64,000 bases of DNA. Origin: Candidatus Omnitrophota bacterium. GTDB lineage: Bacteria; Omnitrophota; Gorgyraeia; Zapsychrales; JBAZNR01. The position numbers and the translations under genes are program-made. Position 1 is the first letter of the stretch. Each line of letters opens with the position of its first letter. Below the pieces are notes generated by a model. That model saw nothing but the letters and a program-made list of their open reading frames with translations. It was not told the origin of the DNA and did no database searches. The DNA is taken from NCBI GenBank assembly GCA_041649175.1, contig JBAZNR010000003.1, forward strand, positions 15,449 through 79,448, read 5' to 3'. Shown piece by piece: positions 1-64,000 of this stretch.

Positions 1-429
1 TTGTTAACTAAAGTTTCCGTGAGCCGTTTTAGCCGCACCTTGGCAACCTTGACGCAAAGCGGTGTTCCAATTTTGGCGTCGCTGGATATTGTCGGAAAAA
101 CATGCGGCAATAAAGTCTTGGAAATTGCCGTTAACAATGTTCGAAATAATGTCCGCGAAGGAGAAAGCATTGCCGCTCCTCTTGTTAAAAGCAATGTTTT
201 TCCTCCCATGGTCACCAGGATGATTTCGGTTGGAGAAAAAACCGGTGAAATGGAAAAGATGCTTGTTAAAGTCGCTGATTTTTATGACGATCAAGTGGAT
301 GCGGCTGTTTCAGGGCTGACTAGCATGATCGAGCCTTTGATCATTGGTTTCTTGGGCGGCATTGTCGGATTTATCGTTGTGGCCCTGTTTTTACCGATCA
401 TTAAGATATCAACGATGATCCAGGCCTAG
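1..429 (+). CDS. pilC: Type II secretion / type IV pilus platform protein (GspF/PilC family), C-terminal part; 5' end truncated by the window edge
   Basis: The translation matches the GspF-domain C-terminus, including ATLTQSGVPIL, MISVGEKTGEMEKML and a terminal TM helix. The ORF runs off the 5' edge. Confidence 0.8.
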   Translation: MLTKVSVSRFSRTLATLTQSGVPILASLDIVGKTCGNKVLEIAVNNVRNNVREGESIAAPLVKSNVFPPMVTRMISVGEKTGEMEKMLVKVADFYDDQVDAAVSGLTSMIEPLIIGFLGGIVGFIVVALFLPIIKISTMIQA

Positions 430-482
430 AGGATTAACAAAGAGATGAATTTGGGAGCGAAATTTTTCAAGGAGGAAATAGC

Positions 483-953
483 GTGAATAAAAAATCGTTT
501 ACCATTATAGAGCTTTTGATCACCATTGTTGTGGCGGTTTTGGTTGTGACAGGGGTTTTAATGTCTTTGATCAACTCCATGGTTTTGGATGAACACACGG
601 CGCAACTTTCCATTGGCATGAATATTGCTAGAGCTAAAATTGAGGAGGTTTTAAGCCGCAGATCGGATTTTGACAATATTGTTTCTGTGCCATCTGGTAA
701 TGATCAGTCTGGGGTTAAGCTGACCGCGGATGGTGACGGCATGGTGGGGGCTTATCGAATTATTGTGAGAGGGGTCACTGGGTTTGCGAGTGAATTGAAA
801 ACCGTCAAAGTTGCCGTTTGCTGGAAAGGTAGGGGCAATAGGGTTGTCGGTGACTGCCGCATCGTTGATGATGGCACGGTTGAATGGATTAGCTTAGCCG
901 ATTTGAATCCCAAATCTGGCTGCGAGTTAGAAACAGCGATTGCCAAGAGGTAG
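483..953 (+). CDS. Prepilin-type N-terminal domain protein (pseudopilin/minor pilin), GTG start
   Basis: The N-terminus MNKKSFTIIELLITIVVAVLVV carries a class III signal with conserved Glu+5 and a hydrophobic helix. It has Ser rather than Gly at position -1. It sits directly after the GspF/PilC gene, as gspG-like pseudopilins do. Confidence 0.65.
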   Translation: MNKKSFTIIELLITIVVAVLVVTGVLMSLINSMVLDEHTAQLSIGMNIARAKIEEVLSRRSDFDNIVSVPSGNDQSGVKLTADGDGMVGAYRIIVRGVTGFASELKTVKVAVCWKGRGNRVVGDCRIVDDGTVEWISLADLNPKSGCELETAIAKR

Positions 954-993
954 TTTTTCGAGCAGTATCAGGCAAAAAAAGTAAAAAATAATT

Positions 994-1051
994 TCCCTTT
1001 TTCTACTTTATATATAGAATAAAAAGTATAAGTAGAAAAAGGGATTTTTTT
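994..1051 (+). terminator. Rho-independent terminator: 15-bp perfect stem, long AT loop, then a T7 run
   Basis: tccctttttctactt (994-1008) pairs perfectly with aagtagaaaaaggga (1030-1044) and is followed by ttttttt. Confidence 0.6.
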
Positions 1052-1088
1052 ATAAACAGAAAAGCCCTAAGGCTCATATGGGGAGCGT

Positions 1089-1787
1089 ATGCCGCAAATA
1101 AATCTTTTAGCACCGGGATTTAAAAAAAGAGAAGTGACGCCGTCTACGGCCTCTTTCTCTAAGGCGCAGGCGCAATCTCAATTCCAGCAGAAAACAGAGA
1201 GAGTGTATCCAGGGATCTCTTCAGGTGTCTTGGATGTCTTGCCGGCGGTGGGTTTTCGTTGCGCGATTTGCGGTGGCATTATTCTTGCCATCTGGAGCTT
1301 TTTCTTGGTCAATATTCCTGGAAATCAAAAAACACTGAAAGAGCTAGAAGTAAAAGTTTCTGTTCTCGCCACTAATCCCAAAGAGATAGAGCGCATCAGG
1401 ACTGAGCGCGTCATTCTCGAAAAAAAAGTTAACCTTATCGACAATCTTTCTTCTCGGAAATTTTTATGGTCCGAAAAATTGGCCCTGATCGCGGATCTTA
1501 TCCCAGATGGAGTATGGATCAATGAAATACGTTCAAGCAGTAAGAAAGATGCGGCAGCGGCTAAAGCTCCTCCCAGCGATGAAAAAACAGTTTTCACTAT
1601 AAAAGGCACGGCTGTTGCTTACAAGATCCAAGATGCGGTCGGTCTTATTAGCGACTTTATAAAGAATTTACAAGAAAACGCTGATTTTTCTAAAGATTTT
1701 CAAGAGATCAAACTTAATACAATCGCGAAGGGAACTGTAGGGAGCTTGGATGTTATGAAGTTTGATTTATTGTGCGAATCTAAATAA
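1089..1787 (+). CDS. pilN: PilN-like type IV pilus inner-membrane assembly protein
   Basis: An N-terminal INLL(A)P motif is followed by a single TM helix, then a periplasmic region with the W..KL..L...IPDGVWINEIR pattern. This region is shared with the unambiguous PilN at 12166. Confidence 0.6.
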   Translation: MPQINLLAPGFKKREVTPSTASFSKAQAQSQFQQKTERVYPGISSGVLDVLPAVGFRCAICGGIILAIWSFFLVNIPGNQKTLKELEVKVSVLATNPKEIERIRTERVILEKKVNLIDNLSSRKFLWSEKLALIADLIPDGVWINEIRSSSKKDAAAAKAPPSDEKTVFTIKGTAVAYKIQDAVGLISDFIKNLQENADFSKDFQEIKLNTIAKGTVGSLDVMKFDLLCESK

Positions 1788-1800
1788 ACCAATTAAATAA

Positions 1801-2403
1801 ATGGCCAGACCTCCAGCAAGAAAACAGGCAACACCTCTTGACGATTATCTGAATTTGGCGATCAAGCACTCGCCAATATTGGCTCCTATTTTGGTTGTGA
1901 TTTTGGGAATCGCTGTTTTAATTTGGCCGTCGTACCAGAAGCTTTCGACCATTAAAGCTAGCATCAAAGAGAAACAAGATATTTTAACAATGGTTGACAG
2001 AAGCAGCGCGGATGTTAGTAAAATGCAGAAAGAATTAGAGATTTTTAAGAACAAAGTTGTTGAATTCGAAACTCGATTACCCAAAAGAATTAAAACAAAC
2101 TTGATCATTGAGACCTTGCAGGAAATTACTGAAAAGGCGAGCCTTAAGTTTTCTTCGCTTGAGCCAACAACCATTCGGAAACATGTTATCGCGGAGACAA
2201 ATGATACTTTTGTAGAATTGCCCATCCGAGTTAGATTGCGGTGCGGGTACTATGAAATGGTTAATTTTCTTAAGAAAATTGAAACCGCAAAACAGCTTAT
2301 GAAAATATCTGATCTAGTCATTATTGATGATCCGGCTGCGGATTGGGATCATGGCATTGAATTTACGATCAGTGCTTTTTCGCGAGGTGAAAATGGCGAC
2401 TAA
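1801..2403 (+). CDS. pilO: PilO-like type IV pilus assembly protein
   Basis: One TM helix near the N-terminus is followed by a coiled-coil region. It sits in the PilO position after PilN, and its size and architecture match PilO/GspM. Confidence 0.6.
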   Translation: MARPPARKQATPLDDYLNLAIKHSPILAPILVVILGIAVLIWPSYQKLSTIKASIKEKQDILTMVDRSSADVSKMQKELEIFKNKVVEFETRLPKRIKTNLIIETLQEITEKASLKFSSLEPTTIRKHVIAETNDTFVELPIRVRLRCGYYEMVNFLKKIETAKQLMKISDLVIIDDPAADWDHGIEFTISAFSRGENGD

Positions 2404-2803
2404 AGCGAAAAAAAAAGTTATTTATTTTATGAGCTTAATGGCTTTTTTGTCCACTATTTTCTTCCCGACGAGAACAATGTTTGGCCAAGGAGAGAAAAGC
2501 GCGGCTTCAACAAAAAAAAGAGACCCTTTTGTTGCATTAGTTAATTCTCAAGGTAAAATAAAAGCTAAGGAAGAATTATTTCCTTCTATTGCGCCTAAGT
2601 CGCTTTCTATGAATATTGTATTAAAGGCAATTATCTGGGATGAGGCGAGGCCGCTAGCGATGATCAACAATAAGGTGTATGGACAGGGAAGCGAAATCAC
2701 AAAAGGACTTATAGTCGAGAAGATCAATCCTAATGATGTGGTTCTTAATGACAATGGAAATCCTGTCGTTATCCAACTACGCAAAGCGGTGAAAAATGAT
2801 TAA
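2393..2803 (+). CDS. pilP: PilP-like small periplasmic/lipoprotein-like protein (start moved to the internal ATG at 2393)
   Basis: It starts MATKAKKKVIYFMSLMAFLSTIFF, a signal-like hydrophobic segment, and its C-terminal region reads IAMINNKVYGQGSEI. It lies between pilO and the secretin. The ORF-track start at 2324 would overlap pilO by 80 nt. Confidence 0.45.
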   Translation: MATKAKKKVIYFMSLMAFLSTIFFPTRTMFGQGEKSAASTKKRDPFVALVNSQGKIKAKEELFPSIAPKSLSMNIVLKAIIWDEARPLAMINNKVYGQGSEITKGLIVEKINPNDVVLNDNGNPVVIQLRKAVKND

Positions 2804-4376
2804 AACAAAAAAAATTTATTTTCTGATGTGTACCGTGGTGATGCTCGCATTTCCGATGGTGTTGTCGGCGCAAGAAGAAGCGCGGCAAGTTGACGAAAAC
2901 ATGGTTAGTCAGCCTCAAGCGGCTTCTTCCGACGCAATAGCACCGATGGCGCCTTCCATTGCTGCGGATGTTGCAACGAATGCGGGTTCAGAAAATGTTC
3001 CTTCTGTAAACTCCCCGGGAACAGAAAAAAACGACGACAACCTTATTAGCGTTAATTTTGAAAATGTTGATATTCGTGACGTTATTCGCATCCTTGCTGA
3101 CAAGGGCCATGTGAATATGATCGTTGGGCCCGATGTTGCGGCGACGGTGAATATTCAGTTGAATAATATAAGCTGGGAAAAAGCCTTAGATGTTATCCTG
3201 ATGACGTACAGTTTGACATATAAAAAGGACGGCGATCTTATTCGTATTATGACGCTTGATCAGCTACAGGTTGAAGATGAGAAAGTTCCTTTAGCAACAA
3301 AAATCATTAAGCTAAATTTTGCTCGCGGCGGGGAAGTGAAAAGTAATTTCGAGAAGATGCTTAGCGCGCGTGGCAGGATTGATGTTGTCGAGCGTACAAA
3401 TAGCCTCATTATCACGGATCTACCCGATAATATCGCCAGAATCGAGGAAATTGCCGTAGAGCTTGATACAAGAACTCCTCAGGTCATGATCGAGGCTTTA
3501 TTGGCGGATGTGGTTGTTAGCCAAGACGATCAATTGGGTATTAACTGGGATATCGCTTGGCCGGATGGAGGAGCTCCCCAAAGAACTATTGAACAGGATT
3601 TTGGTTCTCTTGGCGCTCCGGGCGGGATCATCACATTTGGAACAACCATGCTAACCGATAAAGATCTCCATGCGACAATTGCTGCTTGGCAACGGCAATC
3701 AAAAGTAAATATTTTGGCCCATCCACAAATAATGACCTTGGATAACCTAGCGGCAAAGATCAGCTTAACAGAGGAAATTCCGTATCAACAACAGACTGAT
3801 TCAACTGAAGGAGGTAGCGTTGTTTCAACTTCGTTTAAAGAATCAGGGATTAATCTAACGGTTATGCCGCACATCACGACCAAAGATAATTACATTTACT
3901 TGACCATTGATGTCAAGCAAAGTTTTCGTTCCGGATTTACGGCCGATGATCAGCCAATTGTTGATAGTCGCTCTGCTCAAACAAATCTTTTGGTCAAGAA
4001 CCGCGAAACTGCGGTTATTGGGGGCTTGCGCAAAAAGAATGATACATTCACCGTTAATAAGCTTCCTATTTTGGGAGACATTCCTTTGATTGGTTCAGCT
4101 TTTCGCAAACGCGTTGAGGCACTTTCGGATATAGACTTAATGATTTTTGTGACCCCAACAATCGTTACGGATGTCAATTTAACCGACAAACAAGAAAATA
4201 CTTTGGAATTGTTTGAAGAAGAAACCGAGGATTGGGCTCATCAATTTGATCAGGTGAAGCAAAAAAAGCGAGAGGGAACAGCGGAGCCGAAATCGGCAAC
4301 AATCGGGGCGAAAGAAGATGCCGAGCCGGATCTTTTTTATCTCAAGCCGCCTGCGCTGCTTAACGAGGGACGTTAA
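2796..4376 (+). CDS. pilQ: Secretin (PilQ/GspD family) outer-membrane channel
   Basis: It has a signal peptide and an N0-like domain (NFENVDIRDVIRILADKGHVNMIV). The secretin C-domain follows (TAVIGGLRKKNDTF...LPILGDIPLIGSAFR...IFVTPTIV). Confidence 0.85.
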   Translation: MIKTKKIYFLMCTVVMLAFPMVLSAQEEARQVDENMVSQPQAASSDAIAPMAPSIAADVATNAGSENVPSVNSPGTEKNDDNLISVNFENVDIRDVIRILADKGHVNMIVGPDVAATVNIQLNNISWEKALDVILMTYSLTYKKDGDLIRIMTLDQLQVEDEKVPLATKIIKLNFARGGEVKSNFEKMLSARGRIDVVERTNSLIITDLPDNIARIEEIAVELDTRTPQVMIEALLADVVVSQDDQLGINWDIAWPDGGAPQRTIEQDFGSLGAPGGIITFGTTMLTDKDLHATIAAWQRQSKVNILAHPQIMTLDNLAAKISLTEEIPYQQQTDSTEGGSVVSTSFKESGINLTVMPHITTKDNYIYLTIDVKQSFRSGFTADDQPIVDSRSAQTNLLVKNRETAVIGGLRKKNDTFTVNKLPILGDIPLIGSAFRKRVEALSDIDLMIFVTPTIVTDVNLTDKQENTLELFEEETEDWAHQFDQVKQKKREGTAEPKSATIGAKEDAEPDLFYLKPPALLNEGR

Positions 4377-4378
4377 CA

Positions 4379-5740
4379 ATGACAGTGTTCAATAAAGATT
4401 TTTTTCTTTCTTCAGTTTTTTTCTTAGCGTTGATGCTGGCGGGTTATGCCCAGGCTTCCGATGAAATAACGAATGATGGATGGACGCAAAGCCTATCAAA
4501 TCTAAAAAGCAGTATGAGTGAGCTTTTAAAGCAAAACGATGCCCTCTCTGTTGAGAATGATCTCTTAAGAAAAAAGATCGTTGAATTGCAGTCAGAACTA
4601 AAAAAAGCTGCAGAGGCAAAAGAAAAATTATCGCAAGAGCCGCGACGGCTTAATGCTCTTTTAGATGAGAAAAATAAAGAAGCTAGCTTACTTGAGAAGA
4701 AAATTCAAGAGATTCAAGCGCAAGTTCAGCAGCTTAAAACGGATCAAGATGAGACGCAAAAGAGTATTGCTCAGCGTCAGGAAAAACAAAAACCGCTTGA
4801 GGCTGAAGTCAAAGGATGGAAAGGAAAAATAGATCAGCTTGAAAAGGAGCTGAAGCTGTCCAAGAGTGATAATCAAAACTTTCTTAAAAAAGCAGAAAAT
4901 GAGAAAAGCGAATTAAAGAAGCAGTTGGTGGATAGCGAAAAGAAGCTTGCTCGGGTTCAAAAGAATTTAGAAGAAAGCAAAAAACGATCCGCACAACCAT
5001 CAGTGGAATCGGTAGCTTTAGCGGCTGATCAAGAAAAAATGTCTCAGGAGCTGGAAAGATTAAGAAATTTGATTCAAACGCACACTCAGGAGAAGCAAAA
5101 GCTGCAGGAAGAGAACATCCGCATCAGCGATCAGTATAAATCAGACCTTGATAAATTAAATCAACAAATCGCTGAGCTCAAAAAGCAAAATCAAGAATTA
5201 GAAAGCGTAGCCATTGCTCCTTTACCAAAAGTGCCCTCAGCGGCAAAGGACAAGAAGATTGCCAGCCAAACGGCTTCTCTAAAAGAAGAGAATAGCGCGC
5301 TGAAGAATAAAGTTTCGGAATTGATGGGCTCAGTTGTTAAACTCAATCGCGATAAGGCGATGATCGAATCACTGCTTGATGTCCAAACAAAAACGTTGAG
5401 AAAGAAAACCGTTGGCAGTAAAAAATCCGTCGATCAAACAAATCACGAGCTTTTGGCTTATAAATATGCGGCCAATGGCGAATACGAGAAAGCCATCGAG
5501 GAGTATCAATTGGCGATCGCGGCACGTCCTAAAAATAAAGATCTCTACTATAATCTTGGGTTTGTTTATGACCAGCTTGGGAAAAACGATGAAGCCATTG
5601 CGAATTACAAGCAAGTCTTAAAACTCAATCCCAACGACAAAGAAGCGAACTACAACTTAGCGCAAATCTACAAGAAGCTTTCCGATACGGCATCATACCA
5701 ATACTATTATGACCGTTTTATTAAACTCAATAAAAGATAA
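4379..5740 (+). CDS. Secreted coiled-coil protein with C-terminal TPR repeats, embedded in the pilus module
   Basis: A signal peptide (LALMLAGYAQA|SDE) is followed by about 330 aa of K/E/Q-rich heptad-like coiled coil. Two or three TPR repeats close the protein (AYKYAANGEYEKAIEEYQLAIAARPKNKDLYYNLGFVYDQLGKNDEAIANYKQVLKLNP). Confidence 0.6.
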   Translation: MTVFNKDFFLSSVFFLALMLAGYAQASDEITNDGWTQSLSNLKSSMSELLKQNDALSVENDLLRKKIVELQSELKKAAEAKEKLSQEPRRLNALLDEKNKEASLLEKKIQEIQAQVQQLKTDQDETQKSIAQRQEKQKPLEAEVKGWKGKIDQLEKELKLSKSDNQNFLKKAENEKSELKKQLVDSEKKLARVQKNLEESKKRSAQPSVESVALAADQEKMSQELERLRNLIQTHTQEKQKLQEENIRISDQYKSDLDKLNQQIAELKKQNQELESVAIAPLPKVPSAAKDKKIASQTASLKEENSALKNKVSELMGSVVKLNRDKAMIESLLDVQTKTLRKKTVGSKKSVDQTNHELLAYKYAANGEYEKAIEEYQLAIAARPKNKDLYYNLGFVYDQLGKNDEAIANYKQVLKLNPNDKEANYNLAQIYKKLSDTASYQYYYDRFIKLNKR

Positions 5741-5774
5741 AAACTGCATTAGTTTTCTGCGGGGAGAATAGCCT

Positions 5775-6800
5775 GTGTTCGGTGGGAAAAAAATTGCAAA
5801 GAAATCGGATGTAGCTATTGGCCTTGATGTCGGGAATTTTGCCGTCAAGGTTGTCCAGCTTAGCCAAAAAGGCGATACTTTTAATTTAGATAGTTTTGGC
5901 TATGCAAAGATCAATATTGAGAAATTAGATGGAGTCGTAGAGGCTATCAAAAATGCTTGCGCTGAAGCGGGTATCACGCAAAAAAAGGTTAATGCGTCTA
6001 TTACGCCGGAAGGCGTTATCGTCAGGTATTTAACATTGCCTGAGATGAATACGGATGAGCTTAAAAAAGCGATGGAATTTGAGATCGAACGTTATGTTCC
6101 ATTTGAGAGAAAAGATGTTGTTAATGACTATATGATCCTTAAAGAACGTCCCGATTCTAAGAATATGAAGATTTTGCTTGTTGCGGCAAAAAAAGATTTT
6201 GTCGAAAATCGGATCAAGATCTTGCGAGAGGCGGGCTTGGATCCGGAAGTCATTACCATTGATGCTATCGTTTTGAAGGACACTTTTCAATTGAATTACC
6301 CTGAGAAGAATAATAAAGTTGTAGGGCTTCTTAATATCGGAGCTAAATCTTCAAATATTAATATTGTTAAAGGTCCGACATCTTATTTTATGCGCGACAT
6401 CCAATTGGGGGGCGATAATATTACGCACCTGCTCAAAGAAAAGATTGATATCGGCCTGGAAGAAGCGGAAAAGATCAAGTGCAGCCTTACGCTGGAAGAC
6501 AAGGAGAAATTCAAGATCATTGAGCCGGTTCTGGGAAATTTATTGAATGAAGTTTATCTGTCGTTTGACTATTACGAAAGTGAATTTGGGCTGGTCGTTG
6601 ATGAAGTTTTTGTTAGTGGCGGTACGGCTCGCTTAAAATGGCTAACCGATTTCTTAAAGGAAAATCTTAACAGAGAAGTTTCCGTCCTAAGCCCTGTTAA
6701 GAGGTTCACCGCAGCTCCAGCTGTCTCACAATCACGCCTTGAATTATTTTCTCCCTCGCTTGTTGTTGCTACCGGTCTCGCCTTAGAGAATTTTAGTTAA
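5775..6800 (+). CDS. pilM: PilM-like actin-fold type IV pilus assembly protein
   Basis: The N-terminus VAIGLDVGNFAVKVVQL is an actin-like phosphate-1 motif. Overall similarity is to FtsA/PilM, and it is paralogous to the ORF at 11102. Confidence 0.75.
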   Translation: MFGGKKIAKKSDVAIGLDVGNFAVKVVQLSQKGDTFNLDSFGYAKINIEKLDGVVEAIKNACAEAGITQKKVNASITPEGVIVRYLTLPEMNTDELKKAMEFEIERYVPFERKDVVNDYMILKERPDSKNMKILLVAAKKDFVENRIKILREAGLDPEVITIDAIVLKDTFQLNYPEKNNKVVGLLNIGAKSSNINIVKGPTSYFMRDIQLGGDNITHLLKEKIDIGLEEAEKIKCSLTLEDKEKFKIIEPVLGNLLNEVYLSFDYYESEFGLVVDEVFVSGGTARLKWLTDFLKENLNREVSVLSPVKRFTAAPAVSQSRLELFSPSLVVATGLALENFS

Positions 6801-6867
6801 AACCTATTTTGTTTTCATAAGTACATTGCTTTCTGACGTGATCGTTGTTATGTCTGAATTGGGCTAT

Positions 6868-6896
6868 TTGACAATCCCTCAAATGGATGTTATACT
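6868..6896 (+). promoter_or_regulatory. Sigma70-type promoter (TTGACA-N17-TATACT)
   Basis: A perfect -35 TTGACA at 6868-6873 is followed by a 17-nt spacer and a -10 TATACT at 6891-6896. It lies just upstream of the riboswitch-like element. Confidence 0.55.
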
Positions 6897-6914
6897 TCAA
6901 ACAAGTAAGAGCTG

Positions 6915-6990
6915 TTGATAAAGGCAAACTACTCGTAAGGGTAGGGCGCAAAACTATAGGGTCCCGAGTTAGCATATGGGATTGCCAGTT
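6915..6990 (+). promoter_or_regulatory. Candidate c-di-GMP-I (GEMM) riboswitch aptamer in the pilA leader
   Basis: GGCAAAC sits at 6923-6929. A 6-bp helix CTACTC/GGGTAG closed by a GTAA (GNRA) tetraloop spans 6929-6944. GGCGCAAAAC at 6945-6954 resembles the conserved ACGCAAAGC. TATAGGGTCC follows at 6955-6964, and GGGATTGCC at 6978-6986 resembles GGGUUACC of Vc2. Confidence 0.5.
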
Positions 6991-7110
6991 GCCAATAGGA
7001 TGTCCGGTATTATTTATATTATATTTCACTGGCAAAGTTAGTTTGCGGCCTATTCTTTCATAACGGGGAATGGGTTTTTTTATTTTGATAAATTTTTTCC
7101 TCAAAATCGC

Positions 7111-7139
7111 TTGACACATAGAAAGGAGGTTGATAACAT
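7111..7139 (+). promoter_or_regulatory. Possible second sigma70-like promoter proximal to pilA (TTGACA-N17-TAACAT)
   Basis: TTGACA is at 7111-7116 and TAACAT at 7134-7139. The -10 is weaker. Confidence 0.3.
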
Positions 7140-7309
7140 AAAAACTAAGATAACGTATGGACGGAGCTGGGTGTACTAATCCGTAGTTGTCCAGGTGGTT
7201 AAGAAAAACAACAGCGGTATTATCCTAATCAGTTAAAGATTTTCTTAGCTTTCTGGATCAAGGAAGTGTAGCCTAAGCTTAATTTTGGTCCGGAAAGGAG
7301 GTTAAACAT

Positions 7310-7705
7310 ATGAAAAACAGAAAAGGTTTTACATTGGTTGAAATTATGATCGTTGTGGCTATCATCGCTTTGTTAGCTGCTATTGCTATCCCTAATTTAC
7401 TCAGGGCTAAGATTGCTGCTAACGATGCTGTTGCGAGCAGCACACTGCGTACCTTATCAACGGCAGCTGAAACTTTTGCCACGAGTAATCAGGGTACCTA
7501 TCCGTCTGATGTTGATGATTTAACCAACGCGACTCCTCCCTACATCAATAAAAATTACTGTGACGGGGTTACAGCAGCTGGCTTTACTTTTGATTGCGAT
7601 TGGGATACTGGCGGCTATACTCTTATAGCTTCTCCAGCAACGGTAGGCACAACCGGAAGCGCAACGTTTACCATGGTAACGGGAGGTATCTTAACGGGAA
7701 ACTAA
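7310..7705 (+). CDS. pilA: Type IVa major pilin
   Basis: MKNRKGFTLVEIMIVVAIIALLAAIAIPNL is a canonical class III signal with Gly-1, Phe+1 and Glu+5. A C-terminal Cys pair (NYCDG...FTFDC) forms the D-region. A strong RBS GGAAAGGAGG precedes the ATG. Confidence 0.9.
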   Translation: MKNRKGFTLVEIMIVVAIIALLAAIAIPNLLRAKIAANDAVASSTLRTLSTAAETFATSNQGTYPSDVDDLTNATPPYINKNYCDGVTAAGFTFDCDWDTGGYTLIASPATVGTTGSATFTMVTGGILTGN

Positions 7706-7742
7706 TAGGTAGTGGTTGTGGCAATGTGGTTTTTGCATAACT

Positions 7743-7776
7743 AGTGCGAAAGGGGCTTAAAAGCCCCTTTCGCACT
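7743..7776 (+). terminator. Perfect 16-bp palindromic stem-loop immediately after pilA, with no U-tract
   Basis: agtgcgaaaggggctt and aagcccctttcgcact are exact reverse complements. Confidence 0.5.
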
Positions 7777-7809
7777 AAAGGGAAAAATGCAGCACGAATA
7801 TTTTTATGA

Positions 7810-7846
7810 ACTATCGATTTTTTAAAGTCGATAGTTTTGTTTTTGT
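7810..7846 (+). terminator. Rho-independent terminator (8-bp stem followed by a T-rich tract)
   Basis: actatcga (7810-7817) pairs with tcgatagt (7828-7835), then tttgtttttgt follows. Confidence 0.55.
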
Positions 7847-7874
7847 AAGGCGCGGAAAACATCGGGTAAAAGCG

Positions 7875-7902
7875 TTGACTTTTTAATCTTCGACATTAAA
7901 AT
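7875..7902 (+). promoter_or_regulatory. Sigma70-like promoter for the minor pilin operon (TTGACT-N16-TAAAAT)
   Basis: The -35 TTGACT is at 7875-7880 and the -10 TAAAAT at 7897-7902. An AGGGAG RBS and the ATG at 7922 follow. Confidence 0.4.
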
Positions 7903-7921
7903 GCTTTCTAGGGAGCGCAAA

Positions 7922-8386
7922 ATGAGCAGGCAATTTCAAAATAAGAAAGTTTTGCTAAGGGGGCTAACGCTCGTAGAGACATTAGTCACAACTGTTGTTT
8001 TTTCTCTAGCTTTCTTGGGGGTCTTGTTCAGCTATGTGACTTGCCTTGAACTTAGTGAAATTGCTAAAAATTCATCCCAAGCCCTATTTGCTGTCAAATC
8101 ACAAATAGAAACAATAAAGAATACAAATTTTGATCAAGTAAAAACGGCATATAACAATACTTCATATGCAGCGGCTAATTTAGTGGGTATTGGAGTAAGC
8201 TATATCGATGATTCAAATCCAAGATTACTTTTCATTGTTAGCACGTTTTGTTGGCGGCAACCTAATGGCCGCGTAATCGGGGAGGACAGAAATCTCAACG
8301 CGCAACTCGATGCGGGAGAAGATCTAAATGGTAATGGCCGATTGGATTCTTTGGTGACAACGGTTGATTATATTTATGATCGGTGA
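7922..8386 (+). CDS. Minor pilin / prepilin-type N-terminal domain protein (start moved to the ATG at 7922 with an RBS)
   Basis: KVLLRGLTLVETLVTTVVFSLAF is a class III signal peptide with Gly-1 and Glu+5. Confidence 0.7.
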   Translation: MSRQFQNKKVLLRGLTLVETLVTTVVFSLAFLGVLFSYVTCLELSEIAKNSSQALFAVKSQIETIKNTNFDQVKTAYNNTSYAAANLVGIGVSYIDDSNPRLLFIVSTFCWRQPNGRVIGEDRNLNAQLDAGEDLNGNGRLDSLVTTVDYIYDR

Positions 8387-8392
8387 AAAACA

Positions 8393-9058
8393 ATGCAAGA
8401 AAACTCTTTTAAAAGAAATGTAAAAGGATTTACCCTAACCGAGGTTTTGATAACACTTGGCATCTTCTCTATTATGGGCGCGGGGATCTTTATCGTCTTA
8501 TCAGGCGGTAAATCAACCTGGTTTGACACGGATACGAGTATTGAATTGCAACAAGACTTAAGGATCGTTCTTGAGAAAACGACGCGAGAATTACATGAGT
8601 CTGGATTTGACAAAAACGGAGTTTTACAGGCTAATATTAACGATGGCGTTGGCCCGAATGGAACTGATACTCTAAGGTTTTCGATCCCTACCGTTTGCCA
8701 TGGCGGGGATAGCGTGGTTGATAGTAGCGGCGACGTTGTGCATTGGCGTGCTCCGTTAATCTGGGGCTGTACACAATCAAGCTGCATGGATGCTGACAAT
8801 GATTGTAATACCATTGATTATCAGTTTATAGAATATGGCGTGGATGCTCAAGATCAGTTTGTGCGAAAAGTGATCAGCGGGGCGGGCCTTGTTGTGAGGC
8901 AAGATATTTTCGCCAATAATATTAGTGACTTTCAAGTTGATGCCACGGTGGATGGAGGGCTTGTTACGTTAAGTATTAGCGCGCAGAAAAACTCACCGAC
9001 CGGAAGAGCATTGTCGGCAGCTGCCAGCATGGCCGTATATTTAAGGAATCGAGGGTAA
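8393..9058 (+). CDS. Minor pilin (PilW/PilV-like) with prepilin N-terminal domain
   Basis: RNVKGFTLTEVLITLGIFSIMGAGIFIV is a class III signal. The C-terminal region has Cys pairs. Confidence 0.7.
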   Translation: MQENSFKRNVKGFTLTEVLITLGIFSIMGAGIFIVLSGGKSTWFDTDTSIELQQDLRIVLEKTTRELHESGFDKNGVLQANINDGVGPNGTDTLRFSIPTVCHGGDSVVDSSGDVVHWRAPLIWGCTQSSCMDADNDCNTIDYQFIEYGVDAQDQFVRKVISGAGLVVRQDIFANNISDFQVDATVDGGLVTLSISAQKNSPTGRALSAAASMAVYLRNRG

Positions 9059-9062
9059 AGCT

Positions 9063-10766
9063 ATGAATAAGAAAAATACAAAAGGGACAGTTTTGATCGT
9101 TTCTCTGATGGCTGTTACGGTCCTCCTTATTTTGGGTGCGATGTTTATCGTTCGAGCCATCTCAGAAAAAGCTGCTTCTGACCGTGAACGTATGCTGACC
9201 CAAGCTTTTTATTTGGCCGACGGTGGTAGTCAGGTTGGAATTAATCAGATGGATGTATTGATCAATACGAATTTGATGGCCACTGTCAACAATACAAATC
9301 CGCAAGTTATTGCGAATGATGCAGCAGGTTATGTTGCTTCTGGTGATGGTTTAGGTTTTTTGATCCAGTATGCGCGCGATGGTGGCGCAGCACAATTTAT
9401 ATTGAATGGTGCGCAAGCACGTTATACGGGATCGGTTATTGCGGCGGGAAGCGGAACGTATCAGCACAGCATTATTGTTACCGAGAAGGGCAATCCGATT
9501 GCTGTAACTCCGGAGCAATGGGATTTTCCGTACTATTATCGGATTGAAACAACCGGAACTGTCGGTGGCGTTGTGCGAAAAATAGCCTTAACGGGCGATT
9601 TTACAGTTCGTGTCCAGAGAGATAATTTTGCGCGTTTTGCCTTATTCACAGATCATCACAGCTTGCCAAGCGGCGGGACAGTCTGGTTTACGAGCCGGAC
9701 AAATTTTTCTGGGCCGCTCCATACAAACGAACGCTATAGTTTTGCGTTTAATCCAAGTGGAACTTTTGACGGCATGGTTACCCAACATCATAATAGCGCC
9801 AGGTTTCATAATGGTGGGTCGTCTATTTTATCGGATGCGGATCAAAATGCTTCCATTGATGTTCCGGTATTTAATAGTGATTATGAACGTGGCGTTTCTG
9901 AAGTCAATCTGGAGTCATCTGTTCAGCAACAAGATCTCATTGACCAAGCCAGGGGCACCGACACAACGCCGGGTAACGGCATTTTTGTTGCCAATAATGG
10001 GAGCAATCTTATTGGAGGAATTTTTGTTAGAGGCGACTGCAATGTCAATATGAGCGTTAATGGAAGCGGAAACGCTGTTTATACGATCACGCAAGGCGCG
10101 ACAACAAAAATTGTCACGGTCGATATTTCCGGGAATCAAACAACTGTTCAGACGGTTGCAGGCCCGATCCAAACTTTTTCCGGACTTCCGGATGGCGTTG
10201 ATGATGTTGGAACTATTCTTTATGTTGATGGAGCGATTTCCAGCCTCGGAGGAACGGTTCAGCGAGACACAAAGCTAACAGTTGCCAGTCAAAATGATGT
10301 TATTTTGACGAACCATGTCATGTATGAAGATTATACTCCGGCTGTCGGAACGCCGGGAACTCCGGGATATGTTGCCCCACATGCTGACGACACGAATAAC
10401 ATGCTGGGCATTGTTTCCTGGGGAGGCGACGTGAGGATCGGCACAGTAGCTCCGGACGACATAAATATTCATGGCTCTGTTATGGCGCGTAACGGTGTTC
10501 TTACCGTCGATAACTATGACGATACGGCTGTTGGATCTCGCGGTGTTACAACGCTTTTAGGAGGGTCTATTACTCAGTTCTATGGTGCGTTTGGACAATT
10601 TAATAGCGTAACGGAACAGCAGATTTCTGGTTATGGCCGCAATTTTGTATATGACAATAGAATGTCTTTAGGGGCTGCGCCTCCGTATTTCCCGAGTATG
10701 CGAACATTCATTGCATTTACAAATGACTTAACCGATAAAATCACTTGGCAAGAGGGAGGATTTTAA
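9063..10766 (+). CDS. Large PilX-N-domain pilus-associated protein (possible tip adhesin, beta-rich repeat region)
   Basis: The N-terminus KGTVLIVSLMAVTVLLILGAMFIVRA resembles PilX N-terminal domains, which are hydrophobic and lack Glu+5. It is followed by about 500 aa rich in G/T/S/N/D. It sits in a minor-pilin operon. Confidence 0.55.
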   Translation: MNKKNTKGTVLIVSLMAVTVLLILGAMFIVRAISEKAASDRERMLTQAFYLADGGSQVGINQMDVLINTNLMATVNNTNPQVIANDAAGYVASGDGLGFLIQYARDGGAAQFILNGAQARYTGSVIAAGSGTYQHSIIVTEKGNPIAVTPEQWDFPYYYRIETTGTVGGVVRKIALTGDFTVRVQRDNFARFALFTDHHSLPSGGTVWFTSRTNFSGPLHTNERYSFAFNPSGTFDGMVTQHHNSARFHNGGSSILSDADQNASIDVPVFNSDYERGVSEVNLESSVQQQDLIDQARGTDTTPGNGIFVANNGSNLIGGIFVRGDCNVNMSVNGSGNAVYTITQGATTKIVTVDISGNQTTVQTVAGPIQTFSGLPDGVDDVGTILYVDGAISSLGGTVQRDTKLTVASQNDVILTNHVMYEDYTPAVGTPGTPGYVAPHADDTNNMLGIVSWGGDVRIGTVAPDDINIHGSVMARNGVLTVDNYDDTAVGSRGVTTLLGGSITQFYGAFGQFNSVTEQQISGYGRNFVYDNRMSLGAAPPYFPSMRTFIAFTNDLTDKITWQEGGF

Positions 10767-11089
10767 TGTCAGAACAATCTCCAAGTACTCATCCGATGCG
10801 AAAGGTTTTTTTGATCATAGCCATTGTTTTAGTCATGGTCATGTTAGCTGTGAGTATGTTTATGAAAAGATCAGTGGAAGACGCGGAAGTTTCTTATCGA
10901 CCTGAAAAAGCTCAAACAGGTTTAGAAGTAAAGCCTATCGTGAATAATAGTCAGATAGAAAAGAAAAGCGTAGCACCTTCTGTCAGCGTTCCCAAGAAAT
11001 CTGCTGGAAAGGCTGCAAAAAGAGACGCTCAACCCGAAAAAGAAATTATCTATGAAGCTCCCCTAAAGAGCAATATTTTGATACAATAG
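10766..11089 (+). CDS. Hypothetical small single-pass membrane protein (ATG overlapping the upstream stop as TAATG)
   Basis: A TM helix (VFLIIAIVLVMVMLAVSMF) is followed by a K/E/P-rich, apparently disordered tail. I found no homology I recognise. Confidence 0.35.
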   Translation: MSEQSPSTHPMRKVFLIIAIVLVMVMLAVSMFMKRSVEDAEVSYRPEKAQTGLEVKPIVNNSQIEKKSVAPSVSVPKKSAGKAAKRDAQPEKEIIYEAPLKSNILIQ

Positions 11090-11101
11090 TTTTCATCAGC
11101 A

Positions 11102-12175
11102 ATGAAAAGCCTACTAAATAAATATATTTCTTTTACCAACCGATTTGCTCCTAAGAGAGTCATTGAACCGTTCGTTGGCCTTGATATTGGCGCGAGCTCA
11201 TGCAAAGCTGTTGAGCTTGTCGTATGTGAAGATTCTTCGCGGGAAATTCTCAATTGGGCCGTGGAACCCTTAAACGAACTTAATGTCATTCAAAGCGTAA
11301 GGAAAGTCTTAGCTAAGCTTAACACAACTACGAAAAATTTTGCGACAGCAATTTCCGGGCAAGGAACGTTAGTCCGTTATATCGATATGCCCAGAATGTC
11401 CTTAGAAGACTTGCGCCGGTCTGTTGATGTGGAAGCTGACAAGCATTTTCCTTTTCCTAAAGATAAGATTTATACAGATTGTTGTATTCTTGATCCTCAA
11501 GGAAAAGACAGCAAGATGGCTGTTCTTATTGCGGCGGCGAAAAAAGAGGTCATTGCCCAGCGGCTCAAAATGCTTTCTGAGATCAATCTTCCGTCTGATT
11601 TTGTCGGTATCAACGCCATTGCTCTCGTCAATGCTTTTAATACCTTTCCGCCCCAAAACCTGGGCCAGAATTCTGCGCCACAATCTGGAAAATCCAACAT
11701 CATTGCTATTTTAGACATCGGCGACGTGGTGAGTAATTTGATCATCACAAAAGATAGCGTGCCCAGATTTACTCGGGATATTTTCATTGGAGGGCGGGAG
11801 CTTAACCGGCGCATTGCCAACGCTCTTAACGTCAACATGGAAGAAGCCGAAAAGATCAAATGCCAGCCCCAAGATAGATCTGAAAATGTTTTGCTTGCAT
11901 GCGATTCAACGCTCATTAATTTAGCATCCGAAATACGCCTTTCCTTTGATTATTTAGCGACGGAAAATAATATGCAAGTTAGCCGATTGTTTGCTACCGG
12001 AGGGTCGGCCATGTTTTCCGGCATTACTGACTTTCTTGCGAAGAATCTTGAGATCCCGGTTGAATTGTGGGATCCGTTTCTCTCTTTAAAATTATCACCT
12101 CAAGTTTCCCGATCAGAAATTGAAAAGAATTCGAGCCAACTGGCTGTAGCCCTAGGACTTGCCTTATGCTCCTAA
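11102..12175 (+). CDS. pilM: PilM type IV pilus assembly protein (second copy)
   Basis: FVGLDIGASSCKAVEL is an actin-like fold motif. It immediately precedes pilN with a 10-nt overlap. Confidence 0.8.
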   Translation: MKSLLNKYISFTNRFAPKRVIEPFVGLDIGASSCKAVELVVCEDSSREILNWAVEPLNELNVIQSVRKVLAKLNTTTKNFATAISGQGTLVRYIDMPRMSLEDLRRSVDVEADKHFPFPKDKIYTDCCILDPQGKDSKMAVLIAAAKKEVIAQRLKMLSEINLPSDFVGINAIALVNAFNTFPPQNLGQNSAPQSGKSNIIAILDIGDVVSNLIITKDSVPRFTRDIFIGGRELNRRIANALNVNMEEAEKIKCQPQDRSENVLLACDSTLINLASEIRLSFDYLATENNMQVSRLFATGGSAMFSGITDFLAKNLEIPVELWDPFLSLKLSPQVSRSEIEKNSSQLAVALGLALCS

Positions 12176-12768
12176 TTGACATTAATTTACTTCCGCCTGA
12201 TCTGCGAAAAAAGCGCGGTTCAAAAACCAGCAAGGACGCGATTGGAAATATCACCAATATACCTAAAGAAATGGTCTTTGGCTTGGTGGGCGGCCTTTTC
12301 TTTCTTTTAGTTGTTTTTAACTTGCTTTTGTTTGTGGTGACGTGTTTTAAATGGGTCCAATATTCTCGGGGGAATAAGCAGTGGGAGATCATCGCTCTCG
12401 ATAAAAAAAAGGTTGATAGCGTTTTAGGAGAGATGCGTTCTCTCCAAAGCAAAATTGCTTCAGTAGAGAAAGTTACAACGGGAAAAAGAATTTGCTGGGC
12501 TCAGAAGCTAAATGAATTGAGTAATAATATTCCCAAAGGGGTTTGGCTGAATAAGATTTCCTTAAGCGAAAAAGTGCTTTTGATCGATGGAAGCTCTGTG
12601 TCAAAAGTTGGTGAAGAAATGATCAGTGTCGGGAATTTTGCGTCAAATCTAAAGAATCAAAAGACATTTATGAATGGCTTAAAAAATGTTGAAGTAGGCT
12701 CTATTCAGCGCCGAAAAGTTCAATCTATTGAGATCGCGGATTTCTTGATTACGGTTAAATTGCAATGA
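12166..12768 (+). CDS. pilN: PilN type IV pilus assembly protein (second copy)
   Basis: The N-terminus MLLIDINLLPPDLRKKR carries the INLLP PilM-binding motif. It is followed by a TM helix and a periplasmic domain. Confidence 0.85.
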   Translation: MLLIDINLLPPDLRKKRGSKTSKDAIGNITNIPKEMVFGLVGGLFFLLVVFNLLLFVVTCFKWVQYSRGNKQWEIIALDKKKVDSVLGEMRSLQSKIASVEKVTTGKRICWAQKLNELSNNIPKGVWLNKISLSEKVLLIDGSSVSKVGEEMISVGNFASNLKNQKTFMNGLKNVEVGSIQRRKVQSIEIADFLITVKLQ

Positions 12769-13382
12769 AAAAAATTATCCCAGATAAGATCTTAAATATT
12801 TTATTGCAGGCAACAGAAAAAAATGGCCAATATATCCTCATCGGCGTTTTACTTGGCATCTTTCTTTTAATGTATGCTATTGTTACGCGCCCTATTTTAA
12901 ACAATCTTACGAAGATCAGCCCTAAAATTACTTTGCTTTCTAAGGATTATCGACAAGCTTTGTCTGATATTAAGAATGTTGAAAATTATCAAGCCCAGGT
13001 TGTGCAATTTCGAGAAAAAATGAAAACGGTCGGGCTCAAGATTCTTTCTAAAGAAGAAATTCCCGCGATTCTAGAAAATATCTCGAGACTTGCCGGGCAA
13101 TCTAAGGTGCACATTAGTCAGATCATGCCGCTTAAAGAATCACAGGAATTAATCCTATCGAATGATGAAGGGAAGTACTACTCGCTTCCTATTTTGGTGA
13201 ATGCCCGCGGAGGTTACCATGATATTGGGCGTTTTTTTAATAAAATAGAGAACGATAAGATCTTTATGAGCGTGATAGACTTTGATATTGCGGCAACCAG
13301 CGATGATCCCTTAAAACATTTGGCCAAAATTACGATTAAAGCATTTATCCTCGAGAAAATCGAAGGCAAGGAGGCAAAATGA
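12765..13382 (+). CDS. pilO: PilO type IV pilus assembly protein (second copy)
   Basis: It has a TM helix and a coiled-coil domain, and sits in the canonical position with a 4-nt overlap with pilN. Confidence 0.7.
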   Translation: MKKIIPDKILNILLQATEKNGQYILIGVLLGIFLLMYAIVTRPILNNLTKISPKITLLSKDYRQALSDIKNVENYQAQVVQFREKMKTVGLKILSKEEIPAILENISRLAGQSKVHISQIMPLKESQELILSNDEGKYYSLPILVNARGGYHDIGRFFNKIENDKIFMSVIDFDIAATSDDPLKHLAKITIKAFILEKIEGKEAK

Positions 13383-13723
13383 ACATCCTTGCTTTTATGG
13401 CAGTATTTTTCGTTTCGGTTCTTGTCTGGGCCCAAGATGCTGATTTTACGTATAGCGACCAGGGGAAGCGTGATCCTCTTTGGCGGCTCGTTACTCCCAG
13501 CGGATCGATTATTAATTATGATTCCGATGTCCTTGTTTCGGATATGATTTTAGAAGGGATCATTTTTGATCCTAGCGGCAAAAGCCTCGCTATTATAAAC
13601 GGCAATGTCGTTGAGCAAAATCGTCGTATTGGCCCGTTTGTTGTTTCAAAGATCGAAGCAAAGCGAGTAACGTTAACCAAGGGGCAAGAAAATTTTGTTT
13701 TAGAATTGAAAAAGGAGGAATGA
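13379..13723 (+). CDS. pilP: PilP-like small secreted protein (second copy)
   Basis: It has a signal peptide (MNILAFMAVFFVSVLVWAQDA) and is small and beta-rich. It lies between pilO and the secretin with a 4-nt overlap. Confidence 0.55.
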   Translation: MNILAFMAVFFVSVLVWAQDADFTYSDQGKRDPLWRLVTPSGSIINYDSDVLVSDMILEGIIFDPSGKSLAIINGNVVEQNRRIGPFVVSKIEAKRVTLTKGQENFVLELKKEE

Positions 13724-13724
13724 G

Positions 13725-15215
13725 ATGACACAAAAAGCGGTCATCGCGATATTTATTCTTTGCTTAACCTGTTTTGCGGTTTACGCGCAAGATAGCGGTG
13801 AAGCTGTCAGCTCTACGGATGAATCTTCCGTTTCAGCTGTCGCCGAAGCAACCGATAATGAAAGCGCGTTAGCGCCATCTGATGGCGAGCAAGCAGTTTT
13901 CCCCGGAACAATAGAGCCGACAGTTTCACTGGAAACAAATCCGGCTACCCCGGAGCTTTCAACATTGCCTGATCCCGGGCATGTTACTCTTGATTTTCGC
14001 GATGCTGAGATACGAAATGTTTTAAGGATCTTAGCGTATAAAAGCGGTGTTAACATTGTTGCCGGCCCGGAAGTAACGGGCTTAGTAACGATCCAGCTTA
14101 ACAATGTTCCCTGGGAAGAAGCCCTAAAAGTCATTCTCGAAACATATGGCTACGGATATGACAAAAGAGGGAACATCATCTTGGTCACAACGGTAGATAA
14201 TCTTAAGAAAAGGCGGGAAGATAATCAATTATTGTCGGAGCAAGAGCCGCTGATGACCAAGACATTTGTCCTTAATTATGCAAAGGCAGAGGAAATTGTC
14301 TCTTCCATTGAGAAAATGAAGACGGCACGCGGCAGCGTGAACTTTGATTCCCGGACGAACTCTATCATCCTTCGCGATACTTCAAGCAACCTTGCGCTGA
14401 TCAGTGATATCATGCCTTCTTTAGACGCCACAACACCCCAGGTTTTAATTGAGGCAAAAATAATCGAAGCAACGCTTAGCAATACGGAGAATTTGGGTAT
14501 TGACTGGGTGGCTAAAGCGGCAGCATCGGGGTCAGAGCGGCCTACGATCTTTCCTTTTACGACGATATCTGAAAATAGGTATCTTCCTGATAATATTCCG
14601 GCGGCAGGGGCTGATTTATTTACTTATGGAACGCTTGATTTCTCGCAATTTTCGGCCGTTTTAGAATTGCTTAAAAACAGGTCAGATACCAACATTCTTT
14701 CTAATCCTCGCATTGTCACTTTAGATAATCAAAAAGCAAGCATTACGGTGGGGACACAATATCCCATTCCGACATATACGTACAACGAAGAGCAGGCCAG
14801 GCTCCAGGTGTCGGGCTGGGAATATAAAGATATTGGAATTATTTTTGAGGTAACGCCCCATGTTAATAATGCGGGGTTTGTTACGATGGATATTCAACCC
14901 AAGGTAACGGCGATCTTGGATTATGTAACTGTTGAAAACACTTCGCTTCCCAGGCTCAGCTCAGAATCTGCCACGACAAAAGTGATGATCAAAGATGGTT
15001 ATACTCTTGTCATCGCGGGGCTCATCAAAAATCAGGCAACCGACGTTAAGAAAAAGATCCCTTTTCTGGGGGATATTCCTATCGCGGGTTTAGCATTTCA
15101 GAAAAGTGAAAAGACAATGACTAAAACGGATCTGTTGATTTTTATGACGCCACATATCATTACTGCCAACGAGCCTGTGGTTTTGAAAGAAGCAACAACC
15201 ACGCCGAAGCCATAG
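13725..15215 (+). CDS. pilQ: Secretin PilQ (second copy)
   Basis: It has a signal peptide and an N0 domain (DFRDAEIRNVLRILAYKSGVNIVAGPEVTGLVTIQLNNVPWEEALKVIL). The secretin domain follows (VIAGLIKNQATDVKKKIPFLGDIPIAGLAFQ...IFMTPHII). Confidence 0.85.
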   Translation: MTQKAVIAIFILCLTCFAVYAQDSGEAVSSTDESSVSAVAEATDNESALAPSDGEQAVFPGTIEPTVSLETNPATPELSTLPDPGHVTLDFRDAEIRNVLRILAYKSGVNIVAGPEVTGLVTIQLNNVPWEEALKVILETYGYGYDKRGNIILVTTVDNLKKRREDNQLLSEQEPLMTKTFVLNYAKAEEIVSSIEKMKTARGSVNFDSRTNSIILRDTSSNLALISDIMPSLDATTPQVLIEAKIIEATLSNTENLGIDWVAKAAASGSERPTIFPFTTISENRYLPDNIPAAGADLFTYGTLDFSQFSAVLELLKNRSDTNILSNPRIVTLDNQKASITVGTQYPIPTYTYNEEQARLQVSGWEYKDIGIIFEVTPHVNNAGFVTMDIQPKVTAILDYVTVENTSLPRLSSESATTKVMIKDGYTLVIAGLIKNQATDVKKKIPFLGDIPIAGLAFQKSEKTMTKTDLLIFMTPHIITANEPVVLKEATTTPKP

Positions 15216-15236
15216 TCAAATTGCAAAAGAGGAAAA

Positions 15237-16532
15237 ATGTCAAAAGAAATACTCATTCATATTAAAGAGGGTGAGCGTTACGCGGCTGTTATTGAAGACG
15301 GAAAGCTCGATGATTTTCATATCGAATTAGACCGCCAAGACTCTACCCTGGGAAACATCTACAAAGGAAAAGTTGAAACCATTCTTCCGTCAATTAATGG
15401 AGCCTTCGTTAATATCGGCCATGAAAAAAACGGTTTTTTGTATCTTACGGATGCCATTAACCCTTTAGTCGAGGCAGAGATATCACCGACCAAGCGTTTC
15501 ATCAATAAGCTTCTTAACCGCCCGGAAAAGAAAGAAAAAAAAGATCATAAGCCTATTCCATTTAAAGAAGGCGACGAGGTCTTAGTCCAGGTTGTTAAAG
15601 AACCGTTTGGAACCAAGGGCGCGCGTTTAACAACGCATATTAGCCTTGCCGGGCGATTTGTTGTTTATATGCCTTATGATCAGCATGTTGGAGTCTCCAA
15701 ACGCATTGAGGAAGGCGAAGAACGTCATCGCCTAAAAGAATTATTAAAGGAACTTGATTTTGGGCAGACCGGAGGTTTTATCGTCCGGACGGCATCATTG
15801 CAAAAAGGCAAGCGGGAGCTTATTCGGGACGCAAAATTCTTGATCACTGTCTGGCGAAAGATCAAAAAGTTAGCCGAAGAAAAAAGCGCACCAGCTCTTA
15901 TCTATAAGGAATACGATCTAGTTTGGCGGGTTATTCGGGATTACTTGAGAGAAGACGTCGATAAAGTCTTTGTTGACTCTCAGGAAGAGTATGGTAAGAT
16001 ACGCCGATTTGTCCACAATTTGATCGGAAAAGAAATGCTGGACAAAATTCACTGTTACAAGGGTGAAGCCCCGATCTTTGAAGCAAAGAATGTCTCTCGG
16101 CAGTTGGAAAAGATTTACGATAAGCGGGTTTATCTTAAATCGGGCGCTTATATTGTTATTGAACCAACGGAAGGGTTGATCGTCGTTGATGTCAATAGCG
16201 GGCGCTTTAAGGCTAATGCTTCACCGGAAGAAGCTGCCTTTCTGGTCAATAAAGAAGCAGCCCCCGAAATTGCCAGGCAGTTGCGTTTAAGGGATTTAGG
16301 TGGTATCATTGTCATTGATTTTATCGATATGTCGAGAGAAAACCATAAAAGGCAAGTGGTTGATGCTCTTGAGCTTGCTTTAGAAAAAGATTATGCCAAG
16401 ACGGAAGTTATGAAAATATCGTCTTTGGGATTAGTGGAAATGACCAGGGCGAGGACGGGAAAGACTTTGGAGTCTATCTCGTTTCAAGATTGCCCTTATT
16501 GTGACGGCCGCGGTCGAATTAAAATTGACTAA
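15237..16532 (+). CDS. rng: Ribonuclease G / RNase E-G family endoribonuclease
   Basis: S1-domain N-terminus (GNIYKGKVETILPSINGAFVNIG), the catalytic DNase-I-like region and the C-terminal Zn-link CPYCDGRG all match RNase G. Confidence 0.85.
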   Translation: MSKEILIHIKEGERYAAVIEDGKLDDFHIELDRQDSTLGNIYKGKVETILPSINGAFVNIGHEKNGFLYLTDAINPLVEAEISPTKRFINKLLNRPEKKEKKDHKPIPFKEGDEVLVQVVKEPFGTKGARLTTHISLAGRFVVYMPYDQHVGVSKRIEEGEERHRLKELLKELDFGQTGGFIVRTASLQKGKRELIRDAKFLITVWRKIKKLAEEKSAPALIYKEYDLVWRVIRDYLREDVDKVFVDSQEEYGKIRRFVHNLIGKEMLDKIHCYKGEAPIFEAKNVSRQLEKIYDKRVYLKSGAYIVIEPTEGLIVVDVNSGRFKANASPEEAAFLVNKEAAPEIARQLRLRDLGGIIVIDFIDMSRENHKRQVVDALELALEKDYAKTEVMKISSLGLVEMTRARTGKTLESISFQDCPYCDGRGRIKID

Positions 16533-16576
16533 AGGATTATCGCAATAAAAAGCAACGTTTCTTAAGGAGGATTACG

Positions 16577-16894
16577 ATGTTAGCAATCGTGCAGGTTGGT
16601 TCATCTCAGTACAAGGTTTCCGAGGGTGACTTGATTGATACGCAGATCTTAGACGAAAAAGAAGGTAAAGCCGTTACGATCGACAAAGTTTTATTGTTTC
16701 AAGATGGTGATACGGTTAAAATTGGCCAGCCATTCTTAAGCGACGTCAAGGTCACGGCAAAAGTTTCCCGCCATCATTTGGCCGATAAAGTTGTTTCTTT
16801 TAAATATTCTCGCCGAGAAGGCTGGGAATGGAAAAAGGGCCATCGCCAAAAGCTTACTCGCCTTCAGATCACAAAAATCTCTTCCGGTAAATAA
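16577..16894 (+). CDS. rplU: 50S ribosomal protein L21
   Basis: MLAIVQVGSSQYKVSEGDLID is the L21 signature. It lies upstream of obg. Confidence 0.9.
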   Translation: MLAIVQVGSSQYKVSEGDLIDTQILDEKEGKAVTIDKVLLFQDGDTVKIGQPFLSDVKVTAKVSRHHLADKVVSFKYSRREGWEWKKGHRQKLTRLQITKISSGK

Positions 16895-16903
16895 GCTAAC
16901 CCT

Positions 16904-17893
16904 ATGGCATTTGTTGACGAAGCAAGGATTTTTGTCAAAGCCGGCAATGGCGGTAAGGGGTGCGAAAGTTTTTATTCTGACAAGCGTACGCGCTATCCGC
17001 GTCCCGATGGAGGAGACGGCGGAAAAGGCGGTGATGTCATTTTTCTTGCTGACAAAAATATTCAAACACTTTTAGATTACCGGTTTAAGCAGCATTACGA
17101 AGGTGAGCGCGGCGGACACGGTTCCAGCAAACAGAAAAAAGGCAGAGATGGCCTTCATTGCTTGCTTAAAGTTCCTGTCGGAACGTTAATCCGTGATTTT
17201 GAGACCGGCTTATTGATAAAAGATTTGGCTTTGCCTGGCCAAAAAGTTATTGTGGCTAAGGGCGGTATTGGTGGGCGCGGCAATGACCACAAGCAAACGC
17301 CACTGCCTCCCAAAGAAGGTGAAGCGCGGACTATCAAGTTGGAGTTGAAATTAATTGCCGATGTTGGGATCGTCGGATTTCCGAATGTTGGCAAATCCAC
17401 TTTGATTTGCGCGGTTTCAAAGGTCAGATCAAAGATCGGCAACTATCCTTTTACGACAAAGCAGCCGATCTTAGGGATTGTTGAGGGCGATGAATTTAAT
17501 TTTATTCTCGCGGATTTGCCCGGGCTTATCGAAGGCGCGCATGAAGGCCGGGGATTAGGAGATAGATTTCTCAAGCATGCCGAGCGTACGAAAATACTTT
17601 TACATGTCATTGATATGGCCGGAACTGAAGGGCGCGACCCGGTTGAAGATTTTGAGAAGATCAATCACGAATTAGAGCAGTACAGCAGCAATCTTTTGGT
17701 TAAACATAAAATCATTGCGGCCAATAAGATGGATGTGCCCGCGGCCAAAGAAAACCTGAAACGCTTTAAGAAGAAATTTAAAGAAAAGGTTTTTCCCATC
17801 TCGGCCTTAGAACGCCAGGGCTTAGATAAGCTGATGGGCGTCATTAAGGATATTTTATGTCGAGAAAACTCTCCCGTAGAATCAAGCGCGTAA
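16904..17893 (+). CDS. obg: GTPase Obg/CgtA
   Basis: The Obg fold N-terminus (FVDEARIFVKAGNGGKGCESF...DGGDGGKGGDVIF) is followed by G1 GFPNVGKST and the G4 NKMD motif. Confidence 0.9.
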   Translation: MAFVDEARIFVKAGNGGKGCESFYSDKRTRYPRPDGGDGGKGGDVIFLADKNIQTLLDYRFKQHYEGERGGHGSSKQKKGRDGLHCLLKVPVGTLIRDFETGLLIKDLALPGQKVIVAKGGIGGRGNDHKQTPLPPKEGEARTIKLELKLIADVGIVGFPNVGKSTLICAVSKVRSKIGNYPFTTKQPILGIVEGDEFNFILADLPGLIEGAHEGRGLGDRFLKHAERTKILLHVIDMAGTEGRDPVEDFEKINHELEQYSSNLLVKHKIIAANKMDVPAAKENLKRFKKKFKEKVFPISALERQGLDKLMGVIKDILCRENSPVESSA

Positions 17894-18945
17894 TTGTTAA
17901 GATCGGTTCGAGCGTTATGGTGGATTATCAGCTCAAACCGCAAAGGGCCAGACTCTATTCATTGGTCAAACAAATAAGCCAATTGCGCAAACAAGGCATC
18001 GAAGTTATTTTAGTAAGCTCGGGTGCTATTGTTTTCGGGATGGGAGAACTGGGTTTAAGATCGCGCCCGTCGGATCTGGCACAGCTTCAGGCCAATGCGG
18101 CGGTAGGGCAAAATATTTTGATGCGTACCTACAGCGAGCTTTTTAAGAAAAATAATCTTAAATGTGCGCAAGTGTTATTAACTTGGGATGATTTTGCGGA
18201 CCGAACACGTTTTAATAATGCGCGCACAACGCTCCAGGCGATTTTAGATTATGGCGCTATTCCGGTCATTAACGAAAACGATACCATTTCAACTCAAGAA
18301 ATTAAATTCGGCGATAATGATCAGCTTTCGGCTCTAGTGGCCAGTATGATGCACGCTGATTTACTCATGATCCTTTCGGATGTGGAAGGGCTTTATGACT
18401 ATAAAAATGGCCGCAAAGAAGTTTTAAGTGAAATAAAAGAAATTACCAAAGAGGTCGAATCGATCGCCTCAGGAACAAATAAGAAACAAATTTCCAAAGG
18501 CGGAATGGTTACCAAGCTTGGAGCCATCAAGATCGCGACGCACGCCGATGTTCCGTGCGTGATCGCCAGCGGTGAAGCCGAAAATGTTTTATTGCGCATT
18601 ATTAAAGGCGAGCGCTTAGGAACTTTCTTTGCCGAGAAGGAAGAAAAACTTTTAGCCGCGAAACATTGGATCTCTTTTATCGCTAAGCCAAAAGGAACGA
18701 TCGTTATTGACGATGGTGCCCGCGAAGCCGTATTAACCGGCGGCAAAAGCCTTCTTTTACCTGGCGTAGTTGGCTGGGAAGGGCATTTCAAAGTTGATGA
18801 TGTGGTCATTGTTACCGGCAAAGATGACCAAGAGATTGCCAGAGGGCTTACGAATTATTCATTTTCTGATCTTCATAAAACCGAAGATAAAAAACAAAAA
18901 AAAGAAGTTATCCATCGCGATAACTTAGTTTTGTGTAAGAGGTAA
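17857..18945 (+). CDS. proB: Glutamate 5-kinase with C-terminal PUA domain
   Basis: RVIVKIGSSV, the amino-acid kinase fold and a PUA-like C-terminus support ProB. It overlaps obg by 37 nt. Confidence 0.85.
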   Translation: MSRKLSRRIKRVIVKIGSSVMVDYQLKPQRARLYSLVKQISQLRKQGIEVILVSSGAIVFGMGELGLRSRPSDLAQLQANAAVGQNILMRTYSELFKKNNLKCAQVLLTWDDFADRTRFNNARTTLQAILDYGAIPVINENDTISTQEIKFGDNDQLSALVASMMHADLLMILSDVEGLYDYKNGRKEVLSEIKEITKEVESIASGTNKKQISKGGMVTKLGAIKIATHADVPCVIASGEAENVLLRIIKGERLGTFFAEKEEKLLAAKHWISFIAKPKGTIVIDDGAREAVLTGGKSLLLPGVVGWEGHFKVDDVVIVTGKDDQEIARGLTNYSFSDLHKTEDKKQKKEVIHRDNLVLCKR

Positions 18946-18948
18946 GCA

Positions 18949-20208
18949 ATGGATCTAAAGCATAAAATTAGTACAATCGCTCAAACAGCTAAGTTGGCAG
19001 CGCAAGAATTATCGGCTGTATCTACCGAAAAAAAGAACCAGGCGCTCAAACTTATGGCTCGTTTTCTTATTGAGCAAAGCAGTTATTTGATCCGAGAAAA
19101 CCAAAAGGACTTAAAAGCGGCGCGAAATAAGAATTACAGTAAGGCATTGATACAGCGCCTAACCTTAACGCCTAAAGTTATCAAAGAAATGGCTGATTGT
19201 CTTTTGGCGACGGCAAAGCTAAAGGATCCGTCCGGAGAAATTCTTGCGATATATAAAAGGCCAAATGGCCTTTTGATTAAAAAGGTGCGTACACCTTTAG
19301 GCGTGATTGCGATCATTTACGAATCTCGTCCTAATGTGACCAGTGATTGTATTGGCCTTTGCTTAAAATCAGGCAATGCTGTTATTTTGCGAGGAGGCAA
19401 AGAAGCTATTTTCTCAAATCAGGCCGTTGTTCATGTTTTGCATAAGGCCTTAAAGAAAGCAGGAATTAGCTTAGGCGCTGTGAATTTTATTTCTTTGACC
19501 GATCACAAAGCCGTCGATATTCTTTTAGGGTTGGATCAATGGATCGATCTGGTTATTCCGCGCGGCGGCCAGCAGCTCATCGAATCTGTGATGGCAAAAT
19601 CAAAAATTCCTGTTATCAAGAATTATAAAGGAGTTTGTCATACGTATGTGAGCAGTAAAGCGGATCTTGCGCTGGCACGCAAGGTTTGTTTTAACGCGAA
19701 GGTTCAAAAGCCGGGTGTTTGTAACGCCATGGAAACACTTTTGGTGGATAAAAACATTGCCAAGAAATTTCTTCCTCAAATGATCGCTGATCTTCAAAAA
19801 GCCGGCGTTGAAATACGAGGCTGTTCTGCGACGAAGAAAATCATTAAACAAGGTATCAAAAAAGCCAGCGAACATGATTGGAGCGAAGAATATCTTGATC
19901 TTATCTTATCTGTAAAAATTGTCAGCGATCTGAATGAAGCCGTTGGGCACATTAACCGCTATGGCTCGCATCATTCGGATGCCATCATCACGCGGGATAG
20001 CAGGGAAGCTCAAGAATTCTTACGAGCAGTTGATTCGGCGTGCCTTTATGTGAATGCGTCGACGCGCTTTACAGACGGTTATCAGTTTGGCATGGGAGCG
20101 GAAATTGGGATCAGTACAGATAAACTGCACGCGCGCGGCCCCATGGCCCTAGAAGAATTAACGACGTATAAATATTTTGTTTTTGGTAAAGGTCAAGTAC
20201 GCACATGA
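18949..20208 (+). CDS. proA: Gamma-glutamyl phosphate reductase
   Basis: It belongs to the aldehyde dehydrogenase superfamily with ProA-type length and motifs (VIAIIYESRPNVT, catalytic Cys region GVCNAMETLLV). Confidence 0.85.
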   Translation: MDLKHKISTIAQTAKLAAQELSAVSTEKKNQALKLMARFLIEQSSYLIRENQKDLKAARNKNYSKALIQRLTLTPKVIKEMADCLLATAKLKDPSGEILAIYKRPNGLLIKKVRTPLGVIAIIYESRPNVTSDCIGLCLKSGNAVILRGGKEAIFSNQAVVHVLHKALKKAGISLGAVNFISLTDHKAVDILLGLDQWIDLVIPRGGQQLIESVMAKSKIPVIKNYKGVCHTYVSSKADLALARKVCFNAKVQKPGVCNAMETLLVDKNIAKKFLPQMIADLQKAGVEIRGCSATKKIIKQGIKKASEHDWSEEYLDLILSVKIVSDLNEAVGHINRYGSHHSDAIITRDSREAQEFLRAVDSACLYVNASTRFTDGYQFGMGAEIGISTDKLHARGPMALEELTTYKYFVFGKGQVRT

Positions 20209-20783
20209 GCCGTATCGGGGTTTTAGGCGGGACATTTAATCCGGTCCATATTGGCCACTTGATGATCGCGCAATGGGCTAAGGAAAAAATGCGGCTGGAT
20301 AAAGTTATTTTTGTCCCCGCCAATCTTCCGCCCCATAAAGATGTTAAGGAAGTTGTTTCTTCCAAAGATAGGTATAAAATGGTTCAGTTAGCTGTTGGGG
20401 GCAACTCTTCATTTTCGGTTTCAGATTTTGAAATCAAAAGGCAAGGGAAGTCCTATACGATTGATACAATGCGTTATTTTGACCGTTGTTATCCTAAGAA
20501 TACAAAATTGTTTTTTATTGTTGGCGGCGACATGACTTCCCAATTAAAAAATTGGCGCTATATTAAAGATATTTTAAAGATCGCCAGTTTTATCGTGGTC
20601 AACCGTCCCGGTCGCCACAGAAAGAATACCGAAATCAAGCATTCACCGGTTGTTATGCCGGCCATTGACATTTCTTCGTCGTATTTACGTCAACGTATCG
20701 CGCAAAAGAAAACAACAAAATATTTTATTCCGGACAAAGTCCGTCAGTATATTGATCAACATAAACTTTATCAAACTCAATAA
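20205..20783 (+). CDS. nadD: Nicotinate-nucleotide adenylyltransferase
   Basis: GVLGGTFNPVHIGH is the HxGH nucleotidyltransferase motif. The size fits NadD. Confidence 0.85.
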   Translation: MSRIGVLGGTFNPVHIGHLMIAQWAKEKMRLDKVIFVPANLPPHKDVKEVVSSKDRYKMVQLAVGGNSSFSVSDFEIKRQGKSYTIDTMRYFDRCYPKNTKLFFIVGGDMTSQLKNWRYIKDILKIASFIVVNRPGRHRKNTEIKHSPVVMPAIDISSSYLRQRIAQKKTTKYFIPDKVRQYIDQHKLYQTQ

Positions 20784-20803
20784 AATCTACGAGGAGCTAT
20801 TCT

Positions 20804-22318
20804 ATGAAAAAAGGGAAAGTTTCTAAGAAAAACATTAAGAAAGTTGCTAAAAAATTATCCCCGAAAGGTATAAAGGGAAAAGGGGCTATCGCTCAAATTC
20901 CGATCGGCGAAATTAAATTTGGTACCGACGGTTGGAGAGCGGTCATATCAGATACATTTACTTTTAAAAATGTGGCGATTGTGGCGCAAGCCATTGCCGA
21001 ATGGGTTAACCGTCATTTAAAAAAGAAAGACGGAATAGATAATAAACGTGTTGCTGTAGGTTTTGATACGCGGTTTTTATCCGATCGTTATGCGCAGACG
21101 GTGGCGTGCGTTTTAGCGGCTAACGGTATTGAAGTTTTTCTTTCCGATTCCGCTATTCCTACGCCGGCATTGAGTTTAGGCGTTATTCAGAATAAATGCG
21201 TCGCGGGAGTTATGATTACGGCTAGCCATAATCCCGGCCAATTTAACGGTATTAAGATCAAAACAGGCAATGGTGGCGCAGCGACAACTGATATTACTAA
21301 TCTATTAGAGGAATACCTCTATAAAACGGAAGTTAAAAAAGTTGACCTTGATCAAGCCAAGAAAGATAAAACGATCATCATCCATAACTTTAAGGTCAAT
21401 TACATTAACTTTTTGCGCGGTTATATCGATTTAAAGAAAATTAAGAATTCAAATTTCAAAGTTTTGGTGGACGCTATGCATGGCAGCGGCAATGGCCTGA
21501 TGAGGGAAATCTTAAAAGGCACCAAGATCCGCTTGTCGATCATGCGCGAAGACGTCAACCCTATTTTTGACGGAGGTAAACCGGAACCTGTTGTGGAATA
21601 TTTAGGCGGGATCATGAAGCGTGTCAAAGATGAGAAGTTTGACCTAGGGCTGGTTTTAGACGGCGACGCGGATAGAATTGCGGCGGTTGCCTCAGGCGGA
21701 GAATTTATTCATCCGCAAAAGATCCTTGGCTTGCTTATTTTACATTTAGCGAAAAACCGCGGGAAAACCGGTGGTGTCGTAAAAACGATTTGCGGGACCA
21801 TGATGATCGACAAGATCGCCCAGAAGCTAGGGCTCAAGCTTTATGAAACTCCCGTTGGATTTAAATATATTTCTGATCTGATGATCAGCGAGAATATCCT
21901 CGCCGGCGGTGAAGAAGCCGGCGGTATGGGTTTGCCGGATTATATCCCGGAACGAGACGGGACCCTTGCCGGACTTCTCTTATTAGAGATGATGGTTTAC
22001 TTAAAGAAAAATATTAAGAAAATTGCCCAGGAAATGGAAAAAGAGTTCGGCAAGTATACGTATGAGCGCTCAGACTTGAAATTAGGCAAGGAGCCGTTTG
22101 ATTTTGACCGGATGAAGAAAATAAAAAATCTTCTCGGGCGCCGCGTTGTTGACGTTAAGGATTTCGACGGTGTTAAGCTTGTTTGTGATGACGAAAGCTG
22201 GTTGATGTTCCGTCCTTCCGGGACAGAACCTTTAGTGCGAGCGTATTCAGAAGCTAAATCGGCATCACGGGCTCTTAAGTTGATAAAATTTGGCGAAGCG
22301 CTTTTAAAGAAAAAATAG
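20804..22318 (+). CDS. Phosphoglucomutase/phosphomannomutase family protein with Lys-rich N-terminal extension
   Basis: The active-site Ser loop TASHNPGQFNGIKI, the metal-binding loop DGDADR and the sugar-binding GEEAGG are all present. Confidence 0.85.
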   Translation: MKKGKVSKKNIKKVAKKLSPKGIKGKGAIAQIPIGEIKFGTDGWRAVISDTFTFKNVAIVAQAIAEWVNRHLKKKDGIDNKRVAVGFDTRFLSDRYAQTVACVLAANGIEVFLSDSAIPTPALSLGVIQNKCVAGVMITASHNPGQFNGIKIKTGNGGAATTDITNLLEEYLYKTEVKKVDLDQAKKDKTIIIHNFKVNYINFLRGYIDLKKIKNSNFKVLVDAMHGSGNGLMREILKGTKIRLSIMREDVNPIFDGGKPEPVVEYLGGIMKRVKDEKFDLGLVLDGDADRIAAVASGGEFIHPQKILGLLILHLAKNRGKTGGVVKTICGTMMIDKIAQKLGLKLYETPVGFKYISDLMISENILAGGEEAGGMGLPDYIPERDGTLAGLLLLEMMVYLKKNIKKIAQEMEKEFGKYTYERSDLKLGKEPFDFDRMKKIKNLLGRRVVDVKDFDGVKLVCDDESWLMFRPSGTEPLVRAYSEAKSASRALKLIKFGEALLKKK

Positions 22319-22321
22319 CCG

Positions 22322-22912
22322 ATGTTTTATAGCATTGCGCACATTATTTTTGCGATCATCAGCAAAATTTTCTTTCCGATCAAAGTAAGCGGCCTTGAAA
22401 ATATCCCTTCTCAGGGAAGTTTTATTTTTGCCAGTAATCATTTAAGCAATTTAGATCCGATGATCCTTGGACTGGCCAGCGGGCGGCGGCTAAACTACAT
22501 GGCTAAGCAGTCGCTTTTTGAAAATAAGTTTTTTGCCCGTGTTTTGAATTGGGTAGGAGCCTTTCCGGTCAAGCGCGAATCGATGGACATTGGCGCGGTC
22601 AAAGAAGCGATCGCGAGATTAAAGGCTGGCGGAGGTTTGGTTATATTTCCGGAGGGAACGCGCAAGGCACTGCAAAAAGCCGATGAAGTTTTGCCCGGCG
22701 TTGGTTTTCTGGCGGTTAAAAGCGGAGCTAAGGTTATTCCTGTTTTTATCAAGGGATCAGATGTTGTTCTTCCTCCGAGGGCGAAAGCCTTGAAACGCGC
22801 AGCTGTTGATGTTGTTTTCGGCAAGAGTGTTCATTATTCTTCCAAAGAACCCTACGAAAATATTGCCAGCCGCATCATGGAACAAATCCAAGAAATTTCT
22901 ACGGCAGTGTAA
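22322..22912 (+). CDS. plsC: 1-acyl-sn-glycerol-3-phosphate acyltransferase
   Basis: NHLSNLD (the HX4D motif) and FPEGTR are present. Confidence 0.8.
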   Translation: MFYSIAHIIFAIISKIFFPIKVSGLENIPSQGSFIFASNHLSNLDPMILGLASGRRLNYMAKQSLFENKFFARVLNWVGAFPVKRESMDIGAVKEAIARLKAGGGLVIFPEGTRKALQKADEVLPGVGFLAVKSGAKVIPVFIKGSDVVLPPRAKALKRAAVDVVFGKSVHYSSKEPYENIASRIMEQIQEISTAV

Positions 22913-22948
22913 GGTCGCCTTGTCGTTTCGTGGGTAAAAAAATTTTGA

Positions 22949-22977
22949 TTGACAAATCAAAGTTTATTGAGCATAAT
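22949..22977 (+). promoter_or_regulatory. Sigma70-type promoter for rpsA (TTGACA-N17-CATAAT)
   Basis: The -35 TTGACA is at 22949-22954 and the -10 CATAAT at 22972-22977. Confidence 0.5.
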
Positions 22978-23054
22978 TTAGTACTTTAAATTTCCCCGAA
23001 GAATGTTTTTTGGGTGAAGTTAAAGAATTGATGACGAAAAGGGGTATTTTTTAA

Positions 23055-24605
23055 ATGACACAAGATAGAAACGCAATCATGGAACAGATGTATTCGAGTA
23101 CTCTTAAGAACATTCGCGAGGGCGAAATTGTTAAGGGGAATATTATTCAGATCACCGAAAAGGAAGTTGTCGTTGATATCGGTTTCAAATCTGAAGGCTT
23201 TGTTCCCTTAGAGGAATTTCGCGATAGAAGCGAATTGACTTTAGGGCAAGAAATTGATGTTTTAATTGAGACCATTGAAGATGAAGACGGCCGCACGGTT
23301 CTTTCCCGCCAAAAAGTAGAGCGGATGCGCGGTTGGCAGAAAATTGCAAATGATATTCATGAAGGTGACTTGGTCGAAGGCCGCGTTGTTAAATTAGTGA
23401 AGGGCGGTTATATTGTTGATGTTGAAGGCGTAGACGCTTTCCTCCCAATGTCTTTATCATCGTTTAAAGGTGTCGCCAACGATGAGATCATGGCGAACAA
23501 ATATAAATTTCAAGTTGCTAAAATGAACGCGCAAAGGCGCAACCTTATTCTTTCGCGGCGCGATGTTGTTCAAAAAGAACGCGAAATGGCCAAGGCCAAG
23601 CTTTGGGATAAGCTCGAAAAAGGGCAAAGACGCGTTGGAACAGTTAAGGGGATCACAGATTTTGGTGCTTTTATTGATTTAGGCGGTGTGGACGGATTGC
23701 TTCATATTACCGATATGAGCTGGTCACGCGTTAATCATCCGTCGGAAGTTGTGGCTTTAGGTGATAAAATTGAAGTGCTTATTTTGGATTTCGATCGAGA
23801 AAACTCTAAAGTTTCCTTAGGGCTAAAACAGATCATCTCTAATCCTTGGACCGATATTGATGCGAAATATCCGATCAATTCTAAGGTGAAGGGGAAGATT
23901 GTCAACATTATGCCTTATGGTGTTTTTGTTGAAATTGAAAAGGGTATCGAAGGGCTTCTTCACTCCTCAGAGATTTCCTGGCAGAAGAAAATGGTCAATC
24001 CGCAAGAACTTTTTGCCATTGGCGATACCGTTGAAGTTCAAATTATCAATATTGATAAAGATTCTAAGAGAATTTCGCTCAGCACAAAGCAGCTTGAATC
24101 CAATCCTTGGTTAGAGGCGGAGAAGAAGTTTCCCGTTGGCGCAAAGACCGAAGGAAAGGTAAGGGGCTTTACGGATTATGGCGCGTTCATTGAACTGAGC
24201 GCTAATCTTGAAGGTATGATCCATGTTTCCGATATGTCCTGGACAAGACGGATCAATCATCCGCAAGAGATCTTAAAGAAGGGCCAGTCCGTTGAGGTTC
24301 AGGTTTTGGCTGTTGACGGAGAAAATCGCAAGATCACTTTAGGCCTTAAGCAGTTGTCGGCCAATCCTTGGGCCGAATTAGCGCAAAAATATCCCGTTGG
24401 TTTTGAATCTGACGCTGAGGTTGTTGCCAATTCAAATTTTGGCGTCTTTGTGAAATTAGATCAAGATGTCGAGGCTTTGATCTATTCATCCGAAATTGAC
24501 AAAACAATGGCAGCTGCCTTAAAAGCCGGTGATAAAGTTCGTGTAAAGATCATTAAAGTTGACGTCGAGCAGATGAAAATCGGCGTTAGCGCTAAGCTCT
24601 CCTAA
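23055..24605 (+). CDS. rpsA: 30S ribosomal protein S1 (multiple S1 domains)
   Basis: Five to six tandem S1 repeats are present (GxV.G.V..I..FGAFV.L. patterns). The size is 516 aa. Confidence 0.9.
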   Translation: MTQDRNAIMEQMYSSTLKNIREGEIVKGNIIQITEKEVVVDIGFKSEGFVPLEEFRDRSELTLGQEIDVLIETIEDEDGRTVLSRQKVERMRGWQKIANDIHEGDLVEGRVVKLVKGGYIVDVEGVDAFLPMSLSSFKGVANDEIMANKYKFQVAKMNAQRRNLILSRRDVVQKEREMAKAKLWDKLEKGQRRVGTVKGITDFGAFIDLGGVDGLLHITDMSWSRVNHPSEVVALGDKIEVLILDFDRENSKVSLGLKQIISNPWTDIDAKYPINSKVKGKIVNIMPYGVFVEIEKGIEGLLHSSEISWQKKMVNPQELFAIGDTVEVQIINIDKDSKRISLSTKQLESNPWLEAEKKFPVGAKTEGKVRGFTDYGAFIELSANLEGMIHVSDMSWTRRINHPQEILKKGQSVEVQVLAVDGENRKITLGLKQLSANPWAELAQKYPVGFESDAEVVANSNFGVFVKLDQDVEALIYSSEIDKTMAAALKAGDKVRVKIIKVDVEQMKIGVSAKLS

Positions 24606-24631
24606 AAATCTTACTTAAGTAAAATCTTGCT

Positions 24632-25798
24632 ATGTCCCAAGACGATCTTATCCGGAAGATATCTCGCGGAACAACGGAAATCATTAACGTCGAGGGCTTA
24701 GAAAAGAAACTTAAAGACAGCGCTCGAAATAAGAAATCCCTCTCTATTAAAGCTGGATTTGATCCTACCGCGCCCGATCTTCACCTCGGGCATGTTGTCC
24801 TCTTAAAGAAATTAAGACAGTTTCAAGAGCTTGGTCACACGGTTTTCTTTCTGATAGGGGATTTTACCGCTCAGATCGGAGATCCATCGGGTAAAGACCA
24901 GATGCGCCCTAAAATGAATGCGCGTCAGATCACGCAAAATGCCGCCACCTATCGAAAGCAAGTTTTTAAAGTCCTAGATGAGAAAAAAACAAAGGTTGTT
25001 TTTAATAGCCGCTGGCTATCCAAATTAAAAGCCCAAGATATCTTAGAATTAGCGGCTCGTTCAACGGTCGCTCAAATGCTTGCCCGCAATGATTTCAAAA
25101 ATCGATTTGACCAAAAAAAAGAGATCAGCATCTTAGAATTTATTTATCCGCTTTTGCAAGGTTACGATTCGGTTCATCTTAAATCGGACGTGGAATTAGG
25201 CGGATCAGACCAGAAGTTTAACCTTTTGATGGGCCGGCAATTACAAGAGTCGTTTAAGCAAGATCCTCAGGTCGTCATCATGACGCCGCTTCTCGAGGGA
25301 ACAGACGGTGTTAATAAGATGAGCAAATCACTGGGAAATTATATTGGTATTAACGAACCTGCCCAAGAGATGTTCGGAAAGTTAATGTCGATCAGCGATG
25401 AATTGATGTACCGCTATTATGAATTATTGACAGATTTTGATTTAAACATAGTAAAGACACTTCATCCTAAAGAAGCAAAATTAAAACTCGCCGGAAAAAT
25501 CGTTGAAGATTTTCATGGGGCAACTTGTGCCCGTGAAGCACATCGGCAGTTCGAGGAAACTTTTAGCAAGGGAAATGTTCCGGATGATATTAGTGAGTAT
25601 CGCTTAAAGCCAGATGGAAGCGAAACCGTTGCTGATATTTTAGTGCAAGCGAAGTTAGCCGCATCACGAAATGAAGTGCGCCGGCTTTTGCAGCAGGGAG
25701 CTATCCATCTGGACGGAGTTAAAATTACAGATGAACAAAGCAAGCCAAAGCAGGGAATTTTAAAAGTCGGCAAGCGCCGTTTCCTTAAGTTGACCTAA
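24632..25798 (+). CDS. tyrS: Tyrosine--tRNA ligase
   Basis: The HIGH motif (APDLHLGH), KMSKS, and a C-terminal S4-like domain are present. Confidence 0.9.
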   Translation: MSQDDLIRKISRGTTEIINVEGLEKKLKDSARNKKSLSIKAGFDPTAPDLHLGHVVLLKKLRQFQELGHTVFFLIGDFTAQIGDPSGKDQMRPKMNARQITQNAATYRKQVFKVLDEKKTKVVFNSRWLSKLKAQDILELAARSTVAQMLARNDFKNRFDQKKEISILEFIYPLLQGYDSVHLKSDVELGGSDQKFNLLMGRQLQESFKQDPQVVIMTPLLEGTDGVNKMSKSLGNYIGINEPAQEMFGKLMSISDELMYRYYELLTDFDLNIVKTLHPKEAKLKLAGKIVEDFHGATCAREAHRQFEETFSKGNVPDDISEYRLKPDGSETVADILVQAKLAASRNEVRRLLQQGAIHLDGVKITDEQSKPKQGILKVGKRRFLKLT

Positions 25799-25865
25799 GG
25801 CATCGTCGGTGACGTAACCGCAATATTTTCTAAGGATTTAATCTCAAAATAAAAGAAATAAAAAC

Positions 25866-25894
25866 TTGACAAAATAAACATCGGCAGTTATATT
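25866..25894 (+). promoter_or_regulatory. Sigma70-type promoter for the tRNA/rpmG/secE-led superoperon (TTGACA-N17-TATATT)
   Basis: The -35 is at 25866-25871 and the -10 at 25889-25894, about 15 nt upstream of the tRNA-Thr 5' end. Confidence 0.6.
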
Positions 25895-25909
25895 ATAGCA
25901 TTTCCTTAT

Positions 25910-25982
<73 letters not shown>

Positions 25983-26008
25983 TTAAAAAAGAATGACATT
26001 GGTTTAAA

Positions 26009-26161
26009 ATGCGCGAAAATATACAGTTTGAATGTACCGAATGCCGTCGGATAAATTATACGAGCACGAAAGACAAGAAAAAAACTCCAGATCGCTTGGA
26101 ATTGAAAAAGTATTGTCGTTTCTGCCGCAAGCACACAAATCATAAAGAATTAAAAAAATAA
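26009..26161 (+). CDS. rpmG: 50S ribosomal protein L33 (not in the ORF track, 50 aa)
   Basis: [50 protein letters not shown] is a Zn-ribbon L33 with two CxxC pairs. Confidence 0.85.
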
Positions 26162-26178
26162 AATGAACGCATAAGGAT

Positions 26179-26252
26179 AGGCCTGTAGCTCTAATTGGTA
26201 GAGCGACGGTCTCCAAAACCGAAGGTTGCAGGTTCGAGTCCTGCCAGGCCTG
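26179..26252 (+). tRNA. tRNA-Trp (anticodon CCA)
   Basis: It folds as a cloverleaf with acceptor AGGCCUG/CAGGCCU. The anticodon loop is CUCCAAA and the T-arm is GCAGGUUCGAGUCCUGC. This is the canonical rpmG-tRNATrp-secE-nusG context. Confidence 0.85.
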
Positions 26253-26272
26253 TAGGTTTTTGCCCTCAAAAC

Positions 26273-26458
26273 ATGATTGGCAAAATAAAAAAATTCTTTT
26301 CTGAAGTTGTTGTCGAATTAAAAAAGGTTTCTTGGTCTACGCGCCAGGAAGTTCTAGACGCTACTTGGTTAATTTTAGCAAGCTCGGCGATTTTGGGCGT
26401 CTTTATCGCCAGCATTGATTTTCTCTTGGCGCGGTTTGTAGCGCTCTTTATCAGGTAA
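26273..26458 (+). CDS. secE: Preprotein translocase subunit SecE (start moved to the internal ATG; the ORF-track start would overlap tRNA-Trp)
   Basis: MIGKIKKFFSEVVVELKKVSWSTRQEV followed by a single TM helix matches SecE. The position before nusG supports it. Confidence 0.8.
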   Translation: MIGKIKKFFSEVVVELKKVSWSTRQEVLDATWLILASSAILGVFIASIDFLLARFVALFIR

Positions 26459-26463
26459 AGAAT

Positions 26464-26988
26464 ATGAAGTGGTACGTTGTCCATACGCAAACAGGTTCGG
26501 AAGAAAAAGTGAGGGCGGGTTTAGCCAGCAGGATAGCGACCACGGCGCTCAAGGAGTATGTCGGCGAGGTTGTTGTCCCGACCGAACAAGTTTCCGAAAT
26601 TCGAAGCGGTAAAAAACGTATCTCTGCAAGAAAATTCTTTCCGGGCTATATTCTGCTCAAGATGGAAATGAACAAAGAGAGTTGGTATCTGATCAAGAGC
26701 ACACCGGGAATTACCGGTTTTATCGGCTCGGGAAATAAGCCAACGGCTCTTTCCGATGACGAAGTTCAAAATATTTTAAAACGTACGCATGATACAGAAT
26801 CAAAGCCAAGCCCGAAAATCGTTTTTGAGATCAATGAGCCCGTGCGGATCGCTCAAGGCCCGTTCGCTAATTTTAACGGAACGGTCATTGAAGTTTATCC
26901 GGATCGGGGAAAATTAAAGGTCAGTGTTTCGATATTCGGACGGGCAACGCTCGTTGAATTAGAATACTGGCAAGTCGAGAAAATCTAA
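26464..26988 (+). CDS. nusG: Transcription termination/antitermination factor NusG
   Basis: [16 protein letters not shown] is the NGN domain. A C-terminal KOW follows ([13 protein letters not shown]). Confidence 0.9.
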
Positions 26989-26989
26989 A

Positions 26990-27415
26990 ATGGCTAAAGA
27001 AGCAGTCGCACAGATCAAGCTTTATGTTCCCGCCGGGCAAGCAAATCCGGCGCCGCCTGTCGGCCCCGCATTAGGCCAGCACGGCGTTAACATTATGATG
27101 TTTTGTAAGCAATTTAACGAAAAGACAAAAGGCCGTGAAGGATTGATCTTGCCGGCTGTTATTACGGTTTATAAAGATAAGTCATTTGATTTTATCATTA
27201 AAACACCGCCGACGTCGGTCCTTATCAAGCGTGCCGCGAACCTAGCCAAGGCTTCTGGAACCGCTGGAAAAGAAAAGATCGGATCGTTGACGGTTAAGCA
27301 GATCGAAGAGATCGCAAAGCAAAAAATAGAAGATTTAAACACGGGAAATATGCAACAGGCTATCCGCACTGTTAAGGGAACTGCCAGAAGCATGGGTATT
27401 GAGGTCAAAGAATAA
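26990..27415 (+). CDS. rplK: 50S ribosomal protein L11
   Basis: [22 protein letters not shown] is the L11 signature. Confidence 0.95.
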
Positions 27416-28095
27416 TGGTTAAACTCAGCAAACGTATGAAAGAAGCAGAAAAGCTTATTACGGAAGGAACCACCGCTCCTCTTAAAGAAGCCGTTGCCCT
27501 TCTCTTGAAATCTCCGAAAGTTAAATTTGACGAAACGATCGAGCTTCATTTTAATTTAAATATCGATGTGAAAAATACCGATCAAAACGTGCGCGGAACA
27601 GTTGTTTTGCCTCACGGAACAGGAAAAACTATTCGCATTGCTGTTATCTGCAAAGGCGCCCCGGCGCAAAAAGCCAAGGAATTAGGCGCGGATCACGTCG
27701 GTGCTGAAGAACTTATCGAGAAGATCTCCAAAGGATTTTTAGATTTTGATTGTATGATCGCCGCTCCGGATATGATGCGTGAGTTAAGTAAATTAGGAAA
27801 AATTTTAGGACCTCGCGGACTTATGCCAAGCCCAAAAGCCGGGACAGTGACGCTTGACGTTGAACGAGCTATCAAGGAAGTCAAGGCGGGTAAAGTTGAG
27901 TTTAAGGCTGATAAGCAAGCCGGAATTCATATCGGAATCGGAAAAAGGTCCTTTGCCGAATTAAAACTTACCGAAAATGCCAACTGTGTCATCGAAGCCA
28001 TTACCCACATGAAACCTGCCAGTGTTAAGGGAAATTTCATAAAAAGTCTTTATCTCGCCTCAACCATGGGGCCTGGAGTTAGGATCGCGCTATGA
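27415..28095 (+). CDS. rplA: 50S ribosomal protein L1
   Basis: It shows L1 family similarity ([16 protein letters not shown]..., GKTIRIAV). Confidence 0.95.
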
Positions 28096-28637
28096 GCATC
28101 GTTGCGGATAAAAAAGTCGGAAAATTATTCCGAGAAACGATGGCCGGCCTTATTAAGGAAGGCTTAGAAAAGAGATCAAGCACTTTCGTTGTCAATTATT
28201 CCCGCGTTTCCAGTTCTAAGATGGATGATTTTCGTAAAAATCTTCACCGGGTCGGGGCTGATCTCTATGTTTCGCGAAACAGCATTGCCCGCCGCGCGCT
28301 CAAAGAACTTAAATTTGATACATTAGCCGACAAGCTCGACGGACAAACAGCGTTTATTTGGAGCGATGCTGATTCCGTCGAAGTTTCCAAGGCTTTAGTG
28401 AAATTCTCAAAAAGCTGTGAAGGGATTTTGCTTCGCGGCGGCTTACTTGAAGGAAAAATGCTTGGGCAAGATGATGTTAAGAGATTATCTGATTTGCCTT
28501 CGCGGATCGTTTTGTTGACGATGGTTGCTTCAACACTGCAAGCGCCGTTAAACAGATTAGCAGGTGCTTTAACCGGGAAAACAAGAGACTTATTGTATTT
28601 ATTGAAACAAATCAGCGAACAAAAGGGAGGTAAGTAA
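28092..28637 (+). CDS. rplJ: 50S ribosomal protein L10
   Basis: It shows L10 family similarity and sits in the rplA-rplJ-rplL context. Confidence 0.9.
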
Positions 28638-28638
28638 C

Positions 28639-29055
28639 ATGTCAGAAAGTGCCGTGAGTGAAAAAATGTCCTCACCAAAATTGGATGAAGTCATTAAGAC
28701 GATCGAGGGCTTAACCGTCCTGGAGCTTTCCGAGCTCGTCAAGGGTTTGGAAGATAAGTTTGGCATTAAAGCCGCCGCTCCGATGATGGCCGGTCCTATG
28801 ATGGGTGCTCCTGCTGCTGGTGCTGCTGCTCCTGTTGAAGAAAAAACAACATTTGATGTTGTTTTGAAAGCAGCCGGAAGCAACAAGATCGGTGTTATCA
28901 AAGAAGTTAGAGCCGCGACAAACTTAGGCTTAAAAGAAGCCAAAGACTTAGTTGAGGCTGCACCGAAGACCGTCAAGGAAGGCGCTACCAAAGAAGAGGC
29001 TCAAGAGCTTCAAAAGAAGTTGACCGAAGCTGGCGCAACCGTCGAGCTCAAGTAA
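28639..29055 (+). CDS. rplL: 50S ribosomal protein L7/L12
   Basis: The Ala/Pro hinge ([24 protein letters not shown]) is followed by the C-terminal domain [24 protein letters not shown]. Confidence 0.95.
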
Positions 29056-29126
29056 ATCGTTTTAGAAAAAACTTTTGAATAGTTTAACCACGATTCTTTA
29101 GTTTTTTTCAAAGAGGCTTCCTATCA

Positions 29127-32100
29127 ATGCAGAGAAGAAAAATTAAAGATTTTAGCAAAATCCAAGATACCTTTGAATTGCCGGGTCTTTTGGATGTTCA
29201 GCTGAAATCATATGAAGATTTTTTGCAAAAAGAAATTGCTTCCGACCAGCGCAAAGACCAGGGATTAGAAGAAGTTTTTCGTGAAGTTTTTCCTTTGGAA
29301 AGTTATGACGGCCAGACTCGTCTGGAGTATGTCAGCTATTCCATGGGAAAGGAAAAATATTCTTGCCTGGAGTGTCAGCGCCGGGGAATGACATATTCCG
29401 CGCCGTTAAAGGTGAAGCTTCGCTTAGTCACTCCTGTGGACATTAAAGAGCAGGAAGTTTATTTTGGCGATTTTCCTTTAATGACGGATACGGGGACGTT
29501 CATTATTAATGGTGATGAGCGGGTTGTTGTTGCCCAGATCCAGCGTTCGCCGGGTGCTTCCTTTGAAGAAGAAATGCATCCTACCGGAAAAAGCATTTAC
29601 CACGGGCGCATTATTCCTTCCCGTGGCGCTTGGTTTGAAATTAAATACGATCTTAACGATATCCTCTTAGCTTACATTGACCGCCGCAGAAATTTCCCAG
29701 CAACCCAGATTTTAAGAATCATGGGGCTTTCCAATGCCGAAGATATGCAGAAAATGTTCGGCGATGATTTTAGTAAAATTAAAAATACTTTAGAAAAAGA
29801 CCACACCACTTCCAAAGAAGAGGCTTTATTAGATTTCTATCGAAAGATGCGCCCTACCGAACCGGCAACGGCAGAAGTAGCGGAATCATTATTTTATCGA
29901 TTATTTTTTGATCCCAAACGTTACGACTTAACTAAGGTTGGCCGACACATTATCAACCGAAAATTGGGAATGAATATTTCTCCCGATAATCGTGTTTTAG
30001 ATATCGCGACGGTCGTTGAAGTTATGCGATATTTGATGGGATTACGCGATGGGCGGGGAACGACCGATGATATTGACCATCTCGGAAATCGCCGCATTAA
30101 AACCGTCGGAGAATTGGTTCAAAATCAAGTTCGTATCGGTTTAGCGCGTTTGGAACGCTCCATTAAAGAGCGTTTGGTTGTCATGAGCAATTTTGAGAAT
30201 TTGACCGCGCATCATCTGATTAATTCAAGGCTTTTTTCAAATCAAGTTCAAGATTTCTTTGCCCGCAGCCAGCTTTCACAATTCATGGATCAGGTTAATC
30301 CCTTAGCTGAAATGACGCACAAACGCCGTTTAAGCGCCATCGGCCCGGGCGGTTTATCGCGCGAAAGAGCAGGGTTCGAAGTTCGCGATGTTCACCATAC
30401 CCATTACGGCCGCGTTTGTCCTATTGAAACTCCGGAAGGCCCGAACATCGGTTTAATTTCTTCTTTGACCACTTGCGCGCGCATCAATGAATTTGGTTTT
30501 ATTGAAGCTCCTTATCGAAAAGTCGAAGATGGCCGTGTTACACGACGCGTTGATTATTTAACGGCTGATGTCGACGAGACGAAATATATTGCTCAAGCCA
30601 ACGCCATTCTTGATAAGGACGGAAATTTCACCGAAAAAGACGTTGCCTGCCGTCATAAAACTGATTTCCCGAGGGTTCTTCCCAAAAAAGTAGATTACAT
30701 GGACGTATCTCCCAAGCAGCTCGTTTCGGTAGCTACGGCGCTTATTCCGTTTTTGGAACACGACGATGCCAACCGTGCTTTAATGGGATCAAATATGCAA
30801 CGCCAAGCTGTTCCGCTCATGAGTACCGAAGTTCCGTATGTCGGAACCGGTATGGAAGCTAAAGTTGCGAAGGATTCCGGCGTTGTGGTGGTGTCGAAGG
30901 AAGACGGAAAAATAACCCGCGTTGACGCCAAAGAGATCGTTGTCGGAAAAACCACGTATCCTTTAAAGAATTTCCTACGCTCCAATTCAAATACATGCGT
31001 TCATCAAAAGCCCATCGTTGAGCTTGGCGAATATGTGAAAGCCGGCCAGACGATCGCCGATGGCATTGGCACCAAAGACGGAAAGATCGCTTTGGGACGC
31101 AATGCCTTGGTCGCTTTTATGCCTTGGCGTGGATATAATTTTGAAGATGCTATTATCATTAATGAAAGATTAGCCCGCGAAGATAGATTTACTTCCATTC
31201 ATATCGAGCGCTTTGAAGTTGAAGCCCGCGAAACCCGCCTGGGCAACGAAGAAATTACCCGTGATATTCCTAATGTTGGCGAAGATGCTTTAAAAGACTT
31301 GACCGAAGACGGTATTATTCGCGTCGGAGCTGAAGTCAAAGCCGGGGATATCTTGGTTGGAAAAGTAACGCCAAAAAGTGAAAAAGAACTTTCTCCGGAA
31401 GAGCGTCTTTTGCGAGCCATCTTCGGCGAGAAGGCGGCGGATATTCGGGACACATCATTAACGCTTCCTCCTGGAATTGAAGGCGTGGTCGTTAATGTTG
31501 AGATCTTTCAGCGTAGCGAGCGCGGCCGTAAATCCAAAGAAGATAAAACTAAAGAATTAGCGGCTATTCGCGAGATCAAGGAATATTACAAACAAGAAAT
31601 TGAATTCTTAGAGAATGAAAAAGAAAAAAAGCTTTGCAAGATCCTTGGTGTTGATAAGAAGAAATTCGCCAAAATGGAAACCGGTGAGATCAACAGCGAC
31701 GAAGAAGCCCGGGATACCATGGCCTTTTTTAATGACAAGATCAAAGAATTAGCCGAAGAAGAGATCCAGGAAATTGAACGCGTTAAACGCGGCGATGAAC
31801 TTCCCGCAGGTGTTTTAAAGAAAGTCATTGTTTATGTCGCAACAAAACGCAAGCTTTCCGAAGGTGATAAAATGGCCGGCCGTCACGGGAACAAAGGTGT
31901 GGTGGCCAGGATTCTACCCGAAGAAGATATGCCGTTTTTAGCCGACGGAACACCGGTTGAAGTTATTTTAAATCCCTTAGGCGTTCCGTCTCGTATGAAC
32001 GTCGGACAGCTTTTAGAAACACATTTAGGATGGGCGGCTCATGCGCTTGGATTTAATGCGGAAACCCCTGTTTTTAACGGCGCGACCGAACAAGAAATTC

Positions 32101-32582
32101 GCGACTTGTTAAGAGAAGCCAATTTACCTGAAGAGGGTAAAACAGCCGTTTATGACGGCTATACAGGAATGCCGTTTGACCAAAAGGTGACCATTGGCTA
32201 CATCTATATGATGAAGCTTAATCATCTTGTGGATGAGAAAATTCACGCACGTTCCATCGGCCCGTATTCATTAGTTACACAGCAGCCCTTAGGTGGTAAG
32301 GCTCATTTCGGCGGACAGCGTTTCGGAGAAATGGAAGTCTGGGCGCTGGAAGCTTATGGCGCGGCATATACATTACAAGAAATGCTAACGGTTAAAAGTG
32401 ATGATGTTACCGGGCGAAGCCGGATCTATGAGGCGATCGTCAAAGGCGAGCAAAAACTTACCTCTGGGACCCCCGAATCATTTAACGTTTTGATGAAAGA
32501 ACTGCAGGGTTTGTGTTTGGATATCCGCACGGATCTCAGCACTCAATCAAAAACCGAAGCAAAAAAAGATAAGCAAAAATAA
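29127..32582 (+). CDS. rpoB: DNA-directed RNA polymerase subunit beta
   Basis: RpoB blocks are conserved throughout ([11 protein letters not shown], the rifampicin region [34 protein letters not shown]). Confidence 0.97.
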
Positions 32583-32592
32583 GGCTCAAACT

Positions 32593-35500
32593 ATGCTGAC
32601 AGAAGGACAGAAAGAATACGATTGCATTACGATTAAGATTGCCTCACCGCAGGTCATTCGCTCTTGGTCCCACGGTTCAGTGAAAAAAGCGGAAACGCTT
32701 AACTATCGAACTTTGAAGCCGGAAAAGGACGGGCTTTTTTGCGAAAAGATCTTTGGCCCGGTTCGTGACTGGGAATGTAATTGCGGTAAATATAAAGGCA
32801 TTAAGTTCAAGGGCATTACCTGCGATCGTTGCGGCGTTACGATCACTCGCTCATCGGTCCGTCGGGAACGCATGGGCCATATTGATTTGGCGTGTCCGGT
32901 AACACACATTTGGTTCTATAAAGCTGTCCCAAGCCGTTTGGCGGCTCTTCTCGAAGTCGGCTTACGTGACCTAGAAAAGATTATTTATTATGAAGAATAT
33001 ATTGTTGTTGACCCCGGTGGAACTTCTCTTAAGAAAAAAGAATTACTCAATGAGGACAAATATCAAGAATGTCTTTTAAAATATCCCGGTGGTTTTAAAG
33101 CGAAGATCGGCGCCGAAGCCGTTCGCGATCTTTTAAGAGAAATTGATATCAGCGCTCTTTGCAAAAAACTTCGTAAAGATCTAGAAAAAGCAAATCCGAC
33201 CGGAACGAATATCAAAAAGATCGCCAAGGTGCTTAATATCGCCGAGGAATTTAAGAATTCCGGCAATTTGGCGGAGTGGATGATCTTAGATGTCCTTCCC
33301 GTTATTCCTCCCGACCTGCGTCCTTTAGTTCCTCTAGAAGGCGGGCGTTTTGCCACATCAGACTTAAATGATCTCTATCGCCGTGTCATTAATCGCAACA
33401 ATCGTTTAAAGAAATTGTTGGATTTGAATGCTCCGGAAATTATTATTCGTAATGAAAAACGTATGCTGCAGGAAGCCGTTGACGCGCTTTTAGATAATGG
33501 CCGTCACGGACGTCCGGTGCTTGGTTCCGGAAATCGTCCCTTAAAATCTTTATCAGATATGTTAAAGGGTAAGCAGGGAAGATTCCGTATGAATCTTTTA
33601 GGTAAACGCGTGGATTATTCCGGACGTTCTGTTATCGTCGTCGGACCGGAATTGAAATTGCATCAATGCGGGCTTCCTAAAAAGATGGCTCTGGAACTTT
33701 TTGAACCATTCATTATCCGTAAATTACGCGAAAAAGGTTTTGTCCATACGATCAAGGGTGCTAAGAGAATGGTAGAACGCGCCAAGATCGAAGTATGGGA
33801 TATCTTAGATGAAGTTATCAAAGATCATCCTGTGATGCTCAACCGTGCTCCGACATTGCATCGTTTAAGCGTTCAGGCATTCCAGCCGCTTTTAGTCGAA
33901 GGAAAGGCTATCAAGCTCCATCCATTAGTTTGCGCGGCTTTTAACGCGGACTTTGACGGAGACCAAATGGCCGTGCACGTTCCTTTATCTTTGGAAGCGC
34001 AGATCGAGTGCCGTATTGAGCTGCTTTCCGTTAATAATATTTTCTCTCCAGCCGACGGCCGTCCGGTCATCGCTCCAACACAAGATGTTATTTTGGGGCT
34101 TTATTATCTTACAAAGGATAAAGCCGGCGGAAATTCGGAAGGAAAATTATTTTCTAATGCCCAAGAAGTTCTGATCGCGAATAATGACGGGCTCATTGAT
34201 TTGCATACGCGCATTAAACTTAAATTAAAAGGGCATGTTTGGGGAGATGAGAAGCCTTCTTTAGTCATTCCTCAGGAAGAATCCGGAAAAAAAGACGACA
34301 AGAAAAAATCCGAAGAGGTCCATCAGCATATTCCTATTATCGAGACAACCGTCGGGCGAGTTATGCTTAATGAAATCCTGCCGGAAGGTTTTGGTTATGT
34401 GAATGAAACATTAAATAAAAAGAGAGTCGGTGCTATCATTTCCGATTGCTATAAACGCTTTGCACAGCACAGAACTGTTGTTCTTTTGGATGCCCTGAAA
34501 GATATCGGTTTTAAATGGGCCACGCTCGGCGGTATTTCGATCGGCATTGCTGATCTGCTTATTCCTAAAGAAAAAGAAGATGCGATCAAATCAGCGAAGC
34601 AAGAAGTCGGCAAGGTGGAAGATCAATATCGCAAAGGTATTATTACCGAACGTGAACGCTACAATAAGATCATTGACGTTTGGACGCATGCGACTGAATC
34701 ATTGTCAGATCTCGTTTTCAAAGAAATGGATCCTTTTAATCCGGTTTTTATTATGGCGGATTCCGGAGCGCGCGGGTCGCGTCTTCAGGTGCGTCAGCTT
34801 TCCGGTATGCGCGGACTTATGGCGAAACCGTCGGGTGAGATCATCGAAAATCCGATCACGGCCAGTTTCCGTGAAGGCTTAACAGTTTTGGAATATTTTA
34901 TTTCAACACACGGTGCGCGAAAAGGTTTGGCTGATACGGCTTTAAAAACCGCGGATGCCGGTTACTTGACACGCCGATTGGTTGACGTTGCTCAAGAAAT
35001 TGTTATTTCCGAAATTGATTGCGGCACTGTTAACGGTATTACCGTTTCTGCCATTATTGAAGGAGACGAAGTTGTCGTTAGCTTAAAAGAAAGAATCGTT
35101 GGCCGCGTTGCTTTAGATAATATCGTGGATGTTATTACGGATCAGCTGATCGTCGAAGCCGGCGAACAAATTTCCGAAGATAAAGCGGAAGTCATCGAAC
35201 AGCTTGGCATGGAAAAAGTGCGCATCCGCAGTGTTTTGACTTGCGAATCTGAGCGTGGCCTTTGCGTTAAATGTTACGGGCGCAATTTAGCAACGCAAAG
35301 ACTTGTGGAAATTGGGGAAGCGGTTGGAATTATTGCCGCGCAAAGTATCGGTGAACCCGGTACGCAGTTGACCATGAGAACTTTCCATATCGGTGGTACG
35401 GCGAGCCGTGCGATCGAGCAATCTTATATTCGCTCAAAGAGCGAAGGTCTCATTAAATATCACAAATTACGCGTTGTCCAAAAAGGAAAAGAATTTGTTG

Positions 35501-36711
35501 TTTTGAACCGGAACGGATCGATCAGCATCAATGATGAATTCGGCCGCGAATTTGAACGCCATCAACTTCCTCAAGGTGCTACCATTACGGTGGAAGACGG
35601 CGGAAAAATCGGCAAGGGTATTATCTTCGTTAGCTGGGATCCTTATACGATTCCGATCATCACGGAAGTCAGAGGTGTTGTGAATTTTGAAGACATCAAA
35701 GATGACGTGACGGTTCGCCAGGAACAAAATCCGGTGACCGGGATCACAGAATGCGTTGTGGTCGAGCATAAACAAGATTTTCATCCGCAGATCATTGTTA
35801 CCGACGAGAAAAAAGAAGTTTTAGGGATTTATTCCATTCCGGTCGGCGCTCATATTTTGGTTAAAGATAATCAGACCGTAAACGGCGGAGAGTTGTTGGC
35901 CAAGATCCCGCGCGGTGTTGGTAAGACACGCGATATTACCGGAGGTCTTCCTCGCGTTGCGGAATTGTTCGAAGCCAGACGCCCGAAAGATCCGGCAGTT
36001 ATCAGTGAGATCGACGGCTTTGTGGAATTCGGCGAAGATAAAAAAGGCTTACGTACTATCGTTGTTCGCAGCACGACCGGGATGAGTAAAGATTACACAA
36101 TTCCTCACGGAAAACATCCTACCGTTTATAAAGGTGACCGTGTTTTTGCCGGGCAACAATTGACGGAAGGGCCGGTTGTTCCGCAAGATATTTTAAGAGT
36201 CTGCGGTGATAAAGTTTTGCAAGAATATTTATTGAATGAAGTTCAAGAAGTTTATCGTCTTCAGGGCGTGCGCATTAATGATAAACATCTCGAACTTATT
36301 ATTTCTCAAATGCTTAAAAAAGTACGCATTGATGATGGCGGCGACACGCCGTTTTTAGTGGGCCAACAGATCGATCGCGTATTATTCAAAAGGGCAAATG
36401 AAAAAGTCTTAAAAGAAAAAGGAAAACCCGCTTCGGCAACACCGCTATTATTAGGGATCACAAAGGTGTCGTTGACGACGGAAAGTTTCATTTCCGCGGC
36501 CAGCTTCCAAGAAACAACAAGAGTCTTGACAGAAGCCGCTGCTTCTGGTAAAACTGACCTCTTACGCGGGCTCAAAGAAAATGTCATTGTAGGCCATTTG
36601 ATCCCTGCGGGGACAGGGTTCTACCGACATCATGATGTGGAGATAGTAAAACATGCCAACGATAGCGCAGCTGATACGAAAGAGCAGAAACCTCAAGAAG
36701 AAAAAGAGTAA
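32593..36711 (+). CDS. rpoC: DNA-directed RNA polymerase subunit beta'
   Basis: Zn finger CNCGKYKG...CDRCGV, the catalytic [12 protein letters not shown] and the trigger-loop and bridge-helix regions are all present. Confidence 0.97.
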
Positions 36712-37024
36712 GTCACCGGCTCTCACCAATTGCCCGCAACGGCGTGGTGTATGTTTACAGGTGAAAACGATGACGCCTAAAAAACCGAATTCGGCGTTAC
36801 GTAAGATCGCCAGAGTTCGTCTTTCCAATGGGGTGGAAGTGACGTCGTATATTCCGGGAGAAGGGCACAATCTTCAGGAACATTCAATTGTTTTAGTTAG
36901 GGGCGGGCGCGTTAAAGATTTACCAGGTGTTCGTTATCATACTGTCCGTGGGACGCTTGACACGGCCGGTGTACAAAATAGAAAAAAATCACGTTCAAAA
37001 TACGGTGCAAAGGCCTCTAAATAA
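36653..37024 (+). CDS. rpsL: 30S ribosomal protein S12
   Basis: [12 protein letters not shown]...KSPAL...[53 protein letters not shown] is the S12 signature. Its start overlaps the rpoC 3' end by 59 nt. Confidence 0.95.
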
Positions 37025-37494
37025 TGCGTAGACGAGCTGCTGAAAAAAGAGAAGCGATCCCAGATCCAAAATATAACAGTATTTTGGTCGCAAAATTTGT
37101 TAATACCTTAATGGTCGAAGGAAAGAAATCCTTAGCCGAGAAAATTGTTTATGGGGCTTTTGAGATCTTAAAACAAAAAACTTCCGAAACGGATGCATTA
37201 AAGATCTTCAACAAGGCGATCGATAATGTTCGTCCGCGACTGGAGTTGAAGCCCAGAAGAGTGGGCGGGGCAACATACCAAATTCCGGTGGAAGTCACAT
37301 CGCAACGCGGAAACTCAATTGCTATGCGCTGGCTAAGAGATTTCTCCAGAGCGAAAAAGGGCAAGCCCATGATGATCAAGTTATCTGAAGAACTTTTGGC
37401 GGCTTATAAAGGTGAAGGCCCGGCAATTAAAAAACGAGATGAGACACATAAGATGGCAGAAGCCAACAAGGCCTTTGCTCATCTTCGGTGGTAA
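37024..37494 (+). CDS. rpsG: 30S ribosomal protein S7
   Basis: It shows S7 family similarity ([28 protein letters not shown]). Confidence 0.95.
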
Positions 37495-37498
37495 TTTT

Positions 37499-39601
37499 AT
37501 GGCAACTATCGCAAACATTCCTTTAAATAAAACGCGCAATATCGGCATTATTGCCCATATTGACGCCGGAAAAACCACGACCACGGAACGCATCCTTTAT
37601 TATACCGGTATGATCCATAAGATCGGTGATATTGATGAAGGCACGACTACGATGGATTGGATGCCCCAAGAGCAGGAACGAGGCATTACCATCACATCCG
37701 CCAATACAACCGTTTACTGGAAAGATTTCCGTATTAATATTATTGATACTCCTGGCCACGTTGATTTTACAATTGAAGTCGAACGGTCCTTAAAAGTTTT
37801 GGACGGCGCGGTCGTTGTTTTATGCGCCACAAGTGGTGTCCAGCCTCAAACCGAAACAGTTTGGCGTCAGGCTGACCGTTATAAAGTTCCGCGCATTATG
37901 TTCATCAACAAAATGGATAGAATGGGCGCTAATTTTGAAAATGTTTTAACGCAGATTGATGATCGGCTTGGTGCCCATGCGTCTCCTATCCAGATCCCAA
38001 TGGGATTTGCCGAAAATTTTGGCGGCATTATTGATCTGGTCAATGAGAAGCTAATTGTGTATACGAGCGAAGACGGAGATGAATTTGTTCTTAAAGAAAT
38101 TCCGGAAGACTATAAAGAAAAGACGAAGGAATTTCGCCACAAGCTAATAGAAAAATTAGCCGAAGTTGATGATAAGATCATGGAAAATTTTGTTAACGAA
38201 AAACCAGTCTCCATTCAAGATATTAACGAAGCCATTAGGCGTACCACGCTAAAAAATGAATTTGTCCCGATCCTTTGCGGATCGTCCCTTAAGAACAAAG
38301 GTGTCCAGATGGTCATTGATGCCGCCTGCGATTACCTGCCTTCACCTCTCGATGTCCCTCCTGTTAAAGGAATTAATCCCGATAATGATGAAGCCGTAGA
38401 AAGAAATACCGACCCTAAAACACCGTTTTGCGGGCTTGTGTTTAAGATCGCCCTCGATCCTTACGTCGGAAAATTATATTATACGCGTATTTATTCCGGG
38501 AAACTTGTTTCCGGTTCGACCATTTATAATTCGTCACAAAAAGTTAAAGAAAGAATTGCCAAGATGTTGTTGATGCGCGCTAATAAGCAGGAAATTATTA
38601 ATGATGCGTCAGCCGGGGAGATCGTTGCTTTGGTCGGGTTAAAAGAAGCAAAATCCGGTGATACCATTTGCGATGCGGCTCATCCTGTTGTTCTTGAAAA
38701 TATGCGTATTCCTGAACCTGTTGTGTCCATGGCCATTGAACCAAAAACAAAAGCGGATCAGGACAAGATGGGTATGACGCTAAGAAAGTTTACCGACGAA
38801 GATCCCTCATTGCGAGTTCAATATGACCATGAAACAGCGGAAACGATCATTTCTGGAATGGGTGAACTTCATTTGGAAATCATCATTGACCGCATGAAAC
38901 GCGAATTTGGATTAGATACCAATGTGGGCCGCCCGCAGGTTGCCTATAAAGAAACGATTACGAATAAGGTCAGCGGCGTAACAGGAAAATTTATTTCACA
39001 ATCCGGCGGCCGCGGTCAATACGGTCATGTTATTATTGATGTTTCTCCTGCCGAAGAGCGCGGCAAGGGTGTCATTTTTGTTGATAAGATCAGAGGCGGA
39101 TCAATTCCTCGCGAATATATTAAGCCGGTTGAGCAGGGAATTCGTAATGCCGCTTTGTCAGGAATTTTAGCCGGCTATCCGGTGACCGATCTGATCGTTA
39201 CCTTAGTGGATGGTTCTTATCACGAAGTTGATTCCAGCGAATTGGCGTTCCAATTGGCGGCAAAATATGCTTTACAAGAAGCGCTTCAAAAGGGCAAATC
39301 AATATTCTTAGAGCCAATTATGGATCTAGAGGTTACTGTTCCGGAAGATTTCATGGGATCGGTCATCGGTGATTTAAATACGCGCCGCGCCAAGATCATT
39401 GCCATGGGAACACGCGGTAAATTAAAGACCGCTCGTTGCGAAACGCCTTTGGCGGAGATGTTCAATTACGCGAACGCACTGCGTTCTTTATCGCAAGGGC
39501 GCGCGACGTTTTCTATGGAGCCGGCATTTTATGCCGAGGTTCCGCATCACGTAGCCGAAAAAATTATCGGCAAAAAAGAAGCTACTGCTGAAAAAAAATA
39601 A
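37499..39601 (+). CDS. fusA: Elongation factor G (start at ATG 37499, just after the rpsG stop)
   Basis: [26 protein letters not shown] is the G1 motif. DTPGHVDF and NKMD follow, and domains II-V are EF-G-like. Confidence 0.97.
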
Positions 39602-39640
39602 TTGAAAATTAGGGAAAAATAAAAAAAGGGGGATGGGGTT

Positions 39641-40834
39641 ATGGCAAAAGAAAAGTTTGTAAGAAATAAACCGCACTTAAATATCGGGACCATTGGTCAC
39701 GTTGATCATGGTAAGACGACATTGAGCGCGGCCATTACGCTTGTCTTAAGCAAGCAAGGTTTAGCCCAAGCTCGTGCGTATGATACGATCGACAATGCTC
39801 CTGAAGAAAAAGAGCGTGGCGTTACGATCAATATTTCGCACATTGAATATGAAACAACCAATCGGCATTATGCTCACATCGACTGCCCAGGACACGCCGA
39901 TTATATTAAAAACATGATCACCGGTGCTGCCCAGATGGACGGAGCGATCTTGGTCGTTTCTGCCGCTGACGGCCCGATGCCTCAAACCAGAGAGCATATT
40001 CTTTTAGCTCGCCAGGTTAATGTTCCTCAGGTCGTTGTGTTCATGAACAAATGCGATCAAGTTGAGGACAAAGAACTCTTAGATTTGGTTGAACTCGAGA
40101 TCAGAGACCTTTTGACCAAATATAAGTTCCCCGGGGACAAGACGCCTATTATTAGAGGAAGCGCTCTTGAGGCCATGAATCACATCGATAATGCAGAGAA
40201 AACCAAGCCTATTCTTGATCTTATGAAGGCTGTTGATGAATTTATTCCAACACCGGTACGCGATTTGGATAAACCGTTCTTGATGGCCGTCGAAGACGTC
40301 TTCTCGATTTCCGGCCGCGGAACAGTTGCCACAGGCCGTGTTGAAAAAGGCGTCGTCAAAGTTGGCGAAGAAGTTGACGTGGTTGGTCTTCGTCCTGCCG
40401 TCGGTAAAACGGTTGTTACAGGCGTTGAAATGTTCCGCAAAGAATTGGAACAAGGTCAAGCCGGCGACAACCTAGGTTTACTTTTGCGCGGTATGGATAA
40501 AGACTCCATGGAACGAGGCATGGTTTTAGCCAAGCCAGGTTCTATTACGCCTCATACCAAGTTTAAAGCCCAGGTTTACGTTTTAACCAAGGAAGAGGGC
40601 GGTCGCCATACGCCGTTTTTCAAAGGTTATCGTCCGCAATTCTATTTTAGAACGACCGACGTAACCGGCGCCGCCGAATTACCTGCAGGCGTTGAAATGT
40701 GTATGCCTGGTGATAATGTTATGCTCGAAGTTGAACTTATTTCTCCGGTTGCCATGGAAAAAGAATCACGTTTCGCTATTCGCGAAGGTGGACGTACCGT
40801 CGGCGCAGGAGTTATCTCAGAGATCATTAAATAA
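39641..40834 (+). CDS. tuf: Elongation factor Tu
   Basis: [23 protein letters not shown] and NKCD are the EF-Tu GTPase motifs. Confidence 0.97.
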
Positions 40835-40838
40835 CATC

Positions 40839-41141
40839 ATGCAAAAAATCCGCATAAAGCTGAAGGCTTACGACCATAGACTCATTGATCAGTCGACCCA
40901 AGAGATCGTCGATACGGCTCTGCGCACGGGCGCAAAAGTGTCGGGACCAATCCCCCTACCGACTAAAAAAGAGTTGTATACGGTTTTGCGTTCTCCGGTC
41001 ATTGATAAAAAGTCACGAGAACAATTTAAGTTAACGACGCATAAGCGCTTGATTGATCTCATTGAGCCAACGGCAAAAACAGTTGAGGCATTGCGGAAGC
41101 TGAATTTACCAGCAGGCGTTGATGTTGAAATAAAACAATAG
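40839..41141 (+). CDS. rpsJ: 30S ribosomal protein S10 (start at ATG 40839; the ORF-track 5' extension overlaps tuf)
   Basis: [19 protein letters not shown]...[10 protein letters not shown]...[14 protein letters not shown]...HKRLIDL is the S10 signature. Confidence 0.95.
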
Positions 41142-41149
41142 GACATAAA

Positions 41150-41860
41150 ATGATAAGCGGTTTATTAGGAAAAAAAGTTGGCATGACTCAAGTTTTCGAC
41201 AAAGAGGGAGATATTGTCCCGGTTACCGTTGTCGAAACGGGTCCTTGTTTTATTTTGGGCCTTCAAGACGCGCCATTAAAGGTGAGAATTGGCTTTGACT
41301 TGGTCAAGGAATCCAGAGCCAGCAAACCGCGCCTGGGATTATTTAAGAAAGTCGGCGTTCAACCGCTTCGCATTATCAAAGAGTTTCGTTCAAGTGACAA
41401 TAAAGATTATAAACTCGGCCAAGAGATCAAGGTTGATCTGTTCAAACCGGGTGAATATGTTGATGTGACGGGTATTTCGATCGGGAAAGGTTTTCAGGGC
41501 GGTATGAAGCGTTGGAATTGGTCCGGCGGCCCTGAGACACACGGTTCTATGCATCATCGCCGGGTTGGCTCTATTGGCTCCAGCAGCGAACCATCACGTA
41601 TATGGAAAGGGCATCATATGCCCGGACATATGGGTGCCGCGACCGTGACTGTTCAAAGTTTGCGTGTTATGCAAGTAGATAGTGAACATAACCTTCTCGT
41701 TTTAAAAGGCGCTGTTCCCGGTCATCGCCACAGCTATTTATCCATTAATAAATCTCGCAAGAAAGCCTTCCGTTCTTTAGATGAAAGCAAGCGTGGCAAT
41801 GTTCGTTCATCGAAGAAGAACCCGATGAAGGAAAGTAAAGCAAAGGCTAAGGGAAAATAA
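41150..41860 (+). CDS. rplC: 50S ribosomal protein L3 (with Lys-rich C-terminal tail)
   Basis: [24 protein letters not shown] is the L3 signature. Confidence 0.95.
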
Positions 41861-41861
41861 G

Positions 41862-42485
41862 ATGCCGTCCGTTCCTGTTTATGACAATCATGGTAAGAAA
41901 GTCGAAGAGATCGACGTTGCTGAAGCGGTTTTTTCAAAACGCGTTAATGATCACATCATTCACCAAGCGGTTGTGATGTATCAAGCGTCATTGCGGCAGG
42001 GAAATGCGTCTACTAAAGAACGCGGCTCTGTTGAAGGAAGCGGTAAAAAACTTTTTCGTCAAAAAGGAACAGGCAACGCCCGTGCCGGCGATCTACGCTC
42101 CCCAATTCGTAAAGGCGGCGGTGTTGTGTTTGGCCCGCATCCCAGAGATTTTGGTTACAGTGTTCCGAAAAAAGTGCGGATTGCGGCTTTGCGTGAAACG
42201 CTTAACGCCAAATTTATCACCAATGATCTGTATTGCGTGGATCATCTAGCGGCGACAACAGCTAAAACAAAAGATTTTGCAAAGACGTTAAAGGGATTTA
42301 ATTTGCAAGGAAAAGTTTTAGCGCTTTTAGATAAAAGCGATAGTGATATTTCTAAAGTGTCGCGCAATATTCCGTTTTTTAATCTGATGCGCGCGGATGA
42401 TGTGACGGCTTATGATATTTTGCGCAATAAGAAACTTTTAATTACAAAAGCAGCACTAAAGGTCTTGCTTAAGAGAATTAAATGA
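41862..42485 (+). CDS. rplD: 50S ribosomal protein L4
   Basis: It shows L4 family similarity (KLFRQKGTGNARAGDLRSPIRKGGGVVFGP). Confidence 0.95.
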   Translation: MPSVPVYDNHGKKVEEIDVAEAVFSKRVNDHIIHQAVVMYQASLRQGNASTKERGSVEGSGKKLFRQKGTGNARAGDLRSPIRKGGGVVFGPHPRDFGYSVPKKVRIAALRETLNAKFITNDLYCVDHLAATTAKTKDFAKTLKGFNLQGKVLALLDKSDSDISKVSRNIPFFNLMRADDVTAYDILRNKKLLITKAALKVLLKRIK

Positions 42486-42760
42486 AATCAAGCTACGATA
42501 TTATCGAAACATTGATCCGTACGGAAAAAGGGACTTTTCTAGAGCCTGAAAGAAAATATCTTTTTCATGTGTCCAAGTCGGCAACTAAAATTGATATTAA
42601 AAGAGCCGTTGAAGAATTATATAAAGTTAAAGTCCAAGACGTGAATACAGTTTTAGTGACGGGAAAAGAAAAAAGAGTCCGCCAGCAGCTTGGCCGTACA
42701 CCGGATTGGAAGAAAGCCATTGTGACGCTTAAAGAAGGCCAAAAGATAGAAACGACATAA
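42482..42760 (+). CDS. rplW: 50S ribosomal protein L23
   Basis: It shows L23 family similarity and sits in the position between rplD and rplB. Confidence 0.9.
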
Positions 42761-42764
42761 ACCT

Positions 42765-43601
42765 ATGGGTATTAAGAGATTTAAACCGACAACAAATTCA
42801 TTACGCCACACAACGATCGCCGATTTTGCGGAGATCACTAAAGGCTATCCTGAAAAGGCTTTGCTTGCTCCTTTAAGTAAGAGCGGCGGACGCAATAATC
42901 GGGGCCGTGTGACCTTGAGATTTCGCGGCGGCGGACACAAGAGAATGTATCGGTTGGTTGATTTTAAGCGTGACCGCATTGATAGTCCGGCAAAAGTTAT
43001 TGCGATTGAATATGATCCTAACCGTTCTTCGCGCATTGCGCTTATTCAATACGCGGACGGCGTAAAGGCGTACATTCTTGCTCCTTTAGAGCTAAGAACA
43101 GGTGATGAAGTCATTAGTACGCGCGACATGGATGCTGAAATTCGTCCGGGAAATTGTCTTCCTATCAGCCGTATTCCTTTAGGAACAGCTATTCATAATG
43201 TTGAATTATCACCCGGCAAAGGCGGACAAATCGTCCGTTCGGCGGGAACTTCGGCTCAGATCATCGGTAAAGAAGGGGATTTTGCTCATATTCGCCTTCC
43301 ATCTAGCGAAGTTCGCATGATCCGAGTCAATTGCCGGGCAACAGTCGGGCAATTAAGTAATGTTGAGCACGAATCTTTATCCGTCGGAAAAGCGGGCCGC
43401 TCACGCTGGTTAGGCCATCGCGGCCACGTACGCGGCGTTGTCCAGAATCCGCATGATCATCCGCACGGTGGTGGTGAAGGTAAGTCTCCGCAGGGTAATC
43501 CGCATCCTGTTACTCCTTGGGGCAAACCAACCAAAGGATATAAAACAAGGAAGAAGCGAAAGTATTCTAACTTTTTAATCGTAAAGAGAAGATCAAAATA
43601 A
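42765..43601 (+). CDS. rplB: 50S ribosomal protein L2
   Basis: It shows L2 similarity throughout ([31 protein letters not shown]). Confidence 0.97.
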
Positions 43602-43602
43602 T

Positions 43603-43890
43603 ATGTCACGTTCGATCCGAAAAGGTCCGTATATTGCGGAACATCTTTTAAAGAAACTTGAAAAAATGCAGCGCACGGGGCAAAAACAGCCGATCAAGAC
43701 ATGGTCGAGAGAATCCACAGTTTTGCCGGATTTTGTCGGCTATACGGTTGCCATTCACGACGGCCGTAAGCACGTTCCGGTTTTTATCACGGAAAATATG
43801 GTGGGGCATAAATTTGGTGAATTTGCTCCGACGAGAACATTTAGAAAACACGGCGGCGTTAAAGCTAAAAAGGCTGCGGATAAAACATGA
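43603..43890 (+). CDS. rpsS: 30S ribosomal protein S19
   Basis: [18 protein letters not shown]...[33 protein letters not shown] is the S19 signature. Confidence 0.95.
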
Positions 43891-44225
43891 TCGCTCAAGC
43901 TAAAGCAAAATTTATTCGACTCTCTCCGCTTAAAGTTAAGCAAGTTATTGACCTTGTCCGCGGAAAAGATGTTGTGCCTTCCTTAGTTCTTTTGGAGCAT
44001 ACGCCTAAACGACCGGCGGAGACGATCAAGAAGCTTCTTAATTCGGCGCTGAGCAATGCCAAACAAAAAGGCTTAAGCGAAGATCAGCTGTTCATTTCTA
44101 AAATCGTTGCCGATAAAGGCCCAATGTGGAAACGTTCGAAGGCGGCGGCGTTCGGACGGGGATCACCCATTTTGAAACGAACAACGCATTTAGTCATTGA
44201 ATTAGACGTGAAGGTAAAATCGTAA
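43887..44225 (+). CDS. rplV: 50S ribosomal protein L22
   Basis: It shows L22 family similarity and sits in the S19-L22-S3 context. Confidence 0.9.
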
Positions 44226-44243
44226 TCAAGTAAGGAGTTATTT

Positions 44244-44942
44244 GTGGGACAAAAAGTAAGTCCATTAGTATTAAGGATCGGATATATCAAGAATTGGAGA
44301 AGTCTTTGGTTTGCGGATAAAAAAGAATTCTGCAAAAATGTCTTAGAAGACGATAAGATCCGACGATTTATCAAGAAGCGTTTTGAGCAGGCAGCGATTT
44401 CTACGGTCATTATCGAGCGATTAGCCAGCCAGGTCAAGATTCGGATCTGTTCGGCACGCCCCGGGATCATCATCGGCCGCCGCGGCGCTGATATTGATAA
44501 ATTAAAATTAGAATTAGCCAAAGTGACTCCCCGAGAAGTTACGATCGAAATCGAAGAAATCAAAAATCCGGCTATTGATGCGCAGTTGGTCGCTCAAAAT
44601 GTTGCTTTTCAATTGGAAAAACGCGTTGCGTTTCGTCGCGCTATGAAGCGGTCAATTGAGCAAGCGATGACGTCCGGAGCGTTAGGAATTAAGATCAGCT
44701 GCTCAGGGCGTTTAGGCGGAGCCGAAATGTCTCGCCGAGAAACATACAAAGTCGGAAAACTTCCGCTACAAACATTTCGCGCCGATATCGATTATGGATT
44801 TGCGGAAGCCATGACGACTTATGGTATTTTAGGGATCAAAGCCTGGGTTTATAAAGGCGACGTTATGCAGGAAAGCAAGAAAGTTCCGGTTGCGGCAAAA
44901 GCGGTTGTTACCGAAGAAGCCGTTAAGGAAAAGGGAGAGTAA
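44244..44942 (+). CDS. rpsC: 30S ribosomal protein S3 (GTG start)
   Basis: GQKVSPLVLRIGYIKNWRSLWFA plus a KH domain are the S3 signature. Confidence 0.95.
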   Translation: MGQKVSPLVLRIGYIKNWRSLWFADKKEFCKNVLEDDKIRRFIKKRFEQAAISTVIIERLASQVKIRICSARPGIIIGRRGADIDKLKLELAKVTPREVTIEIEEIKNPAIDAQLVAQNVAFQLEKRVAFRRAMKRSIEQAMTSGALGIKISCSGRLGGAEMSRRETYKVGKLPLQTFRADIDYGFAEAMTTYGILGIKAWVYKGDVMQESKKVPVAAKAVVTEEAVKEKGE

Positions 44943-44947
44943 ATAAC

Positions 44948-45367
44948 ATGGCGATCATGCCAAGAAAAGTTAAGTATCGCAAGTCCCAGCGCGGAAAGAT
45001 CCGTGGGCTAGCTATTCGCGGTAGCGAGCTCACCTTCGGAGAATTCGGCCTTAAAACACTTGAGAACGGAATTATTCGTAATAATATTATCGAAGCTGTG
45101 CGTGTTGTTGTTGCCAGAAAATCTCACGGCGCAGGAAAGCTTTGGATCAAGATATTCCCGCATAAATCTGTTACCAAAAAACCTGCGGAAACCCGCATGG
45201 GTAAGGGAAAAGGGGATTTAAGCCATTGGGTCGCGGTCGTTAAACGTGGAATGATCCTTTTTGAGATGAGCGGTGTTCCGGAAGATTTCGCCCGGCAGAT
45301 TTTTCGCTTAGTGGCTTTTAAATTACCGGTCAGAACAAAATTTATTACGCGCGGCGCGGCGCATTAA
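44948..45367 (+). CDS. rplP: 50S ribosomal protein L16
   Basis: MPRKVKYRKSQRGKIRG is the L16 N-terminus. Confidence 0.95.
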   Translation: MAIMPRKVKYRKSQRGKIRGLAIRGSELTFGEFGLKTLENGIIRNNIIEAVRVVVARKSHGAGKLWIKIFPHKSVTKKPAETRMGKGKGDLSHWVAVVKRGMILFEMSGVPEDFARQIFRLVAFKLPVRTKFITRGAAH

Positions 45368-45382
45368 AAAAGAGCTTAAATA

Positions 45383-45592
45383 ATGAAAACAAAAGAACTA
45401 AGAGATTTGAATGTTGACGATCTGATCCAAAAGGAAAAGACGTTAAAGAAAGATCTATTTGACCTAAATTTTCAGCGTCAAGTGGGAAGCTTAGAAAAGT
45501 CAGGGCGTTACAAGGTTATTCGCCGTGACATTGCTCGGATCAAAACAATTATCAAAGAAAAAGAATTGAAAAAACAAAGCGAGACGAAATGA
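45383..45592 (+). CDS. rpmC: 50S ribosomal protein L29
   Basis: It shows L29 family similarity (ELRDLNVDDLIQKEKTLKKDLFDLNFQ). Confidence 0.9.
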   Translation: MKTKELRDLNVDDLIQKEKTLKKDLFDLNFQRQVGSLEKSGRYKVIRRDIARIKTIIKEKELKKQSETK

Positions 45593-45852
45593 CAGAACGC
45601 AGCAATGAAAGAAAATTTCTTGTCGGTACGGTTCTTAGCGACAAAATGAATAAAACCCGCGTGGTTCAAATTCGTTGGACATCCAAGCATGCGATGTATG
45701 GTAAACCCATGAAGAGAACTGTTAAATTCAAGGCGCATGACGAGAAGAATGCTTCAAAAACAGGCGACACGGTTACCATTATGGAAACACGTCCGCTTTC
45801 CAAAGAAAAGCGCTGGGTCGTAACAGAAATCGTTAACAACAAAACTAATTAA
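45589..45852 (+). CDS. rpsQ: 30S ribosomal protein S17
   Basis: GTVLSDKMNKTRVVQI...HDEKN..KTGDTVTIMETRPLSKEKRW is the S17 signature. Confidence 0.9.
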   Translation: MTERSNERKFLVGTVLSDKMNKTRVVQIRWTSKHAMYGKPMKRTVKFKAHDEKNASKTGDTVTIMETRPLSKEKRWVVTEIVNNKTN

Positions 45853-45855
45853 GCC

Positions 45856-46224
45856 ATGATTTTTCTAAAAAGCATTGTTGATGTTGCGGATAATACGGGC
45901 GCTCGAAAAGGGTCCATGATCGGGACGTTAAATAAGAAGGGAAAATTTACGGCCAAGATCGGCGATGTGATCCGCATTAACATTAAAGAAGCCGCTCCGG
46001 AAGCTGCCGTTAAAAAAGGCGAAGTGGTCAAGGCCGTTGTGGTGCGCACAAAATTTTCGGTGCGCCGCAGCGACGGAACCTATGTCCGATTTGATAATAA
46101 TGCGGTTGTTATTATTGATGACGGCGGAAATCCAAAAGGAACGCGTGTTTTTGGGCCTGTGGCCAGAGAGCTTCGCAATCTTGAATATATGAAAATTATT
46201 TCATTGGCGCCGGAGGTTGTCTAA
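45856..46224 (+). CDS. rplN: 50S ribosomal protein L14
   Basis: VADNTGARK...IGDVI.I is the L14 signature. Confidence 0.95.
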
Positions 46225-46225
46225 G

Positions 46226-46537
46226 ATGTTACGTATTCGCAGAGATGATATGGTAGCGGTTATTTCCGGAAAAGACAAAGGCAAACGCGGCAAGATCATC
46301 CAGATCTTACCGGCACAATCGCGGGCCATTGTTGAAGGGGCTAATCTTGTCAAGAAAGCTCGCAGAAAAACTCGCCAAGATCAACAGGGTGGCATTGTCG
46401 CTATTGAAGCGCCAATTCATATGTCTAATATCATGTTGGTCTGCAAGCAGTGCGATAAACCGGTGCGCTTTAAGACAGCGACGTTAAAAGATGGTTCTAA
46501 AATTCGTGAATGCAAAAAATGCGGAGCGGCGATTTAA
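46226..46537 (+). CDS. rplX: 50S ribosomal protein L24 (start set at ATG 46226 with a GGAGG RBS; the ORF track starts at an upstream TTG)
   Basis: It has a KOW motif ([17 protein letters not shown]). A C-terminal Zn-ribbon-like CxxC...CxxC is also present. Confidence 0.9.
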
Positions 46538-46538
46538 T

Positions 46539-47081
46539 ATGAAACCTCGTTTACATGAACATTACTTAAAGCAGATCGTTCCGGCTATGCAGGAAAAGTT
46601 TGGCATAAAAAATGCCATGGCGGTTCCTCGCCTTGACAAGATCGTTGTCAACATGGGTGTGGGCGAAGCCATTGATGATATCAAGATCATGGACAAGGCC
46701 GTGGAAGAATTAGCGACCATTACCGGCCAAAAACCGATCGTGCGCATTGCCAAAAAAGCCATTTCTAATTTTAAGCTTAAAGAAAATGCTGCGGTTGGAT
46801 GTAAAGTTACTTTACGCAAAGATAAAATGTATGAATATTTGGATCGGCTCGTTAACGTTGCCCTTCCTCGTATTCGTGATTTTAACGGAGTTTCAAAGAC
46901 CGGATTTGACCGAGAAGGAAATTATACATTAGGTTTAAAAGAGCAAACCATTTTCCCTGAGATTGAAGCGGATAAAATTCATCACGCGCAGGGGATGGAT
47001 ATTACATTTGTGTTCAACCGTGGCCCCAAAGAACATACGTTTGAAGTGTTACGTCTTTTGGGAATGCCGTTTAGCAATTAA
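46539..47081 (+). CDS. rplE: 50S ribosomal protein L5 (start at ATG 46539)
   Basis: [22 protein letters not shown]...[20 protein letters not shown] is the L5 signature. Confidence 0.95.
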
Positions 47082-47099
47082 AGGAAAGTTATTTAACTT

Positions 47100-47285
47100 A
47101 TGGCTAGAAAAGGATTAATTAATAAGTCTCGTCAAAAACCGAAGTTTCCCGTCCGTCAGCACAATCGTTGTCTAATGTGCGGCCGTTCGCGAGGTTTTTT
47201 GAGACGGTTCAGCGTCTGCCGTATTTGTTTTCGTGAACTCGTTTGGAGAGGCGAAATCCCCGGCGTAAGAAAAGCCAGCTGGTAA
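47100..47285 (+). CDS. rpsN: 30S ribosomal protein S14 type Z (zinc-binding)
   Basis: It is 61 aa and contains CLMCGRSRG...CRICFRELV, a C4 zinc motif. Confidence 0.95.
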
Positions 47286-47309
47286 TCACAATAAAAGGAT
47301 AAAGAGTTT

Positions 47310-47708
47310 ATGTCATTAAGCGATCCGATCAGTAATTTATTGACCAACATTAGAAATGCCGTTCGCTCCAAAAAAGAAACGGTGGATATTCCGGCATCAA
47401 ACCTTGGACAGAAAATCCTAAGCATTTTTAAGCAAGATGGTTACATCGAAGATTTTCGTTTGTTGAAAGATAACAAGCAAGGCGTCTTAAAAGTTTATTT
47501 GAAGTATGAAAAAGACCGTAAAGCGGCGATCATTGACCTAAAAAGAATATCGCGCCCGGGTTTGAGAGTTTACGCGAAGGGCACAGAAATTCCGCGTGTT
47601 TTAAACGGGCTTGGAACTGCCGTAGTTTCAACATCGAAAGGTATTATGACGGACAGAGAAGCGCGCAAACAAAAAATTGGCGGCGAAATCATCTGCACAA
47701 TCTGGTAA
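47310..47708 (+). CDS. rpsH: 30S ribosomal protein S8
   Basis: MSLSDPISNLLTNIRNA is the S8 N-terminus. Confidence 0.95.
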   Translation: MSLSDPISNLLTNIRNAVRSKKETVDIPASNLGQKILSIFKQDGYIEDFRLLKDNKQGVLKVYLKYEKDRKAAIIDLKRISRPGLRVYAKGTEIPRVLNGLGTAVVSTSKGIMTDREARKQKIGGEIICTIW

Positions 47709-47714
47709 AAAACT

Positions 47715-48254
47715 ATGTCACGATTAGGAAAAATAGCGGTTAGTATTCCAAAGGGAGCCAAGATCTCGGTTAACAATGCCCAGGCGCTTGTTGAAGGGCC
47801 GAAGGGAAAGCTAACCTTGTCGATCCCATCCGGAATTTCTGTAGAACAAAAGGAAGACAAGCTTTTCGTTCATCGTAGCAACGACGAAAAGCAGATCAAG
47901 GCCCATCACGGAACCGTTCGTTCGCATTTGGCCAATATGGTCTTAGGCGTTACGCAAGGATACAAAAGAAATTTAGAAATTCAGGGCGTTGGTTTTCGCG
48001 CGCAAGCCCAAGGGCAAAAACTTTCATTGAACCTCGGCTTTAGCCATCCGGTTGATTATAACGTTCCGGCCGGTGTTATTGTTAAAACACCAAAACCAAC
48101 TGAAATTGAAATTGAAGGAATTGATAAAGCGCTAGTCGGCGAAGTGGCGGCCAAAATTCGTGAGATCAAACCGCCGGAACCTTACAAGGGTAAGGGTATT
48201 CGTTATTCGGGCGAAGCTGTCCGCAGAAAACAAGGTAAGAAAGTTACAAAATAA
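47715..48254 (+). CDS. rplF: 50S ribosomal protein L6
   Basis: MSRLGKIAVSIPKGAKISVNN is the L6 N-terminus. Confidence 0.95.
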   Translation: MSRLGKIAVSIPKGAKISVNNAQALVEGPKGKLTLSIPSGISVEQKEDKLFVHRSNDEKQIKAHHGTVRSHLANMVLGVTQGYKRNLEIQGVGFRAQAQGQKLSLNLGFSHPVDYNVPAGVIVKTPKPTEIEIEGIDKALVGEVAAKIREIKPPEPYKGKGIRYSGEAVRRKQGKKVTK

Positions 48255-48258
48255 TTCT

Positions 48259-48621
48259 ATGGTTAATCAGAGAGAAGTTAAAAGATTTTATCGCCACAAA
48301 AGAATTCGCCAAAAGGTCAGCGGAACATCCCAAAGGCCGAGAGTCTGTGTTCACCGAAGCCTCAACAACTTGCAGGCGCAGGCCATTGACGATATTGCCG
48401 GAAAGATCATTTTCGCTTTGTCAACGCTGGATAAAAATGTTCGCAGCAAAGCTAAAAGCGGAGGTAATGTTCAAGCGGCTGTTGTACTAGGCGAAGCATT
48501 TGCCGTAAAGGCTCTAGAAAAAGGAATTAAAAAAATCAGCTTTGACCGCGGCGGGTATATGTATCACGGACGTATTAAAGCGTTTGCTGACGCGGCAAGA
48601 AAAGGTGGGTTGGAGTTCTAA
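48259..48621 (+). CDS. rplR: 50S ribosomal protein L18 (start at ATG 48259)
   Basis: It shows L18 family similarity ([33 protein letters not shown]). Confidence 0.9.
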
Positions 48622-49244
48622 TGGAAAACGTATCAAACGAAAATACTGAGAATAAAAAGCCGGAACCGGAACAACCAGTGGCTCCTGTGCAGGATGTTGC
48701 GGCCGCTGACCCTATGGCTTCGCGCCGGGAGAAGAAAAGAAAAACATTTCGTCCTCGCGAAACAGTTCCTTCAGAATTTATTGAAAAGGTTGTTGCCATT
48801 AACCGCGTGACCAAAGTAACCAAGGGCGGAAAAAAAATGTCCTTTAGTGCTTTAGTGGTCCTTGGTGATGGGAAAGGCCGTGTAGGCTACAACTTGGATA
48901 AAGCGGGTGAAGTTGCGACGGCGATCAAGAAATCTTTGATCGGTGCCAAAAAAAGTATGTTTAAGGTCCCTATGCGCGGTTCCACCATTGCTCATGAAAT
49001 TATCGGCCGATGCGGTGCGGCAACCGTTTTATTAAAACCAGCCTCCGAAGGTACTGGAGTTATCGCGGCTGGCCCGGTTCGCGCTATTTGCGATGCCGCC
49101 GGCATAAGAAATATTTTAACGAAATGTCATAGATCTAACAATCCCATTAATGTTATTAAAGCAACGATCGATGGGTTAAGCCGTTTAAAAGCTTTTCCTG
49201 AAGCGCAGCCCTTAGCGGTTGAAGAACCGAAAGGAAAAGTATAA
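48621..49244 (+). CDS. rpsE: 30S ribosomal protein S5 (with an acidic/Pro-rich extension of about 40 aa at the N-terminus)
   Basis: [33 protein letters not shown] is the S5 dsRBD signature. Confidence 0.95.
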
Positions 49245-49717
49245 TGCAAATCCATGAATTAAGATCTCCCGTTGGTTCACGCAAGCGCCGCAAGATCGTC
49301 GGACGCGGGCAAGGCTCCGGTCACGGAAAAACGTCTTGCAAAGGCCAAAAAGGGCAGCGTGTTCGTTCAGGGCGCGGGCCGATCTTAGGGCACGAAGGCG
49401 GACAAATGCCTTTGATTAAGCGGCTTCCTAAAGTTGGATTTAACAGCAAGAATCCAACGCTGTATCAGATCGTTAATCTTGAGAGTTTAACTCGCTTTAA
49501 GGAAAATAGTGTCATCGATGCCGATTTTCTAAAATCACATGGGCTGATCAGCAAAACATCAGAACCGTTTAAGGTTTTAGGGGACGGAGATCTAAAAAAA
49601 CCTTTGACGGTTCGTGCTGATGCCTTTTCAAAAAGCGCGCAAGAAAAGATCGTCAAGGCCGGCGGCAAAGCTGAAATTGTTAGTGAGCAAAAAGCCCAAG
49701 CAGAAATCAAAAAATAA
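49244..49717 (+). CDS. rplO: 50S ribosomal protein L15
   Basis: It shows L15 family similarity (KRRKIVGRGQGSGHGKTS.KGQKGQ). It follows rpsE directly, with no L30 gene in between. Confidence 0.95.
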   Translation: MQIHELRSPVGSRKRRKIVGRGQGSGHGKTSCKGQKGQRVRSGRGPILGHEGGQMPLIKRLPKVGFNSKNPTLYQIVNLESLTRFKENSVIDADFLKSHGLISKTSEPFKVLGDGDLKKPLTVRADAFSKSAQEKIVKAGGKAEIVSEQKAQAEIKK

Positions 49718-49743
49718 ACGTTTAAGAGAATAAAACGATATCG

Positions 49744-51102
49744 ATGCTTAAAGCTTTTGCCAATTGTTTTAAAATTCCCGAATTACGCGTAAAGATCTTA
49801 TTTACCTTAGGGATTATTGCTGTTTATAGAGTTGGTTGTTACATTCCTACCCCCGGCATCAACGCGGCAGCGTTAGCGGAGTTTTTTAAGACATTAAGCT
49901 CCACGGCCGGCGGGACGATCTTTGGCATGATCAATATGTTTTCCGGAGGCGCTCTCTCCAAGATGACGCTTTTTTCCTTGGGGATTATGCCGTATATCTC
50001 AAGCTCCATTATTATGCAGCTTTTGACGGCGGTTATTCCTGCTTTAGAAAAGATCGCCAAAGAGGGCCACGCCGGACATCAGAAGATCAATCAGTATACG
50101 CGCTATGGGACGTTGATCCTGTCTTTGGTGCAATCTTATTTCATTGCCTTATGGCTGGAAAGCCCTATGGCGGTGCAGGGATTGGCCCAAGGAGTTCAGT
50201 TGGTGGATAACCCCGGGCTTGGATTTCGCCTGATCACAGTTTTTAGCTTAACAGCGGGAACACTGCTTTTAATGTGGTTAGGTGAACAAATTCAGGAACG
50301 CGGCATTGGAAATGGGATATCGCTTATCATTACGGCAGGTATTATTTCTCGTTTTCCGGAAGCTTTGGGCGATTTGATTTTACTGTTATCACCTAAAACA
50401 GCTTCCATGCGGCAGATCCAGCCGTTAACGCTTCTCATTATGATCTTCTTTTTAGTGGGAGTTGTTATTGCGGTAACGCTTATTACGCAAGGACAGCGAA
50501 AAATTCCAGTTCAATATGCTCGACGGGTGGTGGGGCGAAAAGTTTACGGCGGACACAGCACCTATATTCCTTTGAAGGTTGATACGTCGGGAGTTATCGC
50601 CATTATCTTTGCGCAGTCGGTGCTTTTATTCCCGGCTACCATTGCCAGTTTCATTCCGAATCAAGCGTTGCATTCGGTGGCGAACATGATCATGCGCGGA
50701 CATGTTCTTTACTATTCGATCTATGGCTTACTTATTTTGTTCTTTTGTTATTTTTATACCGCGATCGTTTTTAATCCGGTAGATGTTGCCGAGAATATGA
50801 AAAAAGTCGGCGGATTTATTCCGGGTGTAAGACCGGGAACACCGACGGCTGATTTTCTAGATTTTGTTATGACGAGAATTACATTGGCCGGAGCGGTGTT
50901 TATTTGTATTATCGCGGTTATGCCGGATGGGATCATGGCCGCATTTAAAGTTCCTTATTTAGTAGCATCATTTTTTGGCGGTACCGGAGTTCTGATCATG
51001 GTCGGTGTTATGCTAGATACAATGAAACAAATTGAATCCCATTTATTGATGCGGCATTACGACGGGTTTATGAAATCCGGCCACATCAAGGGGCGGCGAT
51101 GA
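49744..51102 (+). CDS. secY: Preprotein translocase subunit SecY
   Basis: Ten TM segments and the SecY signature regions are present (LGIMPYISSSIIMQLL, GNGISLIITAGI). Confidence 0.97.
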   Translation: MLKAFANCFKIPELRVKILFTLGIIAVYRVGCYIPTPGINAAALAEFFKTLSSTAGGTIFGMINMFSGGALSKMTLFSLGIMPYISSSIIMQLLTAVIPALEKIAKEGHAGHQKINQYTRYGTLILSLVQSYFIALWLESPMAVQGLAQGVQLVDNPGLGFRLITVFSLTAGTLLLMWLGEQIQERGIGNGISLIITAGIISRFPEALGDLILLLSPKTASMRQIQPLTLLIMIFFLVGVVIAVTLITQGQRKIPVQYARRVVGRKVYGGHSTYIPLKVDTSGVIAIIFAQSVLLFPATIASFIPNQALHSVANMIMRGHVLYYSIYGLLILFFCYFYTAIVFNPVDVAENMKKVGGFIPGVRPGTPTADFLDFVMTRITLAGAVFICIIAVMPDGIMAAFKVPYLVASFFGGTGVLIMVGVMLDTMKQIESHLLMRHYDGFMKSGHIKGRR

Positions 51103-51785
51103 GAATTGTTCTGTTAGGGCCTCCCGGAGCCGGCAAGGGAACGCAAGCAAAGCTTTTAAAAGAGATTTTTGGAATTCTTCATATTTCAACCGGCGATATG
51201 CTTCGCGAAGAAATGCAGAATCAAACTTCGCTGGGCAAAGAAATTAAACAGTATGTCGAATCGGGCCAGCTCGTTCCCGATGAAGTTGTGACCAAGCTCA
51301 TTGAAAATAAGTTAAGCCGAGACCCGCAAGTCAAAAAAGGGTATATGCTTGACGGATTTCCGCGCACCAAAGCGCAGGCTGAAGACTTAGATAAGATCTT
51401 AACCAAGATCGACCAGCCGATTGATTACGCGCTTTATCTGGATGCCAGCTTACCGGTTGTCATTCAGCGTTTGACGGGCCGTCGGGTATGCCGAAAATGT
51501 GGCGCTTTGTATCATATGCAAAATAAGCTTCCCAAAAAACAAGGCGTTTGCGACAGTTGCGGCGGCGAACTTTATCAGCGTCCGGATGATAATGAAGCGA
51601 CGATCAAGACGCGCATGGAAGTTTATTTGAAGAATACACAGCCGATTTTTGATTATTACCAAGTGCAAAATAGATTGCGTAAAGTGAACGGCGATCAGGA
51701 TGCCGCACATTTAAAAAATGATCTCATAAAGATTTTCCATGCCGACGGCAAGATCGATAAAGATAAAGTCGAAAGACGAAATTGA
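51099..51785 (+). CDS. adk: Adenylate kinase (with Zn-binding lid CxxC...CxxC)
   Basis: MRIVLLGPPGAGKGTQA is the P-loop. The lid has CRKCG...CDSCG. Confidence 0.95.
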   Translation: MRIVLLGPPGAGKGTQAKLLKEIFGILHISTGDMLREEMQNQTSLGKEIKQYVESGQLVPDEVVTKLIENKLSRDPQVKKGYMLDGFPRTKAQAEDLDKILTKIDQPIDYALYLDASLPVVIQRLTGRRVCRKCGALYHMQNKLPKKQGVCDSCGGELYQRPDDNEATIKTRMEVYLKNTQPIFDYYQVQNRLRKVNGDQDAAHLKNDLIKIFHADGKIDKDKVERRN

Positions 51786-52497
51786 CCGCCTGAAAAAGGC
51801 CGGGAAGATTTTAGCAACAATCAGCGAAGAATTAAAACGCTCTTTAAAAATAGGAATGACAACCAAGGATATCGACCGAAGGGCCGAAGACTTGATCGCG
51901 CGAGCGAAAGTCAAGCCGGCCTTTAAGGGATATCACGGTTTTCCGGCTTGCGCGTGTGTTTCGGTCAATCAGGAAGTGGTGCACGGAATTCCGGGAAAAC
52001 GAGTCGTTAAAGAAGGCGATATCGTCAGTATTGATATCGGCATCATTCATGATGACTATTTTTCCGATACGGCATTTACCGTTGGATTTGGCAAGATCGA
52101 TCCTGAGCTTAAGCGCCTTATCGATGTCACCGGTCAGGCTCTTTTAGAAGGCATCGAGCAAGCTGTGCCTGGGAATCATTTGTCGGATATTTCGTTTGCG
52201 GTTCAAGATTACGTTGAATCAAATAATTTCTCGGTTGTCAGAGATTTTGTAGGGCATGGCATCGGACGGGAATTGCACGAAGATCCGGAAGTTCCAAATT
52301 ATGGCTTACCGCAAACCGGGCCGATCCTTAAAGAAGGAATAGTCTTGGCCATTGAGCCAATGGTGAATGTGGGAACATGGCGGACCAAAATATTAGATGA
52401 TGGCTGGACCGTGGTAACTCAAGATGGAAAACCATCGGCCCATTTTGAACATACCGTTGCCATCATGAGATCCGGACCGGTTATTTTAACGCAGTAA
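51739..52497 (+). CDS. map: Type I methionine aminopeptidase
   Basis: It has the pita-bread fold with the metal ligands ([24 protein letters not shown]). It overlaps adk by 47 nt. Confidence 0.9.
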
Positions 52498-52501
52498 AAA
52501 T

Positions 52502-52720
52502 ATGGCCAAAGAAGACCTGATAGAAGTAGAAGGGGTTGTCAAAGAAGCGTTGCCGAATGCGATGTTTCGCGTCCAGCTTGATAACGGTCATGTCGTGTTA
52601 GCGCATATTTCGGGAAAGATCAGAATGCATTTTATCAGGATCTTACCCGGTGATAAAGTAAAGGTAGAGCTTTCTCCGTACGATTTAACCAGAGGACGAA
52701 TAACATTTAGGTGTAAATAA
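52502..52720 (+). CDS. infA: Translation initiation factor IF-1
   Basis: [66 protein letters not shown] is the IF-1 signature. Confidence 0.95.
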
Positions 52721-52721
52721 A

Positions 52722-52835
52722 ATGAAAGTCAAATCATCAGTTCGAAGAATTTGCAGCAATTGTAAGATTATCCGCCGCAGAAATGTGTTGCGAGTGATCT
52801 GTTCTAATCCAAAACATAAACAGAGACAAGGATAG
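52722..52835 (+). CDS. rpmJ: 50S ribosomal protein L36 (not in the ORF track, 37 aa)
   Basis: [37 protein letters not shown] is the L36 zinc-ribbon signature. Confidence 0.9.
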
Positions 52836-52838
52836 AAA

Positions 52839-53222
52839 ATGCCAAGAATTTTAGGTATTGATTTACCCAAAGAAAAACGCATTGAAGCCGCTCTTCCGTA
52901 TATTTACGGTATTGGGCCGGCGATGAGCAGAAAGATTCTAGACGAAGCTAAAGTTAGCTATGATAAGCGCGCCAAAGACTTAAGCGAAGAAGAAGTCTCT
53001 CGCATTACGTCGATCCTGCAAAAAGGATATCGCACGGAAGGGGATCTTCGCCGAGAAATCACGCAAAATATCAAACGTCTTATTGATATTGGTTCTTATC
53101 GCGGAATGCGCCACAAAAAAGGTTTGCCGGCACGCGGACAAAGAACCAAGACCAATGCTCGTACCCGAAAAGGCAAGAGGAGAATGATTGCCTCTATTCC
53201 CAAGGCCACTGAAAAGGCATAA
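52839..53222 (+). CDS. rpsM: 30S ribosomal protein S13
   Basis: [26 protein letters not shown] is the S13 N-terminus. Confidence 0.95.
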
Positions 53223-53247
53223 TTGACAGAAAAATTAAGGACAATTT

Positions 53248-53634
53248 ATGGCAAAATCAGATAAAGCAAAGAGAAAAGATCTAAAGGGCGTCACCAGTGG
53301 CCTTGTCCACATTCAGGCGACATTCAATAATACGATCGTAACGATCACCGACAAGCAGGGCAATGTGATCTCCTGGTCAAGCCCGGGCCTTGTTGGTTTT
53401 AGCGGATCAAAGAAATCAACGCCTTTTGCTGCTCAGATCGCTGCTTCCGATGCGGCCAAAAGAGCTAAAGAGATGGGATTGGAAACAGTTGAAGTTTTTG
53501 TTAAAGGCCCCGGTGCCGGGCGCGAATCAGCTATTCGTGCGTTGCAAGCGGCCGGATTATCGGTGACGATCATTAAAGACGTTACGCCGATGCCTCATAA
53601 CGGTTGCCGTCCACGTAAAAAGCGAAGAGTTTAA
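53248..53634 (+). CDS. rpsK: 30S ribosomal protein S11
   Basis: It shows S11 family similarity ([17 protein letters not shown]...SSPG). Confidence 0.95.
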
Positions 53635-53656
53635 GTTGAGAAAGGAATTCAAATAA

Positions 53657-54289
53657 ATGGCAAGACAAGTTGGGCCAAGTTGCAAGTTGTGCCGACGAGA
53701 AGGCGAAAAGCTTTTCTTGAAAGGCGCACGGTGCTATACCCATAAATGTTCGATCAGCCGGCGCGAATACGCTCCTGGCCAACACGGCGCCAGTGCCAAA
53801 AAGTCTAAAATGTCGAACTTCGGGCTTCAATTACGCGAAAAACAGAAAGTTAAAAGAATTTATGGCGTTTTAGAAAAGCAATTCCAAAATTATTTCGGCA
53901 AGGCAGCCGCTACTAAGGGTGTTACCGGTACGCTTCTTTTGCAATATTTGGAACGCCGTCTCGATAATGTTGTATTCCAACTTGGTTTTGCCACGTCGCG
54001 TACTGAAGCGAGGCAACTTGTCAGCCATGGCAGTGTTTTTGTGAATAATCGTTGTGTTAATATTCCTTCATTTTCCGTTAAGGTCAATGATGAGATCGAA
54101 ATAAAAGTTTCAGACAAAAGCCGCAAAGGAATTCAAGATAATATTGAAACCTCTAAAGAGCGGGCAACACCGGCTTGGCTACAAGCAGACCGCGATCATT
54201 TCAGAGGCAAAGTGTTGAGATTCCCGGAAAGAACAGATATCTTATTCCCGGTCAACGAGCAGTTAATCGTCGAGCTTTATTCAAGATAA
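53657..54289 (+). CDS. rpsD: 30S ribosomal protein S4
   Basis: MARQVGPSCKLCRREGEKLFLKGARC is a Zn-finger-type S4 N-terminus. An S4 RNA-binding domain follows. Confidence 0.95.
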   Translation: MARQVGPSCKLCRREGEKLFLKGARCYTHKCSISRREYAPGQHGASAKKSKMSNFGLQLREKQKVKRIYGVLEKQFQNYFGKAAATKGVTGTLLLQYLERRLDNVVFQLGFATSRTEARQLVSHGSVFVNNRCVNIPSFSVKVNDEIEIKVSDKSRKGIQDNIETSKERATPAWLQADRDHFRGKVLRFPERTDILFPVNEQLIVELYSR

Positions 54290-54319
54290 CGTCTTTATAC
54301 CATCAATTAGGAGGAAGAC

Positions 54320-55312
54320 ATGGGAGTTAAATGGCGAGATTTTCAAATGCCAAAGAGATTGGATTGCGATGAATCGACCTATAATAATACCTACGGAAAA
54401 TTTATTGCCGAGCCTTTTGAAAGAGGTTATGGTGTAACCTTAGGCAATGCCTTACGAAGGATTTTATTATCGTCGATCGAAGGAAGCGCGGTCACGGCAA
54501 TCCGCATTGATGGTGTGTCCCACGAGTTTTCGACTCTTTCCGGCGTTCTTGAATCAGTGACGGATATTGTCTTAAGCGTCAAGAATCTGGTTTTGCGCTC
54601 ACACTCAAAAACACCGAAGACCATTTATATTAAAACCGATAAAAAGGGCCCCATTACAGCCAAAGATATTATCTGTGATGAGACCGTCGAGGTTTTAAAT
54701 CCAAATTTGCACATCGCGACATTGACACGTGATATTAAGTTCCATATGGAACTTGAAGTGTCTCGCGGGCGAGGTTATGTTCCGGCGGATCAAAATAAAA
54801 AAGAAGACGCCCCGGTGGGAACCATTGCGGTTGATTCTATCTTTACGCCACTGGTGAAGGTCAACTTTTTTGTGGAAAATACCCGCGTGGGGCAGCGCAC
54901 CGATTATGATAAGCTCATCTTGGAAATCTGGACCAACGGCGGAGTGAATCCGAAAGAGGCCTTATTGTACGGGGCCAATATCATGCAACGCCACTTGGAT
55001 GTTTTTGTTAATTACGGACAGCTTCCGGAAGAAGAAGAGGAAGAAGAAGAAATCACAGCCGAAGAAAAGGCATTGTACGAAAAGCTACGCCTTCCGATCT
55101 CGGAATTGGAATTGTCGGTCAGAAGCTCAAATTGTTTAAAAGAAGCCAATATTAAAACCATTGCTGATTTGGTCAAAAAATCCGAGCCTGAATTATTAGG
55201 TTTCCGTAATTTCGGTAAGAAGTCTTTAACCGAGATCGATGAATTGTTGAAGGTCATGGGTTTAGGATTGGGAATGAAAATTGACGCGAAGAAATTAAGA
55301 AAGAAAGAATAA
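54320..55312 (+). CDS. rpoA: DNA-directed RNA polymerase subunit alpha
   Basis: It has the RpoA NTD (GYGVTLGNALRRILLSS) and CTD (LELSVRSSNCLKEANIKTIADLV). A poly-Glu linker EEEEEEEE sits between them. Confidence 0.95.
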   Translation: MGVKWRDFQMPKRLDCDESTYNNTYGKFIAEPFERGYGVTLGNALRRILLSSIEGSAVTAIRIDGVSHEFSTLSGVLESVTDIVLSVKNLVLRSHSKTPKTIYIKTDKKGPITAKDIICDETVEVLNPNLHIATLTRDIKFHMELEVSRGRGYVPADQNKKEDAPVGTIAVDSIFTPLVKVNFFVENTRVGQRTDYDKLILEIWTNGGVNPKEALLYGANIMQRHLDVFVNYGQLPEEEEEEEEITAEEKALYEKLRLPISELELSVRSSNCLKEANIKTIADLVKKSEPELLGFRNFGKKSLTEIDELLKVMGLGLGMKIDAKKLRKKE

Positions 55313-55318
55313 AATAAG

Positions 55319-55942
55319 ATGAGACACAAATTTGCAGGAAATAGATTAGGTCGAGACTCGACGCTGCGTAAGGCAACGATGCGTGATTTAGCAAGGGCAA
55401 TTTTTGTGGCGCAACGAATCTGCACAACGAAGGCCAAGGCTAAAGAAGCCAGAAAATTAATAGAACGTTTAATTACGTTGGGAAAGCGAAAAACGCTTTC
55501 GGCGAAACGAAAAGCCTTTTCTATTCTCTGTGACCATACGATGGTCAGCGACCTTTTTAACAAGATCGCTCCGCGTTTTAACAATCGCATGGGCGGTTAT
55601 ACGCGCATCATTCCTTTAGGCAAGCCAAGACGCGGTGATAATGCTTTTCGCGTTTTCTTAGAGTTGACTGAAAAAGAAATTATTGTGAAGGCAAAACCGG
55701 TTACGACCACGAAGGCGAAATCTGAAGCCAAAGAGACCGGCGCGGCAAAAAAAGAAACTTCAGGCGCTGCGACGATAGAATCAAAAAAAGAAAAAACTGC
55801 CGAGCAGCATCCAAAACAGGAAGCAGCTTCGCATGAACATCGCGACCATGAAACGCCGGACAAGAATAAATTAAAGCCCCCGGCCGGAAAAAAGATCATG
55901 GGTGGCATAAAGAAGATCTTTAATAAAAAGCCGTCCGGCTAA
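55319..55942 (+). CDS. rplQ: 50S ribosomal protein L17 with a low-complexity C-terminal extension of about 90 aa
   Basis: MRHKFAGNRLGRDSTLRKATMRDLARAIF is the L17 core, about 120 aa. The K/E/T/A-rich tail is not found in typical L17. Confidence 0.9.
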   Translation: MRHKFAGNRLGRDSTLRKATMRDLARAIFVAQRICTTKAKAKEARKLIERLITLGKRKTLSAKRKAFSILCDHTMVSDLFNKIAPRFNNRMGGYTRIIPLGKPRRGDNAFRVFLELTEKEIIVKAKPVTTTKAKSEAKETGAAKKETSGAATIESKKEKTAEQHPKQEAASHEHRDHETPDKNKLKPPAGKKIMGGIKKIFNKKPSG

Positions 55943-55978
55943 ACATTCACTTGGATAAAAAGGACTTCGGTTTACCGT

Positions 55979-57151
55979 ATGAAAGTAAACCAAAGGATCA
56001 AAACGATCGTTGGTTCTTCAACTTTGGCTATCACAGCCAGAGCCAAGGAGCTTAAGGCCCAAGGTAAAGATATCGTTAACTTTGCCGCAGGGGAACCTGA
56101 TTTTGACACGCCCGATTTCATCAAGAAATCCGCTATTGAAGCCATCCAAAAAGGTTTTACCAAATACACCCCTAGCATCGGTACCATCGAATTACGTGAA
56201 GCCATTTCAAAGAAATTCAAGAAAGATAATCAGCTTGAGTATCCGTCTTCGCAGATCGTTGTTTCTTGCGGAGCAAAACACTGCATTTATGATCTGATCC
56301 AAGTCGTTGTTGATGACGGGGAAGAAGTTATTATTCCATCGCCTTACTGGGTCAGCTATCCGGAAATGGTTAAGCTCGCCGGAGGGGTCTCTAAATTTGT
56401 CAAAACAACGCAAGAGAATGATTTTAAAATAACCGCTTCTCAGCTTAAAGAAGCCGTTTCTTCAAAAACGAAAGTTTTGATCCTTAATTCTCCGTCTAAT
56501 CCGACGGGGATGATCTATTCAAAAGCTGAGTTGCAGGAAATTGCCGATATTTGCGTGTCTAAGAATATTTTTGTAATTAGCGATGAGATCTATGAAAAAC
56601 TCACTTATGAAGATAAGCCATATATTTCGATTGCGTCGTTGGGAAAAGAGATCTATGATCTAACCGCGACTGTTAACGGTGTTTCGAAGGCTTACTCTAT
56701 GACCGGCTGGCGCATTGGATATTGCGCGGCGTCCAAAGAGATCATTGGTTATGTAAATCGCTTCCAAGACCACAGCACGTCCAATCCTTCGTCGATCAGT
56801 CAAATGGCGGCCTTAGCAGCCCTTCAGGCCTCCGAAGAAAGCATTGCTGCCATGCGTCAAGAGTTTAAAAAACGCCGCGACTTGATGGTGTCATGTTTGA
56901 GAAATATTCCGGAAATAAGCTTTACCGTTCCTCAGGGCGCTTTTTATGTTTTTTGCAATATTGAAAAACTGGGAATGGATTCTGTTACGGTCGCTAAACG
57001 CATTTTAGATGAAGTCAGCGTGGCGATCATTCCCGGCGATGGATTTGGCGCTGATGAATATGTCCGTTTAAGCTTTGCGACATCCAGCGAGCGGATCACG
57101 GAAGGTATCAAGCGCATCGAAAACTGGGTGAAAGCATTACCCCGGAAATAA
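55979..57151 (+). CDS. Pyridoxal-phosphate-dependent aminotransferase class I (aspartate aminotransferase-like)
   Basis: NFAAGEPDFDTP, NSPSNPTG and the PLP-lysine motif SKAYSMTGWRIGY are present. Confidence 0.85.
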   Translation: MKVNQRIKTIVGSSTLAITARAKELKAQGKDIVNFAAGEPDFDTPDFIKKSAIEAIQKGFTKYTPSIGTIELREAISKKFKKDNQLEYPSSQIVVSCGAKHCIYDLIQVVVDDGEEVIIPSPYWVSYPEMVKLAGGVSKFVKTTQENDFKITASQLKEAVSSKTKVLILNSPSNPTGMIYSKAELQEIADICVSKNIFVISDEIYEKLTYEDKPYISIASLGKEIYDLTATVNGVSKAYSMTGWRIGYCAASKEIIGYVNRFQDHSTSNPSSISQMAALAALQASEESIAAMRQEFKKRRDLMVSCLRNIPEISFTVPQGAFYVFCNIEKLGMDSVTVAKRILDEVSVAIIPGDGFGADEYVRLSFATSSERITEGIKRIENWVKALPRK

Positions 57152-57203
57152 TTTATTCTGAAAATTCACTTCGGCGATCTAACAGCAACGGGAGGGAATA
57201 GAT

Positions 57204-58250
57204 ATGGAATTAAGAGATTTATTGCTTTTGACGGTCCAGAAAAAAGCGTCCGATTTACATCTTACTGAAAATACCCCTCCGGTTTTGCGCATTGACGGTA
57301 ATTTAGTTCTCTACAAGGCCGCTCCGTTGTCGCGCGATGAAATCAAAAAGATGGTCTACAGCATGCTTTCGGACTATCAAAAAGAAAAATTTGAAAAAGA
57401 GCTGGAGCTAGATTTTTCTCTAGCGCTTCCCGGCTTGGATCGTTTTCGTGCCAATATTCATATTCAACGTAGTTCCGTTGAAGTGGCGTTTCGCCGTATC
57501 CCGCTTTTTATTCCCAATATTGATGAATTGGGACTCCCTTCGGTTGTTCCGGATTTTGCCCGCAAACCCAATGGGCTTGTACTGGTCACGGGGCCGACAG
57601 GTATGGGAAAAACGACAACCCTGGCATCCATGATCGATCTGATCAATAATGAGCGCTCTTCTTTGATCATCTGTATCGAAGATCCTATCGAGTATATTCA
57701 TTACAATAAGAAGTGTATTATTAAACAACGCGAAGTACATAGCGATACGCATTCGTTCTCCGAGGCGCTAAAACGTTGTTTGCGTCAAGACCCCGATGTT
57801 ATTGTCGTCGGAGAAATGAGAGATTTGGAAACCATCGGAACAGCTTTAACGGCAGCGGAAACAGGCCATTTGGTTCTAGCAACTTTGCACACGCCTGACG
57901 CTCCCCAGACGGTTCAGCGTATCATTGATGTTTTTCCTCCGCATCAACAACAGCAAGTCAAGCTGCAGCTTTCCGACTGTCTTCAGGGTGTTGTTTCACA
58001 GCTTCTTTTACCGCGTGCCAGCGGACACGGACGGGTTTTGGCGACCGAGATCATGACCGTTACGCCGGGAATTCGTAATCTCATTCGTGAACAAGCTATT
58101 GAGCAGATCCCAACGGCTATTCAAACTGGCGGCCAATACGGCATGAAATCGATGGATAAATCTCTCAAAGAGCTTTATCAATCCGGCGTGATCAATTATG
58201 AAGTTGCTTTGAGCAAAACAAAAAATCCCGAAGAGTTTCGTCAACTATAA
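57204..58250 (+). CDS. pilT: Type IV pilus retraction ATPase PilT
   Basis: Walker A GPTGMGKTTT, the Asp box and IEDPIEY are present. Size and overall similarity fit PilT/PilU (348 aa, with no N-terminal domain as in PilB). Confidence 0.9.
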   Translation: MELRDLLLLTVQKKASDLHLTENTPPVLRIDGNLVLYKAAPLSRDEIKKMVYSMLSDYQKEKFEKELELDFSLALPGLDRFRANIHIQRSSVEVAFRRIPLFIPNIDELGLPSVVPDFARKPNGLVLVTGPTGMGKTTTLASMIDLINNERSSLIICIEDPIEYIHYNKKCIIKQREVHSDTHSFSEALKRCLRQDPDVIVVGEMRDLETIGTALTAAETGHLVLATLHTPDAPQTVQRIIDVFPPHQQQQVKLQLSDCLQGVVSQLLLPRASGHGRVLATEIMTVTPGIRNLIREQAIEQIPTAIQTGGQYGMKSMDKSLKELYQSGVINYEVALSKTKNPEEFRQL

Positions 58251-58268
58251 TTTTTAAAGGCTTCGTTT

Positions 58269-59354
58269 ATGTCTTACAATGTAACGCTTATTCCCGGTGA
58301 TGGCATTGGCCCCGAAGTGGCTTTTGCAATGAAGAAATGCATTGACGCGACGGGCGTTAAAATAAATTGGGACGAACAGCCCTCGGGTGAATCTGCTATT
58401 AAAGAATTTGGAACGCCGTTACCGGAACAAACCCTCGCCTCGGTTCGAAAAAATAAAGTTGCTATTAAAGGCCCCATTGCTACGCCTGTCGGTAAAGGTT
58501 TTCGATCAGTTAATGTTCAACTGCGCCAAGCGTTGGATCTGTTCGCCTGTGTTCGTCCGGCAAAATATTTTGAAGGCGCCAAATCCATTGTCAAAAATAT
58601 TGACCTGGTCATTGTTAGAGAGAACACCGAAGACCTTTATGCCGGAATTGAATTTGACTTAAAAAGTAAAGAGGCCTTACATCTTATTAAAGAGATCAAT
58701 GCGCTTTCTTCTCGGAAAATCAATGATGACGCGGCCATTTCCATAAAACCTATTTCTGTTTCTGCGTCGCGGCGTATTATAAAATATGCATTTGATTATG
58801 CGGTTACGCACAATCGCCGGAAGGTGACAGCGGTTCATAAAGCTAATATCATGAAGTTTTCCGACGGATTATTCTTAAGAATAGCCAGGGAAGTTGCCGA
58901 AGAGTACAAAGGAAAAATCGAATTTGAAGATGTTATTGTCGACAATATGTGTATGCAACTTGTTCAGCGGGCTAACTTTTTCGATGTTTTAGTTTTACCA
59001 AATCTTTATGGCGATATTGTCTCCGACCTATGCGCGGGGCTTATTGGCGGTTTGGGAATTGCTCCGGGAGCTAATATCGGAGATTCCATTGCTTTGTTTG
59101 AACCGGTCCATGGCTCGGCTCCGAAATATGCCGGGAAAAATAAAGTTAATCCGACGGCAACTATTCTTTCCGGGGTTTTAATGCTGGAGCATATTAAAGA
59201 GAAAGAAGCAGCCCAGCGGTTGGAGGCGGCTGTTCGCGCTGTTATCAAAGCAGGCAAATTTGTTACCTATGACCTAAAGCCTGATCGCAATGATTCATCA
59301 TCGGTTGGAACTTCTGAAATGGCTGACGCGATTTGCAAAGAATTGCGTTCTTAA
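58269..59354 (+). CDS. Isocitrate/isopropylmalate dehydrogenase family protein (likely NAD-dependent isocitrate dehydrogenase)
   Basis: LIPGDGIGPEV and NLYGDIVSDLCAGLIGGLGIAPGANIG are the family signature. Confidence 0.8.
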   Translation: MSYNVTLIPGDGIGPEVAFAMKKCIDATGVKINWDEQPSGESAIKEFGTPLPEQTLASVRKNKVAIKGPIATPVGKGFRSVNVQLRQALDLFACVRPAKYFEGAKSIVKNIDLVIVRENTEDLYAGIEFDLKSKEALHLIKEINALSSRKINDDAAISIKPISVSASRRIIKYAFDYAVTHNRRKVTAVHKANIMKFSDGLFLRIAREVAEEYKGKIEFEDVIVDNMCMQLVQRANFFDVLVLPNLYGDIVSDLCAGLIGGLGIAPGANIGDSIALFEPVHGSAPKYAGKNKVNPTATILSGVLMLEHIKEKEAAQRLEAAVRAVIKAGKFVTYDLKPDRNDSSSVGTSEMADAICKELRS

Positions 59355-59385
59355 GAAGCTCTTGCTTAAACACACGATATAAAAG

Positions 59386-59414
59386 ACGACATAGCGATAT
59401 GTCGTTTTGCTTTT
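59386..59414 (+). terminator. Rho-independent terminator (8-bp stem ACGACATA/TATGTCGT, GCGA loop, then TTTTGCTTTT)
   Basis: A perfect hairpin is followed by a U-tract directly after the dehydrogenase gene. Confidence 0.6.
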
Positions 59415-60089
59415 ATGCTTCTGGATAATTCCATGAATAATATTTACGCAAAACATCTCTGTCAATATAAAGATCTAGGGCTAATTTCTTACGAGGAAGC
59501 CTATCGAATCCAACAAGAGGCATGGAATGATGTTATTAAGACAAGAGGGCATAAACTATTTTTTTGCGAGCATGACCCCGTGTTCACCTTGGGAAAATTG
59601 GCCAAAGACGAACATTTTCTTTTATCTCAGGAATCTATTCAGAAGAAAGGAATTAAAGTCTTGCGTATTGACCGCGGCGGAGAGGTCACCTTTCACGGTC
59701 CGGGCCAAATTGTAGCTTATCCAATTTTTGATCTCAATGTTCTTGGAAAAGATCTTAAAGCTTATATACGGAAATTAGAGCAAGTTGCCATTGATTTCCT
59801 GCAACATTTTGATATAGTGGCTAGTAGCGTTGAGGGAAAAACCGGTGCCTGGGTGGGGAATCGAAAGATCGCCTCCATTGGTATCGGTGTTAAAAAATGG
59901 GTTTCTTACCACGGTATTGGGATCAATGTTAATACCGACTTAAACTTCTTTAAAATGGTTCGCCCCTGTGGCTTAGATGTGGAAATGATTTCTCTCCAAG
60001 CGCTATTAGGAGCTTCGGTTGATTTGAAAGACGCAAAAACGAAGTTGCTGAAGTCTTTCGCGCGTCATTTCGAGCTAAAATTTGCCTAA
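59415..60089 (+). CDS. lipB: Octanoyltransferase (lipoyl(octanoyl) transferase LipB); alternative start at ATG 59433
   Basis: RGGEVTFHGPGQIVAYPIFDL and KIASIGIGVKKWVSYHGIGINV carry the catalytic Lys and Cys region. Confidence 0.85.
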   Translation: MLLDNSMNNIYAKHLCQYKDLGLISYEEAYRIQQEAWNDVIKTRGHKLFFCEHDPVFTLGKLAKDEHFLLSQESIQKKGIKVLRIDRGGEVTFHGPGQIVAYPIFDLNVLGKDLKAYIRKLEQVAIDFLQHFDIVASSVEGKTGAWVGNRKIASIGIGVKKWVSYHGIGINVNTDLNFFKMVRPCGLDVEMISLQALLGASVDLKDAKTKLLKSFARHFELKFA

Positions 60090-60101
60090 AAAGGAACAAA
60101 A

Positions 60102-60332
60102 TTGACAGAAGTTAAAGTACCTGATCTTGGTGAGGAGATCAAAAAAGTAACGATTGCCTCCTGGCTGTGTAAATCCGGCGACCACGTCAAAAGCGGTGAT
60201 GACCTTGTTGAACTTGTGACGGATAAAGCATCTTTCGCTATTGATGCGCCTGCTAGCGGAGTTATTCATAAAATTCTATTAAAAGAAGGAAGCGAAGCCA
60301 GTATCGGCGATGTGCTTGCATTGATCCAATAA
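60102..60332 (+). CDS. Stand-alone lipoyl-attachment (biotin/lipoyl) domain protein, 76 aa, TTG start
   Basis: VKVPDLGEEIKKVTIASWLCKSGDHVKSGDDLVELVTDKASFAIDAPASGVI is a flattened beta-barrel lipoyl domain. The lipoyl-Lys is in the ..TDKAS.. motif. Confidence 0.7.
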   Translation: MTEVKVPDLGEEIKKVTIASWLCKSGDHVKSGDDLVELVTDKASFAIDAPASGVIHKILLKEGSEASIGDVLALIQ

Positions 60333-60338
60333 TCTCTC

Positions 60339-61448
60339 ATGCCTCGCAGAATTCTCTTAATGTATATTTCGGAGGTCTCCGGACATCATCAGGCGACGCT
60401 TGCCATTGAGAAATCCGTCCGTACTCTTGCCCCTGATTGCGAGATCGTTAACATTAACGGCTTTGGCTATGCCTATCCGATTATTGAGAAAATCATCAAC
60501 AAAGCTTACCTAAGCGTTATTAAGCGCACACCTAAAATTTGGGACTATCTTTATGATAATCCCAAAGTTGTTAAGAAAACCCAAAAGATCAAAGAGGCTA
60601 TTCATAAGGCGAATCACGCGAAGCTGGACCGATTGTTTCGTGATTTTTCGCCTGATACGGTTGTTTGCACGCAAGCTTTTCCTTGCGGGATGGTTGCCGA
60701 CTATAAAAAGACGTATAATCTAAGCATTACGATCATCGGTGTTTTAACCGATTATGCGCCGCATGCCTATTGGATCAATGAAGGCGTTGATTACTATATT
60801 GTTCCATCAATGGACGCCAAAGAACGTTATGTGCAGCAAGGTGTTGATGAGCATAAAATTAAAGTCTTCGGAATTCCTGTTGATCAAAAGTTTAGTGAAA
60901 GCTTAGAGAAGAATAAAATTGCTGAAAAGCTTGGGCTGGATTTAAATATTCCGGCTGTTTTGGTGATGGGAGGAGGGCAGGGTTTAGGCCCTATTCGGAC
61001 AATCGTAAAATCTTTGCTGGCTTCTGAGGAATCGTTGCAGCTTATGGTCGTTGCCGGAACAAATAAAAGGCTTATTAAATGGTTGCGTAAAATACAATCA
61101 CGAAGCCAAAAGAAGTTCTTGGTTTTTGAATTTGTTAACAATATTGATGAATTAATGACGGTCGCATCGCTCGTGGTCACTAAGCCCGGCGGGATCACCA
61201 CGACCGAGGCTTTAGCGAAACATCTTCCGATGGTTATCATTAATCCTATTCCGGGCCAGGAAGTTCACAATACAACATTTCTGATTAAAAATGGTGTTGC
61301 TATTCGTGTTGATAAAGCTGATCAAATATCCTTAGAGATCGAATCGCTTTTAAGAGCGCCTCATCGGTTAGAATCGATGCGGCAGGCGGCCAAAGAACAT
61401 AGCCGGCCGCATTCATCCATGGACATCGCCAAACTTATATTGTCATAA
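60339..61448 (+). CDS. Glycosyltransferase family 28 / MGDG-synthase-like diacylglycerol glycosyltransferase
   Basis: The N-terminus ILLMYISEVSGHHQATLAIEKS is the MGDG_synth-type GGH motif. The C-terminal GT-B domain has VVTKPGGITTTEA. Confidence 0.65.
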   Translation: MPRRILLMYISEVSGHHQATLAIEKSVRTLAPDCEIVNINGFGYAYPIIEKIINKAYLSVIKRTPKIWDYLYDNPKVVKKTQKIKEAIHKANHAKLDRLFRDFSPDTVVCTQAFPCGMVADYKKTYNLSITIIGVLTDYAPHAYWINEGVDYYIVPSMDAKERYVQQGVDEHKIKVFGIPVDQKFSESLEKNKIAEKLGLDLNIPAVLVMGGGQGLGPIRTIVKSLLASEESLQLMVVAGTNKRLIKWLRKIQSRSQKKFLVFEFVNNIDELMTVASLVVTKPGGITTTEALAKHLPMVIINPIPGQEVHNTTFLIKNGVAIRVDKADQISLEIESLLRAPHRLESMRQAAKEHSRPHSSMDIAKLILS

Positions 61449-62308
61449 TGTTTAAATTCTATCTTTATAAATTGGGGCAATTCTTAGTCAATCGTTTGCC
61501 ACTTCCGGTCGCCTACTCAATAACCAGCTTCGTTTCCACGATGCAGTATTATCTGTCCATTCGTGATCGTCATGCCGTTCAGAGTAATCTCAAATGCATT
61601 GTGCCTGACGCCAAGAACATTCCCTTTTTAGCCAGGGAAGTTTTTAGAAATTTTGGAAAATATTTAGCCGACTTTTTTCGCATGGCTAAGAATATGGACA
61701 AAAAATATATTGAGAACAATGTCAAATTGGTGAATCGTCATTATATCGACGATGTTCTTAAAAAAGGCAAGGGCGGGATTATCTTAACGGCCCATATCGG
61801 CAACTGGGAATTAGGCGGAGTGGTGCTCACAACCTTGGGTTATCCTTTGGCGGCTATTGCCTTGCCGCATAAAGAGCGCCCCGTCAACGATCTGTTTAAT
61901 AATCAGCGTGAATCTAAAGGCGTTGTCATTGTTCCGACCAGCATTGCCATTCGTAAATGCCTTGAGTATTTAAAGGCGAATCGTTTGGTGGCGCTTTTGG
62001 CCGATAGAGATTTCGGATTGCACGGTGTGGCTTTGGATTTTCTCGGGAAAAAAACGATGATCCCCAAAGGGCCGGCTGTTTTTTGCCTTAAAACCGGCGC
62101 TCCCATTATTCCTGCTTTTGTTATCCGTAATCCTGATGAAACCTTTACGCTAACTTGTGAAGAGCCTATTTTTCCTCCTCCGGTTGAACATTTGGACGAA
62201 GATGCTGCGTTACTGGACATTATGAAAAAGTACACCTTGATCATTGAAAATGTCGTGCGGAAATTTCCTACACAATGGCTTATGTTCAGGGAGTTTTGGA
62301 TCAAATGA
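61448..62308 (+). CDS. Lipid A biosynthesis (Kdo2-lipid IVA) lauroyl/myristoyl acyltransferase family (LpxL/HtrB-like)
   Basis: The N-terminal hydrophobic anchor, the HX4E-type motif AHIGNWELGG and ADRDFG all match the family. Confidence 0.7.
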   Translation: MFKFYLYKLGQFLVNRLPLPVAYSITSFVSTMQYYLSIRDRHAVQSNLKCIVPDAKNIPFLAREVFRNFGKYLADFFRMAKNMDKKYIENNVKLVNRHYIDDVLKKGKGGIILTAHIGNWELGGVVLTTLGYPLAAIALPHKERPVNDLFNNQRESKGVVIVPTSIAIRKCLEYLKANRLVALLADRDFGLHGVALDFLGKKTMIPKGPAVFCLKTGAPIIPAFVIRNPDETFTLTCEEPIFPPPVEHLDEDAALLDIMKKYTLIIENVVRKFPTQWLMFREFWIK

Positions 62309-62976
62309 AAGTCTGCGTTACTATTCCCGCCTACAATGAGGCCGCGGCGATCGGGCCTTTGGTTGAAGAAATAAAAAAGAAGAATTTAAGTGTTGTTGTT
62401 ATTGATGACGGTTCAACGGATAATACCGGAGATATCGCCCGAAGGGCAGGAGCTTTTGTTCTAAGGCATGAAAATAAAAAAGGCAAAGGCGCTTCTTTGC
62501 GTGATGGATTTGCTTATGCATTAAAGGAAAATTTTGACGGTGTCTTAACGATGGACGGCGACGGACAGCATGCGCCGGAAGACATTGATTTGTTCCTTGC
62601 TAAGGCCAGCCAGCATCCGCGCAGTATTATTTTGGGCAGCCGCATGGACAACCCCAGAGGAATGCCGCTCATTCGATTTTTAACAAATAAGATCATGTCG
62701 GCGGTGATTTCAAGGATCGCCAAGCAAGATATGCCAGATACACAATGCGGATTTCGATTTATCAGTACGGCTGTTTTGCGGGAAGTCCAAGTGGCCTCGT
62801 CAGATTTTGAAGCGGAGTCAGAAATTTTAATTGAGTCAAACCGAAAAAGCTTTAAAATATACTCGGTGCCCATCAAGACCATTTATCGCAATGAGAAAAG
62901 CAAGATCAATCCCTTGATGGACACGATCCGGTTCGTGAAATATCTTTTGCGTACACTAAGATCAAAACGTACGTAA
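62275..62976 (+). CDS. Glycosyltransferase family 2 (polyprenyl-phosphate sugar transferase-like)
   Basis: VCVTIPAYNEAAAIGPLVEEI...VVVIDDGSTDNT and the DGDGQH DxD region are present. Confidence 0.8.
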   Translation: MAYVQGVLDQMKVCVTIPAYNEAAAIGPLVEEIKKKNLSVVVIDDGSTDNTGDIARRAGAFVLRHENKKGKGASLRDGFAYALKENFDGVLTMDGDGQHAPEDIDLFLAKASQHPRSIILGSRMDNPRGMPLIRFLTNKIMSAVISRIAKQDMPDTQCGFRFISTAVLREVQVASSDFEAESEILIESNRKSFKIYSVPIKTIYRNEKSKINPLMDTIRFVKYLLRTLRSKRT

Positions 62977-62995
62977 AGAATAAACAGGGCAAGTT

Positions 62996-63706
62996 ATGGC
63001 TCAGAAATTTTTCCTATTTAAAGACAGCCACAGCAGTTTAGACGATGTTATTTTCAAATATGCCTGCATCTTGTCCGTGATGGCCCACCTTGCGTTACTC
63101 GCGCAATTTTCTTACATGAACACGAATTATTTTCGTAATCCTCTTAAAAAGCTGGAAGTTACTTATTACAATGTTAAACCTGATGTCAAAGAAACGCGCG
63201 ATCAGGTAGCGAAAAAAGCGGATATCAAAGATCCCGGACAGAGAAGCGCCGAAATCACTCTGGAGAAGAAATTCCAACCGCCGCCTTTTTTAAAAGATAT
63301 TTCTAAATTAGCCGAGCGGATCATTACGGATGTTAAGCAGCCCGTTGCCATTACGCATGAACAGGTCAAGCGCAGTGTTTCCATTCCACCGGTTAAATCG
63401 GAAAAGATCAATAGCCCTGCTTATCAAAGCTATACGGGGATCATTCGAAGCATGATCGAAAAACGAGCGTACGCAAACTATACAAAATTAGATACAGGGT
63501 CGATTTATGTGGCGTTTATCGTTTTGCCGGATGGAACTTTAAAGCAGTCAAGGATCGTTGAGGAAAAAACCGATGCTAATGATTATTTGAAAACGATCTC
63601 TTTGCGTAGTGTCCAGGAGGCAACACCTTTTCCTCCGCTTCCGCAAAATCTTAATTATCCGGAATTGCCCATCGGGCTTACCATTGAATTTAAAGTGGAG
63701 AAATAA
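62996..63706 (+). CDS. TonB C-terminal-domain-like periplasmic protein
   Basis: An N-terminal TM helix and a Pro-containing linker are followed by a C-terminal region resembling TonB_C (GSIYVAFIVLPDGTLKQSRIVEEK...PFPPLP...LTIEFKV). Confidence 0.45.
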   Translation: MAQKFFLFKDSHSSLDDVIFKYACILSVMAHLALLAQFSYMNTNYFRNPLKKLEVTYYNVKPDVKETRDQVAKKADIKDPGQRSAEITLEKKFQPPPFLKDISKLAERIITDVKQPVAITHEQVKRSVSIPPVKSEKINSPAYQSYTGIIRSMIEKRAYANYTKLDTGSIYVAFIVLPDGTLKQSRIVEEKTDANDYLKTISLRSVQEATPFPPLPQNLNYPELPIGLTIEFKVEK

Positions 63707-64000
63707 ATGGAACTTCAACATAGCGAAAGTTTCTATATTCGGACATTGCTCAATAAAGTTAAGATCAAAGAGGTCATGGCGACTAAACTCATCACGCTTT
63801 TTGTTGACGACCCCTTTAGCCTGGTTGAAGAAAAACTTCGCAGATTTCATATCCGCCATTTGCCGGTTGTTGATAAGGCGGGAAAACTGGTGGGCATTGT
63901 AACGCAGCGCGATCTTTACCGGGTCCAATCACCGCGTAAAGATGAAGAGGGCAACTGGTATTACGATAAAGAATCTCTGGATAGTTTTATTTTAAAACAT
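63707..64000 (+). CDS. CBS-domain protein, 3' end truncated by the window edge
   Basis: The translation MELQHSESFYIRTLLNKVKIKEVMATKLITLFVDDPFSLVEEKLRRFHIRHLPVVDKAGKLVGIVTQRDLY is a CBS pair motif. The ORF has no stop before the end of the window. Confidence 0.5.
   Translation, partial: MELQHSESFYIRTLLNKVKIKEVMATKLITLFVDDPFSLVEEKLRRFHIRHLPVVDKAGKLVGIVTQRDLYRVQSPRKDEEGNWYYDKESLDSFILKH

Follow-up and report, generated by a model that had tools for sequence, protein, structure and literature searches.

The systems with which the locus considered here is compared are the type IVa pilus (T4aP), the type II secretion system (T2SS) and the DNA-uptake (competence) pseudopilus. The canonical order of the T4aP core genes is PilM-N-O-P-Q, and in each such core PilM would be cytoplasmic, PilN and PilO would lie in the inner membrane, PilP in the periplasm and PilQ in the outer membrane as the secretin. 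MshE-type N-domains, for which a c-di-GMP motif has been defined, are also carried by T2SS ATPases (PMC5013675). Here, an uncultured Candidatus Omnitrophota is described that encodes two PilM/N/O/P/Q sets around pilin genes, with all ORFs intact and on the + strand. The locus is fairly probably to be read as two separate T4aP cores, one of them (set 1) within a conserved cassette of rotated gene order, with a proposed secretin partner and control by c-di-GMP.

Results

In the window (the whole 64,000-nt stretch of DNA that was analysed), set 1 (1089–6800) is ordered PilN-PilO-PilP-PilQ, a coiled-coil/TPR (CC/TPR) protein and PilM, and both ORF positions and HMM families agree with the sequence-only reading in placing pilM 3' of the secretin. 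Set 2 (11102–15215) has the canonical order, as also claimed, with overlaps of 10, 4 and 4 nt at successive junctions (4 to 10 nt had been given) and a 1-nt gap at the last. Set 2 is situated just 5' of rng-rplU-rpmA-obg and just 3' of the pilin block that separates the sets (pilA, two minor pilins and a DUF4900 protein). Because protein identity between the sets is only 22–33% (M, 31%; N, 22%; O, 25%; P, 27%; Q, 33%), they are old paralogues, as had been proposed, and a recent duplication is excluded. Base composition across the region is uniform. The order of genes 5' of set 1 is GGDEF, MshEN, PilB, PilB, MshEN, PilC, with no Gsp pseudopilin set among them; these genes show that a standard gspC-M operon does not end in set 1. 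A PilT/PilU-family retraction ATPase (57204–58250; TIGR01420, 468.8 bits; cutoff, 319.1) is encoded 42 kb downstream.

The window opens with the C-terminal part of the PilC platform protein (1–429; Pfam T2SSF, 105.9 bits), the complete gene of which encodes 403 aa in locus L001 and scores 436, 411 and 399 bits against the NCBIfam models for Myxococcus PilC, Thermus PilC and GspF, respectively. In a neighbour-joining (NJ) tree it belongs to a cassette-type clade whose members all have a stand-alone MshEN gene in front of them, and these MshEN-linked PilCs are apart from the PilCs of canonical PilB-PilC-pilA loci. The minor-pilin-like gene psp1 (483–953), paralogous to the minor pilin gene of 7922–8386, encodes a class III signal peptide (KKS↓FTIIELL, with Glu5); its match to solved pilins is limited to the N-terminal helix. 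The GspF/PilC-like gene and the pseudopilin that the sequence-only reading had placed before set 1 therefore stand, the latter with an N_methyl score (18.6 bits) under the cutoff and a motif, [G/S/A]↓[F/L]T-x-x-E, retained among its orthologues (alignment n = 10). The terminator claimed there stands in part: an AT-rich hairpin with a T7 run between psp1 and pilN1 (994–1051, + strand; hairpin proper, 994–1044) looks like a terminator or attenuator, and 954–1088 folds at −30.5 kcal/mol (z = −3.6), but the hairpin is absent from the list of a consensus terminator scanner. It is not conserved within the cassette, since the psp1-pilN1 gap is just 13–15 nt in L012 and L014.

PilN1 (1089–1787; Pfam PilN PF05137, 26.2 bits; cutoff, 22.8) begins MPQINLLAP, an N-terminal motif kept in all orthologues, followed by one TM segment. 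PilO1 (1801–2403; Pfam PilO, 41.8 bits) also reaches 49.4 bits with NCBIfam GspM/XpsM, below the cutoff of 60. PilP1 (2393–2803), a periplasmic protein of PilP/GspC-HR type (T2SSB, 29.5 bits; cutoff, 28.4; T2SSC, 20.6 bits; cutoff, 27), has a signal peptide and a conserved RDPF motif and lacks a lipobox Cys; when the PDB was searched with a profile of 18 P1/P2 orthologues, the only matches were to chains of GspC-HR, GspB and PilP (top, 3oss_C; E = 8e-4). The HMM searches thus support the PilN, PilO and PilP assignments of set 1. The secretin PilQ1 (2796–4376; Pfam Secretin, 145.6 bits; STN/N0 and one Secretin_N) consists of N0/STN, a single N1 and the secretin core, without an AMIN domain, and carries a C-terminal extension of ~65 aa (about nt 4167–4373), with last residues DLFYLKPPALLNEGR. 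It scores 273.9 bits with NCBIfam PilQ (cutoff, 284.35) compared to 214.2 with GspD (cutoff, 351), and in the PDB 179.8 bits with PilQ 6w6m compared to 121.3 with the top GspD. The CC/TPR protein (4379–5740) has a signal peptide, a ~300 aa coiled coil and ~3 TPRs at residues 356–450 (TPR families align to 354–439). PilM1 (5775–6800; PilM_2, 201.1 bits; TIGR01175, 206.6 bits; cutoff, 133), the last gene of the cassette, matches only T4aP PilM structures, and scores above PilM2 on these.

Set 2 consists of PilM2 (11102–12175; PilM_2, 174.4 bits), for which only PilM structures were matched in the PDB, PilN2 (12166–12768; MLLIDINLLPP; Pfam PilN, 36.1 bits), PilO2 (12765–13382; Pfam PilO, 58.1 bits), PilP2 (13379–13723), which has no Pfam match and is a homologue of PilP1 (BLASTP E = 1.5e-9) included in the P1/P2 profile, and the secretin PilQ2 (13725–15215). 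PilQ2 has a short C-terminus and scores 297.5 bits with PilQ TIGR02515 (cutoff, 284.35), 257.7 bits with the GspD model (below the cutoff of 351), and 207 bits with the Myxococcus PilQ structure compared to 160 bits with the top GspD structure.

The pilin block begins with a sigma-70-like promoter (6868–6896, + strand; TTGACA-17-TATACT with an upstream TG), the best match of the region and a consensus match only. It is followed, 5' of pilA, by a c-di-GMP-I class riboswitch aptamer (6914–6997, + strand; Rfam RF03167, 60.6 bits; cutoff, 59; E = 8e-12), for which the GGC-variant model gives the top score and c-di-GMP is a candidate ligand. The riboswitch occurs at the same junction in 11 related loci (including one pair representing the same contig), with compensatory changes in 7 of 17 pairs, and a terminator-like hairpin of 12 pairs with a T-run (7047–7086, + strand) is its candidate expression platform. 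PilA, the major pilin (7310–7705; KG↓FTLVEIM; N_methyl, 38.1 bits), matches the N-termini of PilA, GspG and ComGC in NCBIfam, and a further terminator-like hairpin (7808–7837) lies 3' of its gene. Next are a PilV/GspI-like minor pilin (7922–8386), with weak N_methyl, ComGE and GspI matches and a position kept in relatives, a second minor pilin (8393–9058; N_methyl, 30.6 bits), and a DUF4900 protein (9063–10766; PF16241, 57.6 bits), which is hydrophobic and PilX-like at its N-terminus and the gene for which is also found 5' of set 2 in relatives. Directly 5' of pilM2, a small single-pass membrane protein (10766–11089) has no family match in Pfam/NCBIfam-type searches; its position is conserved, with weak orthologues at the same place in L006, L007, L009 and L016.

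Set 1 is contained in a nine-gene cassette, MshEN-PilC-minor pilin-N-O-P-Q-CC/TPR-M, the order of which is common to at least 10 species-level genomes from independent assemblies (L002/6, L004, L007–L010 and L012–L015) and to further metagenome contigs (L023–L032 and L060); because independent assemblies repeat it, the order of set 1 is not an assembly accident. In the lineage of the window, the cassette is positioned between tandem pilB genes and pilA. Stand-alone cassettes, away from set 2, occur in at least three genomes (L004, L013 and L015), and in one of these (RA.bin136) the sets are on different contigs (L015 and L016), with the pilA/minor-pilin/DUF4900 block accompanying set 2 (L016). 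The stand-alone cassette has one minor-pilin-like gene, without a major pilin or an ATPase, and its own PilC and pilin-like gene are retained in every genome. The position of pilM, which had been considered unusual, is not peculiar to this locus: in a biased sample of Omnitrophota loci, 25 of the 87 pilM genes that could be classified lie 3' of the secretin. In L019, L038 and L039, N-O-P-Q-M-rng is the sole set at the RNase G-linked site, and rearranged orders are found in L017 (M-N-O-P-Q-M) and L036 (Q-M-N).

Based on NJ trees with E. coli outgroups only, the pilM-last genes are not monophyletic, with the canonical L005 PilM nested among them (75% support). In the secretin tree, members of a Q1-type clade are always followed by a CC/TPR gene or pilM, members of a Q2-type clade are always from M-N-O-P-Q-rng, and HofQ of E. 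coli is more distant from both clades than they are from one another. A secretin tail of [FILY]-x-L-[RK]-P-P is present in all 20 secretins with a CC/TPR gene next to them, compared to none of 38 other secretins, and in 47 of 120 secretin homologues, including all full-length matches at an identity of about 49% or more. In one locus (L104, N-O-P-[Q-CC-TPR]-M), secretin, coiled coil and TPR are fused in a single protein (P0183). The TPR part is the best-conserved portion of the CC/TPR protein, and only generic TPR matches were found for it in the PDB.

Discussion

Judged from their sequences, both sets are of T4aP type and not T2SS, because the secretins match PilQ above GspD (NCBIfam and PDB) and the only structures matched by either PilM are those of PilM. 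The best matches of PilB, PilC and PilT are likewise T4a models, and none of the GspL/M/C/D models (Pfam and NCBIfam) reaches its cutoff on either set. The earlier suggestion of two machines holds in that two complete, diverged cores are present and separable across genomes; the suggestion that one of these would be a T2SS- or competence-like pseudopilus is, on the same evidence, without support at the level of protein families.

Two trans-envelope conduits are likely, favoured because RA.bin136 splits the sets over contigs and at least three genomes carry the cassette alone, and the conserved, intact ORFs suggest that there may be two working machines. Set 2 corresponds to the common, canonically ordered pilMNOPQ of the phylum. 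The lack of a major pilin and an ATPase in the stand-alone cassette suggests that both cores may use the same pilins and PilB/PilT motors. A single PilC is visible in the locus; it could work with both sets, or a PilC dedicated to set 2 could lie elsewhere in the genome. Taken further, this sharing would make the two sets isoforms of one machine, with the same pilins, PilC, PilB and PilT operating in either core depending on c-di-GMP or cell pole. The visible PilC being of cassette type, the absence from the cassette of an ATPase and a major pilin of its own, and the riboswitch exactly at the cassette-pilA junction all fit such interchangeable ports, as does the tandem PilB pair of single-set loci (L019, L047 and L064), so that ATPases are not paired one-to-one with sets. 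However, a second PilC or more pilins may exist beyond the locus, and the PilC and pilin-like gene kept by the cassette in every genome argue for some autonomy; this reading, which overlaps with that of two cores and contrasts with it mainly in emphasis, is considered unlikely.

Equally doubtful is a T2SS-like set 1, in which the cassette would build a short pseudopilus from its single pilin-like protein and export through PilQ1, leaving set 2 as the true pilus. The content of the stand-alone cassette, the weak GspM match of PilO1, the T2SSB and T2SSC matches of PilP1, the C-terminal extension of PilQ1 (compare the S domain of GspD) with its dedicated partner gene, the MshE-type N-domains shared with T2SS ATPases (PMC5013675) and the secretion and pilus genes that often flank Omnitrophota giant genes all point in this direction. 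Yet the Gsp scores of set 1 are under cutoff throughout (GspD, 214 of 351 bits; GspM, 49 of 60; T2SSL, 18.8 of 25.5; T2SSC, 20.6 of 27), PilQ1 has the PilQ build (N0 and one N1) and the better match to PilQ structures (180 compared to 121 bits for GspD), PilM1 is a separate actin-like PilM rather than a GspL, outscoring PilM2 on PilM structures, and a GspG/H/J/K set is absent. Further, in L019, L038 and L039 a Q1-type pilM-last set stands alone beside pilB-pilB-pilC-pilA and presumably makes a pilus. That set 1 is a competence machine is very improbable: the top solved structure for PilQ1 is the competence-pilus PilQ of Vibrio cholerae (6w6m, 179.8 bits) and HofQ models match as well, but this reflects only the general PilQ family, since PilQ2 matches the same proteins about equally, and comEA, comEC and dprA were not seen beside the cassette in any locus examined.

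The order of set 1 is a rotation of M-N-O-P-Q, and with the two-core reading the cassette would be a block able to move as a unit. The rotated order would most likely have arisen by tandem duplication followed by loss; M-NOPQ-M and Q-M-N orders exist in relatives. An N-terminus of M-x-Q-INLL-x-P is retained in the PilN of every pilM-last set; gene order therefore probably makes no difference to how PilM contacts PilN, and PilM1 would still clamp PilN1. The strict co-occurrence with the secretin tail and the one natural fusion point to the secretin as the probable partner of the CC/TPR protein, which would act in assembly or stabilisation, with its TPR domain docking on the C-terminal extension that ends in [FILY]-x-L-[RK]-P-P. 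It differs from known TPR pilotins in its ordinary signal peptide, most orthologues being without a lipobox.

Pilin supply would be under its own promoter, riboswitch and terminator. Together with the GGDEF gene, two MshEN proteins and an MshEN-type PilB, the riboswitch suggests that the locus would be under c-di-GMP control, whether positive or negative. The MshEN c-di-GMP motif model (motif as defined in PMC5013675) is passed by both stand-alone MshEN proteins and PilB1 and failed by PilB2, but the first Arg of each 24-residue motif is replaced in both stand-alone proteins, so their binding of c-di-GMP is not assured.

The co-occurrence of secretin tail and CC/TPR gene, the secretin-CC-TPR fusion and the c-di-GMP-I riboswitch ahead of pilA are new here. 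With its conserved gene content, rotated order and a probable additional partner of the outer-membrane secretin, the set 1 cassette is a well-known machine in a lineage-specific form rather than a new kind of system.

Organization of the pilus locus

The first 15.2 kb of the window form a single co-directional block on the forward strand in which all ORFs are intact. Pfam and NCBIfam scans placed the C-terminus of a PilC (1–429) and a pilin-like gene (483–953) ahead of a first alignment-plus-secretin set (set 1), consisting of PilN1 (1089–1787), PilO1 (1801–2403), a PilP-like protein (P1; 2393–2803), the secretin Q1 (2796–4376; STN/N0, one Secretin_N, and a Secretin domain scoring 145.6 bits), a protein in which a signal peptide is followed by a long coiled coil and C-terminal TPRs (CC/TPR; 4379–5740), and PilM1 (5775–6800). 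A gap of 510 nt separates PilM1 from pilA (7310–7705), which is followed by a terminator-like hairpin (7808–7837), two minor pilins, a DUF4900 protein, and a small membrane protein. The second set (set 2), on the same strand, runs from pilM (11102) through pilN (12166), pilO (12765), and a pilP-like gene (13379) to pilQ (13725–15215), with gene overlaps of 10, 4, and 4 nt, and the RNase G gene (rng) starts directly after it, at 15237. The gene layout, set orders, and overlaps described in the sequence-only reading were right in every detail that the ORF, Pfam, and NCBIfam scans could check, and the terminator it had placed before set 1 is an AT-rich hairpin with a T7 run (994–1051) between the pilin-like gene and pilN1. 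The small membrane protein ahead of set 2 (10766–11089, forward strand) has a single membrane pass and matches no family; it is kept directly 5′ of pilM2 in several relatives.

The locus lies on a metagenome contig of 1.2 Mb. The 7 kb 5′ of the window encode, in order, FtsW, a HAMP-GAF-GGDEF protein, a stand-alone MshEN (148 aa), a tandem pair of PilB-type ATPases (577 and 568 aa), a second stand-alone MshEN (153 aa), and PilC, which is 403 aa when complete. The remainder of the window is housekeeping in nature (obg, proBA, rpsA, tyrS, nusG, rplKAJL-rpoBC, and onwards). A PilT/PilU-family retraction ATPase (57204–58250, forward strand; 468.8 bits, cutoff 319.1) lies 42 kb from the pilus locus, flanked by aminotransferase and isocitrate/isopropylmalate dehydrogenase genes. 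No prepilin peptidase (PilD) was seen among the annotated window genes, and a look-up of the protein encoded at 49744–51102 returned no record.

The secretins and PilMs of the two sets had been described as diverged paralogues and not recent duplicates, which is borne out by protein identities between the sets of 31% (PilM), 22% (PilN), 25% (PilO), 27% (PilP-like), and 33% (PilQ). These identities of 22–33%, a base composition that is even throughout the region, and the same gene order in independent assemblies rule out a recent duplication or an assembly artefact. For PilM1 and Q1, every one of the closest relatives carries the label Candidatus Omnitrophota.

Assignment of the two cores

Based on sequence comparisons, both sets are assigned to the type IVa pilus (T4aP) type, as their secretins score higher as PilQ than as GspD, their PilMs match PilM structures alone, no Gsp or MshL model reaches its cutoff, and the ATPases and PilC score best on T4a models. 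Q1 scored 273.9 bits with the NCBIfam PilQ model (TIGR02515), just missing its cutoff of 284.35, versus 214.2 bits with GspD, and Q2 scored 297.5 bits, above the PilQ cutoff, versus 257.7 bits with GspD; neither reached the GspD cutoff (TIGR02517; 351.35), GspD being a secretin with N0–N3 plus an S domain. Among solved structures, PilQ outscored the best GspD for both Q1 (180 versus 121 bits) and Q2 (207 versus 160 bits). Both secretins are built from N0, a single N1, and the secretin core, with one Secretin_N detected in each and AMIN domains absent from both. PilM1 and PilM2 matched PilM_2 (201 and 174 bits) and TIGR01175 (206.6 and 168.4 bits, cutoff 133), and their only structure matches, with PilM1 scoring above PilM2, were to T4aP PilMs (Myxococcus, Pseudomonas, and Thermus; PDB 2ych and 5eou among them), with no GspL. 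For the two PilBs, TIGR02538 was the best family (624.7 and 637.1 bits, under the cutoff of 675.65), and the best match of PilC was the Myxococcus PilC model.

The PilN, PilO, and PilP calls that had been made by eye for set 1 were not contradicted by HMM searches, with PilN (26.2 bits in set 1, 36.1 bits in set 2; cutoff 22.8) and PilO (41.8 and 58.1 bits; cutoff 22) above the Pfam cutoffs and P1 recovered through T2SSB (29.5 bits), a cutoff passed by P1 only. The PilN N-termini, MPQINLLAP in PilN1 and MLLIDINLLPP in PilN2, are kept in orthologues. PilP of T4aP machines is an inner-membrane lipoprotein whose beta-sandwich HR domain binds the N0 of PilQ. Neither PilP-like protein matches Pfam PilP or has a lipobox Cys; both have an RDPF motif. 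When built from 18 orthologues of the PilP-like proteins of both sets, a profile had weak matches in the PDB (E-values, 8e-4 to 1.4), and the six PDB sequences at E ≤ 10 were all GspC-HR, GspB, or PilP. Compared by hhalign with single E. coli GspC and HofP sequences, the profile gave probabilities of 4% and 0.7%, single-sequence templates being uninformative here.

The MSHA operon of Vibrio (mshIJKL-mshMN-mshEGF) encodes a T4a-like machine present in addition to a canonical T4aP, and has a TPR gene (mshN) 3′ of the secretin gene, an ATPase with a c-di-GMP-binding MshEN domain, and a GGDEF/EAL gene at the start of the locus. The locus studied here likewise has a second T4a-like core, a TPR gene after the secretin, an MshEN domain, and a GGDEF-type gene at its head, but it has no MshM (an ExeA-like ATPase) and no MshI-type protein, encodes PilM and PilN separately, and has MshEN also in stand-alone form. 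Membership of MSHA is ruled out by the MshL scores (TIGR02519; Q1, 102.7 bits; Q2, 148.6 bits; cutoff 250.2).

A second alternative, raised along with the original gene calls, was that set 1 is the distal end of a standard type II secretion system (T2SS) operon. This is excluded by the retrieved upstream genes (MshEN-PilB-PilB-MshEN-PilC) and by the lack of any GspD, GspL, GspM, or GspC model at or above its cutoff in either set, with the platform scores of set 1 at 18.8 versus 25.5 bits for T2SSL, 49.4 versus 60 bits for GspM, and 20.6 versus 27 bits for T2SSC. Further, there is a single pilin-like gene in the cassette that includes set 1, and no set of GspG plus GspH/I/J/K in the operon. In a profile search of the PDB, this pilin-like protein was matched by its N-terminal helix alone, leaving the globular domain without a class. 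Set 2 fits the canonical M-N-O-P-Q order; set 1 (N-O-P-Q-CC/TPR-M) does not.

Distribution of the cassette

Using one genome per GTDB species and a metagenome collection, along with genomic-context look-ups for single homologues, the ORFs of about 100 loci were labelled by phmmer and HMMs made from window proteins. At least 10 species-level genomes share the cassette (MshEN-PilC-minor-pilin-like gene-N-O-P-Q-CC/TPR-M) in this gene order, their PilM1 identities being 54–67%, as do further metagenome contigs, one of which (L060) had just 33% PilM identity. As in the window, the cassette abuts pilA, minor pilins, and set 2 in L006–L009, L012, L014, L023, and L026; it stands alone beside unrelated genes in L004, L013, L015, and L029–L032. 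The metagenome-assembled genome RA.bin136 has the cassette on one contig (L015) and pilA, a TPR gene, minor pilins, DUF4900, M2-N2-O2-P2-Q2, and RNase G on another (L016). Among the loci surveyed, the commonest Omnitrophota arrangement is a canonical M-N-O-P-Q set followed by rng-rplU-rpmA-obg.

Other genes were found beside the pilus sets of relatives. In the stand-alone cassettes of L004 (1–2991) and L020 (15752–17967, reverse strand), a giant protein (>1300 aa) with GGDEF, AAA_16, and HEAT domains is encoded directly 5′ of MshEN-PilC, and in the window's lineage the HAMP-GAF-GGDEF protein heads the locus in its place. Many relatives have, between pilA and the minor pilins, a membrane protein of ~500–650 aa with C-terminal TPRs and an N-terminus containing N-x-F-V-W-D-D (L012, 12443–14398; L014, 13194–15143; L016, 4715–6679; L017, 956–2854; L019, 4413–5966), which might be a pilin-modifying enzyme and is missing from the pilin block of the window. 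A small MerR-type HTH gene is located directly 5′ of pilN in L020 (3726–3923) and L104 (19–276), two loci with the order N-O-P-Q-M and without the MshEN-PilC head of the cassette.

Position and origin of the trailing pilM

Among the pilM genes of the fetched loci, a sample biased to PilM1 relatives and including duplicates, 61 precede pilN and 25 follow the secretin gene. The trailing position is not limited to the cassette. Three loci (L019, L038, and L039) read pilB-pilB-pilC-pilA-...-N-O-P-Q-M-rng and show no further set there, L020 and L104 read N-O-P-Q-M, L017 reads M-N-O-P-Q-M, and L036 reads Q-M-N. A one-to-one pairing of the two PilBs with the two sets is unsupported, the tandem PilB pair occurring also at single-set loci.

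Neighbor-joining (NJ) trees were rooted on E. coli proteins. The secretins formed two clades that are mutually closer than either is to HofQ, with members of the first always followed by a CC/TPR gene or pilM and members of the second always within M-N-O-P-Q-rng. The PilCs of the cassette formed a clade of their own, apart from those of canonical PilB-PilC-pilA loci. In the PilM tree, the PilM2 clade was separate, but the PilM of a canonical locus (L005) was nested among the trailing ones. A single origin of the trailing order is compatible with the secretin tree and not cleanly recovered in the PilM tree. Tandem duplication followed by loss would be the simplest route to the rotated order, since the M-NOPQ-M and Q-M-N arrangements exist.

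The INLL segment of PilN is the segment bound by PilM in Thermus and Pseudomonas. The PilN of every set with a trailing pilM starts M-x-Q-I-N-L-L-x-P; the rotated pilNOPQ-pilM order combined with this intact N-terminus shows that the near-universal adjacency of pilM and pilN need not be a functional requirement.

A conserved secretin tail and the CC/TPR protein

CC/TPR is the sole member of the cassette without a known T4aP counterpart. A coiled coil of about 300 residues makes up two thirds of the protein, ahead of only about three TPRs, and its best-conserved part is the TPR region (residues about 356–450). Searches of the PDB and of family models with CC/TPR returned only generic or designed TPRs.

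Secretins with CC/TPR as the next gene possess an extension of 45–80 residues beyond the secretin core, which ends in [FILY]-x-[LI]-[RK]-P-P plus 0–6 residues; in the window, the extension of Q1 (about 4167–4376) ends ...DLFYLKPPALLNEGR. This motif was present in all 20 CC/TPR-linked secretin loci (about 15 distinct), including the distant L060, and in none of 38 other secretins (26 of canonical type followed by RNase G, five directly followed by pilM, and seven cut off by a contig end). Four of the five pilM-followed secretins, all of the L019 type (L017, L019, L038, and L039), end ...YIY(S/V)W, an aromatic terminus resembling that of outer-membrane proteins; that of L020 ends differently. 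Some related secretins carry an EAxKFRxSL-type tail. Among the best 120 database homologues of Q1, 47 have the tail motif, including all full-length matches with at least about 49% identity.

One homologue (P0183, 654 aa) joins a secretin, a Lys/Glu-rich coiled coil, and TPRs in one polypeptide, encoded at L104 (1832–3796) in the order PilN-PilO-PilP-like-[fusion]-PilM. The strict co-occurrence and this fusion point to the secretin C-terminus and CC/TPR as probable physical partners, for which contact between the TPRs and the tail peptide would be the obvious mode. In another secretin homologue (P0219, 691 aa), a T2SSB (PilP-like) domain is part of the protein, which may be a PilP-secretin fusion.

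Known secretin pilotins and accessory factors (PilF/PilW/Tgl for PilQ; GspS/AspS on the GspD S domain) offer a parallel, in that the accessory gene adjoins the secretin gene, a TPR domain is involved, and a C-terminal extension of the secretin covaries with the accessory gene; here a fusion also joins both. CC/TPR is nonetheless not assigned as a TPR pilotin of the PilF/PilW/Tgl kind, which are outer-membrane lipoproteins consisting nearly entirely of TPRs, in view of model scores far below cutoff (TIGR02521 [PilW], 36 versus 154 bits; Tgl, 28.5 versus 225 bits), its being mostly coiled coil, and the usual lack of a lipobox, with most orthologues having an ordinary signal peptidase I-type signal.

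Links to c-di-GMP

The pilA leader contains a predicted c-di-GMP-I riboswitch (6914–6997, forward strand), the aptamer scoring 60.6 bits with the GGC-variant model RF03167 (clan CL00126), above the gathering threshold of 59, and having stems supported by compensatory changes in seven of 17 predicted pairs. Among sigma-70-like sites of the region, the best (6868–6896), a strong match, is 5′ of the aptamer, and a 12-bp terminator-like hairpin with a T-run (7047–7086) is 3′ of it, both on the forward strand. At this pilM1-pilA junction, 11 related loci that were fetched (L006 and L023 being one contig) also have an aptamer above the RF03167 or RF01051 threshold, and none was found in the examined loci without that junction (L016, L017, L019, L074, and L098). 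The arrangement is that of c-di-GMP-I (GEMM-I) riboswitches before pilin genes, with a location in the pilA 5′ leader, a terminator-like hairpin after it, and compensatory stems; it differs in that the window copy scores best on RF03167, whereas the canonical RF01051 is the top-scoring model for several close relatives. On the reverse strand, an ORF of 108 aa (6793–7119) overlaps the riboswitch region; it has no family match and in all likelihood is not a gene.

The two stand-alone MshEN proteins (L001, the window's own locus extended upstream, 1921–2367 and 5956–6417) flank the tandem pilB genes. The c-di-GMP-binding MshEN domain consists of two tandem RLGxx(L/V/I)(L/V/I)xxG(L/V/I)(L/V/I)xxxxLxxxLxxQ motifs with a 5-residue spacer (PMC5013675). 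By eye, the stand-alone proteins have 24-residue tandem motifs with a 5-residue spacer and keep the LG...Q residues, and the first Arg of each 24-residue motif is replaced in both. The MshE-related c-di-GMP motif model NF053729 (cutoff 38) matched both proteins (62.3 and 59.7 bits) and PilB1 (45.4 bits), with no match in PilB2. Overall, the aptamer, the MshEN motif matches, the GGDEF gene that opens the locus, and the giant GGDEF protein before the cassette in L004 and L020 plainly suggest that the pilus system of the window is tied to c-di-GMP.

Discussion

The best-supported reading is of two T4aP trans-envelope cores that would have separate lines of descent within the phylum, and the anatomy of the locus and its conservation across genomes are well supported. 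It had been proposed that the locus builds two distinct filament machines, possibly a T2SS- or competence-like one and a T4a pilus, or two pili. Two diverged T4aP cores are upheld by the model scores, the trees, and their placement on separate contigs in RA.bin136; a T2SS-type set 1 is not supported at the family level, as no Gsp model reaches its cutoff. One core sits in a cassette that is mobile as a block and also encodes a dedicated platform protein, a single minor pilin, a c-di-GMP-receptor-like protein, and a probable partner for the secretin. This cassette may serve a second type of pilus, a port under different regulation, or secretion. As the cassette has no ATPase and no major pilin, the two cores likely share pilins and motors.

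Compared to the T4aP pilMNOPQ systems of P. aeruginosa, M. xanthus, and T. thermophilus, the same five core families are present, here twice, along with secretins of N0, one N1, and core, a separate actin-like PilM, a PilN with an INLL N-terminus, PilB, PilC, and PilT motors, a major pilin, minor pilins, and a PilX-like protein, and it is these systems that give the best matches in databases. Differences are the trailing pilM of set 1, the CC/TPR gene inserted between pilQ and pilM, secretins without AMIN, PilPs without a lipobox, a Q1 tail with a conserved end motif, the duplicated core itself, and scores for Q1 and both PilBs just under the NCBIfam equivalog cutoffs.

A more speculative reading, possible and on the doubtful side, is that the cassette forms a c-di-GMP-gated second pilus 'port' with neither pilins nor motors of its own, which would borrow both from the canonical system, and that a periplasmic partner of an undescribed kind assembles or braces its secretin. 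CC/TPR would then act as a long coiled-coil 'strut', the TPR head of which captures the C-terminal [FILY]-x-L-[RK]-P-P tail of the secretin.

The Omnitrophota are uncultured, mostly ultra-small, and presumed to be predatory or parasitic; of their genes for host contact, those for T4a pili rank with the most widespread and are near-universal in the phylum ('at least one copy'; PMC10066038). In the literature library that was searched, no account was found of a duplicated core in Omnitrophota, nor of the rotated gene order, the secretin tail motif, or the riboswitch there. The window thus holds a well-known machine in a variant specific to its lineage, and the basic picture of type IV pilus function is unchanged by these findings; the secretin tail and its proposed CC/TPR partner are a fresh, testable lead, with the co-occurrence of tail and TPR protein and the natural fusion offering a clean route to a new secretin accessory factor. 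In a large subgroup of Omnitrophota, the additional pilus core, inherited separately and equipped with a platform protein, a probable secretin partner, and c-di-GMP wiring, would provide concrete targets for how these organisms switch between attachment, motility, and possibly secretion.

Follow-up and report, generated by a model that had tools for sequence, protein, structure and literature searches.

A predicted GEMM-I (c-di-GMP-I) riboswitch upstream of the major type IV pilin gene in Candidatus Omnitrophota

Background

Hardly anything is known about regulation in the Omnitrophota, a group of uncultured and in many cases ultra-small bacteria. A contig fragment of 64,000 nucleotides (here called the window, i.e. 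the whole stretch of DNA analysed) comes from a Candidatus Omnitrophota host, the name that is also carried by the PilM relatives of the protein encoded in it. It comprises a long gap between pilM and the major pilin gene, for which a preliminary description, made from the sequence alone, had suggested a riboswitch responsive to cyclic di-GMP. Does this gap indeed encode a cyclic-dinucleotide sensor, which ligand would it recognize, and in which direction would it influence the synthesis of the pilin? If a riboswitch for cyclic dinucleotides is conserved at the major pilin gene, it would provide a concrete, testable link between a second messenger and pilus production in Omnitrophota, and our literature search found no paper naming this group together with a c-di-GMP riboswitch.

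Genomic context

The pilM gene is the final member of a pilN-pilO-secretin-TPR-pilM set, and its product is 100% identical to P0001. The gap that follows has the reported length of 509 nt (6801–7309) and the reported flanks, a PilM_2 gene and an N_methyl pilin gene (Table 1). The accompanying statement that it contains no credible ORF needs a correction: two mechanically called ORFs cross the gap, although both were rejected as genes. The antisense ORF (6793–7119, minus strand, 108 aa) has no Pfam match, and its likeness to the counterpart in the related locus L001 is confined to the aptamer; the sense ORF (6887–7063, plus strand, 58 aa) has no Pfam match either, and no genes are called at the positions of these ORFs in 5 orthologous loci. 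A motif search found no GGDEF motif in the 64-kb window, which is uninformative, since the window is only a part of the genome.

Table 1. Coordinates of the predicted elements and flanking genes in the window
Feature	Position	Strand	Details
pilM	5775–6800	+	Pfam PilM_2, 3e-59; flanks the riboswitch unit on the 5' side
Promoter P1	6868–6896	+	TTGACA-17-TATACT with TG extension (TGnTATACT); 11/12 match
GEMM-I (c-di-GMP-I clan) aptamer	6912–6998	+	RF03167, 60.6 bits, E 8e-12
Aptamer helix P1	6912–6917 with 6993–6998
Aptamer G-C clamp	6924–6925 with 6948–6949
Aptamer helix P1a	6929–6934 with 6939–6944		GUAA cap, 6935–6938
P1a tetraloop and 3' strand	6937–6945	+	AAGGGUAGG; putative partner of the terminator 5' arm in an antiterminator
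Aptamer interhelical pair	C6947 with G6984
Aptamer helix P1b	6952–6964 with 6979–6990
A/U-rich linker	6999–7046	+	small hairpin GCAAA-GUUAG-UUUGC (7032–7046); sequence, folds
Intrinsic terminator	7047–7081	+	12-pair hairpin 7047–7076, 5' arm GGCCUAUUCUUU, then T7; terminator scan
Promoter-like block P2	7111–7139	+	TTGACA-17-TGATAACAT; 10/12 match with TG
Pilin leader after P2	7146–7309	+	about 165 nt
Major pilin gene	7310–7705	+	131 aa, N-terminal methylation motif; Pfam N_methyl 9e-10
Terminator-like hairpin after pilin gene	7808–7837		terminator scan

Identification of the aptamer

The cmscan search of the window returned one match to the c-di-GMP clan, at 6914–6997 on the plus strand (60.6 bits, E-value 8e-12 computed for the whole 64-kb window), at the very site for which a GEMM-I element had been proposed; the match is far above chance. 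The covariance-model alignment revealed the three-helix junction fold, comprising helix P1, helix P1a with a GNRA loop, helix P1b and the G-C clamp around P1a. The strings on which the initial call was based were all found where the preliminary description had placed them, namely GGCAAAC (6923–6929), CTACTC-GTAA-GGGTAG (6929–6944), GGCGCAAAAC (6945–6954) and GGGATTGCC (6978–6986). One correspondence had to be revised: the last segment had been equated with the 3' GGGGUUACC of Vc2, the Vibrio cholerae riboswitch that serves as type example of GEMM-I, but the covariance-model alignment gives this position to CCAGUUGCC (6985–6993) instead, and GGGAUUGCC (6978–6986) makes up the distal 3' strand in P1b, the interhelical G6984 included. 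Against the model R1, built in this analysis, the aptamer scores 101.6 bits; the sole additional R1 match in the window (15789–15885, 17.5 bits, E-value 0.04) sits within an RNase E/G gene and was taken as a chance hit rather than a second copy of the aptamer.

Family assignment and ligand

The assignment to a particular family within the clan is less straightforward. The best Rfam model is RF03167 (c-di-GMP-I-GGC), whose gathering score of 59 bits is exceeded by 1.6 bits, so that the Rfam search named as a check in the preliminary description came out in its favor. RF01051 scores the window below 60.6 bits, with its own gathering score being 35 bits, and is most likely the one further overlapping clan match at gathering threshold in the window. 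A search with the core alone (6920–6993) again yielded RF03167 as the best model (46.9 bits) and a lower score for RF01051. RF03167 is also the best model for 7 of the 8 orthologous loci described below (65.0, 63.5, 63.1, 59.6, 58.0, 51.3 and 49.9 bits; three of the seven scores are below the gathering score), while the remaining one, L012, is best matched by RF01051 (59.9 bits vs the gathering score of 35).

RF03167 is reportedly an orphan variant from Weinberg et al. 2017, and its name "GGC" presumably refers to the bases at positions 20, 47 and 92, in agreement with the consensus lines of both RF03167 and RF01051. The G at position 47 that defines this variant is absent from the window, which reads CGCAAA vs CGCGAA in the RF03167 consensus (ACGCGAA; ACGCAAA in RF01051); position 47 is A in all nine aligned sequences as well as in the more diverged loci L008, L009 and L011. 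According to the model alignment, the ligand-contact equivalents in the window are G6923 (G20), A6950 (A47) and C6992 (C92), i.e. the same three bases that contact c-di-GMP in Vc2 (PMC4744006). The A at position 20 that is typical of c-AMP-GMP sensors occurs only in L002 and L012. Helix P1b of the window shows no match to the 11-nt tetraloop receptor (CUAAG...UAUG of the RF01051 consensus), with the GUAA loop itself being present; docking of the GNRA tetraloop into this receptor is common in GEMM-I aptamers, yet not universal.

Could the RNA be a member of the orphan GGC class, or a sensor of c-AMP-GMP or of various cyclic dinucleotides? The preference for RF03167 in the window and in most orthologues, the lack of the tetraloop receptor, and the G-to-A change in two of the loci would agree with such a possibility, which we nevertheless regard as improbable, given A47 in the window and all orthologues and the complete set of Vc2 contact bases in the window. 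The preference for the GGC model can, we infer, be explained by the short P1b of that model, which has no receptor positions. Because the bases of the binding site are canonical (G/A/C), the ligand of the aptamer is probably c-di-GMP. The original identification as c-di-GMP-I holds at the level of the clan and of these bases, with the best-scoring family being the orphan variant and not RF01051. It follows that the architecture of the helices can bring about an Rfam assignment to c-di-GMP-I-GGC even where the base that defines the variant is the canonical one, which matters for counts of variant riboswitches made from Rfam matches.

Conservation in related Omnitrophota

Orthologous loci were found via PilM, one each in scans of genome contigs and metagenome contigs and the others through exact-protein look-ups. 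Conservation of the element upstream of orthologous pilin genes, the other check named at the outset, is borne out: Rfam detects the element at the same place, after pilM and before the pilin gene, in 8 loci of related Omnitrophota (L001–L007 and L012). In the alignment of these orthologues with the window (A1, 9 sequences, 23 pairs), 96.1% of cells can pair and 8 pairs exhibit compensatory (double) changes, which fall in 4 of the 5 aptamer helices; none of 500 shuffles reaches this, and slid registers pair in 27–47%. The covariation supports the predicted aptamer fold. All 9 sequences have the interhelical C (C6947, column 42 of A1) and G (G6984, column 99), as might be expected from the C44:G83 Watson-Crick pair of Vc2, which has been described as universally conserved. 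Searches with R1 revealed diverged copies of the aptamer ahead of the pilin gene at three further loci (L008, L009 and L011) and none at L010 and L013, where pilM is followed by hisG and not by a pilin gene. The more distant members carry insertions of 50–90 nt and are missed by Rfam.

The narrow excess over the RF03167 gathering score, and the orthologues that fall below it, might raise the suspicion of a chance resemblance or a decayed, functionless relic. We consider this extremely improbable, in the face of the E-value, the compensatory changes in most helices, and the conservation of position, promoter and terminator among loci whose PilM proteins are only 55–70% identical. The segment 6912–6998 almost certainly constitutes a functional GEMM-I aptamer.

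Terminator and direction of switching

The intrinsic terminator starts about 50 nt beyond the aptamer. The T7 run suggested earlier as the attenuator is confirmed and conserved after a hairpin, with its coordinates corrected from 7074–7080 to 7075–7081. All 9 close orthologues, as well as L008 and L011, have an equivalent hairpin with a T run (-11.5 to -19 kcal/mol) after the aptamer. The stem of the terminator mimics P1a and shows an unusual degree of sequence conservation; the sequence of the linker varies among the orthologues. The switch is likely to act through this terminator.

Folding calculations bear on how the two elements may communicate. Enforcing the fold of the aptamer does not cost the terminator a single pair in any of the 9 loci. 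When the transcript is cut off ahead of the 3' arm of the terminator, the 5' arm pairs into the aptamer, with the 3' strand of P1a as the partner in 6 of 9 loci (in the window, 6937–6945 pairs with 7049–7057 with a probability of 0.67–1.0) and other segments of the aptamer as partners in L003 and L007. In each of the nine loci, the best duplex between the arm and the aptamer falls below the average obtained with permuted arms, at weak significance (per-locus p 0.016–0.35). Over 12 loci, the 9-bp helix in its fixed register is pairable in 91.7% of cells vs 42–68% for slid registers, and the register is fully pairable in 8 of the 12. Compensatory changes in this helix were not found over the 12 loci, and column shuffles reach an equal level of pairing, so that the evidence for the antiterminator is conserved complementarity and not covariation. 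An alternative antiterminator on the 3' strand of helix P1 (AAUAGG, 6994–6999, with CCUAUU, 7049–7054) exists in the window but was rejected: inspection by eye showed no conserved equivalent in the orthologues, and in the folds of truncated transcripts the arm pairs elsewhere, with the pairing to P1a preferred. Invasion of the internal helix P1a rather than P1 is unusual.

Since the folded aptamer never disrupts the terminator and the 5' arm of the terminator is complementary to P1a, an OFF switch, in which c-di-GMP causes termination, is favored on balance. Accepting c-di-GMP as the ligand, we infer the following transcriptional mechanism. The strong sigma70-type promoter P1 would start an RNA whose first ~95 nt fold into the GEMM-I aptamer. 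With the ligand bound, the aptamer including P1a would stay folded and leave the 5' arm of the terminator free, whereupon the terminator would form and the transcript would stop at about 7081. Without the ligand, the 5' arm, CCUAUUCUU (7049–7057), could take the place of the 5' strand of P1a by pairing with AAGGGUAGG, which gives the 9-bp antiterminator, and the polymerase would read into the pilin gene. Minimum-free-energy folds of the full-length RNA contain the terminator in 8 of 9 loci even though no ligand term is applied; therefore, the antiterminator would need to act kinetically. As a whole, we are inclined to view the segment 6868–7081 as a self-contained OFF riboswitch unit within the leader of this pilin gene.

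The opposite direction deserves consideration, because high c-di-GMP favors type IV pili in several bacteria, and because the C. difficile pilA1 riboswitch (class II) and the class I riboswitch Bc2 are both ON switches (PMC6366702). With the same aptamer and terminator, c-di-GMP would then prevent termination and raise pilin transcription; the linker segment CUGGCAA (7029–7035) can pair with UUGCCAG of the aptamer (6983–6989), which in principle allows a three-state design. However, the whole of the terminator hairpin lies outside the aptamer, neither of its arms is shared with any part of the bound aptamer, and the linker is unconserved in sequence, with complementarities that vary by locus. 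No ON design is visible in the folds of the 9 loci with the aptamer enforced. Hence we regard an ON switch as unlikely.

Promoters and the pilin leader

Both promoters announced in the preliminary description are present as quoted, i.e. TTGACA-17-TATACT at 6868–6896 (11/12) and TTGACA-17-TAACAT at 7111–7139 (10/12), and the latter is also conserved. The predicted start site of promoter P1 is ~6903–6905, and all 9 close orthologues, together with L011, have an invariant TATACT with a TTGACA-like -35 element at 17 nt. For P2, a pattern search identified a TTGACA-16/17/18-TAnnnT block in 10 of 12 loci, 9 of which have A(A)GGAGG in the spacer; in the window, the P2 spacer contains the Shine-Dalgarno-like GAAAGGAGG (7121–7129). 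Owing to this conserved 9-mer, P2 may instead or also act as an RNA-level element.

P2 lies downstream of the terminator, and so the switch may control only transcripts started at P1. P2 would probably supply basal pilin mRNA irrespective of c-di-GMP; in that case the riboswitch would modulate rather than fully gate the expression of the pilin, and P2 could even render it irrelevant to pilin output. The earlier proposal that pilA is gated by c-di-GMP is right in placing a switch upstream of the pilin gene, but the word gating is too strong in view of the conserved P2.

P2 also raises the question of whether promoter P1 and the terminator delimit an independent RNA of ~180 nt, always terminated and serving as a c-di-GMP-binding sRNA or sponge with no action in cis, the pilin being expressed from P2 only. 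The terminator that forms in unconstrained full-length folds of most loci would be consistent with such an arrangement, and so would the near-consensus, extended -10 promoter-like block conserved after the terminator in most loci. On the other hand, the unit always points toward the pilin gene and directly precedes it, and is absent where the pilin gene is absent; the stem of its terminator has a conserved sequence with complementarity to the aptamer, features that a plain terminator does not need; and P2 itself may be, partly or wholly, the RNA-level element mentioned above. An RNA of this kind is, in our opinion, a doubtful alternative to the OFF switch in cis.

In the pilin leader, the true Shine-Dalgarno sequence GAAAGGAGG (7293–7301) has its 5' half within a predicted hairpin (7249–7259 with 7287–7297), for which there is weak comparative support (7 pairs, 3 with double changes, consensus -2.9 kcal/mol). 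Two further candidates were discarded: a small leader peptide after the upstream GAAAGGAGG, for which reading of the sequence showed no suitably spaced start codon in the window, L001 or L002, and a sigma54 promoter at TGGCAAAGTTAGTTTGC (7030–7046), in which the GG-GC spacing is 2 nt over and for which no equivalent was seen in the orthologues.

Relationship to known riboswitches

The element in the window is a well-supported, if rather ordinary, new member of the known c-di-GMP-sensing class and, as expected, adds another case of c-di-GMP-I beside a motility or adhesion gene. It shares with Vc2 (RF01051) the helices P1, GNRA-capped P1a and P1b, the GGCAAAC and CGCAAA junction strands, the contact bases, the interhelical C:G pair and the association with motility or pilus genes, and differs from RF01051 in lacking the 11-nt P1b tetraloop receptor and in being outscored by RF03167. 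It resembles RF03167, the model that scores it best, in having UGCC at the 3' junction and a short P1b that lacks the receptor, but it has A47 where that variant has G47, as do all orthologues.

Among the platforms, a parallel is offered by Cd1 of C. difficile (Cdi-1-3, flgB operon), in which a class I aptamer is followed by a terminator and c-di-GMP drives termination (OFF), as in all 7 functional class I c-di-GMP riboswitches of this species (PMC6366702). Unlike the window, Cd1 controls flagellar rather than pilin genes and has no known internal promoter after the terminator. A mechanism of the Cd1 type, with its OFF direction, would be favored here. By contrast, Cdi-2-4 of C. difficile resides in the leader of the major type IV pilin gene pilA1 and acts on a terminator in response to c-di-GMP (PMC6366702), but its c-di-GMP-II aptamer has an unrelated fold and it works in the opposite direction (ON).

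Perhaps the pilin-leader RNAs of Omnitrophota could even form a distinct sub-lineage of GEMM-I, with several unusual properties? Its members may lack the tetraloop receptor and be best matched by the orphan GGC model; distant members may carry insertions of 50–90 nt that place them beyond detection by Rfam; contact base 20 may toggle between G and A among orthologous loci, whereby the same pilin gene would be wired to c-di-GMP or c-AMP-GMP (or both) depending on the species; the P1a-mimicking terminator may invade the aptamer core, and not P1, by an unusual strand exchange; and the P2 block may double as a Shine-Dalgarno-like 5' stabilizer of the read-through RNA. Taken jointly, these properties make a speculative reading that we think unlikely to hold. 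With respect to the base toggle, the c-AMP-GMP riboswitches of Geobacter (GEMM-Ib) are built on the same GEMM-I scaffold, and L002 and L012 carry their diagnostic G20A change, whereas the window keeps G at this position. Finally, the class I riboswitch Bc1 of Bacillus thuringiensis, which has two terminators, is reminiscent of the long and complex platforms found here, and L012 likewise has 2 tandem terminators; Bc1 was unresponsive to c-di-GMP in vitro and in vivo, and in the window a single terminator is followed by the promoter-like block.

Identity of the aptamer

When the whole window was compared with Rfam 15 by cmscan at the gathering thresholds, two tRNAs and one riboswitch were reported, which bears out the preliminary description of a GEMM riboswitch in the leader of the pilin gene. 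The best model is RF03167 (c-di-GMP-I-GGC), also when the core alone is searched; a second, lower-scoring match from the same clan overlaps it, reaches its own gathering threshold and is most likely RF01051 (gathering score 35). The Rfam consensus lines of the two families differ in the binding core at one position (GACGCAAAgC in RF01051, GACGCGAAgC in RF03167), which corresponds to position 47 of Vc2, the Vibrio cholerae type example of RF01051. Weinberg et al. 2017 reportedly named the variants after the bases at three ligand-contact positions. The ligand-contacting bases in Vc2 numbering are G20, A47 and C92 (PMC4744006; PMC5888326), and their counterparts in the window, G6923, A6950 and C6992, form the canonical G-A-C triplet, with the interhelical C:G pair represented by C6947 and G6984. 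Thus, the element scores high enough for RF03167 but lacks the base that defines this family, and in that sense it is not a GGC variant; nor is it a GEMM-Ib element, since position 20 is G. The preference for RF03167 is likely an effect of its short P1b, as the alignments suggest, because both the model and the window lack the tetraloop-receptor positions of RF01051. Judged by its predicted fold and contact bases, the element belongs to the c-di-GMP-I (GEMM-I) class.

Genomic context

Features of the pilin leader, its surroundings and related loci (window numbering unless a locus is named)
Feature	Position	Remarks
First pilM/pilN/pilO/secretin set	1089-6800	
pilM	5775-6800	PilM_2 protein, 3e-59
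Promoter P1	6868-6896	TTGACA-17-TATACT, 11/12, TG extension
Aptamer	6912-6998	
RF03167 match	6914-6997 (+)	60.6 bits (gathering score 59), E 8e-12
Terminator	7047-7081	T run at 7075-7081
P2	7111-7139	TTGACA-17-TAACAT, 10/12, TG extension
P2 spacer 9-mer	7121-7129	GAAAGGAGG
5' UTR hairpin	7249-7259 with 7287-7297	CUUUCUGGAUC pairs with GGUCCGGAAAG
Pilin Shine-Dalgarno	7293-7301	GAAAGGAGG
Pilin gene	7310-7705	131 aa, N-terminal methylation motif
Pilin/minor-pilin genes	7310-10766	
Second pilM/pilN/pilO/secretin set	11102-15215	
RNase E/G gene	15237-16532	
Weak R1 match	15789-15885 (+)	17.5 bits, E 0.04; includes AAAGGCAAGC...GGGACGCAAAA
tRNA genes	25910-25982; 26179-26252	65.9 bits; 64.4 bits
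Same-strand ORF run	29127-36711	includes ORFs of 1151 and 1372 aa
A20 aptamer, L002	3514-3616	
A20 aptamer, L012	3105-3197	
Tandem terminators, L012	3205-3271	UCCUAUUCC...GGAAUAGGA and CCUGUUCUUC...GAGAACAGG
Diverged aptamer, L011	3592-3751	53.8 bits (R1)
Diverged aptamer, L008	about 3590-3767	31.5 bits (R1)
Diverged aptamer, L009	about 3470-3672	24.8 bits (R1)

A re-reading of the sequence recovered in place all strings quoted in the preliminary description, and a consensus scan retrieved both the promoter and the downstream promoter-like site that it had proposed (P1 and P2; promoter P1 is distinct from the aptamer helix of that name). The T run suggested as an attenuator is present, with its position corrected. 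On the other hand, GGGAUUGCC (6978-6986), taken for the equivalent of GGGGUUACC of Vc2, belongs to P1b, of which it forms the distal 3' strand, and the Vc2 counterpart is CCAGUUGCC at 6985-6993. The gap between pilM and the pilin gene, said to hold no credible ORF, is crossed by two mechanical ORFs, but neither is a credible gene. Both genes lie in a type IV pilus cluster, with pilN, pilO, a secretin and a TPR protein upstream, and further pilin-like genes followed by a second pilM-N-O-secretin set downstream.

Conservation among relatives

A JGI protein encoded on a 311-kb contig matches the PilM protein of the window at 100% identity, and PilM relatives with 55-71% identity carry the annotation Candidatus Omnitrophota. 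Comparison of the window with 13 loci around PilM orthologues confirmed the expected conservation: in 8/13 Rfam identifies an aptamer at the equivalent site between pilM and the pilin gene, with RF03167 as the best model in seven (49.9-65.0 bits) and the canonical RF01051 in L012 (59.9 bits). A GEMM-I structure was written by hand for the alignment of these eight aptamers with that of the window (A1); 96.1% of cells are paired and 8/23 pairs are changed on both sides, values reached by 0/500 column shuffles, while slid registers pair 27-47%. Position 47 is A in all nine sequences. Position 20 (column 18) is G in seven, including the window, and A in L002 and L012, a change typical of c-AMP-GMP (GEMM-Ib) sensors, which suggests that one pilin gene may be wired to different cyclic dinucleotides across related Omnitrophota.

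R1, a covariance model built locally from A1, found diverged copies upstream of the pilin gene in three further loci (L008, L009 and L011), which Rfam at E<=0.01 did not report. They carry insertions of 50-90 nt, located either after P1a (between the equivalents of C44 and A45) or within its loop; downstream of each lie a CCUAUUCUU... hairpin, to which a T run is attached in L008 and L011, and the P2 block. The R1 search revealed no aptamer in L010 and L013, where pilM is followed by hisG instead of a pilin gene. The aptamer is therefore present in 12/12 loci, window included, with a pilin gene after pilM (directly or past one further pilin-like gene) and in 0/2 without. The weak R1 match elsewhere in the window lies inside the RNase E/G gene and was taken as chance rather than as a second aptamer.

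Leader architecture

The leader layout is common to the nine close loci, and most of its elements occur also in the three distant ones. In the close loci promoter P1 comprises a TTGACA-like -35 element and, after 17 nt of spacer, TGnTATACT, in which TATACT does not vary. The distance from the -10 element to the start of the aptamer is 17-44 nt, and a non-conserved linker of 8-50 nt separates the aptamer from a terminator (-11.5 to -19 kcal/mol, with a T run), whose stem CCUAUUCUU/GAGAAUAGG shows unusually high sequence conservation. A pattern search identified P2 as TTGACA-16/17/18-(TGn)TAnnnT in 10/12 loci, nine of which have A(A)GGAGG in the spacer; 150-190 nt separate the block from the pilin ATG. 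Within the pilin 5' UTR, the true Shine-Dalgarno is masked over its 5' half by a hairpin for which comparative support is weak; CUUAAU is conserved in the loop region of this hairpin. The aptamer of L012 is followed by two tandem intrinsic terminators, which recalls B. thuringiensis Bc1 with its dual terminator.

Proposed switching mechanism

With the consensus aptamer fold enforced, all terminator pairs were kept in 9/9 loci, so that nothing points to an ON design based on overlap between the bound aptamer and a terminator arm. When transcripts are cut off immediately upstream of the 3' arm of the terminator, its 5' arm folds back onto the aptamer; the partner of this arm is the P1a tetraloop and 3' strand in 6/9 loci (in the window, 6937-6945 pairs with 7049-7057 at a probability of 0.67-1.0), and other aptamer segments in L003 and L007. 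In effect, the terminator would appear to mimic P1a (CUAUUC/GGAUAG). When the register is fixed by the CC whose partner is the GG preceding the T run, the nine positions can all pair in 8/12 loci, and 91.7% of cells pair, versus 42-68% in slid registers. This evidence has its limits: across the 12 loci the antiterminator pairing exhibits no compensatory change, and column shuffles match its pairing level; per-locus p ranges from 0.016 to 0.35 against permuted arms and from 0.03 to 0.78 against shuffled aptamers. Moreover, the terminator persists in the full-length minimum-energy folds of 8/9 loci. On balance we lean slightly towards a transcriptional OFF switch, in which bound c-di-GMP would keep the aptamer folded and the terminator would form. 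In C. difficile, the pilA1 riboswitch belongs to class II and acts as an ON switch, and it is known that the direction of control does not carry over between species (PMC6366702).

Possible roles of P2

The spacer 9-mer of P2 is identical to the Shine-Dalgarno of the pilin gene. P2 may act as a promoter that carries an operator, as an element that stabilises read-through RNA in the manner of a STAB-SD, or in both ways. If transcription does start at P2, the riboswitch would govern no more than the part of the pilin mRNA that originates at P1. Promoter spacers, however, are not normally conserved as this one is. The cry3A gene of B. thuringiensis has a Shine-Dalgarno-like 'STAB-SD' ~129 nt before its start codon; the transcript begins at -558, and the element stabilises its processed form (PMC4113751). 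By analogy, it is possible that the 9-mer stabilises the P1 read-through RNA, and all pilin transcription would then pass through the riboswitch.

Relation to known riboswitches and other observations

That c-di-GMP riboswitches adjoin pilus and motility genes is well established; our literature search found no paper naming Omnitrophota together with a c-di-GMP riboswitch. The unusual points are mostly outside the window or unproven: the G20A orthologues, the insertion-bearing relatives missed by Rfam, the putative P1a mimicry by the terminator and the conserved Shine-Dalgarno-like promoter spacer.

The pilin and minor-pilin genes lie between the two pilM/pilN/pilO/secretin sets, which amounts to a duplicated pilus-assembly machinery within one 15-kb stretch. 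After the two tRNA genes comes a long run of ORFs on one strand, in which the sizes of the ORFs of 1151 and 1372 aa suggest rpoB and rpoC; this region is unrelated to the riboswitch.
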